From Nitrospirota bacterium (GTDB taxonomy: Bacteria; Nitrospirota; UBA9217), in contig CAVTRN010000002.1 in the NCBI GenBank assembly GCA_963737155.1, positions 2,912,001 to 2,976,000 on the forward strand: 64,000 nt of DNA, written 5' to 3'. A model generated the notes under the pieces. That model worked only from the letters and a program-made list of their open reading frames with translations. It was not told the DNA's origin and ran no database searches. This document shows, piece by piece, positions 1-64,000 of this stretch (positions within the stretch are counted from its first letter, which is position 1; each line of letters starts with the position of its first letter). Made by a program: the position numbers and the translations under genes.

Positions 1-148
1 GGTTGAACATTCACGAAGTGGAGTCAAGCTTTGAATGGGAGGATTTCTATATGAGAACCATTCTCAGAGATGCCATGCAGACGCATGCGTATATGCCCCT
101 TCCTGCTGCGGGGCAACAAACTGACTCAAAAAATCGGCTGTGTGCAGA

Positions 149-433
149 TTAGGCTTTTGGGGGACGTTCGTCTTGAAAGGCGGTTATGACAGGTTTGAAG
201 AGTAGATTAACAATATCAGAAGTTTCTTGAATAACCAGAGGTATAGGATGAAAAGGGCACTCCTGTATGCAGGGCATGCCTCCCCTTGACGACAGGGCTG
301 GAGTCGTTGAATGACATATGTCAAGATTGCCGATCATTGCATGCCCAACACTGTCGCACTTGAGAGAGAAAGAAGGTGGAATGGCGACGGTGAGAGCGAT
401 AGCTAGAATCACTGTGATAGCTTGCCATTTCAT
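149..433 (-). CDS. Small exported Cys/His-containing protein ending in ERPPKA; DUF2946/CutF/CruR-like leader peptide candidate
   Basis: 94-aa ORF with N-terminal hydrophobic signal (MKWQAITVILAIALTVAIP), ICH and CIQEC motifs, and C-terminal RPP. Confidence 0.6.
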   Translation of the reverse strand: MKWQAITVILAIALTVAIPPSFSLKCDSVGHAMIGNLDICHSTTPALSSRGGMPCIQECPFHPIPLVIQETSDIVNLLFKPVITAFQDERPPKA

Positions 434-439
434 GAAATT

Positions 440-468
440 ATATTATATGTAAAGGTGCATAATGTCAA
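440..468 (-). promoter_or_regulatory. sigma70-type promoter TTGACA-17-TAATAT, probably giving a leaderless mRNA
   Basis: Minus strand reads TTGACA ttatgcacctttacata TAATAT aatttc ATG; -10 is 6 nt before the ATG at 433; no SD. Confidence 0.6.
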
Positions 469-858
469 CGTAAAGTTACAATTTTAACTTAGCGTTAATA
501 AAAGTGGTGCTAATTTGCTGGATAGAAAAAGTTGTGTGGAATACGATGTGGAATCTGTAATTTCAAAATACTGGTGGAGCAGACATCTCCTATATCCCAC
601 TTACGTAATATCAAAACCTCCAATCCCGTTATGACATAACGTCTCATGAAACGACGGAGTTGGTCATCGCGAGAAGGATGTAGATATATCCCAAGTCGCC
701 TGTGCCAGCCGGAACTACCTCCCCTCTACCTGCAAGGAATCGAGTGGAGAACGTTTGGAAATTCTGGCCAGGCAAAAGGATAGCGGGGCTTGCGGCAACA
801 AGCGCAACTCTCCCCCTCGCGGCCCTCACAGGACTCCACAGGCTGCGCTAAAGCACAA

Positions 859-982
859 ATGAACCTCTCCGCAGCAAGCGCCAGGTATCTATAAAAAGGA
901 GGACGATCATCTTTTGAGAAACCTGCGGTTTCTCAACTCTTCCCTCTATACAATTCCCTACAGCAAGCTGCAGGGAATTGCA
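859..982 (+). mobile_element. Three-hairpin dispersed element, copy 1 (IS200/IS605-derived MITE/PATE-like)
   Basis: atgaacctctccgcagcaagc...tatctataaaaagg...ttgagaaacctgcggtttctcaa...ccctacagcaagctgcagggaattgca; closely matches copies at 18749, 21733 and 34838. Confidence 0.75.
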
Positions 983-1294
983 GCCGAAATTTAACGGAAA
1001 CTTCATTTTCTCTTCATATTCCTGTAATATTTCCCCCATATTATATACAGTAGCATAAGAGAATGCCCCATGTTTCGACACTGTATGATTGTCTCCCTTT
1101 GCAAGAACGTAATAAGGGGACCAAAAACCACCCTTTGTTTTAGAGGTCGTCGGAGAAACCGTGAACTGCGCTGCATCTTCATGCTGTGCTAAGATACCCC
1201 CCTTGTTGGAGCAAGGTGTTCAATCTAGGATAGCGCTGATAGTCGTCGAACATTAAGTAATGAATTTGATTCAACCCAATAAGGAGACGCCATC

Positions 1295-1525
1295 ATGCCT
1301 AATCACACGACAACAGATCTTTCACAACACAGTTACAATAAAGACAATGATTTGCACGTCCACGCTATAGACAAACTCGTTCATGAGCTCGGCATCCCGG
1401 CTGAAGAAGTAAACCGGTCTTATCGGGAGGTTCTAGATGATCTAAAAAAAGATGTCAAAGCGAAGGCCACCCTCCCGATCCTCGCAAGCATAGGAGTCAA
1501 ACGACGTCTTCTGCAGAAACAGTAA
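1295..1525 (+). CDS. DUF3562-like small helical protein
   Basis: SD aaggag upstream; pattern AIDKLVHELGIPAEEV..Y...L..L....K....LPIL. Confidence 0.6.
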   Translation: MPNHTTTDLSQHSYNKDNDLHVHAIDKLVHELGIPAEEVNRSYREVLDDLKKDVKAKATLPILASIGVKRRLLQKQ

Positions 1526-1865
1526 TTGGTACGAACTATATGCCATGATGGCATTGTTCAGAATCTTCCGGGACGGGAGGCCTTGTGTCCCAGTACCCAT
1601 GCACGGCAATATTAATTAATAGCGAGCGGTACATTCTTTGTTCAAATCAGCACATATGGTCATGTATGTAGATTATATCGTCAGACAAATTATGCCTGCA
1701 TATAAAAAACAATTTGTCTATGTCAAAATTAGTAAATTTAGCTGATTTAATGCAATTTCTTAGACTCTAGAAATAAACGCGCCTGCATCTGGTAATTATC
1801 ATAGATGCAAATCTTATATAATTATAAAGTATTAGATCGAAGTCAATTTGACCTCACCCCAAATA

Positions 1866-1947
1866 CCCCCTGTACAATAACCCCTTGTAAAATCACACTG
1901 ACAACCCCTGTAAAATCATTGACATCACGGTGCACGAAGTGTATATT
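1866..1947 (+). promoter_or_regulatory. Three direct repeats (cccc(t)tgta(c/a)aat) running into a TTGACA-17-TATATT promoter
   Basis: Repeats at ~1867, 1881 and 1905; TTGACA 1919-1924; TATATT 1942-1947. Confidence 0.55.
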
Positions 1948-2059
1948 CGCTTAAAATATGGCAATTGCGTATGCTGAATAATAGGTTACTATGCTCGCAA
2001 TTTGAATGTATGGTCAAACATAAGCAGCAACTGGTTAAACCTGCGTCTCGCATTCCCAG

Positions 2060-2436
2060 AAAATTGACAGCCTTGACCATCTCGTATTATATAACTAATT
2101 AAGGACATCCAGGTCACTATGATTTCTATTTAAAGCATAGAAATCATAGCCGTCAATGGCAGCCACAAGGCTCTTTTCTTTTGCTGTAGAAGGTCAACCT
2201 GCAGCAACATGAAACAAGATCGCGCCAAAGGTTCAACATCCTGTGCTTGCGCCGCCCGTATGTATTTAATCACTTCAGTTCCCCATTCCAAAGTGGTAAA
2301 CTATCTTTCATCTTGAAAGGTGGCCATAATTGAGGAACCGATTCAGCGCACGGCGGCACAGGTTCAAAGTCGTTGGTTTATTTTCGTGACCCAAACATGA
2401 AACTCAATGGAGGTTTCGAATCGTATATCGGCCTGA
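2060..2436 (+). pseudogene. VOC/glyoxalase family protein, decayed
   Basis: Joining frames gives KIDSLDHLVL..KDIQ..DFY..KAL.F..KVNL....KIAPK.QHP....YLIT....VAIIEEPIQRT..TG...VYFRDP...EVSN; several stops and frameshifts. Confidence 0.75.
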
Positions 2437-2996
2437 CAGCTCGATATCATTCATTTCAGTAGTCGTTTTGCTACTTATCGCATGTAACAGTAATAATCCC
2501 GACCTACCGCAAATAATGGTCATGCTTGCCAGGCCAGTTATGGATAATATCCCTATCATCGATCATCAATCCCCGCAGGGATATGTGTGGCGGACACATG
2601 TGTTAGGCTGTTATAAATTTTGAATAAAAAACTGCAGAGAAGATGTGAAAGGATAGGGCATGGTTGAAGATTTTCGGTCCATTAAAAGATCTAATCGTTT
2701 CGGCATGATCTTGACTTGGTGCAACTCCATGTTCCCAAAAACCTAGTTGTAGCCATTTCCACTGATTCGGGCGGATTTTCTTGAAAACTACCTTTTTGAG
2801 ACAATCGAGCATTTATGCAAGCTCACCGCAGTAGAATGCGAGAACGTAAAAAGAACTGGCCCATATATTCATATTTCTTAATTAATCTTACGAATGCCTA
2901 CTTTAGAGCGTATTTAATCTTGAACTATTTGATAAAGGGACCACCATCTCAGGACCTGCAATCATTGTGGTCTTATGAGTTCCCTCGGAGCATTTA

Positions 2997-4274
2997 ATGA
3001 AAGTTGACACGATGAGAAAAATGGATTATTTTGTCGGCGTGCCTCTGTGCTTTGCGGGGACGATCATAAAGAAGCTGTTCGCCCTCTTTGCGAAACCGAG
3101 GACCGGCTCCCGGCCTGGGAACATAATGTTGATTGAGCTTTCGGAGATGGGCAGCACAATCCTGGCGGACCCGGCGATGCAAAAGTTGAAGCTAGCGTTG
3201 CAGGCCAATATCTTTTTCGTCATCTTCAAGAGAAACCGCCCGAGTTTGGGACTTCTGGGCACCGTCCCGCAAGAGAATATTTACACCATCGACGACAGCT
3301 CGTTCCTTGCGCTCGTTGCCGATGCGGTCAAGCTTCCGTTCTGGTCGCGTCGGAAGGACATCGATACGATCATCGACATGGAGCTCTTTTCCCGATTCTC
3401 CGCATTGCTGACGGGATTTTCCGGGGCGCGGTACACCGTGGGATTTCATGCTTTCCACAATGAGGGGCTGTACCGTGGTGATTTCTTGACGCATAAGGTG
3501 TCCTATAACCCTCACCAGCATATGTCAAAAAACTTTATCGCACTTGCAAACGCCCTGATAAAAGATAAAGCCGAAATTCCGTTCTCGAAGACGTTCATCT
3601 CTGATGATGAGACTAAGCTGCGCAAACTTGATACGGGCGAGCTTGCACAGGAATCGATTCGGCGAAAAATCAAAGAAGTCTTTCCCGCTTATGAAGCGGG
3701 GCTGCACAGGATCATCCTCTTTAATGCCAACGCTTCGGAGTTGCTCCCCATTCGGCGGTGGCCGCAAAAACATTATATCATACTGGCAGGGATCATTTTG
3801 GATAGTTATCCGGATGTGGTCATACTGCTGACAGGAGGCGAGGACGATCGAGCGTGGCTTGAGGCTATAAGTTCAGCTGCCCGTAACGAGCGATGTATCA
3901 ACTTTGCTGGACAGACAAGTCTTGCGGAGCTACCCGCTCTATACTCGGTGAGCGCTTTTATGCTGAGCAACGATTCAGGCCCTCCGCACTTCGCATCGGT
4001 AACCGACATGCCTGTCTTCGTTTTTTTCGGTCCGGAGACTCCAAAGCTCTACTGCCCGCTCGGCAATGCGACGCCGATCTACGCCAACCTTGCGTGTTCG
4101 CCCTGCGTCTCTGCGGCAAACCATCGCAAGACTGTGTGTAGCGACAATGTCTGTCTCCAGGTAATCTCTCCAGAGCAGGTCTACGGCATTGTCCGGCCGA
4201 TGCTGGATGAGATCAAAATTGATAAAGTCATAGAAAGTCAGAAATCCGCCATTGTGGCACACAGAGACAGTTAA
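2997..4274 (+). CDS. Glycosyltransferase family 9 (heptosyltransferase-like)
   Basis: Motifs LSEMGS, RRWP, INFAGQTSLAEL, SNDSGPPHFA, FFGP, CSPC...C....C. Confidence 0.9.
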   Translation: MKVDTMRKMDYFVGVPLCFAGTIIKKLFALFAKPRTGSRPGNIMLIELSEMGSTILADPAMQKLKLALQANIFFVIFKRNRPSLGLLGTVPQENIYTIDDSSFLALVADAVKLPFWSRRKDIDTIIDMELFSRFSALLTGFSGARYTVGFHAFHNEGLYRGDFLTHKVSYNPHQHMSKNFIALANALIKDKAEIPFSKTFISDDETKLRKLDTGELAQESIRRKIKEVFPAYEAGLHRIILFNANASELLPIRRWPQKHYIILAGIILDSYPDVVILLTGGEDDRAWLEAISSAARNERCINFAGQTSLAELPALYSVSAFMLSNDSGPPHFASVTDMPVFVFFGPETPKLYCPLGNATPIYANLACSPCVSAANHRKTVCSDNVCLQVISPEQVYGIVRPMLDEIKIDKVIESQKSAIVAHRDS

Positions 4275-4378
4275 ATAAATTATTAAATTGGTTTACTCCG
4301 AGCCTGCGGTGATCCCATGGTTAATTCAGATTTTTATGGGTTCCTCAGAATTGGCGCAATATAAGGAGCAGTATTATA

Positions 4379-6082
4379 ATGTTCTCATTGGTAACAGAAT
4401 CTCCTGCGCAGGGAGGGTTAGATCAGGGGATCACGAAACGGGACTATCTTTCCATTCTCGTTCTGTGCGCTCTCTGCATCGTTGTTTTGTTCTTTCAACT
4501 GGGCGACAGACCCTTGTGGGATGTCGATGAGGGCATGCACGCCGCAACATCAAAAGATATGGTCTTGACCGGTGATTGGGTCACTACCAAGTCAAACGGC
4601 GTAAATTTTTATGACAAGCCGGTGCTCTTCAACTGGTTTGCCGCAATCTCATTCGTCGTATTCGGGTTCACAGCGTTTGCGGCACGGCTGCCGGCCGCAG
4701 TCCTCGGTCTTGCGACGGTCCTCGTGAGCTACGCGTTCGGAAGGCTATTGTTTGGCTCCCGGGCCGGTCTTCTGGCAGGCGTGGTCCTAGCCACCAGCCC
4801 GGAGTTCATCGTCCTTTCCCGAACGGTGATGCACGACATCTCCCTGGCCTTCTTCATCAGCCTAGCCCTGTATTTCTTTTACGCCGCGTTCAGCAATCAA
4901 CGGCATCGCCGGATACGCCTGTTTCTGTGTTATGCCGCGATGGGTTTCGCCGCCTTGGCCAAGGGGCCCATCGGGCTCCTGCTGCCAGGCATGATCATCG
5001 GTCTCTTTCTCCTAGTAAAGGGCAGACTCAATTTCCTGAAGGAGATGTCCCTGGGATGGGGAACACTTATTTTTCTGCTCGTCGCCGCGCCCTGGTACGT
5101 GCTCATAAGTATGAGAAACCCGGATTATCTATCGTATTTTTTTCTCAAGCTAAATTTCGGGAATTTCCTATCGAATACGCAAGCCCATCATCTCCAGCCT
5201 TTTTATTACTATATTCCAGTCCTGCTTGGCGGCATGCTGCCGTGGTCATGTTTCATACCCCTGGCCTTTCTCCGGCCCCTGAATAGGAAGCTGCAGAAGA
5301 TCGACGATGGTGTACTTTTTCTTCTGTGCTGGTTCCTGGTGATCTTCCTCTTCTTCTCTGTGGCGAGCTCCAAACTCGGCACCTATATCCTGCCTGCATT
5401 ACCGGCGGCTGCTTTGCTGATCGGGAGGGCCTGGCAGGAAATCATGACGACCCCGACTCCCGGCTTGCACCGAGGCACTACCTGGTCCCTCGCACCCCTG
5501 CCAGTTTTCTTCCTGGCGGGTACGGCGTTCATTATGCTGTTCCAACCGCAGGTAATAAAGTTACAACTGCAGTACGGAATAAACCTTCATGACCTGTATG
5601 GTTTCTTGCTTATGTTCACCGGCATCGTGACCGTCGCCTTTTTCTTCCATGTCTTCCGGCATTACCGTGCTTCCTTTGCGACCCTAGCCGCGACATTCGT
5701 CGTGGGGATCATCGTTGTCAACACGGTTTATATTCCCCTTATCAATCCCTATCGCTCTACCCTGGCACTGGCAAAGGAAATGGACGGTATGCTTCCTCCT
5801 GGGGAGAAGCTCGTTTTTTTCGGAAGGATAAGAGATACGGCCTTGTTCTACACGAATCGCAGGGCAGCCATTCTCTCCAGTGAACAAGAGCTGCTGAACT
5901 ATTTCGCTTCAAATAAAAGGGCCCTGTGCGTCATCGACCGGGAACAGTACCAGAAGTTTGAACGCGTGCTCAAATGCTCCTACGTCTTGGGGGAGGAAGG
6001 AGACAAACTGCTCATATCCAACAGACCGACGTCTTTATCTTATACAGCGGGCGGACCGGCAGCAAACTGCCGACAGGAATGA
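4379..6082 (+). CDS. ArnT/GT83-like GT-C integral membrane glycosyltransferase
   Basis: LWDVDEG, GDW..., FYDKP.LFNW, AARLP, LAKGPIG, APWY, HLQPFYYY, SKLGTYILP; multiple TM helices. Confidence 0.9.
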   Translation: MFSLVTESPAQGGLDQGITKRDYLSILVLCALCIVVLFFQLGDRPLWDVDEGMHAATSKDMVLTGDWVTTKSNGVNFYDKPVLFNWFAAISFVVFGFTAFAARLPAAVLGLATVLVSYAFGRLLFGSRAGLLAGVVLATSPEFIVLSRTVMHDISLAFFISLALYFFYAAFSNQRHRRIRLFLCYAAMGFAALAKGPIGLLLPGMIIGLFLLVKGRLNFLKEMSLGWGTLIFLLVAAPWYVLISMRNPDYLSYFFLKLNFGNFLSNTQAHHLQPFYYYIPVLLGGMLPWSCFIPLAFLRPLNRKLQKIDDGVLFLLCWFLVIFLFFSVASSKLGTYILPALPAAALLIGRAWQEIMTTPTPGLHRGTTWSLAPLPVFFLAGTAFIMLFQPQVIKLQLQYGINLHDLYGFLLMFTGIVTVAFFFHVFRHYRASFATLAATFVVGIIVVNTVYIPLINPYRSTLALAKEMDGMLPPGEKLVFFGRIRDTALFYTNRRAAILSSEQELLNYFASNKRALCVIDREQYQKFERVLKCSYVLGEEGDKLLISNRPTSLSYTAGGPAANCRQE

Positions 6083-6101
6083 TAGATAGCAGGCGAAAAT
6101 A

Positions 6102-7169
6102 ATGAATAGCTATTTGGACGAAGAAAAAAATACACCCCTCGCCCCCAGCGAAGGGGATGGCCCGAAGCTCTGGGGCTGGCATTCTCTCGCGAGCATCGCC
6201 ATCACTGTTGCGCTTCTTGTCATTTTGGCGTCGTATGTGGACTTGGCGCAGGTCTGGCGGGAGTTGATCGCCAGCGACAAGCAGCTGCTCGTTCTCGCTG
6301 CGCTCTCACATTACGGCACCTATCCGGTGCGAGGAATCCGCTGGAGAAGAAGCCTGAACCACGTACCGCATCGCTGCGGCAACGCCAGTTTCGGGCTCCT
6401 CGTGTTCTTTTACAATTTTGTGGACAACGTGGTGCCGGCCAAGTTGGGAGACATCTATGCCTCGCACCTTGCTCGCATCAACTGTGGGGTCCGTCGCTCG
6501 GCCGCCCTGGGCTCCATCATTTTTCTGCGTATGATCGATGCATGGCTCGTCCTAATCCTGGCTTTAGGTGCTTCGTGGTACCTTTTCGAAGCGGCGTTCC
6601 CAAAGTCTGTTGCCTGGGCCTTGGTGATCGCGCTTTTGATCGCTCTTGCCTCCAGCTCCGTTATAGTGGTCTTTATCGTACTAAAGCGTGCCGTGCCGGC
6701 TTGGGTACCCGAGACTGTTCGCCAGAGGATTGGCGCTTTTCATACCGGCATGCTGCCGAACCGGGAAGAAATCATTCCCATTCTTTTCCTGACCATGGTC
6801 ATCTGGACAATGGAGTCAATGTGGTTTTTTCTCCTTGCTAGGGCGTTTCATGTGCATCTCAACGCGGGAGAGGCCCTGTTCCTGACCATGATCCCCATGA
6901 TCGTCACTGCGTTCCCTTTAACCCCATCCGGCGCTGGCGCTGTAGAATTGACGCTCTTCAGCTGTCTTCGTCTCGTGGGTGTAGCAATACCGCTTGCTGC
7001 ATCTCTTACTGTCGTGAACCGGTTCATCGATTTCTGGTTGCACATCCTCTTGGGCGCCTTCACGTGGATGATCAGGAGAACGATCCCCCTCCGTACATGG
7101 AAAGACAGCCCAGACAGGGGCGACACGACAATCAATACTACCACCATTGAAAAGGAGATAGCGCCTTGA
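6102..7169 (+). CDS. Lysylphosphatidylglycerol-synthase TM region / UPF0104 flippase-like protein
   Basis: R..RW, NVVPAKLGD, R..D, P.TPSGAGAVE, ..VNR motifs; stop overlaps next start (TTGA). Confidence 0.85.
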   Translation: MNSYLDEEKNTPLAPSEGDGPKLWGWHSLASIAITVALLVILASYVDLAQVWRELIASDKQLLVLAALSHYGTYPVRGIRWRRSLNHVPHRCGNASFGLLVFFYNFVDNVVPAKLGDIYASHLARINCGVRRSAALGSIIFLRMIDAWLVLILALGASWYLFEAAFPKSVAWALVIALLIALASSSVIVVFIVLKRAVPAWVPETVRQRIGAFHTGMLPNREEIIPILFLTMVIWTMESMWFFLLARAFHVHLNAGEALFLTMIPMIVTAFPLTPSGAGAVELTLFSCLRLVGVAIPLAASLTVVNRFIDFWLHILLGAFTWMIRRTIPLRTWKDSPDRGDTTINTTTIEKEIAP

Positions 7170-8584
7170 ACATCCATACCATACAACTTTTGCGCGTCAG
7201 TTCGTCAGTAGACAAGGACGTGGAGCACCCACAGTTCTTCGATCCTCCCTACGCGCTCAAATGCCTCCAGGCCGGCCTAGAAGAGAAGGTGGACCTACAG
7301 GTCCATCTTCTCGATTGCTGGATTAGACCGATGAGCATCTCTAGCCTGCTGGACCATTCGGCATCCATTAGGCCGGACCTCGTGGTCGTTTCAGCATCGA
7401 GCTTCGACATCGACGTGGCCGACCAGTACGTCAATGCCTTGAAGACGCAGGAACATCCGCCCCTCGTCATCGGAATCGGCCAGGGTTTTTATCACCACCG
7501 GGACCGGGACCGGGAACAAACGGAAATGTACGACGCTATCCTGCTGGGAGAACCGGAGCAGGAGTTCTTTCGGCTCTTCGACCAAGTATGCGCTAACAAC
7601 ATGGCCTCGGCCGACTGGAAAACACAATATCGAAAATACTTTGACGACGGTAAACGTTTTATGGTTGAAGAACCGGACAGGCTGATTTTTCCTTCGTACA
7701 CGACCGACGAATTGGCTGCCTATCAATCCATATTCCCGGTACAGATCCCGCATCGCGCGGTCTGGGGTTACCTCGTTGCTACTCGGGGTTGTCCCCATAA
7801 CTGTATGTTCTGCAGTGAAGTGATGCGCGTCAGTACTGGCAAGAAACTCAGAAGCCGCTCGGCCGCTAGCGTGGCCGATGAGATGGAGCACCTGGCCAAG
7901 CAAGGCGTCAACATCTGCTCATTCCAGGACGACAGCTTTTCGGCAAACCGAAAGTTTATGCAGTCTCTCTGCGAGGAATTGATCAATCGCGCATCGAGGA
8001 TGCCCTGGATGGCCAGAGTCCGCGTGGATGAGCTTAACTACGAGTTGCTGGCACTCATGAAGAAGGCAGGCTGCGTCATGCTAGGCATCGGCGTAGAGTC
8101 GGGTAGCGAGCGGATCATTAAGGCCATGCAAAAACAGAGCGCCAACCGCCCATGGATCGAGCTTTGCAGACAGGTCTTCGGCTGGACCCGGGACCTGGGT
8201 ATCGGCACGAACGCCTACTACGTGATCGGGAATCCGACGGAAACAAGGGAAGAGATCGAACAAACGATCCAACTAGCGCTGGAGCTCAACTCCGACAGCA
8301 TCCAGGTCCACTTCTTTACTCCCTATCCCGGTTCGAAGTCCTGGGACATGTATAAAAGCCAGTTGGCCGATTCCGTATCAAAGCAGCTCTACCATTATGC
8401 CCCTCCGCTTCTGTCGTTAGCAGCCATGCCACCCCACGAATTGGTGAAACTGCGCTCAAGCTTCTACAAGCGCTACCTGTTCAGGCCTCGGTTCGCCCTG
8501 CGCCACCTGTGGCGATATGGGTCATTCTACCTGCACAATTTCAACATATTCTGGAGCCTGCTGGGCATCAGAAAAATATTTTGA
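7166..8584 (+). CDS. B12-binding domain radical SAM protein
   Basis: TRGCPHNCMFC (CxxxCxxC), RS...V.DE, FQDDSF, GVESGS, IGNPTET, FTPYPGS; N-terminal B12-binding-like domain. Confidence 0.9.
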   Translation: MNIHTIQLLRVSSSVDKDVEHPQFFDPPYALKCLQAGLEEKVDLQVHLLDCWIRPMSISSLLDHSASIRPDLVVVSASSFDIDVADQYVNALKTQEHPPLVIGIGQGFYHHRDRDREQTEMYDAILLGEPEQEFFRLFDQVCANNMASADWKTQYRKYFDDGKRFMVEEPDRLIFPSYTTDELAAYQSIFPVQIPHRAVWGYLVATRGCPHNCMFCSEVMRVSTGKKLRSRSAASVADEMEHLAKQGVNICSFQDDSFSANRKFMQSLCEELINRASRMPWMARVRVDELNYELLALMKKAGCVMLGIGVESGSERIIKAMQKQSANRPWIELCRQVFGWTRDLGIGTNAYYVIGNPTETREEIEQTIQLALELNSDSIQVHFFTPYPGSKSWDMYKSQLADSVSKQLYHYAPPLLSLAAMPPHELVKLRSSFYKRYLFRPRFALRHLWRYGSFYLHNFNIFWSLLGIRKIF

Positions 8585-8604
8585 TGCAAAAGGAGAAATG
8601 AAGC

Positions 8605-9867
8605 ATGGCAATCATCGGCACCATTCCGCGACGATGCGTTAACCTTCCACCGGGGGCGCTTCGCACACTCATAACCTCTGCACTGACGAACACGGTTCAA
8701 GAGGGCCCGGCGCTCGAGGCCTTTACAAAAAAGTTCAGCTCCTGGCTGGGCGCACCTCACGTGTTTGGAGCCGCCTCAGGTAGGTCAGCCTTTCAATTTG
8801 CCCTGGAATCGCTTGGGCTGGAAAAGGGAAAAGAGATCATCTTTCCTGCCTTCACTTTTCCTGTCATGCCCATGGTTGCCAAGATGCTGGGCTACAAACC
8901 GGTATTCTGCGACGTGGATCCCGTGACATTCAATTCTGGACCGAAGCAGATCGATCCTCTTATCAATGAGCGAACTGGCGCTGTGCTTGCGACCCATCTC
9001 TTTGGCCAACCATGCTTGATCCGAGAGATCGCCGAACTCGCAAAAAAGAAAAATATTCGTCTTTTGGAGGACTGCGCCCATGCCTTGGGAGTGCGCATTG
9101 ACGGCCGCTCTGTAGGAACCTTTGGCGACATTGGGATCTACAGTTTTGCCGAAGGCAAGAACATGCCCTGTTTCGGAGGTGGTGCCATCGCCACATCCGA
9201 TGATGAAATCGCGAAGCGAGCCAGGAACATTCTCGCAAAGGCACCCATGCCCATGAAGGGAAAAATCCTGAAAAAAGCAGCCTTCATCTGGATGCTGTGG
9301 CTCCTGACCCGACCCGAGGTCTTCAGCATAACTGTGTATCCAGTTTTACGCCTCAAACTTCTTCTGGGAAAACCTCTCATGGACTCGGAAGTCGGCGATG
9401 AGCTTCTGAGCACCTTTGCTTCGTCGAATCCCCATATATACAAGCTGGCCAATCTACAGGCAGCCATCGGCCTTCTTCAGCTAGACCAAATCGACGCCTT
9501 TAATGAGGGAGCGAGGCGCAATGCGAGGATACTCTCCGAGAGCCTCAATGGGATAACTAAGATCAACTTTCCGGCCTCGACAACAGGCGACCATATTTAT
9601 GTTTATTACCCTTTGACCGTTGAACCATCAAAGCGAAACGACCTTCGTGCCTATTTGCTCAAAGAGGGCTTCGACACAAAAAATACGGACATGTCCGATT
9701 GTTCCCGGCTCGAACCCTTTTGTGAGCGTGGCGGCACCCCGCATGGCCAAGGTGGCCCCAAGGAAGCCTCGATCCTGGAGATTTGCGTCTATCCCGTGAT
9801 CTCCGGAAAGAACATCAAGCGGCTCGGCCGGGCCATCCGGGCCTGGGCCCAAGACGAAATACGGTAA
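8605..9867 (+). CDS. DegT/DnrJ/EryC1/StrS-family PLP aminotransferase
   Basis: SGRSA, PAFTF, PVFCDVDP, THLFG, LEDCAHALG, GTFGD.GIYSF..GK, GGGAI. Confidence 0.85.
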   Translation: MAIIGTIPRRCVNLPPGALRTLITSALTNTVQEGPALEAFTKKFSSWLGAPHVFGAASGRSAFQFALESLGLEKGKEIIFPAFTFPVMPMVAKMLGYKPVFCDVDPVTFNSGPKQIDPLINERTGAVLATHLFGQPCLIREIAELAKKKNIRLLEDCAHALGVRIDGRSVGTFGDIGIYSFAEGKNMPCFGGGAIATSDDEIAKRARNILAKAPMPMKGKILKKAAFIWMLWLLTRPEVFSITVYPVLRLKLLLGKPLMDSEVGDELLSTFASSNPHIYKLANLQAAIGLLQLDQIDAFNEGARRNARILSESLNGITKINFPASTTGDHIYVYYPLTVEPSKRNDLRAYLLKEGFDTKNTDMSDCSRLEPFCERGGTPHGQGGPKEASILEICVYPVISGKNIKRLGRAIRAWAQDEIR

Positions 9868-9913
9868 GACATTTTATTATTTTTTTGAAATTCGAAAGGA
9901 ACAGAAACTGCGT

Positions 9914-11090
9914 ATGGACATCCTTGCAGACCGGCTGAAAAACATTCCGCCCTACCTTTTCATGCAGCTCCGCGACAAGATCAGGAAAGCCCAGGCTGAC
10001 GGCGTGGATCTCCATCTCCCTTGCCATTGGGGACCCTGTCGAACCCACGCCTGCCTACATCATAGAAGCGCTGAGAGAGGCTGTGCTCGATCCGGCGAAC
10101 CATCAGTATCCCACTGATGAGCACAAAGGCATGCTGGTATTCCGGCAGGCTGTTGCACGATGGTACGAACGGAAGTACCGTGTGACGCTTGATCCGGAAA
10201 CCGAGGTACTTGCCCTCAATGGCTTGAAGGAGGGTATTCATAATTTTATTATGGCAACCGTCAATCCAGGCGATATCGTGCTGATGACGAATCCTGGGTA
10301 TCCAGCATACCGAGCCAATATCCATATGGCAGGCGCCGAAGCCTACGATGTTCCTCTGCTGGAAAAAAATCGTTTTTTACCTGCTTTCGAGGAAATCCCA
10401 GGAAATGTATGCCGGAAGGCAAAGGCATTCTTCCTCAATTACCCGAACAATCCCACCGGTGCTTGCGCTGACGGCACTTTTTTTTCGCGATTGGTCGCTT
10501 GGGCCAAAGAACAGAAAATATTGCTGCTAAACGATAATCCTTACAGCGAAATAGTTTTCGCGACCGATCGCAGGCAAAGTTTGCTTCAAGTCCCGGGTGG
10601 AAAAGAAGTGGCAGTAGAGTTCAACTCATTAAGCAAGGCATACAACATGACCGGCTGGCGTATCGGTATGGCCGTGGGCAGCGACAAGATCATTCACGCT
10701 ATGTCCAGATACAAGGAGAATGTGACATCCGGTGTGTTCAACGCCATTCAGCTTGCCAGTGTCAGGGCAATGGATGCAGGCGACCAAGATATCGAAAACA
10801 TGCTCACAATATATAAGCGGCGGCGTGATATGGTTTTGCATATTTTCAACGGGATCGGTATCTTTGCGACGGGCGGTGGTGGAACATTCTACCTGTGGCT
10901 CGCCGTACCTCCGGGTTTTTCCTCGTTGGAGTTCGCCACACTACTTTTAGAAGAAGCGGGCGTACTCGTGACGCCGGGCATTGCATACGGACAATATGGG
11001 GAGGGATATTTCCGCCTTTCGCTCACGGTGCCGGATGACCGCTTGAAGCAGGCCTTGGAACGAATTTGCAGAACCCTCAAAAGAGGATGA
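9914..11090 (+). pseudogene. Class I/II PLP aminotransferase (LL-diaminopimelate-aminotransferase-like) with a +1 frameshift near 10010-10013
   Basis: MDILADRLKNIPPYLF..GVD in one frame continues as ISLAIGDP.EPTP...LDPANHQYP in the next; NYPNNPTG, D..Y, SLSKAYNMTGWRIG, YFRLSL; could be an assembly error. Confidence 0.75.
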
Positions 11091-11326
11091 TGGCGCATGT
11101 GCACTGGTTTTTCGTGCAAGGTACTAGACTAGGTCTCTGACTGGTTCACCGCAGATGGTTTTTCCCCTCCTTAGGAGCATGATAATTGTGAACGGAAATC
11201 GCCAAAGATACCGCGAACAGTTTTTGCTTTGGCCTAATAATTGGGAATCAATACAAATCGAATAGAGTTCGTCTTTTTCGTATGGCCGATTAACACCACA
11301 TTTTGTAAATAATGCTGGAGGGTATT

Positions 11327-11659
11327 ATGGGAGATTATTACAAGCCTGAAGATCTGGACCGGTTCAGCGAAGTAGGGAAGCACAACCCGGAGCTATTCAA
11401 GAAGTTTCTTGCATGGTACACCGCTGCTCTCGCACCCGGCACTCTGACGAAACGGGAAAAAGCACTGATCGGTGTAGCTGTTGCGCACGCGGTTCAGTGT
11501 CCATATTGTATTGATGCTTATACCAAAGCCTGCATGGAAGAAGGAATGAGCCTGGAACACATCACCGAGGCGGTACATGTGGCAGCCGCGATCAGGGGCG
11601 GCGCGTCCCTCGTGCACACGATCCAGGCGCACAACGTTGCAGACAAGCTGTCTTTGTAA
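11327..11659 (+). CDS. CMD/AhpD-like protein of the arsenosugar-associated peroxidase-like type
   Basis: SD ggaggg before ATG 11327; YY.PEDL..F, REKALI..AVAHAVQCPYCIDAY, EAVHVAAAIRGGASLVH. Confidence 0.85.
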   Translation: MGDYYKPEDLDRFSEVGKHNPELFKKFLAWYTAALAPGTLTKREKALIGVAVAHAVQCPYCIDAYTKACMEEGMSLEHITEAVHVAAAIRGGASLVHTIQAHNVADKLSL

Positions 11660-11729
11660 CGGATTACCATCATTCAGGAGTCAGCCTTTCACCAGGAAGA
11701 AATTTCGGCGCATCCATAAACGCGATCTA

Positions 11730-11880
11730 GCAATTCTCGACGACAGCATGCACCACCTGTTGGCCGGTGTTGGATGGCACGGCAAACTCTATGACTGCGA
11801 TTTTAACCAAGTACGAGATATGATGGTGAGCAGGTAAGATACCAAGATTCGGGAGTTCGATCTCGTCGCCCTCTACACTG
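11730..11880 (+). pseudogene. Remnant of ArsS/DUF3641 radical SAM C-terminus
   Basis: GVGWHGKLYDCDFNQ followed by IREFDL resembles the ArsS C-terminal S/V-x-W-x-G-x-LYDCDFNQ motif; no start and no CxxxCxxC. Confidence 0.6.
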
Positions 11881-12281
11881 TACCATTTATGCTGCTGGTT
11901 GACTGATGGCAAGTTCGCAGACGAGCGGGATACTGGAAACAGCAGGACGGCTCAGTTCTGATGCCCAAGGTGAGAGAGGAAAAGATGTAAGCACGCTTTG
12001 ATCAAACTATTCCATGTCACCTACTTCTTTAAACTGGGCCCAATAGCGCGCACATGGATTATTTTCATAAGGAGCATTTCCTCGTGGCACGATTAATCGG
12101 CACATGCGTGGAGATTACCATATCGTTGGATATCGAAGACATGTGATAATGTAGTGTCGAGCGCAGGCCGCGGTCACGGTCTCGCATGAGTAGCACAGAA
12201 TATGTTAAACGCTGGAGGGTAACATCTTCCAGGGTCACCAAAAATCTAATATCAAGCGGTGCGAACTCATTGGAGGCAAGA

Positions 12282-13001
12282 ATGACTATAAAAGCAATTA
12301 TCAATCTACTAATCGGTTCTACGGCCCAGAAATGCATTTTTTCGTTACTTTGCATTCTGATTTTTGTATCCGTAGCCACCGCGCAGGATTTAGTTTCCCC
12401 CTCTACTCAGAGAGTGAACGTCCCGGAGAATCCGGGCAGGTCTCTCGACCTCGGTACTAGCCAACTGGGATTCTGGGCAGGATATTCTTCGAGCAATCCG
12501 ACTCTAATCGGCCGCACAACCGACCGCCCGTTATTTGAATACAACGTTAAATATGCGCGCGTGATTAAAACGAGCGATAATTGGGCGCTCAAATACACCG
12601 CCGAAATCATGCCTGTGGTACTTATTAGCCAGCCACATCAGGGTTATGCATTGAACGGAAGTCCTGTGGATCAGCCTGGCAGAAGACAGAAGATTTACGG
12701 TGCTGGTGTTTCTCCAGTTGGATTGCAGATGAACTTCCAACGAGGTAACGTGCTGCAACCTTACGTCAATATAACGGCCGGAGTCCTATACTTTACCGAC
12801 AATGTGCCTGTAGCAGATTCATCAAATTTTAATTTCACCTTTGGCTTTGGCGCGGGAGTCGAGATCTGGTGTCTAGAGAACCAGTCGGTTGTCCTTGGCT
12901 ATAAGTACCAGCATATCTCCAACGGATACACCGCACCTCAGAACCCTGGCGTGGACTCGAATTTATTTTACATAGGATATGCATGGAGTTGGAGCCGTTA
13001 A
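12282..13001 (+). CDS. Acyloxyacyl hydrolase / PagL-like lipid A 3-O-deacylase (outer membrane beta-barrel)
   Basis: SD ggagg before ATG 12282; signal peptide; FNF..GFG.G, YQHISNG catalytic motif, NPGVD, aromatic C-terminal strand. Confidence 0.85.
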   Translation: MTIKAIINLLIGSTAQKCIFSLLCILIFVSVATAQDLVSPSTQRVNVPENPGRSLDLGTSQLGFWAGYSSSNPTLIGRTTDRPLFEYNVKYARVIKTSDNWALKYTAEIMPVVLISQPHQGYALNGSPVDQPGRRQKIYGAGVSPVGLQMNFQRGNVLQPYVNITAGVLYFTDNVPVADSSNFNFTFGFGAGVEIWCLENQSVVLGYKYQHISNGYTAPQNPGVDSNLFYIGYAWSWSR

Positions 13002-13582
13002 GATAGCGTGCCGCTCTTTATACGAGACATTTGTTTTGGTGGAGCTGTGCAGGCGATGGCGTTTACGGAACGGGCTTCGCTATAAATCGATTAAGTTACT
13101 GTATAATTTTCCTGGAGCACATTTGTTTGCATCTTTCTTAGTCAAGCAATACCCTGCAGCATGCTGCGGGGAATAGCAAATTCAATTTTAAGATAAGACA
13201 CACAAATATAAGTGTAACCAGAAATCATTAATCGGCCGCGTGAGAGTAATATATTGGCATAACAAAGATTGTTCCAAATCTATGCACCCGGCTATCGGAG
13301 CTTCATGCTATGGATTTATTCATCGAGGAGGTGTGTCATCAATTTTTTTTCAACTCTTCCTCTGTTTATTAAAGCCTTACCCAAATGACGGCTTGTTGTG
13401 TCATGATTACACCTTGTCAGTTAAGATAAAGGCGCTCAGGTATCATCATCGTGTCACCATATGATTTATTTGATGACACGAGGTCTGATCCAAGGATCCG
13501 ATGTCTCGTCAATCGCCTGTTGCGAGACTGTTCATTCAATTCATCTGCGAGGATCCTATCATACTTTCTTCTGGCAAGTGAT

Positions 13583-13598
13583 TGTGACGTGAATCACA
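13583..13598. promoter_or_regulatory. CRP/FNR-family binding site TGTGA-N6-TCACA
   Basis: TGTGAcgtgaaTCACA is a perfect consensus core; TATTAT/TATAAT -10 candidates at 13620-13628. Confidence 0.55.
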
Positions 13599-13988
13599 GT
13601 CAGGAAATCTGTTACCTATTATTATAATATGTATTCTCCGCTGATTTGTGGATGTTTTTAGATAGCGAAACCATATTTGTTCTTTTATTACGCATGGTTA
13701 CTAGATTTTATCCTGTTAAATTGTCTATAAATGTTACTGTCCGATAAATCGCCTAAGTTGTAAGCAACACTGAATGAAGACAGCAATGGAAAATATACCA
13801 TCTAAATCAGCATAATAGCTATGACGCTGTGCAAGATTTACCTTAAAAGCTGACTTTTCATCCACATATTCAGCACAGCAGCCCATAATAAATGGGTGAA
13901 TAGAAATAGGCAGACAGGTTCAGCAGCTGTTGCCTAATCCGATCATGATTCATGCTGTAACGAGAAAACCAGAAGGGCATACAAAGCG

Positions 13989-14510
13989 ATGATAACTAGA
14001 AGAAACTTCATAAAGATTGTAACGCTCTTCACCCTGTCCGGATACAGCGGGAAGGTCTTCGGACTCGATAAAAAGGAAAGAGTTCTTAATCTTTATAATA
14101 TTCATACCAGCGAAAGACTTAATGTAAAATATTATTCATCGGGTAGCTATGACTCCGATGCCATGAATGAGATAAACTACCTTATGCGGGATCATTATAC
14201 CAATGAGGTAAAACCCATCGACGTCAAAGTTGTCGACCTCCTCTGTGACATAAAAGATGTTATCGGGAAAAACAAGGAGCTGCTTATCATTTCCGGATAC
14301 CGCTCGCATAAATATAACGAATATCTGAAGAAGATTGGGAGGCACGTGGCATGTAACAGTCTTCACATCCAAGGCCGCGCAATTGATTTCCGCCTCCCCC
14401 GTGTCGACAACCAAATGCTGGCTACCCTTGCTAAGTCTTTTTATGCGGGCGGTGTTGGAACATACCCGGAATTCGTCCATATCGATGATGGAAGGGTGCG
14501 ATACTGGTAA
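13989..14510 (+). CDS. YcbK/DUF882 peptidase M15A family, Tat-exported
   Basis: Tat motif TRRNFIK; L.LYNIHT.E, RDH, IISGYRS, SLH..GRAID, GGVG.YP..FVHID. Confidence 0.9.
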   Translation: MITRRNFIKIVTLFTLSGYSGKVFGLDKKERVLNLYNIHTSERLNVKYYSSGSYDSDAMNEINYLMRDHYTNEVKPIDVKVVDLLCDIKDVIGKNKELLIISGYRSHKYNEYLKKIGRHVACNSLHIQGRAIDFRLPRVDNQMLATLAKSFYAGGVGTYPEFVHIDDGRVRYW

Positions 14511-14626
14511 TGTCTGCAATCGTAATCAGACGGAATTCATTGTTTCAATCTGAGTTATGTTTTTTCAGAATACGATGCAGACCTCTTTCCGGGAATACAC
14601 TCTGGCTCTCGGCCTATGGTCGATAA

Positions 14627-14845
14627 TCAGATCTTTGGGACCATTTATCACATCGTTCTTTTTGCGGATTAATTCCGGTAGTGGCGGGACTGATCTTCTC
14701 GACCGTGTATCTTCGATATCATTACGTTATCGATGTCATCGCGGGAATCGCCTTGACGATTTTGACCGTTTATCTGGCACCTATACTGTTCGAGGCACTC
14801 TCACGCATTGCCCGGAAGGGCGGCCAAGTCCAGCAGTCCCGTTGA
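14627..14845 (+). pseudogene. C-terminal remnant of a PAP2 / inositol-phosphorylceramide-synthase-like (Aur1/PAP2_3) protein
   Basis: Startless frame not in the ORF track: LIPVVAGLIFSTVYLRYHYVIDVIAGIALTILTVYL...SR*. Confidence 0.7.
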
Positions 14846-14884
14846 TGCATTCGGCATGCATGTCTCCGTTGATGCGGATAAACG

Positions 14885-15997
14885 TCAAATGCCCTTCTCA
14901 TAGATCCGGTACTTCTTGTACAGCTTCCCACCCATGAGTTCACAGCCTTTGCGCATCGGGGCATTGTCCTCCAGAACCCAGGACATCTCAGCGCGCTCAT
15001 AGCCCCTGCGCATCGCCGCTTTGAACGACTCAAGATAGAGCAGCCCCTCGATGCCTTTTTTCCGAAACTCTTCTTTGACGCCTAAGGTGAGCACGCGAAT
15101 ATCTGATATCTTCCTCGAATACCAGAGAAATTTGACGAGTTCGAGGGGGCCGAGCCTGCCGTTGATCCTGCTCATGACCTGGTTGTAGTCGGGCACAGCC
15201 ATGAAAAATCCCGCGGGCCTGTCGTCCACCTCGGCCATGATGAGCAGCTCCGGCACGATGAGCGGCTTCAACCGTTTCGCCATGGAATCTATTTCCTCAT
15301 TCGTCATGGGTACGAAACCCCAGTTGTGGCCCCACGCGGAATTATAAATGTCCTTTACCGCTTCCAACTCTTTGCGAAAATTCTTCATGTTGGCCGGACG
15401 CACAACAAGCCCGGGGACGCGCTCTTTGACGGCTGATGCCAGCTTTTCAAGCCTCGGCGCTGCAGAGACGTCTTTGATGATGGATAGGTAGGCAAAGAGA
15501 TCTTTGGCCTTGACTAGACCGCAGCGATCCATGTAGTCGAGATAATAGGCGGGCGTATAGGTCATCATGATCATGGGGGGGGAATCGAACCCCTCAAGAA
15601 GGAACCCGCACTCGTCGTTCGTAGACGGGTTCATGGGCCCCCGCATGATCGAAATATCCCGCTTCTTGAGCCATCCCGAAGCTGCGTCGATAAGCTCCTG
15701 CGCGACCGCAACGTCGGGCAGGCATTCGAAGTAGCCGAAAAATCCGGCCTGTTCATTGTGAATGTTGATGTGGTTGCGGTCGATGATCGCCGCGATCCGG
15801 CCAACCGCTTCTCCGTTCTTGCGCGCAAGAAAATAGGCGGCTTCGGCGTGTCGAAAAAAGGGGTTCTTCTCGCTCAAGACAAATTTTACATCGCTCACGA
15901 GCGGCGGAACCCACTGGCGGTTTCCCGGGTACACTTTCCACGGGAACCGGATGAATTCGTTCATACCGACCGCACCGTTGACCTGTTCGATGCTCAC
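14885..15997 (-). CDS. GNAT-fold bacterial ceramide-synthase (bCerS)-like protein
   Basis: FIRFPW..Y, WVPPL, NPFF.HA, GRIAA, GFFGYFEC, RGP.NPSTN.ECG.L.EGF, YN.AW..NWGFVP, EMSWVLEDN; SD aaggagg; directly downstream of an Spt-like gene. Confidence 0.75.
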   Translation of the reverse strand: MSIEQVNGAVGMNEFIRFPWKVYPGNRQWVPPLVSDVKFVLSEKNPFFRHAEAAYFLARKNGEAVGRIAAIIDRNHINIHNEQAGFFGYFECLPDVAVAQELIDAASGWLKKRDISIMRGPMNPSTNDECGFLLEGFDSPPMIMMTYTPAYYLDYMDRCGLVKAKDLFAYLSIIKDVSAAPRLEKLASAVKERVPGLVVRPANMKNFRKELEAVKDIYNSAWGHNWGFVPMTNEEIDSMAKRLKPLIVPELLIMAEVDDRPAGFFMAVPDYNQVMSRINGRLGPLELVKFLWYSRKISDIRVLTLGVKEEFRKKGIEGLLYLESFKAAMRRGYERAEMSWVLEDNAPMRKGCELMGGKLYKKYRIYEKGI

Positions 15998-16014
15998 AAG
16001 CTCCTCCTTGCCGA

Positions 16015-17271
16015 CTACGAGATCACGCCAAGCTTTTTCCCGGCTTTCTCGATTACGCCGAGCACCCGGTCGAGCATTTCGTCGGTGTGGGTCGCCATGA
16101 AGCTCGTGCGGATAAGGCAGCGGCCCGACAGCGTGGCCGGCGGGACCACGGGGTTCACGAACACCCCCTCGTCATACAGGGTCTTCCACATCATGAACGT
16201 TCGCTCCATCTCACCAATGACGAGTGGAACGATCGGCGTCTCGGCGACACCCGTGTCGTAGCCCATCTGTTTGAACGCCTGCATCATCTTACGCGTGGTT
16301 TGCCACAACCGCTCCCTTCGTTCGGGTTCCTGGTCAATGATATCCAGCGCTGCGATGACCGCCGCCACCGAGGCCGGTGGAGGACTTGCGGAGAAAATAA
16401 GCGGACGGGACGTGTGTTTTATGTAATGGATCACATCCTTGTCGGCCGCAACGAAGCCGCCGATGGACGCCATGGATTTACTGTAGGTGCCCATGATCAA
16501 GTCCACTTCCTTCTCGAGGCCGAAATGTTCGGCTGTCCCGCGGCCGGTGCCCCCCAGAACGCCGACGCCGTGGGCGTCGTCCACCATGAGCCGCGCCCCG
16601 TATTTCTTGCAGACCTTGACGATATCAGGAAGCGGCGCGATGTCCCCTTCCATGCTGTACACGCCGTCCACGACCACGAGTTTGCCGCGATTCCCGATTT
16701 CCTTGAGAACATATTCAAGGCTGTCCATATCGTTGTGCTTGAACTTTTTGACCTCGGCGAAGGACAGCCTGCACGCATCGATGATGCTCGCGTGGTCGAG
16801 TTTGTCGATCACAACCACGTCATCCTTGCCCGCGAGGGATGCTATGATCCCGAGGTTGGTTTGATATCCTGTGGGGAAAGCAAGCGCCGCGTCCTTGCGA
16901 AAGAAAGACGCCAGCTTATCCTCGAGTTTCACATGGATATCGAGGGTCCCGTTCAGGAATCGCGAACCCGCACAGCCGCTGCCGTATTTCTTCACTGCTT
17001 CAATGGCCGCTTCCTTCACCTTCGGATGGTTGGTAAGCCCGAGATAATTGTTCGACCCAAGCATGATCATCTTCCTGCCCTCGACGATCACCTCGGGGCT
17101 CTGCTCCGATTCCACGACATGGAAATATGGATAAAATCCGGCGGCCATAACTTCTTTCGCGGCCGTAAACTTCCAGCATTTTTCGAACAAATCCGGCGTC
17201 TTTGCCCCCTCAGCCCCAAGCGGAACCGGTTCCCCTACTACAGCCATTGCTTTTTTCTGTACCATTGCCAT
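16015..17271 (-). CDS. spt: Serine palmitoyltransferase-like alpha-oxoamine synthase
   Basis: DLFEKC..F, G.YPYF, GSNNYLGL, GSRFLNGT, DHASIID, DGVYSMEGD, VDDAH, GTYSKS; start probably 17271 (ORF track 17340). Confidence 0.7.
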   Translation of the reverse strand: MAMVQKKAMAVVGEPVPLGAEGAKTPDLFEKCWKFTAAKEVMAAGFYPYFHVVESEQSPEVIVEGRKMIMLGSNNYLGLTNHPKVKEAAIEAVKKYGSGCAGSRFLNGTLDIHVKLEDKLASFFRKDAALAFPTGYQTNLGIIASLAGKDDVVVIDKLDHASIIDACRLSFAEVKKFKHNDMDSLEYVLKEIGNRGKLVVVDGVYSMEGDIAPLPDIVKVCKKYGARLMVDDAHGVGVLGGTGRGTAEHFGLEKEVDLIMGTYSKSMASIGGFVAADKDVIHYIKHTSRPLIFSASPPPASVAAVIAALDIIDQEPERRERLWQTTRKMMQAFKQMGYDTGVAETPIVPLVIGEMERTFMMWKTLYDEGVFVNPVVPPATLSGRCLIRTSFMATHTDEMLDRVLGVIEKAGKKLGVIS

Positions 17272-17627
17272 GTGCGTTCCAGCCTTTCTGCAGCGAATAC
17301 TCCGCCCGGAAGCGAAGGTCATTCTCAATCTTACCAACATCGCAAAGCCAATATCTCTGAGTGGCTTTCCGCACTTTAGCCCCTAGTTATCAATATCAGG
17401 CCGTAACTGGTAGAATCAGTATTTGCTTATAAATACTTTAAGAAATCTCGCCCGTTAGGATTTAATCTCATCCCTGACCGATTTAAGATATTCCTTGCCG
17501 TACTCCTAGCTTTTATGCTGTCTATTGGAACTTATACATGTTGTGTAGTCAGTGTTTTACTCAAATAAAGTGTGCGTCGAGGAGCTCATTTTCATCGTCG
17601 CTTCCCCCCCGAGCATTGAGATCCTTG

Positions 17628-18119
17628 TCAGAGCATCTTTTGCATCCATACAACATCAAATATTTGTTTGTTCTTTTTGCCAATCTTCTGGAAACGCCCA
17701 CATTCAACAAAGCCGCTTTTTTTGTGAAAGTTAATACTAATGTCGTTCAAAGATGATATGTTGGCCAATAGAACTGAAATGTCTTTTGCTTTTGCCTGTT
17801 GAATGAGGTGTGCAAGCATTAGGCCGCCTATTCCCTTGTTTATGCATTCCGCTTTTACAAAATACGCAATCTCAGATGTCGCAGAAAATGCTGGGATGGG
17901 GCAGTAGGGTCGCAGGAGTCCAAACCCGACGACACTGCCCGTCTCGTCCTTTGCGACCACGGTAGGATACCCATCGCTCATTTTCTGAAGTATATCGAAA
18001 GCTTCATAAGGCAATTTTGTTTCAAGATATAATGCAAAACCATTATCGATATAGTGATTGAAAATATCAACTACAGGCTTGCAGAATTCTCTCGTCATAG
18101 GTTCAAGTTGAATATCCAC
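17628..18119 (-). CDS. GNAT N-acetyltransferase (phosphinothricin-acetyltransferase/YncA-like)
   Basis: IFNHYI, E..YFV, KGIG, N..SINFH.K.GF.ECG...IG.K....DVVWMQ. Confidence 0.85.
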   Translation of the reverse strand: MDIQLEPMTREFCKPVVDIFNHYIDNGFALYLETKLPYEAFDILQKMSDGYPTVVAKDETGSVVGFGLLRPYCPIPAFSATSEIAYFVKAECINKGIGGLMLAHLIQQAKAKDISVLLANISSLNDISINFHKKSGFVECGRFQKIGKKNKQIFDVVWMQKML

Positions 18120-18748
18120 TTCATCCTCTTTTTTCAGCAAACCCTAATACGTTCTCGAGGCGCAAGCCACGATAAGTCCCTCTGATTTTAATAGTCTTCT
18201 GTTCAAGTGCCATGTCATAAAATATTATTAATGCTTTCAATAATAACGAATGGCGGGTCAAAGAGTTCTGTCACCCAACGCGTCAAAGTAAATACCCATG
18301 TGCTAACGCCATGGTCTTCTGATTCGCTTTTGTAACGATAAAGAGCCCAGCAACATCACAGATGATAACCTTTCTTTCAGCTTGGATCTTAAATAATCTG
18401 CTACTTTCATTTGATTATCTTTATGTTTATCGCCACATAGTTTACTGTCCAAACAACAGTATTTATGTCACTCATCTACTGTCTTCTTAGCGGATAGGAA
18501 TAGTTCGTTAAGAATATAACAATCTAAGCTATCACAAGGACTTCTATGAAAAAAGATTCACGACTTTTTGGAGATTCCGCAATAGTCATACTGCATTAAT
18601 ATCCCATATTATATACCATTTTTTTATTTGTTCAATATTATATTTACACTTACCTGCCGTCGTGTTGTTTATTGATTTTTTAAAGAGGCGTGCCGTTATC
18701 ATCGTAAAGGTTCAGCATTTCATCGCCCTTTTCTCGCCGGCGAAGAAA

Positions 18749-18881
18749 ATGAACCTCCCCGCAGCAAGCTGCGGGGTATCTATAAAAAGGAAGACGATTA
18801 TCTTTTGAGAAACCTGCGGTTTCTCAAACTCTTCCCTCTATCCGGTGACCTTGTAGCAAGCTACGGGGAATTGCAAGTTAA
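18749..18881 (+). mobile_element. Three-hairpin dispersed element, copy 2 (most perfect copy)
   Basis: CCCCGCAGC-AA-GCTGCGGGG; TTTGAGAAACC-TGC-GGTTTCTCAAA; CCTTGTAGC-AA-GCTACGGGG; ends gaattgcaagttaa. Confidence 0.8.
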
Positions 18882-19460
18882 TTTGTCCATCGAGCGCGGC
18901 CTTTACGCGCTTAACTTCCACTTTATCGCCCGAAGCAATTACTTATACCTGAGCGCATCGATCATTTTGGGGAGTGATGCTTTCTATGACCGTCGCACTG
19001 TATTTTAAGTGTCCTCTTGAACCATTCTCGTTCGCTGGTATACTCACAGAATCAGCAGTGCAATAATTACACGTGCACATTGAATTAGTTATTCCTCTTT
19101 TAAAGATTTTCGTAACCGACTTGTTTCATGATCGCACAATCGATCTATTGCGGAAAGCCATGTATCTGGTGAGACTGCGGACCTCGCTCAACGTCAACCT
19201 TCAGAACATTATCAGCCGAAATAATGGTTCCAATCTCAAGACTGGAGATGTAAAAAACTGTGCTAGAATTTGGGTGCCACCTACTGCGCCAGATTTATTT
19301 CTTCAAACATCAGAGAATAGTCTCTCTTGGTATCAAAAGCCAACATGCTGGTGGCAAATTAGCTCGATACTGTGCGTTCAATAGCATCACGCTATAGAGT
19401 AAGTACGACGGTGAATCCTTGTTATTTCGCTTTTTCCCCTAGTTTTTTCGACAGTGATAC

Positions 19461-19844
19461 TCAATGAGCACAACCCCCATCGCCGCCGCTGTGGCCGGCG
19501 CAGCACTCTTGGACCCTTAGCACGGGAAGGCTTTTAGTATGAAACAGTGAGAGATTTTCTCGTATTGTCGACCCCTGTGAGCGATATACCGTGATTCCCA
19601 TTTGATTCAGCCTTGTGAGCGCTCCCGCTCCGATGCCGCCAACAACTATCGCACCAACTTTTTGGTTTTCAAGCGCCTTCATCGGGTTGCATGCGCCATG
19701 CATGTGGTGCTGGTCCCGATTGCCGATTGACGCAACACTATTTGTGTCCGTATCGAAAACGACAAATACCGGCGCTGAGCCAAAGTGGTTGTACACGGTG
19801 CTCTCGATCCCATTATCATTCTGAACCGGAAAACAGATCTTCAT
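19461..19844 (-). CDS. NifB/NifX-family (FeMo-co biosynthesis domain) protein with Cys/His tail
   Basis: MKICFP, HFGSAP.F, HGAC.P, VGGIG.GA, tail CCAGHSGG.GGCAH. Confidence 0.9.
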   Translation of the reverse strand: MKICFPVQNDNGIESTVYNHFGSAPVFVVFDTDTNSVASIGNRDQHHMHGACNPMKALENQKVGAIVVGGIGAGALTRLNQMGITVYRSQGSTIRENLSLFHTKSLPVLRVQECCAGHSGGDGGCAH

Positions 19845-19878
19845 GTGATGTTCCTCATATGCATTATATATACGACGA

Positions 19879-20154
19879 TTATTGAAATACGATAGCCTGA
19901 CCTTTGCTCAGGGCTTTCGCGACCTTTTTTCTCGCGACAGTAAGTATTCTTTGAATAGTTCCTCGCGAGACACCCATCTTGGTGCCGGCCTCCGCTTGAG
20001 TAAGGTCATCAAGATCACAGAGTTTTAAAGCCTCAAGCTCTTCCCGCAAGAGAGGGATTTGCTCGGTCCCGGCCATCGGAATGCCTGTGGGTTTAAAGGC
20101 TTCGCCTTTAAACTTACATTTGCAGTTTCGCGGCTTTTTACACCTCGGCGACAT
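19879..20154 (-). CDS. DUF134 HTH protein
   Basis: PR.KK.R.C, FKP.GIP, EELEAL.L.DL..LTQ.EA...MGVSR.T..RIL..AR.K.A.AL. Confidence 0.9.
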   Translation of the reverse strand: MSPRCKKPRNCKCKFKGEAFKPTGIPMAGTEQIPLLREELEALKLCDLDDLTQAEAGTKMGVSRGTIQRILTVARKKVAKALSKGQAIVFQ

Positions 20155-20172
20155 GTTTACCCCTTCTCGTTT

Positions 20173-20217
20173 TGTGCATATGCTCATGAAGATATCAGGT
20201 GCCGATGATAATGTCAA
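20173..20217 (-). promoter_or_regulatory. Promoter TTGACA-17-TATCTT with palindrome TGAGCATATGCACA at the expected start site
   Basis: Read directly on the minus strand upstream of DUF134 (SD aagggg). Confidence 0.6.
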
Positions 20218-20989
20218 GTGACTTTTAGAAGCCTTTCACTTTTGTTCGGAAAAACGCGGAAATATAATATCGTTTTAATCTGCCGAGAGGGGGTCGACCA
20301 TGTGGTGCTGCGCTCATATAGCAAAAAATACCTTAATACGGCGAAAGGTGTAAACAAATAGCTAGATGCAAGCACCCATGCAATTTAATCTACTCATTCA
20401 TGGGCGAAGCCCTTGCGGCCATGACCGGGACTGAGCGTGGTTTATTGCTGCAATCCGGAGCGGACCTATTACTCGATGATAAATATTAAGATTGAATGGC
20501 CGACGACAACCTCACCCTTATCTCTGACCTTGTACCCCTCGGGCAGAGGATGTTTCCATAGTTAAACGCATCATGTCAATGACCGAATCGACCTAACTTC
20601 GGTTGTCCATCCTGCCGTAGACATAGCTCACGAGCTGTAGCTCCTTAGGCAATGGTAAATAAATCAATGGCAGCATAAACATTAACGTGAAAATTTCAGT
20701 TCTTGTCACGGGTGATTTTTTTGACTCGACAGGGAGCCTTCAAATGGGTGAGCATCGGAGCTTATTAGTATAGGCGAGCCTAAATGCAGGTTTTCTCCGC
20801 AATTGCTTTTTTTTGCTGTAGCCCGATATAAATCGATTTCGACGAAGGACTCCTCCAAGAAGGTTGCGGATATGACCTAGTCACTTGCAGATCATTGCCT
20901 CTTACTAAACTTGACATCCTGAATGAGGGACTCTCGGCGATCTCTGCATGTCAGATCCCTTTTGCGCTAGTTGCGGCATGGCCCTTACA

Positions 20990-21673
20990 TCAATGTGCAG
21001 ATGAGGTTTCTCCGGACTCGCCGGAAATGACATATACATCGATATCGTCGCTACCCTGCACAATTTCATTCAGAGGCGAACTGAAGAGCTTGTCCTTCCA
21101 GCGGGAATGGGGCGGCTTGCCGATAATTATCATGCTCACGTTGCGGCTGCGAGCATAGGTGAGGATTTCCTCGCTCACATGTTTACCTGTCAATGTCACG
21201 ATCTCGGCACCCAAGCTTTTCGCGAGCTGCATATGATCATTTAGCTGCTTCAGATCGCTTTCCGACGGTTGCACTCGTGAGGGAGCCTCTACGTGCACGG
21301 CGATCCATTCGGCGCGCAGTCCGACCGCCATCCTCTGCGCTACATGGATCAGGCGCATCGAGCGGGGATTCAATCCCACACAAACGAGTATCCATTCCCC
21401 TGCTGGCCAGATTGTTTGGATGCCCTTATCTCGCCGGTAGACCTGCATCTGCTCATCGACACGGTCAGCAGTGCGGCGCAAAGCAAGCTCCCGTAGCGCA
21501 ATCAAGTTCCCTTTACGGAAATATTTCTCGCTGGCGGTAGCTGCCTCTACGGGCATAAATACCTTCCCCTCCTTCAGACGCTTCAGCAGCTCATCGTGCG
21601 GCAAATCTATAAGCTCAATTTCGTCCGCCCTGTCCAGGAAAAAATCGGGGACGGTCTCATGGACGTTGACTCC
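20990..21673 (-). pseudogene. kdpD: KdpD fragment (end of the KdpD domain plus Usp domain)
   Basis: V.ETVPD...DRADEIELID....LLKRL.EGKV, F..GNL.ALRELALRR.A.RVD, ILVCVG, A..LGAE; N-terminus missing and no TM or kinase part. Confidence 0.8.
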
Positions 21674-21732
21674 TACTAATGGATTATTGTGAGATCGAGA
21701 AGGCTGCGATATAATTTTCTTAGAGGAATGAG

Positions 21733-21862
21733 GAACCTCTCCGCAGCAATCTGCAGGGTATCTATAAAAAGGTAGACGATATCTTATGAGAAACCTGCGG
21801 CTTCTCAAATTCTTCCATCTATGCGGTGACCCTGTAGCATGCTACAGGGAATCACAAGTTAA
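21733..21862 (+). mobile_element. Three-hairpin dispersed element, copy 3
   Basis: gaacctctccgcagcaatctgcagggtatctataaaaagg...tgagaaacctgcggcttctcaaa...CCCTGTAGC-AT-GCTACAGGG aatcacaagttaa. Confidence 0.78.
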
Positions 21863-21867
21863 AACTA

Positions 21868-23042
21868 TGAAATCGCATGACTGTATAATAAAATGCAGAC
21901 GAAACCATCACGGGCAGGAGAGGCTTATTTTAATTCTCATGGTCCTGCTGTTTATCCCTTGCACCCTCGCGATAGCTCAAAACACCAACAAGAGCTTCGG
22001 CGAGCAATATACTATAACTAACCTTGTGTCGAATATTATCGGTCAGACCGCAAATGGAGATTCAAGTCTAATCAATCCCTGGGGCATCGCACGTCCTACC
22101 ACGGAGGGGCCATGGTGGGTTGCAGATAATGGGAAAGGCAGGGTGACTGTTTATAGTGGAAAAACAGGAATTTCTTTTCCCGGTTTGTCACCGCTGAATG
22201 TAGCTATTCCCGCGACTCCCAGCAATATTAATTATAATTCCGCTCCTACCGGCGTTGTGTTCAACGGCACAGATGATTTCCAGCTTGCTCCGGAGGTACC
22301 AAGTAGGTTCATTTTCGTGACCAGCGATGGCGCCATTGCGGGCTGGAACTACACGATTAACCGACATAATGCAGTTATCGTTGCTGATAAATCTCCTGAT
22401 GCCGCATACACCGGCGTTACCATCGGTAGTATCAGTGGTGTGAACGTACTCTATGCAGCAAACTTCCGTCAGAGACGGGTGGATATTTTCGGACCAAGTT
22501 TCAGCCAACGCTTCCTCAATCCGAACGCATTCGTTGATCCGCTCATACCTGATAGTTTTTCTCCCTACAATGTTCAAAATATAAATGGACGAATTTTCGT
22601 GGTTTTTGCTAAAACCAACGCCGAAGGAACGAAAGCCGAAATTGGAACCGGTTCAGGTTATGTCGACGAGTTTGACGAGGATGGAAACCTTATCATGCGG
22701 CTTATGGAGGGACCCTGGATGAATGCACCCTGGGGCATCACACAGGCACCCATGGACTTCGGGGACTATGGTGGATTTCTCCTTCTTGGAAACTCAGGAA
22801 GCGGACAGATTGCAGCGTTCGATGCGGAATCGGGAGTTTTTGTAGGATATCTGAAGAACAGACAAGGAACAGCGCTTGTCATACCGGAGCTTCATGCCTT
22901 ATCCTTCGGCAACAACGGTCTCGCCGGTCCTGCGACGACGCTTTACTTCTCCGCAGGCGGAATCAACATTTTTGGATTTATTTCTATAGGTCCGACTCCG
23001 GAAGAGACCTATCCTTTTGCAGGAACCTATATACTACACTGA
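21868..23042 (+). CDS. TIGR03118-family exported beta-propeller-like protein
   Basis: Y..TNLVS, LINPWGI, WVADNG, PTGVVFN, FIF.T.DG.I.GWN, LYAANF, PYNVQNI, NAPWG; true start uncertain (21786 lies inside the repeat element). Confidence 0.8.
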
Positions 23043-23480
23043 GACAATGGAGGGTTTGGAGTGTAGATCGGCTCCCCATAGCGCCTTACATGTTACGAGA
23101 TCCCTTTGTTACACAGTGCCCACACTCCTCCACGTGGCCGCCCAAATCAGCCGTGCGTCATGTTTCTATTACCCGCATCGCGCGAAGAGGATTCACGAGC
23201 ATGGGATAAGCGCTGCGGTACGGAGGGGCCGTACCGGTGTAAGATGTCTGCAACCTCGATCTGCCTGACTTCCCGTGCACACATGACGAAGTGTCAGTAG
23301 ATGCGACTACGCATTCTTTTTGGATTGCGGGGAAAGATCGAGATCCAGAGGACTCATGATCTCTGACAGGTTTTTCTCGTTTACGTGGAAGGTGATACTC
23401 TATCCATTCGGACAGGGGAGCATGTTACAAGTTGGATTTGTGAACATTTCAGCATTTCTGGCGAGCCGATACAGGAGTCA

Positions 23481-26480
23481 TTAATCTTTATTTACCATTA
23501 GCGCTATGGGAAAAGTCGATAAAATCCCGGCAAGAGCAAGTCCCTGTTTTCCGTCTTGTTGAGATTCCGTACCGATGATCTCATCGGTAAATATATTTCT
23601 ATATTGTGTTTCACTGTCGGAATCAGGCAGGATTATATAAGTATCCTCCCAGAGAGCCTTATCCAAAGGAATTGGCCCTTCCCCCTGTATGAGCAGCCAG
23701 AGGAGCCGCGGAACTACGACGATCGTCGAGGCGCCACCCATTTTCCTCACAAAGGCACAGACATGGTCAGCCCGAGACCCGACAATCGAAAGAGGTAGGT
23801 AGGCGCCTTTCTCAAACAGACCCCGGTTTGCTTTCCGGCATGTGAGTGCTTTATAAATCAAGTACATCTTTATCCTTCCGTCATTCATACTGTGATACAG
23901 TTCCTCTGCAAGATTCACTTCCGCTGCTGCTTCTTTTCTTTTCAATTCCGACAGTATGTTTATCCGCCTTTCATAATCCACTGGCCTCCGGTTGTCGGGG
24001 TCTACGAGGTTGAGATCCCACAATTCCGTCCCCTGGTAGAAATCAGGAACGCCAGGAACGCAGATTTTGAGCAGCGTCTGGGCAAGGGAGTTGAACATGC
24101 CGCAGCGTGAAACCTTACGCTGGAAAGGGAAAAAATTGGACAGGAACTGGTTTTCCGGCGCGGGGTGCAAGATACGATTTATGAACGTAGTCAAAGCCTG
24201 TTCGTGCGTTTCGTTCGGGTTTATCCAGCTAGTATTCACTTTTGCCTCACGCGCCGCCTTGATCATGTAGTCACGTATTCGCTCTACGAATTCATCATAA
24301 GCATTCCCATCGATTGTCTCCACTGGCCAAGTCCCCACAAGTATCTGGTATATCAGATACTCTTCATTCCGATCCGGCGCCTCTGCGCCGTCAATCACAG
24401 TTTTTCTCCTCCTGTTCATCCTCACCCACGCCCTCACATGCTCTCCCCACTCCCGCGGTATCTCAGACAGTACGTTGATCCTCGCCCTCACGTCCTCGCT
24501 TCGCTTCGTATCATGCGTGTCCGTAGTTACGAGCGTATGTGGCCAGAGTTTCAACCGCTCTATATTCTGTCCGTGGAATGCCTCCAAGGGTGTGCCGAAC
24601 CGCTCCGGCATACCACCAACCTCGTTTAATGATACGAGCCGGTTATAGACGTAGAAGGTTGTGTCCTCGACTCCTTTCGCCATGACGGGACCTGTGATTT
24701 GCTGGAACCGCATCACAAAGTCGAACTGTTTTGCCTTGTCCGCATCGCTGAGGTCCTTAGGAAACCTGAGCAGCAGAACGTCTTTCAGAAAATCAAAGAT
24801 AGACTCGCTGATTGCAGGGTTGTTGCGCTTTGCCCGGGAGACAGCCTGCTCGATATATTGGATGTCGCGATCGGAAACCTTCCACGTGTTCGTGTATGTT
24901 CTGTATACCGGGAAGGCAGCGATCACCTCGATAACAGCTCTTCGAAGGCTGTACAAGGTAAAATCCCTTGTACGCCTGTTCGTTTCGGATATGTCATTCA
25001 GATAATGACCAAGGGTGTTGACCTCGCTCGACAGCGTCGCCAGCATAACTTCCTTTTTTTTTGTCGAGATCATGTCCTGTACGTTGATCCTCTTTCGGAT
25101 GAATTTTTCGTAGATAACGTCAAAGGCCTTCGCATTTTGACCGTCAATAAAGATTCCGTTAACAGAGTTCAGAAATTCATAGCCCGTCGTGCCGTAGATC
25201 GGCCAGTCCTCGGGCATGCGCTCGCTCTTCGTCAATATTTTTTCTCCAACGATGTAGAAGGGCTTATATTCCAGGTTTTTCAGCACAGTCTCATCATATT
25301 GCACCGCGAGTTCGCGCTCCATTTCGGACATCGTTTCCGGTTTTATCTGACCCTCACCCACCCCGTTTTCTACGGTAACCATCTCCTGGATAAAGCAACC
25401 GCGCTGGATCCAATGAAAATACTCAACGGGATTGTAAAGACCATCCGGGTGGTCAATCCGCAAACCTGTGACGCCCCTTTCCCGAATCAGCCGAAAGATC
25501 AGAGCGTGGGTCGCCGCAAATACGGCGGGATGCTCCATATGGATTGCGCCGAGGCTGTTGATATCGAAAAAACGCCGATAGTTGATCTCTTCCGTCGCTA
25601 CCCGCCAGTGCGAAAGACGGTATATCTGCTTGCCCATAAGGCTGTCCAGGAGATCAAAGCTCTTTGAATCGCCTTTTGTTCCGTTAAATAGCATTACGTT
25701 CTCTGCAATATGCCTTCTTACTTCGTCACTTCTTTCGACAAGCACCCGGAGACGCCGTTTGATCACTTCCTTCTCACGGTACCGTTCCGCAATACGCACG
25801 AGATCTGTTTCCGTAAAGATTGGAAGGTGCTGGAGCGCAGTAGTAATGCTCAGAAACTCGGTAATGTCAGGACTCTCTTCTGGAATAAGGGCCTTCAGTT
25901 CATCAAGACGATGTTCCAAGAGGGAAACATACGTCTCCGGTAGGACCGGAAGTTTGTGTTCGTGATAATACACAAAGAAAGCGCCTTCTTCGAAGGCCAG
26001 TCTCAGTTCCTGTCCCTCCAGAATATTTCCATACTGGCCACCGAGGATAGGAATGAGAACCTTGTCCTTGAGTTCTTTTTTGATCGGCGCCCAGTCGATG
26101 TCAAAATATGCTGCATAGGGGGAGCATAGGCCATTTTCGAGTACGTCCATCCACCATGCATTATCCGAGCTCTCGATGCACATATGATTGGGAACGATAT
26201 CGAGGATTTGTCCCATACCAAGCCGGTCCAATACATCGATCATTGCTGCATAGTCCTCGTGCGTACCGATCTCGGGGTTCAGGGAATTGTGGTCCACAAT
26301 GTCGTAACCGTGGAGGCTCCCGGCTTTTGCCTTGAAATACGGCGACGCATAGATGTCAGTGATGCCGAGTTGATCAAGATAAGAAATGGCCCGCGTGGCG
26401 TCACGGAAGGTGAATCGATGATTGAACTGAAGCCGATATGTTGATACAGGGATTCTCGGAGACGGCAAATCTTTAATCAT
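23481..26480 (-). CDS. treY: Malto-oligosyltrehalose synthase
   Basis: STYRLQF, GSLHGYD, DIVPNHM, INYRRFFDIN, GLRIDHPDGL, VGEKIL, AKGVEDT.FY, THDTKRSED.RARI, PGVPDFYQG. Confidence 0.95.
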   Translation of the reverse strand: MIKDLPSPRIPVSTYRLQFNHRFTFRDATRAISYLDQLGITDIYASPYFKAKAGSLHGYDIVDHNSLNPEIGTHEDYAAMIDVLDRLGMGQILDIVPNHMCIESSDNAWWMDVLENGLCSPYAAYFDIDWAPIKKELKDKVLIPILGGQYGNILEGQELRLAFEEGAFFVYYHEHKLPVLPETYVSLLEHRLDELKALIPEESPDITEFLSITTALQHLPIFTETDLVRIAERYREKEVIKRRLRVLVERSDEVRRHIAENVMLFNGTKGDSKSFDLLDSLMGKQIYRLSHWRVATEEINYRRFFDINSLGAIHMEHPAVFAATHALIFRLIRERGVTGLRIDHPDGLYNPVEYFHWIQRGCFIQEMVTVENGVGEGQIKPETMSEMERELAVQYDETVLKNLEYKPFYIVGEKILTKSERMPEDWPIYGTTGYEFLNSVNGIFIDGQNAKAFDVIYEKFIRKRINVQDMISTKKKEVMLATLSSEVNTLGHYLNDISETNRRTRDFTLYSLRRAVIEVIAAFPVYRTYTNTWKVSDRDIQYIEQAVSRAKRNNPAISESIFDFLKDVLLLRFPKDLSDADKAKQFDFVMRFQQITGPVMAKGVEDTTFYVYNRLVSLNEVGGMPERFGTPLEAFHGQNIERLKLWPHTLVTTDTHDTKRSEDVRARINVLSEIPREWGEHVRAWVRMNRRRKTVIDGAEAPDRNEEYLIYQILVGTWPVETIDGNAYDEFVERIRDYMIKAAREAKVNTSWINPNETHEQALTTFINRILHPAPENQFLSNFFPFQRKVSRCGMFNSLAQTLLKICVPGVPDFYQGTELWDLNLVDPDNRRPVDYERRINILSELKRKEAAAEVNLAEELYHSMNDGRIKMYLIYKALTCRKANRGLFEKGAYLPLSIVGSRADHVCAFVRKMGGASTIVVVPRLLWLLIQGEGPIPLDKALWEDTYIILPDSDSETQYRNIFTDEIIGTESQQDGKQGLALAGILSTFPIALMVNKD

Positions 26481-28315
26481 TTCGCCTCCCTTGTCATTTT
26501 ATAAAGAACAAAACTATGAGGATGAATCCGGATTATTGTCGTTTGTGAATTAGTCGTGGGTTCGACTGCTGCGCCCTTGCCGCCCCATACCTCCTCTGAT
26601 GAGTCAAGTACTTTGCACCACTTTCCTTTCGGGAGTGTAATGTGAATGTTTTCCTCTCTTTCGCTGAAATTATACAGGCAAAAGACTTCATCTCTTCCCT
26701 GCCATCTCCGTACGAATAAAGTTCTCTCGGCCTCGAAACGAGATGTTTCCAGATTGTCTTTGCTGAGCATTCGAAGAACGGGCATTTCTTTCCTGAGGTG
26801 AATCAGGTTCTGATAAAAATCGAGCAGGATTCGATGCTCATGTTGGGTATGGAGCGCCAGAGTGATTTTTGATTTCTGGAACGTTTTCTCGGACTGAGGA
26901 TCTGGGACGTCCCCCTCCCATCCGAAGCGTGAGAACTCCTCTCTTCGTCCCCTTCGCACCGCTTCCACGAGGGTCTGGTCCGAATGGCTCACGAAATATT
27001 GATAGGGGGCCGTTTCTCCGTACTCCTCTCCCATAAACAAGAGCGGAATATGGGGAGACAGAACGACCACACCTGCAGCGAGCTTCAGTTGCTCGAATGA
27101 GACCATCGATGACAACCGTTCGCCCTTCATCCGATTCCCCACCTGGTCATGATTCTGGGAAAACACGATGAACTGGTGCGCCGGCCTCCCTTTCGAAGAG
27201 CTGCCATGCCTGCGTTGTCTGAAAGACGAATACTCGCCTGAATAGACAAACCCCTCTCTGAATGCCTTCTCGAGATGCTCGATCTTTCCAAAATCCTGGT
27301 AGTAGCCGCTTTGCTCGCCTGTGAGGAGTGTATGGAGCGCGTGATGAAAGTCATCGTTCCACTGGGCGTCTAGCTCATAGCCGCCCATGTTTTTCGGATT
27401 AAGCAGTCGAACGTCGTTCAGGTCACTCTCGGGAATGACGTGCACCTGTCTGTCGAGGCATTTAGCCCGACAATGCACAGCTTCCGCCAGTTCCTGCAAA
27501 AAATGTTTTGCGCTGAAATCGAATATTCCGTGGATCGCATCGATTCGCAGGGCGTCGATGTGATAGTCAGTTATCCAATGAAGCGCGTTTTCAATGAAAT
27601 AGTGTCGCACCTCATCTGAGTACGGGCCGTCAAAATTGATCGCATCTCCCCAGGGCGTTTTATATGTGTCGGTAAAATAACGGCCGTAGTCCCAAAGGTA
27701 ATTGCCTTCGGGGCCAAGGTGATTGTAGACCACGTCGAGGGCAACGGCGATGCCATTTTGATGGGCCACATTTACGAGCCGTTTCAACCCCTCAGGGCCG
27801 CCGTATGAGTTTTGAACCGCATAGGGGAACACTCCATCATATCCCCAATTCCTCATTCCGGGAAATTGCGCTACGGGCATGAACTCTATGACATTTACAC
27901 CGAGATCGAGCAGATAACCAAGATAAGGGATGATGGCGTCAAATGTCCCTTCCGGTGAAAAGGTCCCGACGTGAAGTTCGTAGCAGATGTAATCGGGGAG
28001 GGCGAGCCCTGTCCATCTTTGGTCGTCCCAGGAAAATGTGGTGTGATCGACGACCTGAGACGGCCCGTGTACCCCCTTCGGCTGGTATCGTGACGCCGGG
28101 TCGGGCCTTTCTTTTTCTCTATCGAGCTGGTAAACGTACTGTGTTCCCGGGAATGCATCTTCGGCTGTTATCCTCCAGTAGCCTCGATCGACCCGTATCA
28201 TGGGAACCAGCCGTTCGACAGGGGATACAATCTTCAGAGCCATTGCATTCAACTTCGGAGCCCAGACCGTAAAGGTACAGCGTCCGTTCCCTTCGTAATG
28301 AGCGCCAAGTACCAT
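26477..28315 (-). CDS. treZ: Malto-oligosyltrehalose trehalohydrolase
   Basis: F.VWAP, PDPASRYQP.GVHG, YELHVGTF, RNWGYDGV, DVVYNHLGP.GNY, LRIDA.H, QWNDDFHH, QNHDQVGNR, LFMGEE. Confidence 0.95.
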   Translation of the reverse strand: MVLGAHYEGNGRCTFTVWAPKLNAMALKIVSPVERLVPMIRVDRGYWRITAEDAFPGTQYVYQLDREKERPDPASRYQPKGVHGPSQVVDHTTFSWDDQRWTGLALPDYICYELHVGTFSPEGTFDAIIPYLGYLLDLGVNVIEFMPVAQFPGMRNWGYDGVFPYAVQNSYGGPEGLKRLVNVAHQNGIAVALDVVYNHLGPEGNYLWDYGRYFTDTYKTPWGDAINFDGPYSDEVRHYFIENALHWITDYHIDALRIDAIHGIFDFSAKHFLQELAEAVHCRAKCLDRQVHVIPESDLNDVRLLNPKNMGGYELDAQWNDDFHHALHTLLTGEQSGYYQDFGKIEHLEKAFREGFVYSGEYSSFRQRRHGSSSKGRPAHQFIVFSQNHDQVGNRMKGERLSSMVSFEQLKLAAGVVVLSPHIPLLFMGEEYGETAPYQYFVSHSDQTLVEAVRRGRREEFSRFGWEGDVPDPQSEKTFQKSKITLALHTQHEHRILLDFYQNLIHLRKEMPVLRMLSKDNLETSRFEAERTLFVRRWQGRDEVFCLYNFSEREENIHITLPKGKWCKVLDSSEEVWGGKGAAVEPTTNSQTTIIRIHPHSFVLYKMTREAK

Positions 28316-28401
28316 CCTTAGAGATTCCCTTCGTTTGGGGCCACATCACTTCAAAACGAGGCTTTGCATCCGTGTGGGAAAGAACAAGCAGAAAAAGACG
28401 A

Positions 28402-29610
28402 TCACAATTCCAGAACGCTCCCCTTATGTTCCGTCGCGTACCAGATTGACAGGTAGTCACGTACTTGTCTTGTAATGAGAAAATTGGCTCGAACAAATTC
28501 TTTACCGCGCTCTCCCATCCGCTTTGCCATGTCAGGATTATTGAGCAGCTGCCGGACCCGGAACGCAGCACCCTCGGGAGAGTGCACAAGGAAGCCGGTC
28601 ACACCGTGCACAATCTGGATCGGAATTCCGCCTACGGCACCGCCGACAACGGGTTTTTCCTTCCACATGGACTCAGATACGGTGAGTCCGAAGCCTTCCT
28701 TGACGGATTTCTGGAGCACAACTGTTGCCAGTCGCTGGAGTGCGTTGATTTCCTTGTCACTGAAGGGCGGCAGAAGCAAGATGAAAATATCCGGGTCATC
28801 GGCAGCATACTCCCGCACTTCAGCCAGGACCGCTTCTCCTTCAGGGTCATCCGTAGCAGGGCTCCCGGCAAGAACGAGGATACAATCGTTATATTTCTTC
28901 ACAATGCGATAGGCCATGATCACGCCTATAGGGTCCTTGAAACGATCGAAGCGCGATACCTGAAGCAGCATCGGCCGATCAAGAGGCATTTTGAACTTCT
29001 TCGCCGCCTCACCGATTTCTTCCGGCGAAAGCTCCCTATTTTTATCGCTCACCGGATCAATTGACGGCGGAATAATGAACTCATCAATGCCCATGGACCG
29101 GGAAAATTTTGCTACGGAGAAGACCGCGGCATGGTATCGGTTGCAGTACATCCTAAGAACATCCCACACATCAAGGCGGGGGTTCGACACGTCGATGTGG
29201 CACCGCCAGATCCACGTACCCTTTTTCGCAAAGTTAATGAGGGGTGCCGGTTGTGGATCATGGATGATAACGGCATCTGCCTCCAGATTTAGCGTCTCGG
29301 CGTTGGCCTTATTTACCTCGAGATGGTGCGCCCACATTTGCTCGGTGAAAGACTCCTTATTTCCCTGAAGTGCGTTATGAATTTTTTTCGTTATAGAATA
29401 AAACTCGCCGTCGCCCTTGATAACCTCCCACCTCGCGTCGATACCCAACTCTTTGAGAATCGGGATCATACGGTGCAGGATCTCCGCCACGCCCCCTCCT
29501 TCCCGCGTGGAGTTGATGTGCAGGAATGTCTTGTTGCTGAACACCTTCCCGAGCTTGCGAAGAAGCACAAGGTCGCTATTCGGCGATATCCCCTTGTAGG
29601 CGTCGATCAT
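28402..29610 (-). CDS. treT: GT4 glycosyltransferase, TreT-like trehalose synthase
   Basis: HINST..GGGVAEIL, TKKIHNALQG, IHDPQP, WRCHID, PPSIDP, QVSRFD.FKDP.GV, QKS..EGFGLTVSE. Confidence 0.8.
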   Translation of the reverse strand: MIDAYKGISPNSDLVLLRKLGKVFSNKTFLHINSTREGGGVAEILHRMIPILKELGIDARWEVIKGDGEFYSITKKIHNALQGNKESFTEQMWAHHLEVNKANAETLNLEADAVIIHDPQPAPLINFAKKGTWIWRCHIDVSNPRLDVWDVLRMYCNRYHAAVFSVAKFSRSMGIDEFIIPPSIDPVSDKNRELSPEEIGEAAKKFKMPLDRPMLLQVSRFDRFKDPIGVIMAYRIVKKYNDCILVLAGSPATDDPEGEAVLAEVREYAADDPDIFILLLPPFSDKEINALQRLATVVLQKSVKEGFGLTVSESMWKEKPVVGGAVGGIPIQIVHGVTGFLVHSPEGAAFRVRQLLNNPDMAKRMGERGKEFVRANFLITRQVRDYLSIWYATEHKGSVLEL

Positions 29611-30272
29611 ATGGCCGTCCCCGCTAATTCCATGTCTTGCCGTGCAGTTTCTTCACACGCCGTCGCAATCCGCGTCCTGATTCCCTCCAGGTTGTGCATG
29701 AACGGATCGATAAACCGCAGCCTCTCTGCAAGATCTTTTTTCCCCAACTCTTCGAACCATTGTGAAAAATCGTTTGACTTCCCTTCAAATCGCCGCCGAG
29801 CGTCAAAAAAGTGATAATACAGGCAACTGTCATCAACATATTTGACAGCCATGGCAAACTCAGCAAGGTTTCTGACACCGATACCGGCATTGACCACCAA
29901 GGTTATCGTTTCATTGAAGAAGAACTCATCACCGGGCATGGCATCCCGGGGCTCCGGAAACCTTTCGAAGTGATCGTCGACAACCTTGAGCAACGCTTTT
30001 CTCAGTGCTTCTATATTGACGAAATCATAAGGATCGATATTGGAGAGCTGCTCGGCTAAGGCACTCTCCTCGAGACTCGCGCCGGCCCATTGAGAGAAAT
30101 CATTTGTATACTCAAGCATGTGCCCTTTCAATAAGTACTGATAAGTATGATGGGATATGGCCCCTTCGCTGACAACCGCGAGCGCATCCCTGAACTCGTG
30201 AAGGGTTTTTACCTTCTTCCCTGTGGCTTTGATAATGGTTACACACTGTTTGAATTCGAAGACTTCGCTCAT
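29607..30272 (-). CDS. DUF5752-family protein with an internal duplication
   Basis: F.F..C; two copies of H...NDFSQW...L...LAE.L..IDP; stop overlaps the treT start. Confidence 0.8.
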   Translation of the reverse strand: MSEVFEFKQCVTIIKATGKKVKTLHEFRDALAVVSEGAISHHTYQYLLKGHMLEYTNDFSQWAGASLEESALAEQLSNIDPYDFVNIEALRKALLKVVDDHFERFPEPRDAMPGDEFFFNETITLVVNAGIGVRNLAEFAMAVKYVDDSCLYYHFFDARRRFEGKSNDFSQWFEELGKKDLAERLRFIDPFMHNLEGIRTRIATACEETARQDMELAGTAI

Positions 30273-30529
30273 TCGACCCCTCTTCACACTCTCATGAAAA
30301 CGTCCTGCCGGGACAAGACATATTGATGCTTTCAAGATAAATCTGCGGAATACCAACGTCAGGACAAGAAAGATTAGTACTTTCTGTAGTACTCCGCCTT
30401 AGTGCACTCATTTAAGCGATACTGCGTCGCATATACTAATTGAAGTATAACAGAACAGGGTCTGCAATGGGATTCTCGCATGGTGAAAAAACATGCGGTT
30501 TTCAATAGTAATATTTAAGCAGCCCACCG

Positions 30530-30950
30530 AGCTTCTCCCGACATTGAATAGCATGATCGTGCTTTTGTCATACCAGCAAGATGGATGACCCGGATGAAAA
30601 AGAGGATGTAATAGGTTGAATCAAGCAGCAAACGGTCCACACTTCCGCTGTGATAAAATCTGTTGACGAAAGTAAGACCCACGGGGTGCGGATAAACCTT
30701 TTCCACGTGGCAGGCCTTTTCCGCTCCGGTGCGGGTGCCAGGTCGTGCCGTTTTAAGATGCTTCCCACCGTCTGATCACTTACCATATTCCCCAGATCGG
30801 CCAGCGCCCAGACAATACGATCATAGCTCCAGTTTTTATTTTCCTTAGCCAGGCGTATGATCAAAACTTCCAGCACAGCCTATATCTTTGGTCTACTCTG
30901 CATAGCCCTGTACTCGAAATCGTCAAACTTGCGGACGATCAACCTGCGGT
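30530..30950 (-). pseudogene. Integrase-core (rve) transposase remnant
   Basis: IIRLAKEN..W.YDRI..AL..LG..VS.QTV..ILKRH...PAP.R....TW..F....DF.T.EV; truncated and frameshifted. Confidence 0.8.
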
Positions 30951-31250
30951 AAATGTCCCCGATATGCTCCCCGCGGCGGTAAGCAATTATTTACTATGAT
31001 GTGAATAAGCATACATAAGAACCTTGCATTTAATCAGCAGCGAAACCGAGTTTATCATAACCCAACGATCCCTGTATTTTGAGGTTTCATGATTTTAGAA
31101 TATCGCTACATCACTGAATATGGCTTGTTTTACAGGCATGTCGTTGCTCCCGCAGCGAAACGCTGAGAAACCGCGCCTAACATAATTGTGATACGTTGAT
31201 TCAAGCAAATACCTCTAACCTAATCGAACTTGGCCGAACCCAGCAGCATG

Positions 31251-31391
31251 TTAACGGTGCTCTCCATGCTCACCACCCCAGTGTTCTCCATGTTCTCCAT
31301 GCCAACCTCCGCCCCTTCCGCCCCACCAAAAACAACCGCTGGATACGAGCAACATGACCACAATTATCAATAGTCCAATTTTTTTCTTCAT
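31251..31391 (-). CDS. 46-aa Gly/His-rich lipoprotein (not in ORF track)
   Basis: MKKKIGLLIIVVMLLVSSG-CFWWGGRGGGWHGEHGEHWGGEHGEHR*; SD aagga; lipobox-like SSGC. Confidence 0.75.
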   Translation of the reverse strand: MKKKIGLLIIVVMLLVSSGCFWWGGRGGGWHGEHGEHWGGEHGEHR

Positions 31392-31645
31392 AATGATTTC
31401 ATCCTTTCTCTGTTTCTCTCGGGTCGAATCAATTTCCTGCTAAGATATCCATCAGCCGCCACTGATTCAGAAGAAGACAGTCGACCTTCTAGTGCAAGTT
31501 GCAAATCTCCAGCTCAGCTGTTCGCCAGGCTTTCCGTTCCGAACAACGCGGTTAAACAAACTCACTCGGCCAATGCAGCCATTTGAGGGAATGAGCACAA
31601 GCCTTGCCGATAAATATTCCCCACTTTTTAGAATAGCTCAATAAT

Positions 31646-32455
31646 TTAATGCCAATCAATTCCCTTTGAACGCAAATTATTGCGGGCTTCTTCATCCCCT
31701 AACTTCGCAGACATTTTAAGATTTTGAATATACATGTCATTATTTCCTAACTTCTGATAAGCAACCCCACGATTATAGTATGCATCCGCATCTTTCGGAT
31801 CCAGTTCTATTGCCTTGCTGTAATCATTGATTGCATTTTCATGGTTTCCTAAAGCTTGATTAGCAATCCCACGATTATAGTATGCATCCGCATCTTTCGG
31901 ATTTAGTTCTATTGCCTTGCTGTAATCATTAATAGCCTGCACTAGGTTTCCTGAAGCTTTATAAGCATTCCCGCGATTATAGTATGCATCCGCGGCTTCC
32001 GGATTAAGTTCTATGGCCTTGCTGTAATCATTGAGAGCCTGCTGATAGTTCCCTGAAATTTTATAAGCAACCCCGCGATTCCTATATGCATCCGCATTTT
32101 TCGGATCTAGTTCTATTGCCTTGTTGTAATCATTGATAGCCTGTTTAAGGTTTCTTAAAACCTTATAAACATTCCCGCGATTATAGTATGCATCCGCATT
32201 TTTCGGATCTAGTTCTATTGCCTTGCTGTAATCATTGATCGCCTGCTGATAGTTCCCTAAAGCTTTATAAGCAATCCCACGATTAACATATGCCATTGCA
32301 TCTTGCGGATTAAGTTCTATTGCCTTGTTGTAATCATTGATGTTCTGTTGATTTTCTGATGCACTATTGCTATCAGCTAAAGCTATGGTGGCTAACAATA
32401 GTGAGGCTATCAGTCCTATAACCGCTAAAACTACTTTAGCTCTATTCGTTGCCAT
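31646..32455 (-). CDS. Secreted tetratricopeptide-repeat protein
   Basis: Signal peptide, SD aaggagg, ~6 consensus-like 34-aa TPRs (AYYNRG..Y...G...AINDY.KAIEL.P). Confidence 0.9.
   Translation of the reverse strand: MATNRAKVVLAVIGLIASLLLATIALADSNSASENQQNINDYNKAIELNPQDAMAYVNRGIAYKALGNYQQAINDYSKAIELDPKNADAYYNRGNVYKVLRNLKQAINDYNKAIELDPKNADAYRNRGVAYKISGNYQQALNDYSKAIELNPEAADAYYNRGNAYKASGNLVQAINDYSKAIELNPKDADAYYNRGIANQALGNHENAINDYSKAIELDPKDADAYYNRGVAYQKLGNNDMYIQNLKMSAKLGDEEARNNLRSKGIDWH
31700..32345. repeat. 102-bp tandem DNA repeats encoding the TPR units
   Basis: Recurring ttctattgccttg(c/t)tgtaatcatt and gattatagtatgcatccgc at 102-bp period. Confidence 0.85.
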
Positions 32456-32981
32456 GAATTGTTCCTCCTTTTAATGGGTAAATATCGCGTTATGCCTAGC
32501 GAAGTAAAAAATGACCGACGAGGTATTATTCTTAAGTATTGCAGTAGAGATTAATCATGTCAAGTGCTAGAGAAAAATAATGTGTTGTAGATTTTGGGAA
32601 AAAGGGGAGATAATCATGGATCCTTTTTTATTGCTGGGAATAGGAAAGGCCCATACGGTTGAAAATGGGTTGGGATATCAAAACAAAGAGATATGGTTGC
32701 ATCTTCGTTACGAGGATTGTATCTTTAGCGGCTTTTGCCACTTTGAATTTGACAACTTTCTTGCCTTAATTTGTATAGTCTCGCCTGTTGCGGAGCTCCT
32801 CCCTACGTGCATTACGCCGAACGAGAACGTGTTTACCAAGTTACGGCATCGTCCAAGAGTTTTTGGCTTCCTTGTGAGCTACCCACACTGGTTACCTCCC
32901 CGATTGTTTTGTCACTTGGAAAGATGAACTTTTAGGTTGATTGCCTCTGGAGCCAGCTATGCTCGTAACGAATCGGGGCCC

Positions 32982-33260
32982 TCACACACTTAAAACTGGA
33001 TTCGGCACCGCACAGAGGACTGCGTAGCCGCAGGTCCGTAGACGACCGCAATAAGGGTAGCACCCGGTAACCAGCAAGTCCGTCTTCGCCTTTTTCACAG
33101 CTTGGCTCGGCGCCTTGGGCGCATCACCACTGCCGATAAATTCGCCTGCCTTGATGCCTATGTCTTGCTCGAGCTCTCCAATATGCTGAGTAGCGTCATC
33201 TACAAGCGCCCCTTTCTACTTTTGATTGATATAGCTGTCACCTGGCTGGTAGATTCACTC
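32982..33260 (-). pseudogene. Universal stress protein C-terminal remnant
   Basis: ..IGSGDAPKA..QAVKKAKTDLLVTG....GRLRT.GYAVLCAVPNPVLSV*; stops upstream. Confidence 0.7.
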
Positions 33261-33286
33261 TGCCGATAAAAGGGTACGTTTTCTTT

Positions 33287-33450
33287 GGGAGTTATATACT
33301 TAACTTCACAATCTTTGCAACTTGTTGATAAATAGGTTATAGCACTAACTCCCGTAAACATTTAAAACACTCTGTAATTAACAATATATTTATGCAATAC
33401 CAATTAGTTAGGGGGAATATACAGTTTTTGCTGTAAAGTATATAATTCCC
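33287..33450. mobile_element. ~164-bp AT-rich MITE candidate with terminal inverted repeats
   Basis: Left end GGGAGTTATATACTTAAC vs right end (reverse complement) GGGAATTATATACTTTAC, 16/18 match; non-coding interior. Confidence 0.5.
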
Positions 33451-33613
33451 TTTCCTATATAGTGACCGCCTATTTAGTGACGTGGCCACAAATCAGCGAA
33501 ATTACTATTCGCGCATCCCGTTGGAAACCAACCATCAACAGAAACAAGAATAGAATAATGGAACGTGCGCATTTATTATCGTGTACGCGGCCCATAAGAT
33601 TATGGCGTGCCAT

Positions 33614-34033
33614 CTACTTGATCTCAATACGATGCTGAAGCAGGAACACGAGGACAACTACGAGAAGAGCCACGACCAAAAGGTCTGCGATCACCCCCCA
33701 CATCCCCTTCCGCCTGAAGTAATGCTGTGTGCGTCGCGAGTTGCCTGATTTGCTCGTCGGACATCGTGTTGATTCGTAAAATCACTTCTTCGGGAGTGAG
33801 CCCATAATCCAGAAGTTCTTGCCTTACGATCTTCGATTCAAGCGCAGTCCTTATCCTAACTGTGTCCGCAGTTCTGCCGGCTGACATTATCGCTGCGCCA
33901 GAAATATCCTAAAGTGGTGCAGCAGGGAGGAACATGGCTTGGCCGGCTTAACGAAGGTAGATACCGCGAGGAGCGCTGCGACCAGATAGAGTATGAGCGG
34001 TTTTGTATAGGATGCCTTGAGCATACCATTCAT
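33614..34033 (-). pseudogene. PA2779-family protein, decayed paralog of 38219-38635
   Basis: MNGML..Y.KP..LYLVAALLA.STF..., IRTALESKIV.Q.LLDYGL; frameshifts and an internal TAG; upstream DNA also resembles 38169-38220. Confidence 0.8.
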
Positions 34034-34065
34034 TTTGATTACCTCCGGTTCCAGTGTTAACCTTG

Positions 34066-34330
34066 CTATCTCGTGATTATCACGCTGTGATCCGAGGTTT
34101 CCAGTACGACAACTGTGATAGTCGCCGCAAGGAGGAGAAATATCACCAGGCCGATACCATAGTCCCCACCTGCTTGTAGAGAGTTCAAGTTTACTGAAAG
34201 CTGATGAATCTATTCGCTAGAAAGCCAGCAGATCCTCGCTTGGGTATCATCCGCAGTGAATCCGAAATCCATGAGTCGTTGTCTGATCACGTTCGACTCG
34301 AGTACTTTCTGAAATAGTTTCCAAGTCGTT
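34066..34330 (-). pseudogene. Second PA2779-family remnant, tandem upstream of the first
   Basis: QKVLESNVIRQRLMDFGF..D.TQARI..LS.E*IHQL..NL.SLQAGGDYGIGLVIFLLL...VIITR*. Confidence 0.75.
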
Positions 34331-34837
34331 TTCTGCTTATGTAAAAGAGCATAAACCCTGACACTTAAGGTTGAGATGTCTCGATCACTGCTATTTAAAT
34401 AATTTGAGGACTCAAAATGTCAGCATTCTATCTCTATACTATCCTGCAAAACTCCAGAAGCGACAAAAGTCAATGCAGCTATTGACATTCCTTCAAAGCG
34501 CGATATGATTCATACAAAGAGGAAAATAAATGTCAAAATTTTTCTTACATTAGCAACCAGAAAGTTAACAAATGCTAAAAGCGTATATTTTATCGTTCTT
34601 AATTCCGAGTCAAAAGTCGTATCTGAAAAAATTTGGCTAACAGTACGATTACATGGGCCGTAAGTAACAAGGGCAAGCACAGAACCGATATGTGCAGAGA
34701 GACGTACATTGATATAAAAAATATGAAGATCTTCATGTTCGGAGACAAGATCAAAATTGTGAATGGTTCACTAAGAGCTCAACCGGTGAAGATGGAACCC
34801 GTCAACCAAAACAGGCTGCGAAGTAAGGATATTAATC

Positions 34838-34947
34838 AATACCCGCAGCAAGCTGGCGGGGTATAAAAGAAGATTGATCAAGTGAGAAACCTGTGGTTTC
34901 TCTTACTCTTCCCTATCTAGCAAGCTAACGGGGAATTGCAAGTTTAA
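34838..34947 (+). mobile_element. Three-hairpin dispersed element, copy 4 (degenerate, shorter)
   Basis: cccgcagcaagctggcggggtataaaagaaga...tgagaaacctgtggtttctc..actcttccct..tagcaagctaacggggaattgcaagttt. Confidence 0.7.
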
Positions 34948-35060
34948 ACTAAGGCGGACCACAATAGTTTTCTACGCTCGATATTTGAAGAATTCGTCGT
35001 TTATTCATAATTGACCTGTTTTGGATATGGACACGTCCATTATTCATAAAGAAGCATAAC

Positions 35061-35210
35061 ATGCTGTGGACGATCTTTGTGATCCTTATGATTTTATGGC
35101 TTCTTGGATTAGTAAGCGGTTATACGATTGGTGGATTCATTCATATCCTGTTGATCATTGCAATTGTCGTTGTTTTGATCAGAATTATTCAAGGGCGAAA
35201 ACCTTTATAA
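35061..35210 (+). CDS. DUF5670/lmo0937-family small membrane protein (not in ORF track)
   Basis: MLWTIFVILMILWLLGLVSGYTIGGFIHILLIIAIVVVLIRIIQGRKPL*. Confidence 0.9.
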   Translation: MLWTIFVILMILWLLGLVSGYTIGGFIHILLIIAIVVVLIRIIQGRKPL

Positions 35211-35255
35211 ACTTAGACAAAAAACCTCTGAGAAAGAAATACGGAAAGGGATAAA

Positions 35256-35444
35256 ATGGCGAGATACGGAAAGAAGGCGCAGGAGACGGTTCAGAAAGCA
35301 ATGAGCAGGTTTAAAAATGGCAAGCTGGAAAGCGGCAAAAGCGGTAATAAAGTAACCAGTAGAAAACAAGCGATTGCTATTGGACTTTCTGAGGCCCGAG
35401 AAAAAGGGGCAAAAGTTCCGCCTTCTTTGAAAATAATAAAATGA
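35256..35444 (+). CDS. DUF6496-family small basic protein
   Basis: MA.Y.KKAQ..V..AM..FK.G.L.SG.SG.KVTSRKQAIAIGLSEAR..G.KVP. Confidence 0.85.
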   Translation: MARYGKKAQETVQKAMSRFKNGKLESGKSGNKVTSRKQAIAIGLSEAREKGAKVPPSLKIIK

Positions 35445-35680
35445 TGTCGTACGTAGGACGTCCAAAGCTAATAGTAGGCAGACTCTAATGATCTGTTGGA
35501 TATCCTTCATGAAGCAGAAGAAACTTGTCGAGTAAACACAGCATTCTTTCGCTGTAGAGAATACATAACCTTGGCAAAGTAATGGACACTCTTTGACTCA
35601 TCTTAACAAGATCAGGGGAGCACGATTTCATGATATTTATCTACGATTATATTTCTCTATAGTAATATTAATTAATTTAC

Positions 35681-37375
35681 GTGGCGGGTCGTCAAATATT
35701 GATCAGTCCAAAAGAACTATTTTACATGGCTAAAATCAATCTTACTTTAAGCAAATGCTGGATCCGGCTCCTCATCAGTGTCGCTGCCCTGATGATCATT
35801 GTAGGACTGTTGTCATATTTCATCAGTAGTGATCTCCTGCGTAACTATATTGAAAGCCGGATGAACAGTCATCTGAAGGGCTACACAGTTCGCATAGAAA
35901 AGGCCTATTTCCATCCCATAAACTTTTCCCTCGATCTCGATGATTTGATTCTTACACAGAATGCGCATCCGGAACCCCCTGTAGCTTCTATTCAACGGTT
36001 GCACGCAGGCATTCACTGGCGTGAACTTTTATCACTCCACCTCGTTGCCGATTTCCTATTCGAGCACCCGGATGTCAGCATCAATTTAATTAATTTGCGT
36101 AAAGAGGCGGAGAGTAAGGTCCCCTTCAAGGAGAAAGGCTGGCAGGATGCGCTGGAATCGATTTATCCACTAAAGATCAATGTATTCAGGATCAGCGACG
36201 GTGAATTGATATATCAGGATAAAGGACCCTTCAAGCCACTTCGTGTAAGCAGGATCAATTTGGCTGCGACCAATATCCGGAACATCATCTCACCGGATAA
36301 GTCCTATCCGTCTCCGTTCCATCTGGAAGGAAATATCTTTGACAACGGGAAGCTCACTCTGGATGGGGATGCCAATTTTTTGGAGGAGCCTCATCTGGGG
36401 GTCAAAGCAGACCTCGATCTCTCGAATATGGATTTGAGCTATTTTGAGCCGATTTTGCAACGTAGCAACAACATCCTGATCAAGCGAGGAAGCATGTCGG
36501 CAAAGGGCAGTCTTGAATACAATCCACACGTTACGGCGGTGAATTTAAAAAATTTCATAATCAGGGGGGTGTACGTCGATTATCTTCACCTCCCGAAAAC
36601 CGCTGAAACAGAACAAACAAGAATAGAGCACATGGGACATGCTGCAAAAGAGCTGAGCAATGCGCCTGCAGAAAGGATCGCCGTTGACGTCCTGAAAATT
36701 GAAGACAGCAGCTTCGGATACGTGAATGATACAGCCAATCCTCACTATCGACTTTTTATCGACCACACGGACATAACCATTAAAAATTTTAGCAACCAGT
36801 TCTCTGCCGGCCAGGCCACGCTGGATTTTAAAGGGAAGTTCATGGGTGGAGGCGATACTGATGTTACCGGCAGCTTCCGACCAGAAACAAAATCTCCCGA
36901 TTTCAACATCCAGGTGGCCATTAAAGATACACCTATGACGGCGATGAACGATCTTTTCAGGAATTTTGGAAAATTTGACATAAAAGAGGGGCTGTTTTCC
37001 TTTTATTCGGTGTTGGCGATAAAAGACGATACAGTGAATGGCTATGTAAAGCCAATGTTCAAGGGGCTGAAAGTTTATGACACTCGCAGTGCAACACAAA
37101 AAAAACTCTTTCACAAAATTTATCTTGGACTGGTAAACGGACTAGCTGATCTCCTTGAAAATAGGTCTCACAAAGAGATTGCAACCGAGACCGTCATATC
37201 CGGGCCTTTAGAGAAACCCAAAACCAGCACCTCGCAGATTGTCATCAACTTAATCAGAAATGCGTTCATTAAGTCAATACTGCCAGGGTTCGAAAACAAA
37301 GCAATCAATCTGAATAGCAACCCTCCGCAAACGGTACCTGTTCGTTCTTCTCCTCCCGCAGTCGGATCTCATTAA
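35681..37375 (+). CDS. DUF748/AsmA-like protein
   Basis: N-terminal TM anchor; beta-rich repeats; GYVKP.F, IAT...ISG.L..P, L.RNAFI..I.PG; start uncertain. Confidence 0.8.
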   Translation: MAGRQILISPKELFYMAKINLTLSKCWIRLLISVAALMIIVGLLSYFISSDLLRNYIESRMNSHLKGYTVRIEKAYFHPINFSLDLDDLILTQNAHPEPPVASIQRLHAGIHWRELLSLHLVADFLFEHPDVSINLINLRKEAESKVPFKEKGWQDALESIYPLKINVFRISDGELIYQDKGPFKPLRVSRINLAATNIRNIISPDKSYPSPFHLEGNIFDNGKLTLDGDANFLEEPHLGVKADLDLSNMDLSYFEPILQRSNNILIKRGSMSAKGSLEYNPHVTAVNLKNFIIRGVYVDYLHLPKTAETEQTRIEHMGHAAKELSNAPAERIAVDVLKIEDSSFGYVNDTANPHYRLFIDHTDITIKNFSNQFSAGQATLDFKGKFMGGGDTDVTGSFRPETKSPDFNIQVAIKDTPMTAMNDLFRNFGKFDIKEGLFSFYSVLAIKDDTVNGYVKPMFKGLKVYDTRSATQKKLFHKIYLGLVNGLADLLENRSHKEIATETVISGPLEKPKTSTSQIVINLIRNAFIKSILPGFENKAINLNSNPPQTVPVRSSPPAVGSH

Positions 37376-38218
37376 TATTATGGAGCCTTTCAGATGTGCA
37401 GGGATCGCGGATATTTGAACCGTTTTTATTTCATTTATCGTCTGGCTTGGTCTATCAGTTATTTTTTATCTTCTCTCTTTTTCGCCATGTCGTTTTTAAG
37501 ACGATAGAGAATGAATATCAATTGTTCTCGAACGACAATCTCCAATTTCACGAGCTGTCCTGCACGTGTTTTTTTTGCGAGCTTTCTTCAAGATACATTG
37601 TTTAGGTGACAACGTTCAGGACATCGTTAACTCAAAAAACACTCACAACATCGTTTAATCGCGTATTAGCAAACAATTAGCTAACTGATGTAACGATCAG
37701 TTTTAAGCAGTGTTAACAGGGCTATAATAACCTACTCAGCATTCAGCACCAGGTACTAAATGCTTGAAGGTAAACGAAGTCCTGAGCATAAAATCAGTAA
37801 ACGATGTCCTGAACGTTATCATTTAGGCAAAAGAGTCGGGCGTTGCAAAAAATTGGATGAAAGTGTCCGGGTGGAGTTGCTCCCTTCATTGGAACATACT
37901 CACCATGCTGTCGTTATTTTTCAGACTCCTAAACCAGCAATGAATAGAATATTAAGGTTCCCCTACTTGAAAGGGCAAGCTGCTTCATTATGGCCCCCAG
38001 TAATGAGAGCATCTATGTGATTGCACCAGAAACGTTGACGGGAAAGTGCAGGCTAGTCAATGAACAGCTCCTGCACGAATGCGTTGCTTTGAGAGAATTC
38101 TGATATAATTAGACTAATAAGTAGCTTAGGTACTTAAATATTAAACGTCGTGATTATGCGGCTCACTTGTAATAATCACGATGTAGCAAGGATATCGCTG
38201 GAAGTGGAGGTGAGCAAG

Positions 38219-38635
38219 ATGAATGGTATGCTTAGATCGTTCTATGCAAAGCCTTTTGTACTCTACCTGGTAGCGGCGCTCCTCGCGTTCTCTACCTTTG
38301 CCCAGTCGGCTGAAGCTATGTTCCTCCCTGTGGCACCACATCAGGATATTTCCAACGCGGCGCCAATGTCAACGGTTAGAATAGCCGACTTAGATGGGAT
38401 AAGGACTGCGCTTGAATCAAAAATCGTATTGCAAACACTTCTGGATTATGGGCTCTCCCGCGAGGATGCTATGTCGCGTATTAACACGCTGACCGACGAG
38501 CAGATCAATCAATTCGCGACACATACGGAATCGCTTCAAGCAGGAGGCCAAGTGGGCGCAGTTATCGTAGTCCTTTTGGTCGTAGCTGTTCTCGTCGTAT
38601 TTCTCGTATTCGCGTTGATATCAAAAGTTTTATGA
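38219..38635 (+). CDS. PA2779-family protein (intact)
   Basis: SD ggagg before ATG 38219; signal peptide; R.ADL..I..ALESK.V.Q.L.DYGL...A..RI..LTDEQI.Q.A.....LQAGG, then a hydrophobic tail. Confidence 0.85.
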   Translation: MNGMLRSFYAKPFVLYLVAALLAFSTFAQSAEAMFLPVAPHQDISNAAPMSTVRIADLDGIRTALESKIVLQTLLDYGLSREDAMSRINTLTDEQINQFATHTESLQAGGQVGAVIVVLLVVAVLVVFLVFALISKVL

Positions 38636-39567
38636 TAAAGCGAAGGGGCCTATGAAATGATCGCACGGCATAGAGTATAATGACTAGAAACTTTAGACTA
38701 GTACACTGTCAATATAGTTCTTGATGGTAGTGCACCTCTTTTGCTCGTTCCCCGGGCATGATTTAAACCGAAATAACTGTGCGGAACAATCAACAATTAA
38801 GTTGACGGTGTACTAGTGTAACGAGATCAGACATGAAGGCGTGCGAGACGGACAACAGGTATCAGTAGTCCATTAAATCGCAGGATGCAATAGTTTCCAG
38901 ATCAGAAAAGGGGTGTATTAATCGGTGACACCGTATGCGTTGTTTGGCGGAGAGGAGGAAGAACATTACCTAGATGGACACCATGACCGTAACAAAGATC
39001 GAGTCTCTTTCCAATTCCAGCATGTTTGCTACAGTTTCAATCTCTATGATGTTGACGGATCATCGATAATAAACCGAGACAGCTCTCAACTTCGAACGAT
39101 ATTTGGACCCTCAACAATGCTTCACTTTTTCTCATCGTCATATCAATCCAAAGAACGTTGTTTTGTTGATAAACTCGAGAATCAGAGTGCGTGCAGTATT
39201 CGAGAGTTTACAGCTAATTTGGCACGATCTGACCGCTGCGATGGTGGTGAACTATTAATTAAGTGGATCCCTTTCTGATAAAAAATAAAAAGCCATTATT
39301 CTTTTAAGATTTTCCAGATTTTTCATTATACCTCTAGTAATGATACTTTCATCCTATGCTGTTTCAAAACGCAAATCTCGCACAATCTAGTATCTCTTTA
39401 CATACTTTGTGCTACCTGGTACGAACCCTTAGCTCCAATCAATTATAGCGAAATATGAGGTATATTATTATTATGACCTGTTGAGAGCAGAAGAGGGTGT
39501 ATCCTCTTCCTTCTGCATACAGGGAAACAGAGAAGGAAGATGGTATTGCGAAAAGGAGGTCAGCATC

Positions 39568-40131
39568 ATGAATATTCATTCGAGGCTAAGAATTCTTGTC
39601 TCAATGCTCCTGATCACGGCAGCATTTTTGATCACTGATACTGTTGCGAGCGCGTTGACAAAGGCTGAGATTGACGCAGGCGTTACAGCTACACTATCCC
39701 GATTCCGCCACGATATCAGAGGAGGCTCCGCATATCTACGCGCGGCAAAGGGCGTGCTGGTCATGCCACACGTCACCAAAGCTGGTTTCATAGTCGGCGG
39801 GGAATATGGCCAGGGAGCCCTTCAAGTCGATGGTATAAATGTCCGGTACTATAACCTCGTATCGGGCTCACTAGGCTATCAGATCGGCGCAGAGCAGTAC
39901 GACGTGGTCATTATTTTCATGACCAACAAAGCACTGAAAAAATTCCGCGAAGCTGACGGCTGGGAGGCAGGCGTGGATGCCGAAGTGACACTTATTAAAG
40001 TGGGGGCTAATGCTTCCATTCAGACCCTTAGAAGCCAACATCCTGTTGTGGGGTTTGTCTTTGATCAGAAGGGTTTGATGGCGGGAGTCTCTATACAAGG
40101 TGCCAAATTTACACCGATAAGTCCGGAGTAA
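39568..40131 (+). CDS. YSC84/SYLF lipid-binding domain protein
   Basis: SD aaggagg; signal peptide; AKGVLV.P...KAGFI.GG.YG.G.L, S.G.QIG, GW..G.DA, GLMAG.SI.G.K. Confidence 0.9.
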   Translation: MNIHSRLRILVSMLLITAAFLITDTVASALTKAEIDAGVTATLSRFRHDIRGGSAYLRAAKGVLVMPHVTKAGFIVGGEYGQGALQVDGINVRYYNLVSGSLGYQIGAEQYDVVIIFMTNKALKKFREADGWEAGVDAEVTLIKVGANASIQTLRSQHPVVGFVFDQKGLMAGVSIQGAKFTPISPE

Positions 40132-40637
40132 GATGCTTTTGAGAATAGCATCTCCTACGGGTGCCGCCACTCACACGGTATGCGGGATTTCAAGGATGAA
40201 GCACAGTTCAGATCGTGTGTTAAATGGACGGTTTGTACGAAAGGATGGAAGAAAAAGTCGTAGTATAAAGAAAAATACATTATTGATTATTTTCGGAGAT
40301 GTAACAAAGCAATTGATGTAATGATTTCTTTACTTCGGCACAAAGTAATGCTGCGTGAAAGTTATAATAATCATTTCCCTGTGAGGGCTGGTCATCTTGG
40401 CATCGTCAACCGTGATTTTAATATCATGCAAAATGAAACGAGTCAAGATGACTGCTCTGGTCATAGACTAGCCAGTAACTTATTGGTAATTCCAAGAAGT
40501 GATTTTTTACTCTTGAGGCATTGATCTCGCTTTAGAAGAGGGTATAAACATGCTGAGGAAGTTGGAGCAAAGCATGATTCTTTAGATGGAGTAATACAAG
40601 ATTTCATAACTAGATGCTAGGAAAGGAACGTTGCGTC

Positions 40638-41177
40638 ATGCCGTCTGAAAAACACCCCGATAAATCTCATCATACCATAAATGCTGGTTTGAAGCCGCCC
40701 GACTACCTTCGGCAAGCAAAAGCCCATTTACTAGCAGGCAGACAAGAGGCAGCTTACGCGTTGTTGCAACGGTCTCTTGAGCATTTTCCGAATGAACCCG
40801 TTCTTCTATCTCACTATGGACTTCTCCTCGTGCTCTTAGATAAAAGGTACCGCACTGGCATTGAGACCTGCCAGCAAGCGATCGAAAAACATAAAAAAAA
40901 TACAGCATTTGATGAGGAAATGCTATACCCGCTATTGTATTATAATCTCGGCAAGGCGTATACAGCGGCGGGAAAAAGAAAAGAAGCCGTGAAAGCCTTT
41001 AAAATGGGGATAGCCTATGATTCGGGGAACAACAACGATGTCAAGAAAGAGTTGCTGCGCATGGGTATGAAGAGGGGAAATCCCTCGATCCCATTTCTTG
41101 AGAGATCAAACCCGCTGAACAAATATATCGGGCTCATGCTTAATAAGAAGCACAAAGCTTCGGATGCTAAAAAGTAA
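40638..41177 (+). CDS. TPR-like hypothetical protein
   Basis: Helical repeats; LYYNLGKAY..AG....A..AF..G; C-terminal PFL.R.NP.N.YIG. Confidence 0.7.
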   Translation: MPSEKHPDKSHHTINAGLKPPDYLRQAKAHLLAGRQEAAYALLQRSLEHFPNEPVLLSHYGLLLVLLDKRYRTGIETCQQAIEKHKKNTAFDEEMLYPLLYYNLGKAYTAAGKRKEAVKAFKMGIAYDSGNNNDVKKELLRMGMKRGNPSIPFLERSNPLNKYIGLMLNKKHKASDAKK

Positions 41178-41749
41178 GCTAGAGCGAGACAAGTATAGCG
41201 GGATTCAAAGAGAATAATGAGTAACCAGAATGGTCTAAATATCATGTCTCCACTAATTGCGGGTTTTGTAGTGAGGAGTGATTATACGAAGCGGTAATCA
41301 TGTTAATGACTCCGATGGGGGTAAGTTTCGACATAACAAACACATGTTCAAGTTGGAAATGAATTTTTCTCACCGTATTTAAACGACGGTTGTATATTCG
41401 AAAATTGTAATAATCTTTGTTGAACTACTGCTCGCGCTATTTCTATTAGAGCATAATTCTAACGAGGTTCTATTTTGACTGGCTGAAAAGTTTCTAATAA
41501 AGTTACTGCCCTTTAAAAAACCCTTTTATTAGTTTGAGACTGCGCAATTTTCCACCGGTATCGTAAAAATATCCGTGAGCAATTATGAGTCTTCATTTTT
41601 CTGTAATATTTATTTAATATCTACCTAGTTTTTTCATATCCATTGCTGCTCCTCTTTCCATGAAAGAGATCGGCCCGTGGAGAGGTTTAGGCGGTAACCG
41701 AAATCAGATAGGCTTAGAATCTTAACGAATCGCTTATTCGAGTTCAGCA

Positions 41750-43597
41750 CTAGCTGCGGTCGTTGTCAGCGGTTCCCTTGAGAGCAGGAGCAATGAGCCT
41801 GCCTTTTGCCCAGGAAAGGTAGAGCGCGCTGTTGATTAGGCCGATGTGGCTGTAGGCCTGAGGATAATTTCCGATGAGTTTACCCGTTTCCAAGTCGATC
41901 TCCTCAGAGAGAAGCCCCAGCGGGCTCGCGTGGCGCAAGACGTCTCCGAATATCTGTTCTGCCTCCCGAATTCTGCCGGAGAGCACAAGAGCCTGTACGA
42001 GCCAGTAGGAGCAAATGATAAAGGCACCTTCGCGTCCGGAAAGGCTATCATCCCCTTCGTAGCGGCGCACAAGGTAGCCGTTGATAACGAGATGTTTCTG
42101 CACCATATCGATTGTTGACTGCACACGCGCATCTGCCGCCGGAAGAAACCCCATAGAGGGGATGAGGAGGACAGAAGCGTCAAGCAATTCCGAATCGAAG
42201 GTTTGAACAAAGCAACCCATCTTTTTGCTATAGCCTTTATCGAGAATCGCCTGTCGAATCTCTTCTCTTATCCGTTCCCACCGCACAAGCTCCGCATTAA
42301 ACCTTTTTTCCTGGGCGATTTTGATTCCTCGGTCCACGGCCACCCAACACATAAGCTTGGAGTAGACGAAATGACGTGGTCCATTGCGCATTTCCCAGAT
42401 TCCCGCGTCTTTTCTATTCCAGTTATCACAGATGTGTTCCACGATTTTCGTAACAAGGGGCCAGCGCTTCTCCGGGAAGTCCTCTCCCCGACGCGTGGTA
42501 TCATAGAAGGCATTCAGGAGCTCTCCGAAAATATCGAGTTGCATCTGGTTAGCAGATCCATTGCCGATTCTAACCGGTCGGGAGTTCCGGTACCCGGCAA
42601 GATGGTCGAGCACCCGCTCCTGGAGATCCACCTCACCGTGAAGACCATAAAGGATACGGATTCGTTCTGGTTCGCCTGCTTCTTCAACGATGCGCATAGC
42701 CCAAGCTCGGAACGCGGAGGCTTCCTTGCGGTGTCCCAGATGAAAGAGGGCTTGGTCCGTGAACGAGGCATCGCGCATCCATGCATATCGATAGTCCCAA
42801 TTTCTTGTTCCACCTAGCACCTCGGGCAGGGACGTAGTTGCTGCCGCGGCGATAGCACCAGTGATTGGGTTAGCAAGTAGTTTAAGCACCAGCCCAGACC
42901 GGACCACGAAGTCGTGCCATGGCTCTTCGATCACACACGTTGTGTGCTCGCATCGGTGTACCCAATCGTGCCAATAGCGGATCACTTCGTTCAGTAGATG
43001 GGCATTGTCTTGGCAGTTAAAATTCGGCTTCCTCTCACATACCAGTAAAAACCATACTTCATCACCTTGGCGGATCGTGAACGTCGCCTGTGCTTCATTA
43101 CTGTTAGTAATACGCAGCGGCGTCACTGTGTGCAATGCAACAACTTTGTCGTCCCAGTAGCAGGACACTCCGTAACGTTCATGCACCAATGCAGCGGACG
43201 CCCGGCCGTAATCAGGCCGTGGGGAAAACTGCAGGGCCATATCTGTTACTCCGCTAACAGCTTCTATTTTCCGATATACAGCACGGAAAGTTCCGCCCTT
43301 GGTTACCTCCTCAACAGGCATGAAGTCGGTCAGGCGCGAAGAGCCCGAGGCGGTCGTGAACAGCATGGTAAGTACGTTCGTATTTTCCACGTAGCTTTGC
43401 AAAGCTCTGAATTCACCGGCCGGGCAGATTCGGAAAGATCCGCCTTTTTCTTCATCTAAAAGCGAAGCGAAAACTGAGGGGGACTCCAAGTAGGGAAAAC
43501 AAAGCCAGTCTATTGACCCATCGATAGCGATGAGGGCGCATGTTTCCAAGTTTCCTATTATCCCATAGTCTTCGATATTGCGCTGGCGCTTGATCAT
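41750..43597 (-). CDS. Glycoside hydrolase family 15 (trehalase/glucoamylase-like)
   Basis: IEDYGIIGN..T.AL...DGSIDWLC.P..S.SVF, TGAI.AA.TTSLPE..GG.RNWDYRY.W.RD, GIWE.R, EGAF..CSYW, GNYPQAYSH. Confidence 0.93.
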   Translation of the reverse strand: MIKRQRNIEDYGIIGNLETCALIAIDGSIDWLCFPYLESPSVFASLLDEEKGGSFRICPAGEFRALQSYVENTNVLTMLFTTASGSSRLTDFMPVEEVTKGGTFRAVYRKIEAVSGVTDMALQFSPRPDYGRASAALVHERYGVSCYWDDKVVALHTVTPLRITNSNEAQATFTIRQGDEVWFLLVCERKPNFNCQDNAHLLNEVIRYWHDWVHRCEHTTCVIEEPWHDFVVRSGLVLKLLANPITGAIAAAATTSLPEVLGGTRNWDYRYAWMRDASFTDQALFHLGHRKEASAFRAWAMRIVEEAGEPERIRILYGLHGEVDLQERVLDHLAGYRNSRPVRIGNGSANQMQLDIFGELLNAFYDTTRRGEDFPEKRWPLVTKIVEHICDNWNRKDAGIWEMRNGPRHFVYSKLMCWVAVDRGIKIAQEKRFNAELVRWERIREEIRQAILDKGYSKKMGCFVQTFDSELLDASVLLIPSMGFLPAADARVQSTIDMVQKHLVINGYLVRRYEGDDSLSGREGAFIICSYWLVQALVLSGRIREAEQIFGDVLRHASPLGLLSEEIDLETGKLIGNYPQAYSHIGLINSALYLSWAKGRLIAPALKGTADNDRS

Positions 43598-43657
43598 ACC
43601 TTCAGCTATAACTCCTCAACAGTGAGTGTCAGTAAGAGAGGTAAACATAGCGGCGGC

Positions 43658-43688
43658 GAATTACCCCGCAGCAGGGCTGCGGGGCATC
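43658..43688 (+). repeat. Lone left-end hairpin related to the dispersed element
   Basis: gaattaCCCCGCAGC-agg-GCTGCGGGGcatc. Confidence 0.6.
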
Positions 43689-43872
43689 CTAAAACCGGCT
43701 AGAACCTAAAACCTGTTTGATAACTGCAGAACATCGTTATATATAGATAGAGCATGAGGTTATATTTCCCCATTTAAATATAGGGGAAATTATCTTCAAG
43801 ACGATCCAAAATACAAACCTCTTGCTAAGAATTAGTATATCAGGTACTAAATTTAAGAGACAGGAGGCTTCT

Positions 43873-44345
43873 ATGAATGGTATAAATGATATCAGACTTG
43901 ATCAGTTTCTGCAAATGAAGAAAGAGATTCGCGGTTCTGAGCAGTATTTGATAGTGGGGATTGATGCGGCGAAAGAGAAACACCGTGCGTTTTTCGGCAC
44001 AGCGCAAGGCAGACCGCTTTTGAAGATCCTGGTCTTTGACAACACGCTCGAGGGATTCGAAAAGCTGGATGCTTATGTGGACGCGTCAACATTCAATACA
44101 GCCCGTCGAAGATTGTTTTCGGCATCGAGCCTACAGCTAATTACCACAAGCCCTTGGCGAAGCATCTTGATCAAGTGCGGGCGGAGATGGTCGTTCTTGT
44201 TGGCGGCGTGGCGATAAAGAACAACCGGCAGCTTCTGAACGACCGATGGGACAAAAACGATGACAAGGACGCGGCAAATGTCGCAGATCTCATCGCCCAG
44301 GGGAAGTGCCTATTTTATGAATATCCCCTGATGACATTGCGGGAG
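43873..44345 (+). pseudogene. IS110-family transposase/recombinase remnant (DEDD domain only)
   Basis: SD aggagg; VGIDAAKEKH, F.N..EGF; after frameshifts FGIEPTANYH and KNDDKDA; truncated before the C-terminal domain. Confidence 0.85.
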
Positions 44346-44391
44346 GAAATTCCCCGTAAATGGCCTTTGCCAATGTTTCCCCCATCAACTA

Positions 44392-44541
44392 TTATATGAT
44401 TTTTCGGCCCAGGATAACTCTTATCAACACGACAATAATTGCGATAACGAGCAAAATATGGATAAATCCACCCATAGTATAACTGCTCACCATCCCAAGT
44501 AACCACAGAATTATCAGTATTACTGCTATTGTCCACAACAT
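44392..44541 (-). CDS. DUF5670/lmo0937-family small membrane protein, second copy (not in ORF track)
   Basis: SD aaggag; MLWTIAVILIILWLLGMVSSYTMGGFIHILLVIAIIVVLIRVILGRKII*. Confidence 0.9.
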   Translation of the reverse strand: MLWTIAVILIILWLLGMVSSYTMGGFIHILLVIAIIVVLIRVILGRKII

Positions 44542-45489
44542 TTCGTTCTCCTTTCGGTTTAATCAGGCCCTTTGCTTGTGATAAAAGTAAAATCCCCGAG
44601 CATCAGGCGGATAATATATATCAGTACCGAATATCATGACTACAGCCGCTGGGGCCGATACGACCAGACCGGGCAAGGGAATGTTGTAATCGGAGTATTG
44701 GCGACTTTGAAAAATACTTCCCCCTCCGCCGGAAGCGGTTACTTCCGATTGTCTCAGCAAGCTATATCAATAAATATACCTCTTTTCATCAAGTGATTGT
44801 AGCTTCGTTGATTGACACTAGATACCAATACTTGCAAATAGATTCGGATCGTGGAGTATAGACCATATCGTAAGCAGAAGCATGATGGAAAGTCCGAACA
44901 CGAGAATAACACCTGCCGAGTACGACAGCTTGAAAGTTCGCTGGCATATGCTGGTATACTTGGAATAGCAGTTCGCTAGCGATACGCTTGTATTACCTAT
45001 TCATGATTTCAAAAGTCCGTTACAATCGAAGAGCTCCATTCAATGAATTAGAAGTGAACAATGAAGGGGCGATAATGAAATCATCCGATCATCAGGCCAT
45101 GCTAAAGTCATCATTGGCATCGCCGAACATAATGGCAGGTTTAAATTGCTGGACTTCTCAACGTTATATGGCCCTCCCGGTCTGTGATCGATCCCCGAAT
45201 CTGCAATTTTGGAGGATGCTCGGTTGTCAGGTTTTGCGACAAGAAGAAGATTTGAGACAATTAAAGACGAGATATGTCTTAAAAAGTGCAAAAAATGATT
45301 TTGGAGATACTTTACTAGAGATATTTAAAATGCTGCATTCGTTGTGTAAAAGCACAGTGAAGTTCAAGAGTGGCGGATCAAAGAGACAGTTTTTGATTCT
45401 TCCAGATATTCGTTAAATCAATACCAATTGTATAATTTACTTAGCGGTCTGTTTGAAGCAATTGTCCAAACACAGAATTACAGGGATCT

Positions 45490-46866
45490 ATGATGAATAC
45501 TCTTCTGCTCTCGCGTATACAGTTTGGTGTTACGACCTTATTCCACATCCTGTTCCCTGCCTTGACCATCGGTCTTTCCCTGTATCTCGTCGCGATCGAA
45601 TTCCTGTGGATTCGCACAAAGCAAGAGCTATATTACCGCATGTATCGCTTCTGGATAAAGTTATTTGCCATCAACTTCGGTGTAGGAGCTGTGACGGGAA
45701 TCGTATTGGAGTTCGAGTTCGGCACAAATTTTTCGAGATTTTCACAGGCAGTTGGCAATGTATTGTCGCCCCTGCTGCTCTTCGAGGTACTGACTGCCTT
45801 CTTCCTGGAGTCCGGTTTTCTCGGCATTATGCTCATCGGCTGGAAGAGAGTGTCACGGCATGTTCATTTTCTCGCCACCTGCCTCGTGGCAACGGGCACA
45901 ATTCTCTCATCATTCTGGATCCTCGCTGCCAATTCATGGATGCAAACACCGTCAGGCTATCAAGTGGTCGCGGGAAAATTCATGGTCATCGATTTTATCT
46001 CAGTCATTTTTAATCCTTCCATGTGGGTGCGCATAGCCCATATGATCACAGCATCAATAGAAACAAGTGTTTTCGTCGTTTCCGGGGTAAGTGCTTATTT
46101 TCTCCTCAGAGACCGAAACCGTCCTCTTTTTCAGCGTTCATTAGGCATAGCGCTCATCATGGCCGCTTTGATGGCGCCGCTCCAGGTTTACATAGGCGAT
46201 CTGAACGGCCGGAGCGTTTCCGAATACCAGCCCGCCAAACTCGCTGCTATAGAAGCCCATTGGGACACAAATATTAAGACTGGAGCGTCTTTCGCTCTGA
46301 TCGCACTGCCGAACGCACAGGCGGAAAAAAATATTTTTGAACTATCCATACCGCACGGACTCAGTCTCCTTGCCACCCATTCTCTAAATGGGCGGGTATT
46401 GGGACTCAGGGAGTTCCCCCGGGAAAATCGTCCCAATGTTTTCATGCTGTTTTGGACATTCAGGGCAATGGCAGGCATTGGCATAGTCTATCTCCTGGTT
46501 ATGGTCTGGGCCCTTTACCTCTGGAAACGAAGGGAGCTCTATGATAACCGGCCCTTTCTATGGACCTTGCTGGTCACCCATCCCCTCGGTTTTCTTGCCA
46601 TAGAAACAGGATGGGTAACAGCGGAAGCAGGCCGCCAACCATGGCTCGTATATAATATAATGCGTACGGCAGAAGGGACTTCGCCCATTCCGGCGGGAAA
46701 TGTTATCTGGTCACTTGGCCTTTTTCTGATTATATTTGCAGCTGTCGGTTCGATCTATTCATTTTACATTGTAAAAATGATTGCTCGCGGACCGGATTTG
46801 TCCAGTCCGATACCGCCAGTTCAGCTGCCGGCAGGAATGAAGCCACTCGATAAAGATCATTCGTAG
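45490..46866 (+). CDS. cydA: Cytochrome bd ubiquinol oxidase subunit I (short Q-loop)
   Basis: LSRIQF...FHILFP, F.INF..G.VTGI..EFEFGTN, AFFLES, WIL.ANSWMQTP.G, QPAKLAAIE, GW..AE.GRQPW. Confidence 0.95.
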   Translation: MMNTLLLSRIQFGVTTLFHILFPALTIGLSLYLVAIEFLWIRTKQELYYRMYRFWIKLFAINFGVGAVTGIVLEFEFGTNFSRFSQAVGNVLSPLLLFEVLTAFFLESGFLGIMLIGWKRVSRHVHFLATCLVATGTILSSFWILAANSWMQTPSGYQVVAGKFMVIDFISVIFNPSMWVRIAHMITASIETSVFVVSGVSAYFLLRDRNRPLFQRSLGIALIMAALMAPLQVYIGDLNGRSVSEYQPAKLAAIEAHWDTNIKTGASFALIALPNAQAEKNIFELSIPHGLSLLATHSLNGRVLGLREFPRENRPNVFMLFWTFRAMAGIGIVYLLVMVWALYLWKRRELYDNRPFLWTLLVTHPLGFLAIETGWVTAEAGRQPWLVYNIMRTAEGTSPIPAGNVIWSLGLFLIIFAAVGSIYSFYIVKMIARGPDLSSPIPPVQLPAGMKPLDKDHS

Positions 46867-47037
46867 TCGCTAACAGTGATAAACTCTACGGACACGCAAA
46901 GAAAGTGCTGATGGATTGCGTTCATCGGGAAAAAAGGAAGGACGTGTTCAAAATGTTAAAAAGATCCGATCTGATTCACGGCGAAATCTCTCTTACAAAA
47001 TAGCGGGCCATACTGGTTGTGTCTTGAGGTCTTGACT

Positions 47038-48033
47038 ATGGATATCGATACCGTGTGGATAGCATTAATCGCACTGATCATCATTCTATATGTAATCCTG
47101 GACGGCTTTAGTCTCGGCATAGGGATTCTGTTCCCATTTATGCAGAGTGAGCAAGAACGTGATGCGTTGATAGACAGCATCGCGCCGGTGTGGAGCGCAA
47201 ATCAGACGTGGCTCGTCTTTGGTGGAGGCGCCCTGTTTGTCGCCTTTCCCATGCTTTACGGAGTTCTTTTCAGTGCCCTCTATATCCCTCTTGTTACATT
47301 GCTATACGGTCTGATCTTCCGCGGTGTTTCGCTTGAATTTCGAATCAGCGCTGCAAGGAACAGCATATGGGACAGGGCATTCCATGTGGGAAGCCTTGTT
47401 TCAGTCGTATCACAGGGCCTGATCTTAGGCGGGGTCCTGTCGGGAATAAAAGTAACAGGAGAAAATTTTTCGGGAGGTGCTTTCGACTGGCTTAACCCCT
47501 TTTCAACAACGCTAGCCGCCGGGCTCATTGCCGGCTATCTTCTACTGGCTTCGACTTATCTTATCATTAAGACTACAGGTTCCACACAGGATAGAGCTCA
47601 CAGGATAGCCTTTCGTGCTGCGATTGTCGTGCTCATTTTTCAAGTCCTTATGATAGTCTGGACGCCGTTTCAATACCCGCGGGTGCTGATCCATTGGCTT
47701 ACTCCTCCCCGGGTTTATTTCATCTGGATATTTCCCACATTTGGTCTGGCCGCTTTCTGCGGGATTATAAGCAGTTTGCGAAGCCGATGGGAAAATACAC
47801 CCTTTATTTTCAGTTCTTTTTTCTTTTTTGCAGGGTACCTGGGGCTTTTTTTTTCAATTTACCCGTACGCCATTCCACCCGACATAACGTTTCAGGAAGC
47901 AGCAGCGCAGCGAGATACACTGGTGTTCACTCTGTCGGGAGCAGTATTTATTTTGCCGGTTATTCTTAGCTACACCATTTATAGCTACCGCGTTTTCAGA
48001 GGCAAAGCAGGTAAGGATGGGTCTTACCATTGA
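47038..48033 (+). CDS. cydB: Cytochrome bd oxidase subunit II
   Basis: YVILDGF.LG.G, SIAPVW..NQTWLV.GG.ALF.AFP, LIFRG..EFR, Y..YSY.VFRGK. Confidence 0.92.
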   Translation: MDIDTVWIALIALIIILYVILDGFSLGIGILFPFMQSEQERDALIDSIAPVWSANQTWLVFGGGALFVAFPMLYGVLFSALYIPLVTLLYGLIFRGVSLEFRISAARNSIWDRAFHVGSLVSVVSQGLILGGVLSGIKVTGENFSGGAFDWLNPFSTTLAAGLIAGYLLLASTYLIIKTTGSTQDRAHRIAFRAAIVVLIFQVLMIVWTPFQYPRVLIHWLTPPRVYFIWIFPTFGLAAFCGIISSLRSRWENTPFIFSSFFFFAGYLGLFFSIYPYAIPPDITFQEAAAQRDTLVFTLSGAVFILPVILSYTIYSYRVFRGKAGKDGSYH

Positions 48034-48513
48034 GGTTCTTGCAAAAATCCGTTTCGCGCGATTGCAAACGAAGTGAGAAATATTTGTTGAGGAATTTCTT
48101 AGTGCTGAAGAAATAATAATTTCTCCACTGGTCGAGGTGACAAGGCCGCGCTTTTCGGATATTTTTAAGAGGTTCCTGATCATGAATATGTGCCTGTTCC
48201 CTTATCATGGGGATCGATGAATGCAAGGCCGATGCGACGATTGAATACTACAAAGCCATCGAACTCGTACACAAGATGTAAGATGAAGCCGGAAAGGTTG
48301 GTAGGGAGAAGAACCTCCGGTGATGATGAATTCATAAGAGAACCTTAAAGACAGTCGCAGAAAAGGCTTAAGTAGAAGTCGAGACTGCCTTATTCGAGGT
48401 GACTTCGAAGTTCAAATGGGCCATGTTGCTGAATGAATCGCGTGGAAACCATTATGTTTTGTTTATTCAGCGTGTGACCGGCGTGAAAGAAAAGATGACA
48501 TTTGGAGGGGACA

Positions 48514-50340
48514 ATGGGAAAAAATGCTCGCACTATGGTAAAACATCCGGCCATGGGAGCCATTTTGAATGCAAAGGGTGTAACCTTTCGGGTATGGGCA
48601 CCTCATGCCGAAAAGGCTTATGTGACCGGAACCTTCAATGACTGGAACAAGACCTCAATCCCGTTGGTCAAGGAGGAAAATGGACACTGGTCTGCTGACG
48701 TGCCAGAAGCAAAAGTGGGAGATGAGTATCGATACATAATTCACGTCCCTGCCGATTGGACTATCCCCCCTTTTTCACGTATTGATCCTTACGCCAGAAT
48801 GGTAACGAATGCAGTGGGCAACGGGATAATCTATGATCCTGATGCATTCGATTGGGGCAATAATCCCTTTCAGATGGCCACGGGGAATGAAATTATCATT
48901 TACGAAATGCACGTCGGCACCTTTAACGTTAAAGAAAAGGGACACATGGGGACGTTTGAAAGTGCCGTCGAAATATTTCCTTACCTTAAGGAATTAGGTA
49001 TCAATGCCATTGAAGTCATGCCGATCATGCAGTTTTCAGGCGATTTTTCGTGGGGGTACAATCCTGCTCATCCCTTTGCCGTCGCAAGCATATACGGCGG
49101 GCCGGATGCCCTTAAGTTCTTTGTTAAAGCAGCCCACGAGCAAGGTATTGCTGTCATCGTAGATGTCGTTTACAACCACTTTGGTCCCGACGATCTTGCT
49201 TTGTGGCAATTTGATGGTTGGAGTGAAAACAAGAAGGGTGGAATTTACTTTTATAATGATCACCGCTCTCATACACCCTGGGGCGAGACGCGTCCCGATT
49301 ATGGAAGGGGCGAAGTGCGCCAATATATACGCAATAACGCCATAATGTGGTTCGAGGAGTACCATGTCGACGGCTTACGGTGGGACATGATACTCTATAT
49401 CAAAAGCATTGATGGAAATGAAGGGAACCCAGCTACTGACATTCCCGAAGGGTGGAGCTTGATGCAGTGGATCAATGTGGAAATCCAACAACTGTTTCCC
49501 GGCAAGATTAGCATCGGTGAAAGCATGAGAAATAACCCCTGGGTCACTAAAGAAGTAGGAGCGGGCGGCGCAGGCTTCAATGCTCAATGGGATGCCGAAT
49601 TTGTGCATCCCGTCCGCCAAGCTGTCATCGTACTTGATGATGCATCACGTGATTTGGGTGCGGTAAGCAAAGCCATCGAGCATCGCTATGATTTAGACGT
49701 CTTTCGACGGATCATTTATACAGAGTCGCACGACGAGACAGCCAATGGCCGGGCACGTGTGCCGGAGGAGATTTGGCCCGGAAACGTGGACAGCTGGTTT
49801 TCCAAAAAACGCTCCACATTAGCAGCGGCGATTGTTCTTACTTCTCCCGGCATTCCGATGATTTTCCAAGGACAGGAATTATTGGAAGATCGGTGGTTTC
49901 AGGATAAAGACCCGATTGATTGGTCCCGGACCAAGATAGAAAACGGCATTCTCAGCATGTATCGGGATCTGATTGCCCTGCGTCGCAATTGGTCGGGCGT
50001 GACGCGGGGATTATGCGGTCAAAACATCCATATCTATCATGTTGATAATGAAGCCAAGATCATCGTCTTTCATCGTTCGGACAAACAAGGCCCAAAAGAT
50101 AGCGTCGTTGTAGCGGTTAATATGATGAATGAAAAGCGCGATGGTTATGTCATCGGTTTTCCGAGGGCCGGATTGTGGAAAACGCGATTTAACAGTGACT
50201 CATATAACTACGACACAAATTTTGCGAATCATCCCACTCCTGATGTCGATGCCCATGAGGATAAGATCGATGGGCTGCCAAGCTCCGGCAAAATCAATAT
50301 TGGACCATACACGGTAGTAATATTTTCGCAGGATGAATGA
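48514..50340 (+). CDS. GH13 alpha-amylase family protein with CBM48 (branching-enzyme/TreZ-like)
   Basis: FRVWAPHA, RIDPYAR, IYEMHVGTF, SWGYNP, DVVYNH, DGLRWD, ESHDE, PGIPMIFQGQE. Confidence 0.9.
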   Translation: MGKNARTMVKHPAMGAILNAKGVTFRVWAPHAEKAYVTGTFNDWNKTSIPLVKEENGHWSADVPEAKVGDEYRYIIHVPADWTIPPFSRIDPYARMVTNAVGNGIIYDPDAFDWGNNPFQMATGNEIIIYEMHVGTFNVKEKGHMGTFESAVEIFPYLKELGINAIEVMPIMQFSGDFSWGYNPAHPFAVASIYGGPDALKFFVKAAHEQGIAVIVDVVYNHFGPDDLALWQFDGWSENKKGGIYFYNDHRSHTPWGETRPDYGRGEVRQYIRNNAIMWFEEYHVDGLRWDMILYIKSIDGNEGNPATDIPEGWSLMQWINVEIQQLFPGKISIGESMRNNPWVTKEVGAGGAGFNAQWDAEFVHPVRQAVIVLDDASRDLGAVSKAIEHRYDLDVFRRIIYTESHDETANGRARVPEEIWPGNVDSWFSKKRSTLAAAIVLTSPGIPMIFQGQELLEDRWFQDKDPIDWSRTKIENGILSMYRDLIALRRNWSGVTRGLCGQNIHIYHVDNEAKIIVFHRSDKQGPKDSVVVAVNMMNEKRDGYVIGFPRAGLWKTRFNSDSYNYDTNFANHPTPDVDAHEDKIDGLPSSGKINIGPYTVVIFSQDE

Positions 50341-50653
50341 TAATCTATTTATTTATCTTTAGAGATAGCCTAGCTGAATAAAAAAAATTATTTATGTCGG
50401 GACTGGCAGTCATGATTGTAAGAAAGAGACATCCATGCGGTGATTAATAATGACGCTCTCTGTTGCATAGCAATAATTACTCAATACATTTATTAAAATG
50501 GCTATGCATTATGTTTAGGAATATGTTCAGGAAAAGAGCAACCCTGTTTACATCATGCAGTACCAATGTCGTGAATGGTTTATTTAGATTTGTTTCCATA
50601 AAAGCAATAATAGCCTCTTTGGCCTCATTATAATATGTGAATGTATAACTGGT

Positions 50654-50722
50654 TTCATGAGATTGTATTTCCCCTCCCGTCTGATATAGTTATCTTATGA
50701 TTCATGAGATTGTATCCCGTCT
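50654..50722. repeat. Direct repeat ttcatgagattgtat (x2, 47-bp period)
   Basis: Copies at 50654-50668 and 50701-50715, each followed by cccgtct. Confidence 0.6.
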
Positions 50723-50747
50723 TTTTACGGAAGCAATAAAAAGATTA

Positions 50748-50895
50748 TGAATCCAGGAGCAAGATTGAGTACTTCATGACCATCGAATAGTTGCAGGACA
50801 AGCAAGACAGGGCCTGACAAAGCTGAAGTAACTGGAGGCCTTCGGAAATGAGGCGTGGAAAGATCTCTATTCAAGCGTGGTAAAAACCTGTGTGG
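50748..50895 (+). pseudogene. Remnant of an sll1863-like coiled-coil stress protein
   Basis: KIEYF.TIE*LQDKQD.A*QKLK*LEA.GNEAWKDL pattern with several stops. Confidence 0.5.
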
Positions 50896-51066
50896 AGCAA
50901 GACAGTCTTTGACAATATGACATCAAAATTAAAATAAGCAGGTTTGGTGAATTATGTGGATAACTATAGTGGACTTCGGATAAAGTAGCGGAAATTTCCA
51001 AATGTTGAAAGTATAAATGGTAGGCGGCATCAAGCCTTAAGTTAGCTGTAGGAGGTAAAGTACGTT

Positions 51067-52128
51067 ATGAATTTATTTGATGAATGGGGAATCCCGCTGA
51101 TTGTCTTGTCGGTATGGATTGTCTTCATCTTTATCGCCGTACCCGCGTTCGTGAACTATTTAAGGAAAAGGGCAGAGGAGCGACAGCAGGATTTTAACGC
51201 TATTTTCTTATCGGCGTTAAAAACGCCTCTAGTCTTAATTCTTCTCTATATAGGACTGAACGTGTTTATCGATATGATCCCCTCTGTTCCTGCAAAATGG
51301 GAGAAGTACCTTAATAACTCGCTCTTTATTCTCTTTGTCGTTGCCGGCTATCTCTTTATGGACCTGTTGATGATGAGAGTAATCAGGCGATACATTAAAG
51401 CTGTTGAAGTCATGGCATCGGCCGCAAGCGTAATGAAATCGCTCTACAGAATCGTCCTTCTCGCCTTTGCTGCAATGATCATTCTCGACCACCTCAAAAT
51501 TACGATTGCACCGTTTCTGGCTTCACTAGGAATCGGGGGGGTCGTCATGGCGCTTGCACTCAACAGCACCCTTTCTAATTTCTTTTCCGGAATTTACCTT
51601 TTTTTCGATAAGCCCATCAGGATAGGTGATTACATCAGACTCGAGTCCGGAGAGGAAGGATACGTGACCCAGGTGGGTTGGCACAGCACGAGGATTCGAA
51701 CGCCTTCCAATAACACTCTTATAGTCTCAAATGCCATTCTTGCCGGCAACCGCATCACTAACTACTATCTTCCAGATAGGGAAGTACCAGTTGGGGTTAA
51801 TTTAAGTGTAACATATGGGAGCGACCTCGATAAGATGGAGCGCGTGACAGTCGATGTGGCACGAGATGTCCTTAAAGATACTGTCGGAGGAGTCAAAGAG
51901 TTCGAACCCTCCATAGGTTATAGCAGCCTTGGTGACTCAGGCATCCACTTTACAGTTAACCTTCGTGCCAAAGAGTATACTATTCAGCCTTTGATAATAC
52001 ACGAATTCATAAAACGTCTGCTACGACGTTATGAAGCGGAGGGAATCGAGATCGCATCACCTGTTCGGAATGTATATATAAAGGATTCTTCGGAGGTAAG
52101 GTATGTGGATGGCCGAGAAAAGGTATAA
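51067..52128 (+). CDS. mscS: Small-conductance mechanosensitive channel
   Basis: SD aggagg; LASLGIGG...ALAL..TLSNFFSG, KPIRIGDYI, G.V..VGW.STRI, N..IV.N, GIEIA.P. Confidence 0.9.
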   Translation: MNLFDEWGIPLIVLSVWIVFIFIAVPAFVNYLRKRAEERQQDFNAIFLSALKTPLVLILLYIGLNVFIDMIPSVPAKWEKYLNNSLFILFVVAGYLFMDLLMMRVIRRYIKAVEVMASAASVMKSLYRIVLLAFAAMIILDHLKITIAPFLASLGIGGVVMALALNSTLSNFFSGIYLFFDKPIRIGDYIRLESGEEGYVTQVGWHSTRIRTPSNNTLIVSNAILAGNRITNYYLPDREVPVGVNLSVTYGSDLDKMERVTVDVARDVLKDTVGGVKEFEPSIGYSSLGDSGIHFTVNLRAKEYTIQPLIIHEFIKRLLRRYEAEGIEIASPVRNVYIKDSSEVRYVDGREKV

Positions 52129-52180
52129 CTTTCTTTTGGTACATATTAAGTCTGTTCTCATCTGCAACGCACAATAAAAT

Positions 52181-53455
52181 ATGAAAAATATATTAGTATT
52201 CCCATGTGGTTCAGAAGTTGGGTTAGAAGTGAATCGTGCCTTGGCTGATTCAATGCACTTTACATTGTTTGGGGCAAATAGCATTGATGATCACGGTAAA
52301 TTTGTCTACAAAAATTATGCTGGAGGTCTTCCCTTTATAGACAGTCCCGCTTTTATAGAAGAATTGAATAAAGTCGTAGAACGATACAATATTGATTTTA
52401 TCGTACCAGCACATGATTCTGCTGTTGTTAACATGGCTGAAAATCAAGACATAATTAAGGCAACGGTAATTACATCTTGTAAGGAAACATGTAGAATTTG
52501 CAGATCAAAAGGGAAAACTTATGAGTTGTTTGAAAAGCTTATACCAACTCCGAAAGTTTATTCTAAAACCGAGAAAATGAGTTTCCCGATTTTTTTGAAG
52601 CCAGATGATGATCAAGGAACAAAAGGAACTTATAAGGTAAACACAATTGAGGAAGCCGAATTTTATTTAAAGAAAGACCCAACATTACTCGCATTAGAAT
52701 ATCTACCCGGGAAAGAATATACTGTCGATTGTTTTACAAATAAAAACGGGACCCTATTATTTATCGCAGGACGAGAAAGATCAAGGGTTAATAACGGCAT
52801 CAGTGTAAATTCAAAGGAGGTGACAGATGTTCGATTCCAAAAGATTGGAGAGATTATAAATAAGACACTATCATTTCGAGGTGTCTGGTTTTATCAGGTT
52901 AAAGAACGAGCCAGCGGCGAGCTTGTTTTAATGGAAATTGCTCCGAGAATTGCAGGAACAATGGCGCTATTTAGAGCAGACGGCGTTAACTTCATACAGT
53001 TAAGCTTATTTGACAGGATGGGAATTGGCGTAAGTTGTTTTCGCAACAATCTTGACATGGAAATAGATCGTGCTTTATTTGCAAGATATTCAATAAACCT
53101 GGATTATTCTTGCGTATATATTGACTTTGATGACACGGTCGTTATCAATAATTCGGTAAATACAAATATTATGATGTTTCTTTATCAGTCAAGAAACATG
53201 GGTAAAAAAATAGTTCTGCTTTCCAAGCATAAACAGGATGTTAAGGAGAGTCTGAAGACATTCGCAATTAGCGAGCTGTTGTTTGATGAAATATTTGTCT
53301 TGCGTGAAAACGAAAGGAAATGCGATTACATTACAAATATGAACGCTGTGTTTATTGACGATTCATTTGCGGAGCGAAAAGAAGTGTACGATAAATTGCA
53401 TATTCCTGTTTTTGCATTGGATGCGGTGGAATCATTATTGTTTTGGAAAGTTTAA
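52181..53455 (+). CDS. ATP-grasp protein with C-terminal HAD-like domain; AT-rich
   Basis: ILVFPCGSEVGLE, FLKP, EYLPG.EYTVD, LMEIAPRIAG; then YIDFDDT and FIDDS. Confidence 0.8.
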   Translation: MKNILVFPCGSEVGLEVNRALADSMHFTLFGANSIDDHGKFVYKNYAGGLPFIDSPAFIEELNKVVERYNIDFIVPAHDSAVVNMAENQDIIKATVITSCKETCRICRSKGKTYELFEKLIPTPKVYSKTEKMSFPIFLKPDDDQGTKGTYKVNTIEEAEFYLKKDPTLLALEYLPGKEYTVDCFTNKNGTLLFIAGRERSRVNNGISVNSKEVTDVRFQKIGEIINKTLSFRGVWFYQVKERASGELVLMEIAPRIAGTMALFRADGVNFIQLSLFDRMGIGVSCFRNNLDMEIDRALFARYSINLDYSCVYIDFDDTVVINNSVNTNIMMFLYQSRNMGKKIVLLSKHKQDVKESLKTFAISELLFDEIFVLRENERKCDYITNMNAVFIDDSFAERKEVYDKLHIPVFALDAVESLLFWKV

Positions 53456-53586
53456 TCAGCCACTTGCCTTTTATGCTTAAAGTCAAGTCTAGCTTAGAGT
53501 GGACAGATTTGTCTGTAGTCTATGAAAGTTTCACTTTTCCAAAGTGGACTCATCGGAAATAGCCCTCCTTTTGGGGGTATAGTTCC

Positions 53587-53653
53587 GGTAACATTAATTA
53601 TGAGTCAACGATATAATTCAGGATTCACTTGGGTAACATTTATTGTGAGTCAA
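53587..53653. repeat. 22-bp direct repeat pair ggtaacatt(a/t)att(a/g)tgagtcaa
   Basis: 53587-53608 and 53632-53653; 20/22 identical; 23-nt spacer. Confidence 0.65.
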
Positions 53654-53903
53654 TTCGTGGTACAGAATTCTTTTTTGTATCATTGCATATTATGATAAAA
53701 TATCTCTGTTCAACGGCATCATCCTATAAAATTGGAGTTTCTTTTCTTAGCAACAATCAGGACTTCATCCCTATATTTATTAGCGCATTCCCTTATCAAC
53801 ATCTCATTCACATACTTTGCCTTGACAAGATCTTATCAGAGCATTGACATGATGATGCGCGAGGCATATAGTTGTCCTAAATTCAAGGCCGAGGGATGGC
53901 AAA

Positions 53904-54335
53904 ATGACTCTGTGGAAGACTCTGACAACATTGGATCAGCTAAAAGAGCGGGCAAAAAACACATTGATTGAACATGTCGGAATTGAATTTTTGGAGATTG
54001 GCGATGATTATCTGAAAGCAAAGATGCCGGTTGATCACAGGACAAGAACGCCGGATGGATTACTGCATGGCGGAGCATCCGTCGTATTGGCTGAAACCCT
54101 GGGAAGTATTGCGGGAGAACTATGCGTAGACAGTGATAAGGCTGCAATCGTAGGAATAGTAATAAACGCAAATCATGTGCATCCGGTAACCGGTGGGTGG
54201 GTGACCGGCATCGCGAAGCCAATTCATGTCGGAAAAACAACTCAAATATGGGAAATCAAGATTAATGATGAGCAGGACAATCTGATTTGTATTTCACGGC
54301 TCACAGCAGCAAACATCGATAGATCTCATCGCTGA
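53904..54335 (+). CDS. Hotdog-fold acyl-CoA thioesterase (PaaI/MenI-like)
   Basis: GIEF.E.G.D.L.A.MPVD.RT..P.GLLHGGASVVLAETLGS, INANH, H.G.TTQ.W. Confidence 0.9.
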   Translation: MTLWKTLTTLDQLKERAKNTLIEHVGIEFLEIGDDYLKAKMPVDHRTRTPDGLLHGGASVVLAETLGSIAGELCVDSDKAAIVGIVINANHVHPVTGGWVTGIAKPIHVGKTTQIWEIKINDEQDNLICISRLTAANIDRSHR

Positions 54336-55069
54336 TGCATCCGCTTTAAAAAAGTTCTAGATTGGTGCATTAGCGAACAAAATCTTCGGCAATAAATATA
54401 GTATATCCTTGAAAACCTGTTCAGCAGTGTCACAATTTTCGCATGATTCCCTTAGCGGCTTGTTCCTCTTATCGGCTGTTTAAGCTATTTAGGACCGCAC
54501 AGGCGTTTTCCGCTCTGTTTTAGTATTCGAGAAATTAGTCAGAGGTTCCGGGCTTCGGCTGCCCCTCCGAGATAGCCCGCTTGATGCAGTTCGTTGACAG
54601 ACGTTTCTTACACGTTTCTTGAAGGCAAGCTGATGAGTTCTGAAACTATTCGATGTCGTATACCGTACGCATCACTGCAGCTAGATCTCCGGGTGTCCAT
54701 TTTGTTGAGCGTAAAGCATTCGCCGTGAACGCCTCTTTTCTATTCCCGGCGCTGTTGATCATCCGAGCCGCCCTGATATACGGCTCATGGCGGCGTTTCC
54801 AGAGTCTATGAACGCAGTTGACACTACTAAAGTTCAGAAATATAGTTTGAACAGGCTATTTTTATTCAACACATCCGGTATATTACCGATGATGCATGTC
54901 GCACACTCAGCTATGCTTCTGGGTTGTAAGAAGTCCGACAAGATGAACGGGTCAATGCGCTTGTCGTGTATCGGTTAGGGTTTCGATTCTTGTGTACGTT
55001 TCAGGAGCTTTCGCCCCTCAGCAGCATCGGACACTCGCCCTGCTGGTGCGGAGCGGAAAGGGCAAGAAT

Positions 55070-57208
55070 ATGTCGGCCTTTAGCTATGAGCTGAATAAAG
55101 ACGGCATTGCAATACTTATCTTCGACCTGCCCGGAGAAAAGGTCAATAAATTCACCGGCAGCGTCATAAGAGATTTCGACGAAATACTCGATAGCATAGC
55201 TGCCCGGACTGATGTCAAGGCGCTCGTAATCCGGAGCGGCAAAGAAGGGCACTTCAGCGCGGGCGAAAACGTCGCCGAGATACGAGACATCAGAGACGCG
55301 AAAATGGGAGAGGCGTTTTCCCGCAAAGGACAAGCCTTATTTGCCAAATTAGCTGCCCTGCCATTTCCGACCGCGGCCGCGATCCACGGCCCATGCATGG
55401 GGAGCGGCCTCGAACTGGCCCTTGCCTGTTCCTACCGGATCATCAGCAACGATCAACATACCGTGCTGAGTATGCCCGAGGTCAAACTCGGAGTCATTCC
55501 GTGTGCCGGCGGTACGCAGAGGCTCCCGCGGTTAACCGGACTCTTGAACGCTCTCGATATAATCTTGAGTGGAAAATCAGTTTCCTGGAAACAGGCGATA
55601 CAGATAGGCCTCGCGGACGAAGCGGCCTCCAAAGAACTGATCGTGAGCCGCTCAATTGATCATGTGCAGAAGGCTCAAGGCAGTCCTCGTCGCCACGGCG
55701 TGACGGCAAAAAGGCCGCTTTTCATAAGGATGTTAGAAAGCGCTCCCCTGACCAGACTGATCATTTACAACACGACAACAAAAAACGTGCTCGCGGAGAC
55801 CCGTGGCCACTTCCCAGCGCCTCTTGCCGCGCTCAAGGCAATCCGCACCGGGATCGAGGAGGGTGCCGCTGCGGGCTACCGCATCGAGTCCAGGCTTTTC
55901 GGGGAGCTCGCAGGAGCGGAAATTTCGAAGAATCTCATTTCGATATTCTATCTGAACAAGCTGTTGCAGCGGGACCCGCAACCATCGGCGGCCAAAATCA
56001 GCCGGGTCGGGATCATCGGAGCGGGGGTCATGGGCGGTGGCATCGGCCAGTTAATCGCCGAAAAGGGATTACAAGTCAGAATGAAGGATATCAGCACGGA
56101 TTACGTGGAAGCGGGATTGCGAAAAGCGGCGGAAATCTTTACGAAGCGGCGAGATAAGGGCATTCTCGACCCACGCCAAACGCGGGAGGGGTTAGACAGG
56201 ATAACGGGGACCACGGACTACTCAGGATTTCACAACGTGGATTTGGTCATAGAGGCGGTCGTCGAGAACATGGAAGTGAAAAAGACAGTCCTCGGGGAGT
56301 TCGAGCAGGCGGCGAATGAAATCGCTATGTTCGCCTCGAACACCTCATGCCTGCCAATCACGGAGATAGCGATGGCATCGAAGCGCCCGGAACTGGTAGT
56401 GGGTATGCACTTCTTCAATCCTGTGGAAAAGATGCTGCTAGTCGAAGTGATTCGGGGAGAAAAAACGTCAAATGAGACCGTCTCGGCTATCGCGACGCTC
56501 TCGCGCAAGCTCGGCAAGCTTCCTGTTATCGTCAATGACGGTCCTGGTTTTCTCGTCACGCGCATCTTGATGCCCTATCTCGGGGAGGCCATTGCCATGC
56601 TTGAAGAAGGTAGTAAAATTGAGGATATCGATTCATCGCTACTGAAGTTCGGTATGCCGATGGGCGCATTCATTATGCTCGATGAAATCGGGATAGACAT
56701 CGTGAAGAAGATTACCGACATCCTTCACCGCTATTACGGCGAGCGCATCCAACCCTCTCCCCTGCTCGAAAAGTTACATGGAGCAGGATACTATGGCAGA
56801 AAGAACGGCAAAGGCTTTTACCGATACACTGGGAGGAGACGAGGTAGGCCGGACCTCACAATCTACACCCACACGGGAGCGGGCACAGGTGTTCGATCAA
56901 GGCCGGAAGAGATCGTAGATCGTGCGGTATTGCAAATGATAAAAGAATCCGCACTTTGCCTGGAGGACAGGATCATCGACCGACCCGACCTCCTTGACGC
57001 AGCGCTCATCTTCGGTCTCGGCTTCCCCACCTTCCGCGGCGGTCTGCTCAGGTATGCGGATAAACTCGGACCACGGGCCATCGTGGAGAAGCTGAAAGAG
57101 CACGAACAAAAGTACGGCAAGCGGTTTACCCCACCGGAATCGCTAGTGGTCATGGCTGAAACGGGCAAAGGGTTTTACGAGATGGGGAATTTGGCATCCA
57201 TGGCTTAA
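55070..57208 (+). CDS. fadJ: Fatty acid oxidation complex alpha subunit (enoyl-CoA hydratase / 3-hydroxyacyl-CoA dehydrogenase)
   Basis: D.PGEKVN, G.GLELALAC, PEVKLG.IP..GGTQRLPR, GAGVMGGGI, EAVVE, ASNTS, GMHFFNPV, GFP.FRGG. Confidence 0.85.
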   Translation: MSAFSYELNKDGIAILIFDLPGEKVNKFTGSVIRDFDEILDSIAARTDVKALVIRSGKEGHFSAGENVAEIRDIRDAKMGEAFSRKGQALFAKLAALPFPTAAAIHGPCMGSGLELALACSYRIISNDQHTVLSMPEVKLGVIPCAGGTQRLPRLTGLLNALDIILSGKSVSWKQAIQIGLADEAASKELIVSRSIDHVQKAQGSPRRHGVTAKRPLFIRMLESAPLTRLIIYNTTTKNVLAETRGHFPAPLAALKAIRTGIEEGAAAGYRIESRLFGELAGAEISKNLISIFYLNKLLQRDPQPSAAKISRVGIIGAGVMGGGIGQLIAEKGLQVRMKDISTDYVEAGLRKAAEIFTKRRDKGILDPRQTREGLDRITGTTDYSGFHNVDLVIEAVVENMEVKKTVLGEFEQAANEIAMFASNTSCLPITEIAMASKRPELVVGMHFFNPVEKMLLVEVIRGEKTSNETVSAIATLSRKLGKLPVIVNDGPGFLVTRILMPYLGEAIAMLEEGSKIEDIDSSLLKFGMPMGAFIMLDEIGIDIVKKITDILHRYYGERIQPSPLLEKLHGAGYYGRKNGKGFYRYTGRRRGRPDLTIYTHTGAGTGVRSRPEEIVDRAVLQMIKESALCLEDRIIDRPDLLDAALIFGLGFPTFRGGLLRYADKLGPRAIVEKLKEHEQKYGKRFTPPESLVVMAETGKGFYEMGNLASMA

Positions 57209-57316
57209 TACTTTCCATTCACAGCAGATGAGACTCACCACACAGATATCCTGGCCCGCGACGATTGGATCGTCGGCGCGGAGCGAAAATCTTGAGAGCA
57301 TTCTATAATGCCGCCG

Positions 57317-58498
57317 CTAAGGAACAACCTTCCCAGCCTTGAGAACCATCCTTGCGATCAGGAGCCGCAGTATTTCAGACGTGCCTTCAACGAGGGTTAG
57401 CATCCTCGCGTCCCTCCAGTGGCGGTGAATGTCGCAGGGATCGGTGTAACCATACCCTCCATGAATCTGCATGGCGGCATCGCACGTTCTTTGCGCCATT
57501 TCCGATGAGAAAAGCTTTGCTTGCGCGGCTTCGCTTGCAAACGCTTCACCCCGATCCTTAAGAGCCGCGGCATGATACGTTAGGAGTCGGCTCGCGTGGA
57601 TTTCCGTTGCCATATTCGCGATCTTCTCCTGGGTAAGCTCAAAATCGCCGATGCTTCTACCGAAGGCCTTCCTCCTTACGCTGTACGAACACGCCTTCTC
57701 GAATGCCGCCTGGGCGATACCGACGCCGATTGCCGCTATCGAAATCCTCCCGAAGTTGAGGATCTGCTTCGCGTACTCCATCCCCTTGCCTTCCTCGCCG
57801 AGGAGATATTCTCGCGGCACGGTACATCGATCGAGCTTGATAGCGGAGAGATGATTGCCCCTGATCCCAAGCTTTGGGATGGTCTCCAAGACTGTCAGGC
57901 CTGGTGTTGCCTTCGGGACGAGAAAGGCCGAGATATTCGCGCCGGTTTGAGCAAAAATCAGGACTACATCGGCATCCCCAGGATTGCTGATCAGCATTTT
58001 GCTACCGCTGAGGAGGTACGTTGTTCCTGATTGCTCAGCTCTCGTTTGGAGGGCTTTAGCGTCTGTCCCGCAGCAGGGTTCAGTGAGAGCAAAGGCGATA
58101 AGACCCTTTCCTTCAAGGAGGCCTCTATCTATAAGGAACGTTTGCTTCTGCTGGGCTGTGCCAAACAAGCGGATGCCCTCGCAGGTCATTACGTGAACCG
58201 AAATGGGAAGGGCAGTATTAGAGCAAGCCTTTGCGAGCATTTCCATCACGGCGATGTACACCACCATCGGAAACCCTCGTCCTCCATGCTCTAGGGGAAA
58301 CGGGAGGGCTGTTACGCCGTAAGCAGCTATTGTTTCGAGATTCTTTACCGGAAAGAGCTCAATCCGATCTGTCGCCTTAGCATCAGGCAGGATCATATGC
58401 TCAAAGAGATCTCCCAAGCGCTCGAGCAGTTCGTGGTATTTGCCTGGCTCAGAAAAGAGCATTGAAATGAAGTTTCTCTGATCAGCTGTGTAAAACAT
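57317..58498 (-). CDS. Acyl-CoA dehydrogenase
   Basis: AFALTEP..GTD, L.G.K..ISN, KLGIRG, G.G...A...L..GRI.IAA..VG, R.AFG..I, QIHGGYG, RDA......EGTSEI. Confidence 0.92.
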   Translation of the reverse strand: MFYTADQRNFISMLFSEPGKYHELLERLGDLFEHMILPDAKATDRIELFPVKNLETIAAYGVTALPFPLEHGGRGFPMVVYIAVMEMLAKACSNTALPISVHVMTCEGIRLFGTAQQKQTFLIDRGLLEGKGLIAFALTEPCCGTDAKALQTRAEQSGTTYLLSGSKMLISNPGDADVVLIFAQTGANISAFLVPKATPGLTVLETIPKLGIRGNHLSAIKLDRCTVPREYLLGEEGKGMEYAKQILNFGRISIAAIGVGIAQAAFEKACSYSVRRKAFGRSIGDFELTQEKIANMATEIHASRLLTYHAAALKDRGEAFASEAAQAKLFSSEMAQRTCDAAMQIHGGYGYTDPCDIHRHWRDARMLTLVEGTSEILRLLIARMVLKAGKVVP

Positions 58499-58532
58499 GT
58501 ATTCTCTCGCTTTGATAATTTCTCTATCGCTT

Positions 58533-59699
58533 CTATCTCTCAATAATCATCGCGACCGCATTGCCGCCGCCTAAGCAAAGGGTTACGAGCCCTCTCTTGA
58601 GGCCTGTTTCCTTCAAAGCATGAATCAGCGTTACAAGGATTCGTGCGCCACTACATCCTATGGGATGTCCCAAGGCAACAGCACCACCGCGAATATTGAA
58701 TTTCTCAGGATCAATGCGCAATGCCCGTGAGACCGCAATTGATGCGGTAGCATAGGCCTCATTGTGCTCGGTCAGATCGATTTGGTCTATGGTAAAGCCG
58801 GTTCTGGCAAGGAGTTTCTGGACCGTCGGGATCGGGGCCTCCATCACATCCTCGGGTTTTGTGCCGCCCGTCGTATAGTCTATTATACGCGCGAGTGGTT
58901 CAAGGCCCAATGACCGTGCTGCGCTGACTGAAGCGACAACCAGCGCGGCAGCGCCGTCACTCAGCTTGCAGCTGTTTCCTGCTGTAAGGATACCACCTCT
59001 CTTGAACACAGAAGGAAGCGCCGCGAGCTTCTCCAGTGAGCTATCGGACCGGACGCACTCGTCAGTATTGAAGGAGCCACCCTGAATATCAACAGGCAGT
59101 ATCTCTTCCTTGAATTTCCCCTCTTGAATGGCGCGTGCCGCCTTTCTATTGCTCTCCAGGGTGAACATGTCCGCTTCCACACGGGTGATACCGAATTTCT
59201 CTGCAACTCTCTCCCCAGTCATCCCCATGAGATATTCGTTGTAGACATCCCATAACCCGTCGCAGAGCATAGAGTCAATCATTGACGTATCACCGAATTT
59301 CATTCCCCACCGGATGTTTCTGACCAGGTAGGGGGCAGCGCTCATGTTTTCCATGCCGCCAGCTACGATCAAGTCTGCATCGCCAGCTCGTATAGCCTGG
59401 GCGGCGAGCATGACCGCCTTTAGTCCAGATCCGCATACTTTATTAATCGTCACGGAACCCGATTCGAAAGGGACTCCTCCATATATTGCGGCCTGACGTG
59501 CAGGATTCTGCCCCAAACCGGTAGAGAGCACATTCCCCATGATTACCTCATCTACCTGTGCTGCACGTATGCCTGCCCGCTTGATCGCTTCCGCTATGAC
59601 AAGGGCACCAATCCGCGGCGCAGGGACATCCTTCAAAGACCCACCGAACCTACCGATCGCCGTCCTCACTGCGCTGATTATAACAGCATCATCTGCCAT
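58533..59699 (-). CDS. Acetyl-CoA C-acetyltransferase (thiolase)
   Basis: SAVRTAIG.FGG, GQNPARQA, NKVCGSG, GGMENMS, TAGN, NEAYA, GGAVALGHPIGCSG, LCLGGG. Confidence 0.95.
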   Translation of the reverse strand: MADDAVIISAVRTAIGRFGGSLKDVPAPRIGALVIAEAIKRAGIRAAQVDEVIMGNVLSTGLGQNPARQAAIYGGVPFESGSVTINKVCGSGLKAVMLAAQAIRAGDADLIVAGGMENMSAAPYLVRNIRWGMKFGDTSMIDSMLCDGLWDVYNEYLMGMTGERVAEKFGITRVEADMFTLESNRKAARAIQEGKFKEEILPVDIQGGSFNTDECVRSDSSLEKLAALPSVFKRGGILTAGNSCKLSDGAAALVVASVSAARSLGLEPLARIIDYTTGGTKPEDVMEAPIPTVQKLLARTGFTIDQIDLTEHNEAYATASIAVSRALRIDPEKFNIRGGAVALGHPIGCSGARILVTLIHALKETGLKRGLVTLCLGGGNAVAMIIER

Positions 59700-60298
59700 G
59701 GCTCCCCCCATACAGTTGTTTCAATTAGTATATACCATTCCCAGGCGAAATGTGATCCTGACAGGTAAGCCGAATAATGATTTTTTTGAAAATCTCAAAC
59801 GACTTTTGGACAATTTTTTGTCATAGTAGTGATAGGAGCAGATAGAATATATAATACCTAAATCCGGCGACAAAGGAATTGCCAAATGAATTCGTGGATG
59901 TCAGTGCCTATGAAGCCAATTTCTCATTGCGTCATTCTCATAAAATAAAGAATGCAAATCGCACCGCATTGCGCATGCTCACGCCGGATCGGATTAAAAA
60001 TTTCTGATATGCCGTGGTTCGTAGTCCTGTTTCTAACCAGGAAAACACCGTTCAATGGATTACGCCACGTTCACGCTTAGTCGTCATATCTAGACATCAA
60101 ACGTTTTATTCTATTGATAACAAATTGCGAGTGAGCTATGCGGGGAAATGATTTCCATGAACGATTACGATAAGGTTAGCCCCTATCAAGCTTTTCGGCT
60201 GGTTCTTCCCAGCCCGTGAATCATCTGCACGCTACCAATAATTATGAACAGTTCTCGTTCATTGATGGTATATTCTAAGTAGGAATGAGGAGGCAGCC

Positions 60299-61975
60299 AT
60301 GGCTGGAAAAAATCCAAGGACACGCATCGCTGAGAAGAAGCGCTGGATTCGAGATACGCTCAAGCCGAGCCTTCGTCAAGTACCGGAGCGGCTCCCTGCC
60401 TTCAGCACCACGTCTGGTCTTGAGATCGATGAACCGCTCTATACGCCCGCCGACATCGAGGATACGGATTACGTAAAAAACCTGGGGTTCCCCGGAGAGT
60501 ATCCCTTTACTCGTGGCATTTATCCTTCCATGTACCGGGGCCAACTCTGGACCCTGCGCGAATTTTCTGGATATGGCACGGCAACGCAGACGAACAGGCG
60601 GTTCAAATACCTCCTCAAAAAGGGCGAGACCGGCTTAAGCGTTGCCTTTGACCTTCCCACGCTCATGGGATACGATTCGGACCATCCTCTTTCGAAGGGT
60701 GAAGTCGGTAGGTGTGGCGTCGCAATTGATTCACTTGCCGATATGGAAGACCTATTTAAGGACATCCCGCTCGGCAAAATCACGACCTCGATGACAATCA
60801 ACGCGCCGGCAGCGATTATCTTGGCTATGTATATCGCGTCGGCCCAGAAACGGAGGATCCCGCTCACGCAGCTCGGCGGAACCATCCAGAATGACATCTT
60901 GAAGGAGTATATCGCACAGAAGGAATGGATATACCCGCCGGAACCGTCTATCCGGCTCATCACCGATACGATCGCCTACTGCTTGGAACGGGTACCCAAG
61001 TGGCATCCCATTAGCATAAGCGGATACCACATCCGCGAGGCGGGCTCCACTGCAGTGCAGGAGCTGGCCTTTACCCTTGCCGATGGACTGACCTACGTTG
61101 ATGCCTGCATCAAAGCCGGCCTAAAGATCGATGATTTCGCGGAAAGGCTCTCTTTTTTCTTTAATTCGCACAACGATTTCTTCGAGGAAATAGCGAAGTT
61201 CCGGGCGGCGCGCAGAATTTGGGCGCGTGAGATTACTGAGCGCTATCACACGAAAGACCCTCGCCTGGCCCGGCTCAGATTCCATACACAAACTGCGGGC
61301 TGCTCCCTTACGGCACAACAGCCGTACAATAATATCGTGCGTACCACAATTCAGGCCCTTGCAGCCGTGCTCGGAGGGACCCAGTCCCTGCACACGAATT
61401 CCATGGACGAGACGCTCGCCCTTCCGACGGAGCACGCCGTCACCATTGCGCTTCGGACACAGCAGGTCATTGCTCACGAGAGCGGCGCGGCAAATACCAT
61501 CGATCCCCTCGGAGGTTCCTACTTCGTCGAGGCATTGACTAATAAAATAGAAGAAGGGGTCTATACCTACTTCCAGAAGATCCAGGAGCTAGGGGGAATG
61601 GTAGAGGCTATTGGTCAGGGATTCCCACAGCGCGAGATCGCGAAGAGTGCACAAGGGTACCAGCAGGCCATCGAAAAAAAAGAAAAGATAATCGTCGGGC
61701 TAAATGAGTACATTGAGAAGGATGAGAGGATCGAAACCCTGAAGATTGGGTCTGAAACCGAAAAAAAACAGGTCAGGACCGTGAAAAAGATCCGGGAAAA
61801 AAGGGATCAGAAACGATGGCAGTTATCCTTGAGCAAACTGCAAGCTGCAGCGCGAACCAGGGTCAACCTCATGCCGCTCATCATCGATGCGGTCAGAGCG
61901 TACGCCACGGTGGGCGAGATTTCAAGCGCCCTGAAAGAGGTCTTCGGTGAGTACAGGGAACCGTCGCTATTCTAA
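60299..61975 (+). CDS. icmA: Acyl-CoA mutase large subunit with isobutyryl-CoA-mutase signature
   Basis: [22 protein letters not shown] (Phe), [27 protein letters not shown] (Gln), [22 protein letters not shown]. Confidence 0.75.
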
Positions 61976-62372
61976 GAAAAAAATCCGTGTGCTTCTTGCC
62001 AAGGCGGGGCTCGACGGTCATGACCGGGGGCTCAAGGTCATCGCAATGGCGCTCCGCGACGCAGGCATGGAGGTCATCTATCTGGGCCTCAGACGGACCG
62101 CAGAAGAGATCGTCAATGCCGCTGTCGAGGAGGATGTCGACGTCGTCGGGATAAGTCTCCTCTCCGGAGCGCACACTGTCCTCTTTCCGCAGATAGTAGC
62201 GCTCATGAAGGCGAAGGGATTGAAGGACACGCTGCTTATCGGTGGCGGCATCATTCCCGGAGAGGACATAGCGATGCTTAGAAAAGAGGGGGTCGCGGCA
62301 GTATTCACGCCCGGAGCCAGTACCGAAGATATTGCACGGTTCATCAAGTCGGCCGTAAAGAAACAACGGTAG
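61947..62372 (+). CDS. icmB: Cobalamin-binding small subunit of the acyl-CoA mutase
   Basis: K.GLDGHDRG (DxHxxG), [25 protein letters not shown]; overlaps the large subunit. Confidence 0.8.
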
Positions 62373-62472
62373 TCCCGTTCTCCGGGAATAATAAGTGTTT
62401 CCTTCGCGGATATGGCGCACCAGATGTCCATGAAAGATTTTTTCGAATAGAGTGGATCTGTAATCAAAAGAA

Positions 62473-63261
62473 ATGGACAAACTCATTTACGAACTTTTAC
62501 GCGGGAGTAAAGCGGCCGCAGCCCAACTCATTTCGATCGTTGAAAACAACGAAGCAAGTGCCCGGTACTTCATGAAGGAAGTCAAGCCGTATACCGGCAA
62601 GGCTCGGCTCATCGGCATTACTGGTACGCCAGGCAGCGGCAAGAGCACCTTGATCAATACTTTGACCGGAGTTCTCAGGAAAAAGAAAAAAAAAGTTGGC
62701 GTCATTGCGATCGACCCCACAAGTCCATTGACGGGGGGAGCACTTTTGGGAGACCGGATCAGAATGCACAGCCACTTCAGGGATTCGGGAGTCTTTATCC
62801 GAAGCATGGCGACTCGCAAAGGTACAGGCGGGCTCTCCCAGACCGCAGGAGACGCCGCTGCGATACTCGATGCCTTCGGAATGGATATCGTATTTATCGA
62901 GACAACCGGCGTCGGCCAAAACGAAACTGCAATTCGGAACTTTGCGAATATAGTAGTTGTGGTGATTACCCCAAACCTGGGAGATGAAATTCAGATGATG
63001 AAAGCCGGCCTTATGGAAATTGGCGACATTTTTGTGGTCAACAAAGGAGACTTGCCGATTGCGGAACGGAAGGCGCAAGAGATTGAAGACATCCTTCGCC
63101 TGCTCCCGAGCGGACGGGGGCGGCCACCCGTCGTCATTACTACTGCTGGTGAAGAAGTGGGAATCAAACGATTGCTGGAAGAATTAGAAAAAGCAGGCAA
63201 CGTTCTCGTCACAGATGATGTCAAAGAGTTTAAGCGGACAAAGAAACTTGATCGTAAATGA
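62473..63261 (+). CDS. meaB: MeaB/ArgK G-protein chaperone of B12 mutases
   Basis: GITG.PGSGKST, IDPTSP.TGGALLGDRIRM, FIRS, IET.GVGQ, GD.IQ..K.GLMEI.D..VVNK.D. Confidence 0.9.
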   Translation: MDKLIYELLRGSKAAAAQLISIVENNEASARYFMKEVKPYTGKARLIGITGTPGSGKSTLINTLTGVLRKKKKKVGVIAIDPTSPLTGGALLGDRIRMHSHFRDSGVFIRSMATRKGTGGLSQTAGDAAAILDAFGMDIVFIETTGVGQNETAIRNFANIVVVVITPNLGDEIQMMKAGLMEIGDIFVVNKGDLPIAERKAQEIEDILRLLPSGRGRPPVVITTAGEEVGIKRLLEELEKAGNVLVTDDVKEFKRTKKLDRK

Positions 63262-63581
63262 TCGGAACGCGCAGTTTCTATCTGTCGTCCACCCTGATTT
63301 TCGGCATACCTATAAGTGTTAACTTATAAGGAGAAAATTCGAAGTCTCTACTCGTTGCCCAAAAATATCGATACGGCAATAATCTAATTGCGAAGGCCTC
63401 CAGCATTATCTATGCTCCAAGCAATAAAAGTGCGGAATAGCTGGTATAGCGAGGCATGCCGTGTGCTGTATTACCCGACTCACAGACGAAACCGGAGACT
63501 CGGCAATCGAAGGCCCGATGTCGCGCGTATATTTCAGCAGTTTCCCCACCGGATCATTTCCCAACTATGCAACGTCGACAA

Positions 63582-64000
63582 TCATTTTGAAACGAGTTCG
63601 CCGAACCAGTAGGCAGCCGTTACTCCACCATCCATGAGGAAGTCGCTGCCAGTGATAAACGCGCCGTCCGGCCCCATCAGAAGAGCGCCAACGGCCCCCA
63701 CCTCATCTGGGGTGCCGCCGCGCCCAACCGGGGACAGCTCGATCATGCGCCGGTATCCCGCGCCGCGCGGACCAGTCAGCTCGTCCTTGGCCAGAGGCGT
63801 GAAGATTATTCCGGGGCTGATCGTGTTGACCCGCGCCCCTCTCTTGCCCCATCGCACCGCCTCGGCCATCACCCGCAACGAGTTTGCGCGCTTGGATATC
63901 TGGTAGGCATAGAGCGAATCTGTCATTTGGTCCGGCTGAAGCATCGGAAGAGCGAGCAACTCGTCAGCGGGCGTAGTCGCCAGCGCCTTGTTTTGCTCGG
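63582..64000 (-). CDS. Short-chain dehydrogenase/reductase, 3' part (runs off window)
   Basis: YQISK (YxxxK), RVNTISPG, GRGGTPDEV, FITG.D.LMDGG. Confidence 0.85.
   Translation of the reverse strand, partial: EQNKALATTPADELLALPMLQPDQMTDSLYAYQISKRANSLRVMAEAVRWGKRGARVNTISPGIIFTPLAKDELTGPRGAGYRRMIELSPVGRGGTPDEVGAVGALLMGPDGAFITGSDFLMDGGVTAAYWFGELVSK

What the first reader, a model, noticed from the sequence alone, without database searches (positions are those of the whole stretch)
859..34947. Unannotated ~125-bp three-hairpin element in four co-oriented copies
Seen: copies at 859-982, 18749-18881, 21733-21862 and 34838-34947, all on the + strand. Each has GAAC-hairpin 1 (CCCCGCAGC-AA-GCTGCGGGG), TAT(CTAT)AAAA, hairpin 2 (TGAGAAACC-TGY-GGTTTCTC), hairpin 3 (CCYTGTAGC-AW-GCTACRGGG) and GAATTGCA, with point variants. 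Hairpins 1 and 3 are variants of each other in direct orientation. Some differences keep pairing (C-G vs T-A or G-T). No terminal inverted repeats, target duplication or real ORF. Known: IS200/IS605 ends are two similar subterminal hairpins recognised by the Y1 transposase TnpA, insert without duplication, and give rise to non-autonomous PATE/REP-like derivatives. Inference: a lineage-specific TnpA-mobilised mini-element, or a mobile structured RNA whose conserved central hairpin is cargo. Four copies in 35 kb suggests many more genome-wide.
Basis: partly seen in the sequence, partly recalled or inferred. Interest (0 to 1): 0.75.

Follow-up and report, generated by a model that had tools for sequence, protein, structure and literature searches.

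The report
Miniature IS200-type transposon with central hairpin
The four repeats are ageing copies of a tiny (about 125-base) jumping-DNA element that has no gene of its own and most likely borrows a transposase from IS200-type insertion sequences; this kind of element is known, but this family, with its conserved middle hairpin, turns up in several unrelated bacterial groups and was not found in the catalogues searched.

Summary
Observation confirmed: four co-oriented three-hairpin copies (profile E 1e-30 to 7e-48). They are non-autonomous IS200-type elements (PATEs), read on the minus strand: hairpin 3 is the left end, hairpin 1 the right end. An autonomous 538-bp IS200-family element on a Legionella plasmid has all three hairpins in the same order around tnpA. 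A GTDB scan for the central hairpin alone gave 71 hits in 18 MAGs (Patescibacteria, Omnitrophota, Nitrospirota, others); 70 carry IS200-type ends at fixed spacing, none encloses tnpA. Guide and cleavage tetranucleotides fit the IS608 pairing rule (right end 57 of 65, left end 48 of 58), end hairpins show compensatory changes, insertion is 3' of TTAA-like targets, and the active strand is the G-rich strand in 56 of 70 loci. An empty site exists for an autonomous relative only. No cognate tnpA in the window; no Rfam match; ISfinder unchecked. The family is not lineage-specific, though this subfamily is Nitrospirota-like (91% identity). Open point: why the central hairpin is kept, also in minis with other ends. 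New variant of a known kind; interest 0.35.

The parts
18749..18877 (-). Copy 2, best preserved element, 129 nt: left end, central hairpin, right end
   Evidence: (111.5 bits); 91% identical to the Nitrospirota MAG subfamily
18878..18881 (-). Target tetranucleotide TTAA (left cleavage site, outside the element)
   Evidence: TTAA precedes 17 of 21 AATT-guide copies and all 3 copies of the Legionella IS
18869..18872 (-). Left guide AATT at the 5' foot of the left hairpin
   Evidence: predicts TTAA under the IS608 pairing rule
18849..18868 (-).
   Evidence: compensatory changes across the family
18789..18835 (-). Central hairpin: core 18804-18828, outer stem GGAAG 18831-18835 paired with CTTCC 18789-18793
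   Evidence: related hairpin in the 5' region of the Legionella IS
18777..18780 (-). Right guide GATA
18757..18776 (-).
   Evidence: flagged as terminator-like on the minus strand, 1 site against 0.6 expected
18749..18752 (-). Right cleavage site TCAT, last four bases of the element; followed by T from the target
   Evidence: T in 64 of 64 called ends; empty site of an autonomous relative
859..984 (-). Copy 1; target TTAA no longer present, right hairpin damaged; intergenic
   Evidence: (86.1 bits)
21731..21858 (-). Copy 3; target TTAA at 21859-21862, left guide GATT, right terminus altered; lies between a 5'-truncated kdpD and a TIGR03118-family gene
   Evidence: (94.2 bits)
34835..34942 (-). 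Copy 4, about 109 nt; left hairpin lost one arm; right end of the TGAT type (guide TATA), as in MAG JBAYLH
   Evidence: 67.9 bits
13149..13174 (-). Solo end hairpin with a left-end-like 5' side and no central hairpin; remnant or core-deleted copy (inference)
   Evidence: (E 2.5e-7)
43656..43721 (-). Right end of a second mini family (guide GATG) that has three full copies in the Nitrospirota MAG
   Evidence: E 5.6e-11

Best explanation
The element is a PATE: a non-autonomous IS200-type transposon of about 118-132 nt whose active (top) strand is the window's minus strand. When that strand is single-stranded, mostly as lagging-strand template, a Y1 TnpA dimer supplied in trans by an autonomous IS200-family element binds the left and right hairpins; the 4-nt guides at the 5' foot of each hairpin pair with TTAA (left) and TCAT (right) to set the cuts; the strand is peeled out as a circle and pasted 3' of another TTAA, before a T, without duplication. 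Shown here: anatomy, homology of both ends to autonomous tnpA elements, guide/cleavage fit, boundaries, multicopy spread, strand bias. Taken from the IS608/ISDra2 literature: the chemistry. Inferred: that the mini arose by loss of tnpA from an element like the Legionella IS, keeping its second left-end hairpin; that the central stem is kept because it folds the tiny strand compactly and keeps the interior from pairing with ends or targets; that the four decayed window copies are now mostly immobile.
For: (1) Legionella plasmid IS, 538 bp, three copies, tnpA scoring 139.7 bits on NF033573 (cut-off 55): left hairpin, central-hairpin variant, tnpA, right hairpin, in the order of the mini; right end identical to copy 2 at 28 of 32 positions with paired changes. 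(2) Central-hairpin-only scan: 49 of 71 hits show both ends, 14 are cut by contig ends or Ns, 7 lost one end, 1 has none (my tally from the printed rows). (3) Right guide/cleavage fit 57 of 65, with GATA/TCAT 54, GATG/TCAC 2, CATA/TGAT 1; left fit 48 of 58, AATT/TTAA 17 of 21, TATT/TAAA 28 of 32, GATT/TCAA 3 of 5; further pairs in autonomous relatives (CATA/TGAT, GATT/TCAA, CATT/TGAA, AATA/TTAT). (4) 60 cells with two-sided changes, all in the end hairpins, against 18.5 in shuffles and at most 10 in slid controls (26 sequences). (5) Empty site of the Synechocystis relative: insertion after TTGAT, before T, no duplication. (6) Top strand G-rich in 56 of 70 loci, 53 of 66 after removing overlaps, as expected for lagging-strand-template insertion (PMC5027513 passages). 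(7) Near-identical copies at unrelated sites: 9 copies at 98-100% in MAG CAYUHZ. (8) IS200-family tnpA genes lie within 2 kb of minis in two MAGs.
Against: No tnpA in the window and the rest of the genome is not available. None of the 71 hits is an autonomous element with the exact central hairpin, so the cognate parent was not found. No base-level empty site for any mini; only presence/absence between syntenic intervals of two MAGs 64-71% alike. The pairing rule fails for the Legionella left end (CATT with TTAA, 3 copies), MAG PFPK (4 copies), Megaera, Chroococcidiopsis and L074. The left-end test is one-sided: 29 of 32 TATT-guide flanks also contain TTAA. Copies within a genome are not independent. 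The skew result is confounded with gene direction (50 of 70 have most coding on the top strand). The 3' arm of the outer stem is not seen in the Legionella IS. The L074 TnpA lacks the first His of the HUH motif and L048 has another end family and a frameshift.
Confidence: 0.85

Rival explanations
1. Composite origin: the ends are a PATE as above, but the central hairpin is a separate small palindromic unit (REP-like, or like the SMR-A repeats that target PATEs in Haloquadratum) that entered IS200 ends more than once and now rides along.
For: The same module sits between a different family of end hairpins in L052 3121-3251 and L006 1834-1965; one free-standing copy (L013); absent from 11 of 12 autonomous relatives; a second Nitrospirota mini family has an unrelated central hairpin; SMR-A targeting of PATEs is described (PMC3119063 passages).
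Against: 70 of 71 exact hits carry IS200 ends at a fixed distance and orientation; a free repeat should often stand alone. A second left-end hairpin is a normal part of IS608, ISDra2, IS605 and IS200 (PMC5934647, PMC4513863 passages), and the Legionella IS has it in that position.
Confidence: 0.1
2. A structured RNA (small RNA, terminator or mRNA stabiliser) kept by the host; mobility is incidental.
For: Strong folding as RNA (z -2.0 to -5.5); intergenic, often co-oriented with neighbours (19 of 36 sites have both neighbours on the top strand); Salmonella IS200's 5' stem-loop acts as RNA (PMC4513863 passages); G.T rather than A.C on the top strand in the central stem, 13 against 1, though from about three events.
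Against: Guide/cleavage covariation and a fixed target outside the element are DNA-transposition signals; sites are unrelated between copies; window copies are decaying; no Rfam match; end hairpins show no wobble asymmetry (11 against 8); no promoter inside copy 2.
Confidence: 0.03
3. A REP/REPIN system moved by a domesticated RAYT (TnpA-REP).
For: Short intergenic palindromic repeats in many copies.
Against: The two end hairpins are in direct, not inverted, arrangement, with distinct left and right termini; no GTAG or CGTC tag; the transposases flanked by these ends score as IS200 (139.7 and 142.9 bits) and far below the RAYT cut-off (26.9 and 24.5 against 80).
Confidence: 0.02

Closest known systems
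PATEs (palindrome-associated transposable elements; Haloquadratum, PMC3119063; Geobacillus ISGst1/ISGst5 PATEs, bioRxiv 10.1101/2023.03.14.532601; Halanaerobium, PMC7290912)
   Same: No gene, no terminal inverted repeats, no duplication, similar near-terminal palindromes at both ends, ends shared with IS200/IS605 elements, homogeneous expansions, core-deleted solo forms.
   Different: Those were described within single genomes or genera and tied to IS605-type (TnpB/IscB) parents; this one matches tnpA-only elements, keeps a fixed length and a third conserved hairpin, and recurs in several phyla. The supplementary PATE sequence tables of PMC3119063 were not read.
Autonomous IS200-family element on Legionella longbeachae plasmid NZ_CP020895.2 (tnpA WP_085662914.1; no IS name in the record)
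   Same: Left hairpin 5 nt from TTAA, second hairpin in the same place, nearly identical right end ending TCAT before T.
   Different: 538 bp with tnpA; central stem one pair shorter; left guide CATT does not fit the rule; lacks the 3' arm of the outer stem.
IS608 / ISDra2 (mechanistic models of the IS200/IS605 family)
   Same: Subterminal hairpins, guides at their 5' foot pairing with cleavage sites, unpaired A at position 3, preferred base after the cut, second hairpin 3' of the left hairpin, lagging-strand-template bias.
   Different: Targets here are TTAA, TAAA or TCAA followed by T (IS608 TTAC|C, ISDra2 TTGAT|G); no tnpA or tnpB; second hairpin longer and sequence-conserved.
Salmonella IS200
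   Same: tnpA-only family; left end with two inverted repeats, the second in the tnpA 5' UTR.
   Different: There the second repeat hides the ribosome-binding site and has an antisense RNA (PMC4513863 passages); here there is no gene to regulate. Sequence homology to it was not tested.
REP/REPIN/BIME with RAYT
   Same: Short multicopy intergenic hairpins handled by HUH Y1 enzymes.
   Different: Directly oriented, asymmetric left and right ends with fixed termini; no GTAG/CGTC tag; linked transposases are IS200, not RAYT.

Membership tests
PATE | Too short to encode a transposase | tested here: met
   109-132 nt (one of 158 with an insertion); no TnpA match inside any hit
PATE | Palindromes near both termini, no terminal inverted repeats | tested here: met
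   termini CTTGC... and ...TTCAT are not complementary
PATE | Ends related to those of IS200/IS605 transposons | tested here: met
PATE | No target duplication | tested here: inconclusive
   Shown for an autonomous relative by an empty site; for minis only from unrelated left and right flanks; no empty allele of a mini
PATE | Evidence of mobility as a unit | tested here: met
   Copies 97-100% alike at unrelated sites in MAGs CAYUHZ, DOMK, PFPK, CAZUJQ; presence/absence in syntenic intervals L043/L054 and L022/L063. Indirect; no strain-level allele
IS200/IS605 end system | Guide tetranucleotides 5' of each hairpin pair with the cleavage sites | tested here: met
   Right 57 of 65, left 48 of 58; exceptions listed; pairs 1 and 2 of the rule from PMC3201880/PMC5934647 passages, pair 4 recalled and consistent with the IS608 motifs printed there
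IS200/IS605 end system | Insertion 3' of a conserved tetra/pentanucleotide left outside the element | tested here: met
IS200/IS605 end system | Top strand on the lagging-strand template | tested here: inconclusive
   G-rich top strand in 56 of 70 loci and in 4 of 4 window copies, weakly; local skew only, confounded with gene direction
IS200/IS605 end system | Cognate Y1 TnpA in the host genome | not testable with these tools
   None in the window; rest of the genome unavailable
IS200/IS605 end system | Strand-specific cleavage and circle formation by TnpA | not testable with these tools
   Bench assay needed
Autonomous IS200 | Encodes TnpA | tested here: not met
REP/REPIN with RAYT | GTAG/CGTC-tagged hairpins, inverted pairs, RAYT-class partner | tested here: not met
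MITE (DDE type) | Terminal inverted repeats and target duplication | tested here: not met
Known RNA family (Rfam 15) | Match at gathering score | tested here: not met
Named ISfinder element or derivative | Entry in ISfinder | not testable with these tools
   ISfinder is not among the tools

The most novel reading that the evidence does not exclude
The central hairpin is a functional module specific to the miniature life-style: it is kept at sequence level across phyla and across at least two unrelated families of IS200 ends because it lets a 125-nt single strand fold into a transposable unit (or binds a host or TnpA factor), so that these minis persist as an old, parent-independent lineage that swaps TnpA partners and re-programmes its own target by changing guide bases.
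Probability: 0.2. Interest if true: 0.6.

Novelty: new variant of a known kind. Interest (0 to 1): 0.35.

Why it matters
The class (PATE) and the chemistry are known, so this is not a new system. It matters modestly for three reasons. It gives a natural series of target re-programming (TTAA, TAAA, TCAA; TCAT, TCAC, TGAT) in one small family. It shows recent transposition bursts in Patescibacteria MAGs (up to 17 exact hits in one), invisible to gene-based annotation and a cause of contig breaks (14 of 71 hits are cut by contig ends or Ns). And it offers a very short substrate on which the unsettled role of the second left-end hairpin (minor for binding, limiting extended target pairing in IS608, PMC5934647) can be tested directly.

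Tried and rejected
Rfam: window at gathering score, none; three short regions at relaxed E, only chance hits far below cut-off. Phage collection: no real match with copy 2 or a Patescibacteria copy. Plasmid collection: no full mini; no match for the second family; chance hits only for the free-standing hairpin; no other element with the Legionella left end. Empty sites: none for the Legionella IS or the Nitrosomonas IS; found for Synechocystis; no window region is homologous to any fetched locus over 150 nt. TnpA in the window: none. Promoter inside copy 2: none. The long ORFs that start inside copy 3 (21786 +, 21808 -) are read-through artefacts: the family matches begin outside the element. 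A first automatic call of right cleavage sites picked an upstream TAAT in 19 copies; it was redone with TAAT excluded, which is the count used. One left-end row (L025) is a mis-parse and counts among the 10 misses. Invariance of the central stem is due to the search pattern and is not used as evidence. The tree of minis (17 rows, one per MAG plus three window copies; L061 and copy 4 left out) groups by host and has 4 of 14 well-supported branches: it does not show recent cross-phylum transfer. Paper searches found no description of this family; one search found no paper with two of six short motifs. Metagenome and viral contig collections and ISfinder stayed unchecked.
Full report
Observation. 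The four copies are real and co-oriented. A profile from the copies finds them at E 7e-48 to 1e-30 and finds one more short relative at 13144-13188 (E 2.5e-7); the central hairpin occurs only in the four copies. All eight strands fold better than shuffles as DNA and RNA. The copies are 62-86% alike and each is damaged somewhere. Rfam has no match. The neighbouring genes (glycosyltransferases, trehalose and glycogen enzymes, small proteins) have no link to the element.

First lead. Copy 2 against plasmids hit the 3' ends of genes annotated tnpA, IS200/IS605 family, in 3 of 15 records. On the Legionella longbeachae plasmid the gene lies on the opposite strand between a hairpin-1 homologue and, at its 5' side, a hairpin-2 variant followed by a hairpin-3 homologue. 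The element is 538 bp and has three copies, each after TTTAA and each ending TTCAT before T. Its protein scores 139.7 bits on NF033573 and 26.9 on the RAYT model, cut-off 80. So the window element is read on the minus strand: hairpin 3 is the left end, hairpin 1 the right end, and about 30 nt stand where tnpA would be (alignments).

The family. The one GTDB scan used a 29-nt pattern for the central hairpin only (chance expectation about 0.004 at equal base frequencies, my arithmetic). It gave 71 distinct hits in 18 MAGs: titles name Patescibacteria groups for 10, Omnitrophota for 2, Nitrospirota for 1, Planctomycetales for 1, Gammaproteobacteria for 2 and only 'bacterium' for 2. One of the Gammaproteobacteria shares gene order and 64-71% identity with the Falkowbacteria MAG, so that title is doubtful. 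From the printed rows I count 49 with both ends, 14 cut by contig ends or Ns, 7 with one end lost and 1 with none. None encloses tnpA. Lengths are 118-132 nt, one 158. Between MAGs identity is 54-91%; copy 2 is 91% identical to the Nitrospirota subfamily and 59-79% to the rest. Within MAGs it reaches 98-100% at unrelated sites. The tree groups minis by host and is weakly supported: an old shared family with local bursts, not proven recent transfer.

Mechanistic signals. In IS608 the four bases at the 5' foot of each hairpin pair with the cleavage site: guide base 1 with site base 2, base 2 with base 1, site base 3 an unpaired A (PMC3201880 and PMC5934647, passages); the fourth pair is recalled and fits the motifs printed there. 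Applied here, the right end fits in 57 of 65 copies, with GATA/TCAT 54, GATG/TCAC 2, CATA/TGAT 1; 8 miss. The left end fits in 48 of 58: AATT/TTAA 17 of 21, TATT/TAAA 28 of 32, GATT/TCAA 3 of 5; AATT families show TAAA in only 1 of 21, but TATT families also contain TTAA in 29 of 32, so the test is one-sided. Autonomous relatives add CATA/TGAT, GATT/TCAA, CATT/TGAA and AATA/TTAT, and exceptions: Legionella, Megaera, Chroococcidiopsis, L074. The base after the right end is T in 64 of 64 called ends; a preferred base there is known for IS608 and ISDra2. An empty site in Synechocystis PCC 6803 shows that the related autonomous element inserted after TTGAT, before T, with no duplication. On 26 of the full copies the named structure has 92.8% paired cells and 60 cells with two-sided changes, all in the end hairpins, against 18.5 in shuffles and at most 10 in slid controls; the number of pairs with such a change, 8, is not above shuffles (82 of 500). 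[quoted passage not shown]

How it works. A TnpA dimer from an autonomous IS200-family element binds both hairpins on the exposed top strand, cuts after TTAA and after TCAT, releases a single-stranded circle and inserts it at another TTAA|T. The anatomy and target logic are shown; the chemistry is taken from the family; the partner enzyme is not identified. No tnpA is in the window. In two MAGs a tnpA lies within 2 kb of a mini: L074 has the same end type but an altered HUH motif, L048 another end family. The window copies look decayed and are probably inactive (inference).

The central hairpin. Its invariance in my set is forced by the pattern. Outside the pattern, the covariance search and a relaxed scan found variants with paired changes in two minis that have a different family of end hairpins (L052, L006), in the Legionella IS, and not in 11 other autonomous relatives (one lacks a visible left end). 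An outer stem, GGAAG with (C)TTCC, forms in most subfamilies and its 3' arm is not in the Legionella IS. A second hairpin 3' of the left hairpin is normal in IS608, ISDra2 and IS605, where it limits extended target pairing and is dispensable for cleavage (PMC5934647; PMC3201880), and in Salmonella IS200, where it represses translation (PMC4513863, passages). The simplest reading is a retained left-end hairpin; a mini-specific role or a hitch-hiking unit is not excluded.

Comparison with what is known. PATEs were defined in Haloquadratum as gene-less elements with near-terminal palindromes related to IS605-type ends, with homogeneous expansions, core deletions and targeting by small repeats (PMC3119063, passages; supplements not read), and reported in Geobacillus with guide covariation (bioRxiv 10.1101/2023.03.14.532601, passages; supplements closed) and Halanaerobium (PMC7290912, first quarter of the text and passages). 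The element meets the testable PATE features. It is not a REP/RAYT system (PMC6006769 and PMC3733652, passages) and not a MITE with inverted termini. Eight paper searches found no account of this family; ISfinder, metagenome and viral contigs were not checked, and subscription papers are outside the library.

Verdict. What remains worth a look is the cross-phylum family with a conserved central module and naturally re-programmed targets.

Noticed in passing
L037 7135-7289, L062 2223-2375 and 3781-3933; window 43656-43721 (-): A second mini family in the Nitrospirota MAG (about 140 nt, guides AATA/TTAT and GATG/TCAC, a different central hairpin); one copy lies within about 20 nt of a first-family copy. 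The window holds a related right end.
   Followed up: partly
L052 3121-3251 (-), L006 1834-1965 (+): Minis with another family of end hairpins (like those of the tnpA element in L048) that carry variants of the same central hairpin; L052 also shares the spacer before it with the window copies.
   Followed up: partly
L025 1604-1743, L028 2174-2293, L033 3957-4086: Three Falkowbacteria copies at different sites share one deletion of the left hairpin, which places the TATT guide before a small palindrome; the shortened form may itself have moved.
   Followed up: partly
L029 136-278, L071 3463-3554, L014 6252-6324, L004 1486-1534: Solo forms: left start fused to right terminus around one hairpin (core deletions, as described for Haloquadratum PATEs), and perfect palindromes made of two like ends.
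   Followed up: no
L074 1-642: An IS200-family element whose left end abuts a right end of the local mini type at the contig start, like a right-left junction or tandem insertion; its TnpA has an altered HUH motif.
   Followed up: partly
L013 4001-4029: The only hit with the central hairpin and no IS200 ends, next to another small hairpin.
   Followed up: partly
L061 3955-4121: A copy with a roughly 30-nt insertion inside the right hairpin, recalling small repeats that target PATE palindromes.
   Followed up: no
window 20990-21667 (-): A kdpD fragment lacking about the first 160 residues begins about 60 nt from the right end of copy 3; no link shown.
   Followed up: partly
window 31641-32450: Six 102-nt repeats inside ORF 31646-32455 (-), TPR-like protein (label from the sequence pattern, not from a family search).
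   Followed up: no
L043/L054, L022/L063: A MAG titled Gammaproteobacteria (CAYUHZ) is syntenic with and 64-71% identical to a Falkowbacteria MAG; the title may be wrong. Minis sit in different intergenic gaps of the shared gene order.
   Followed up: partly
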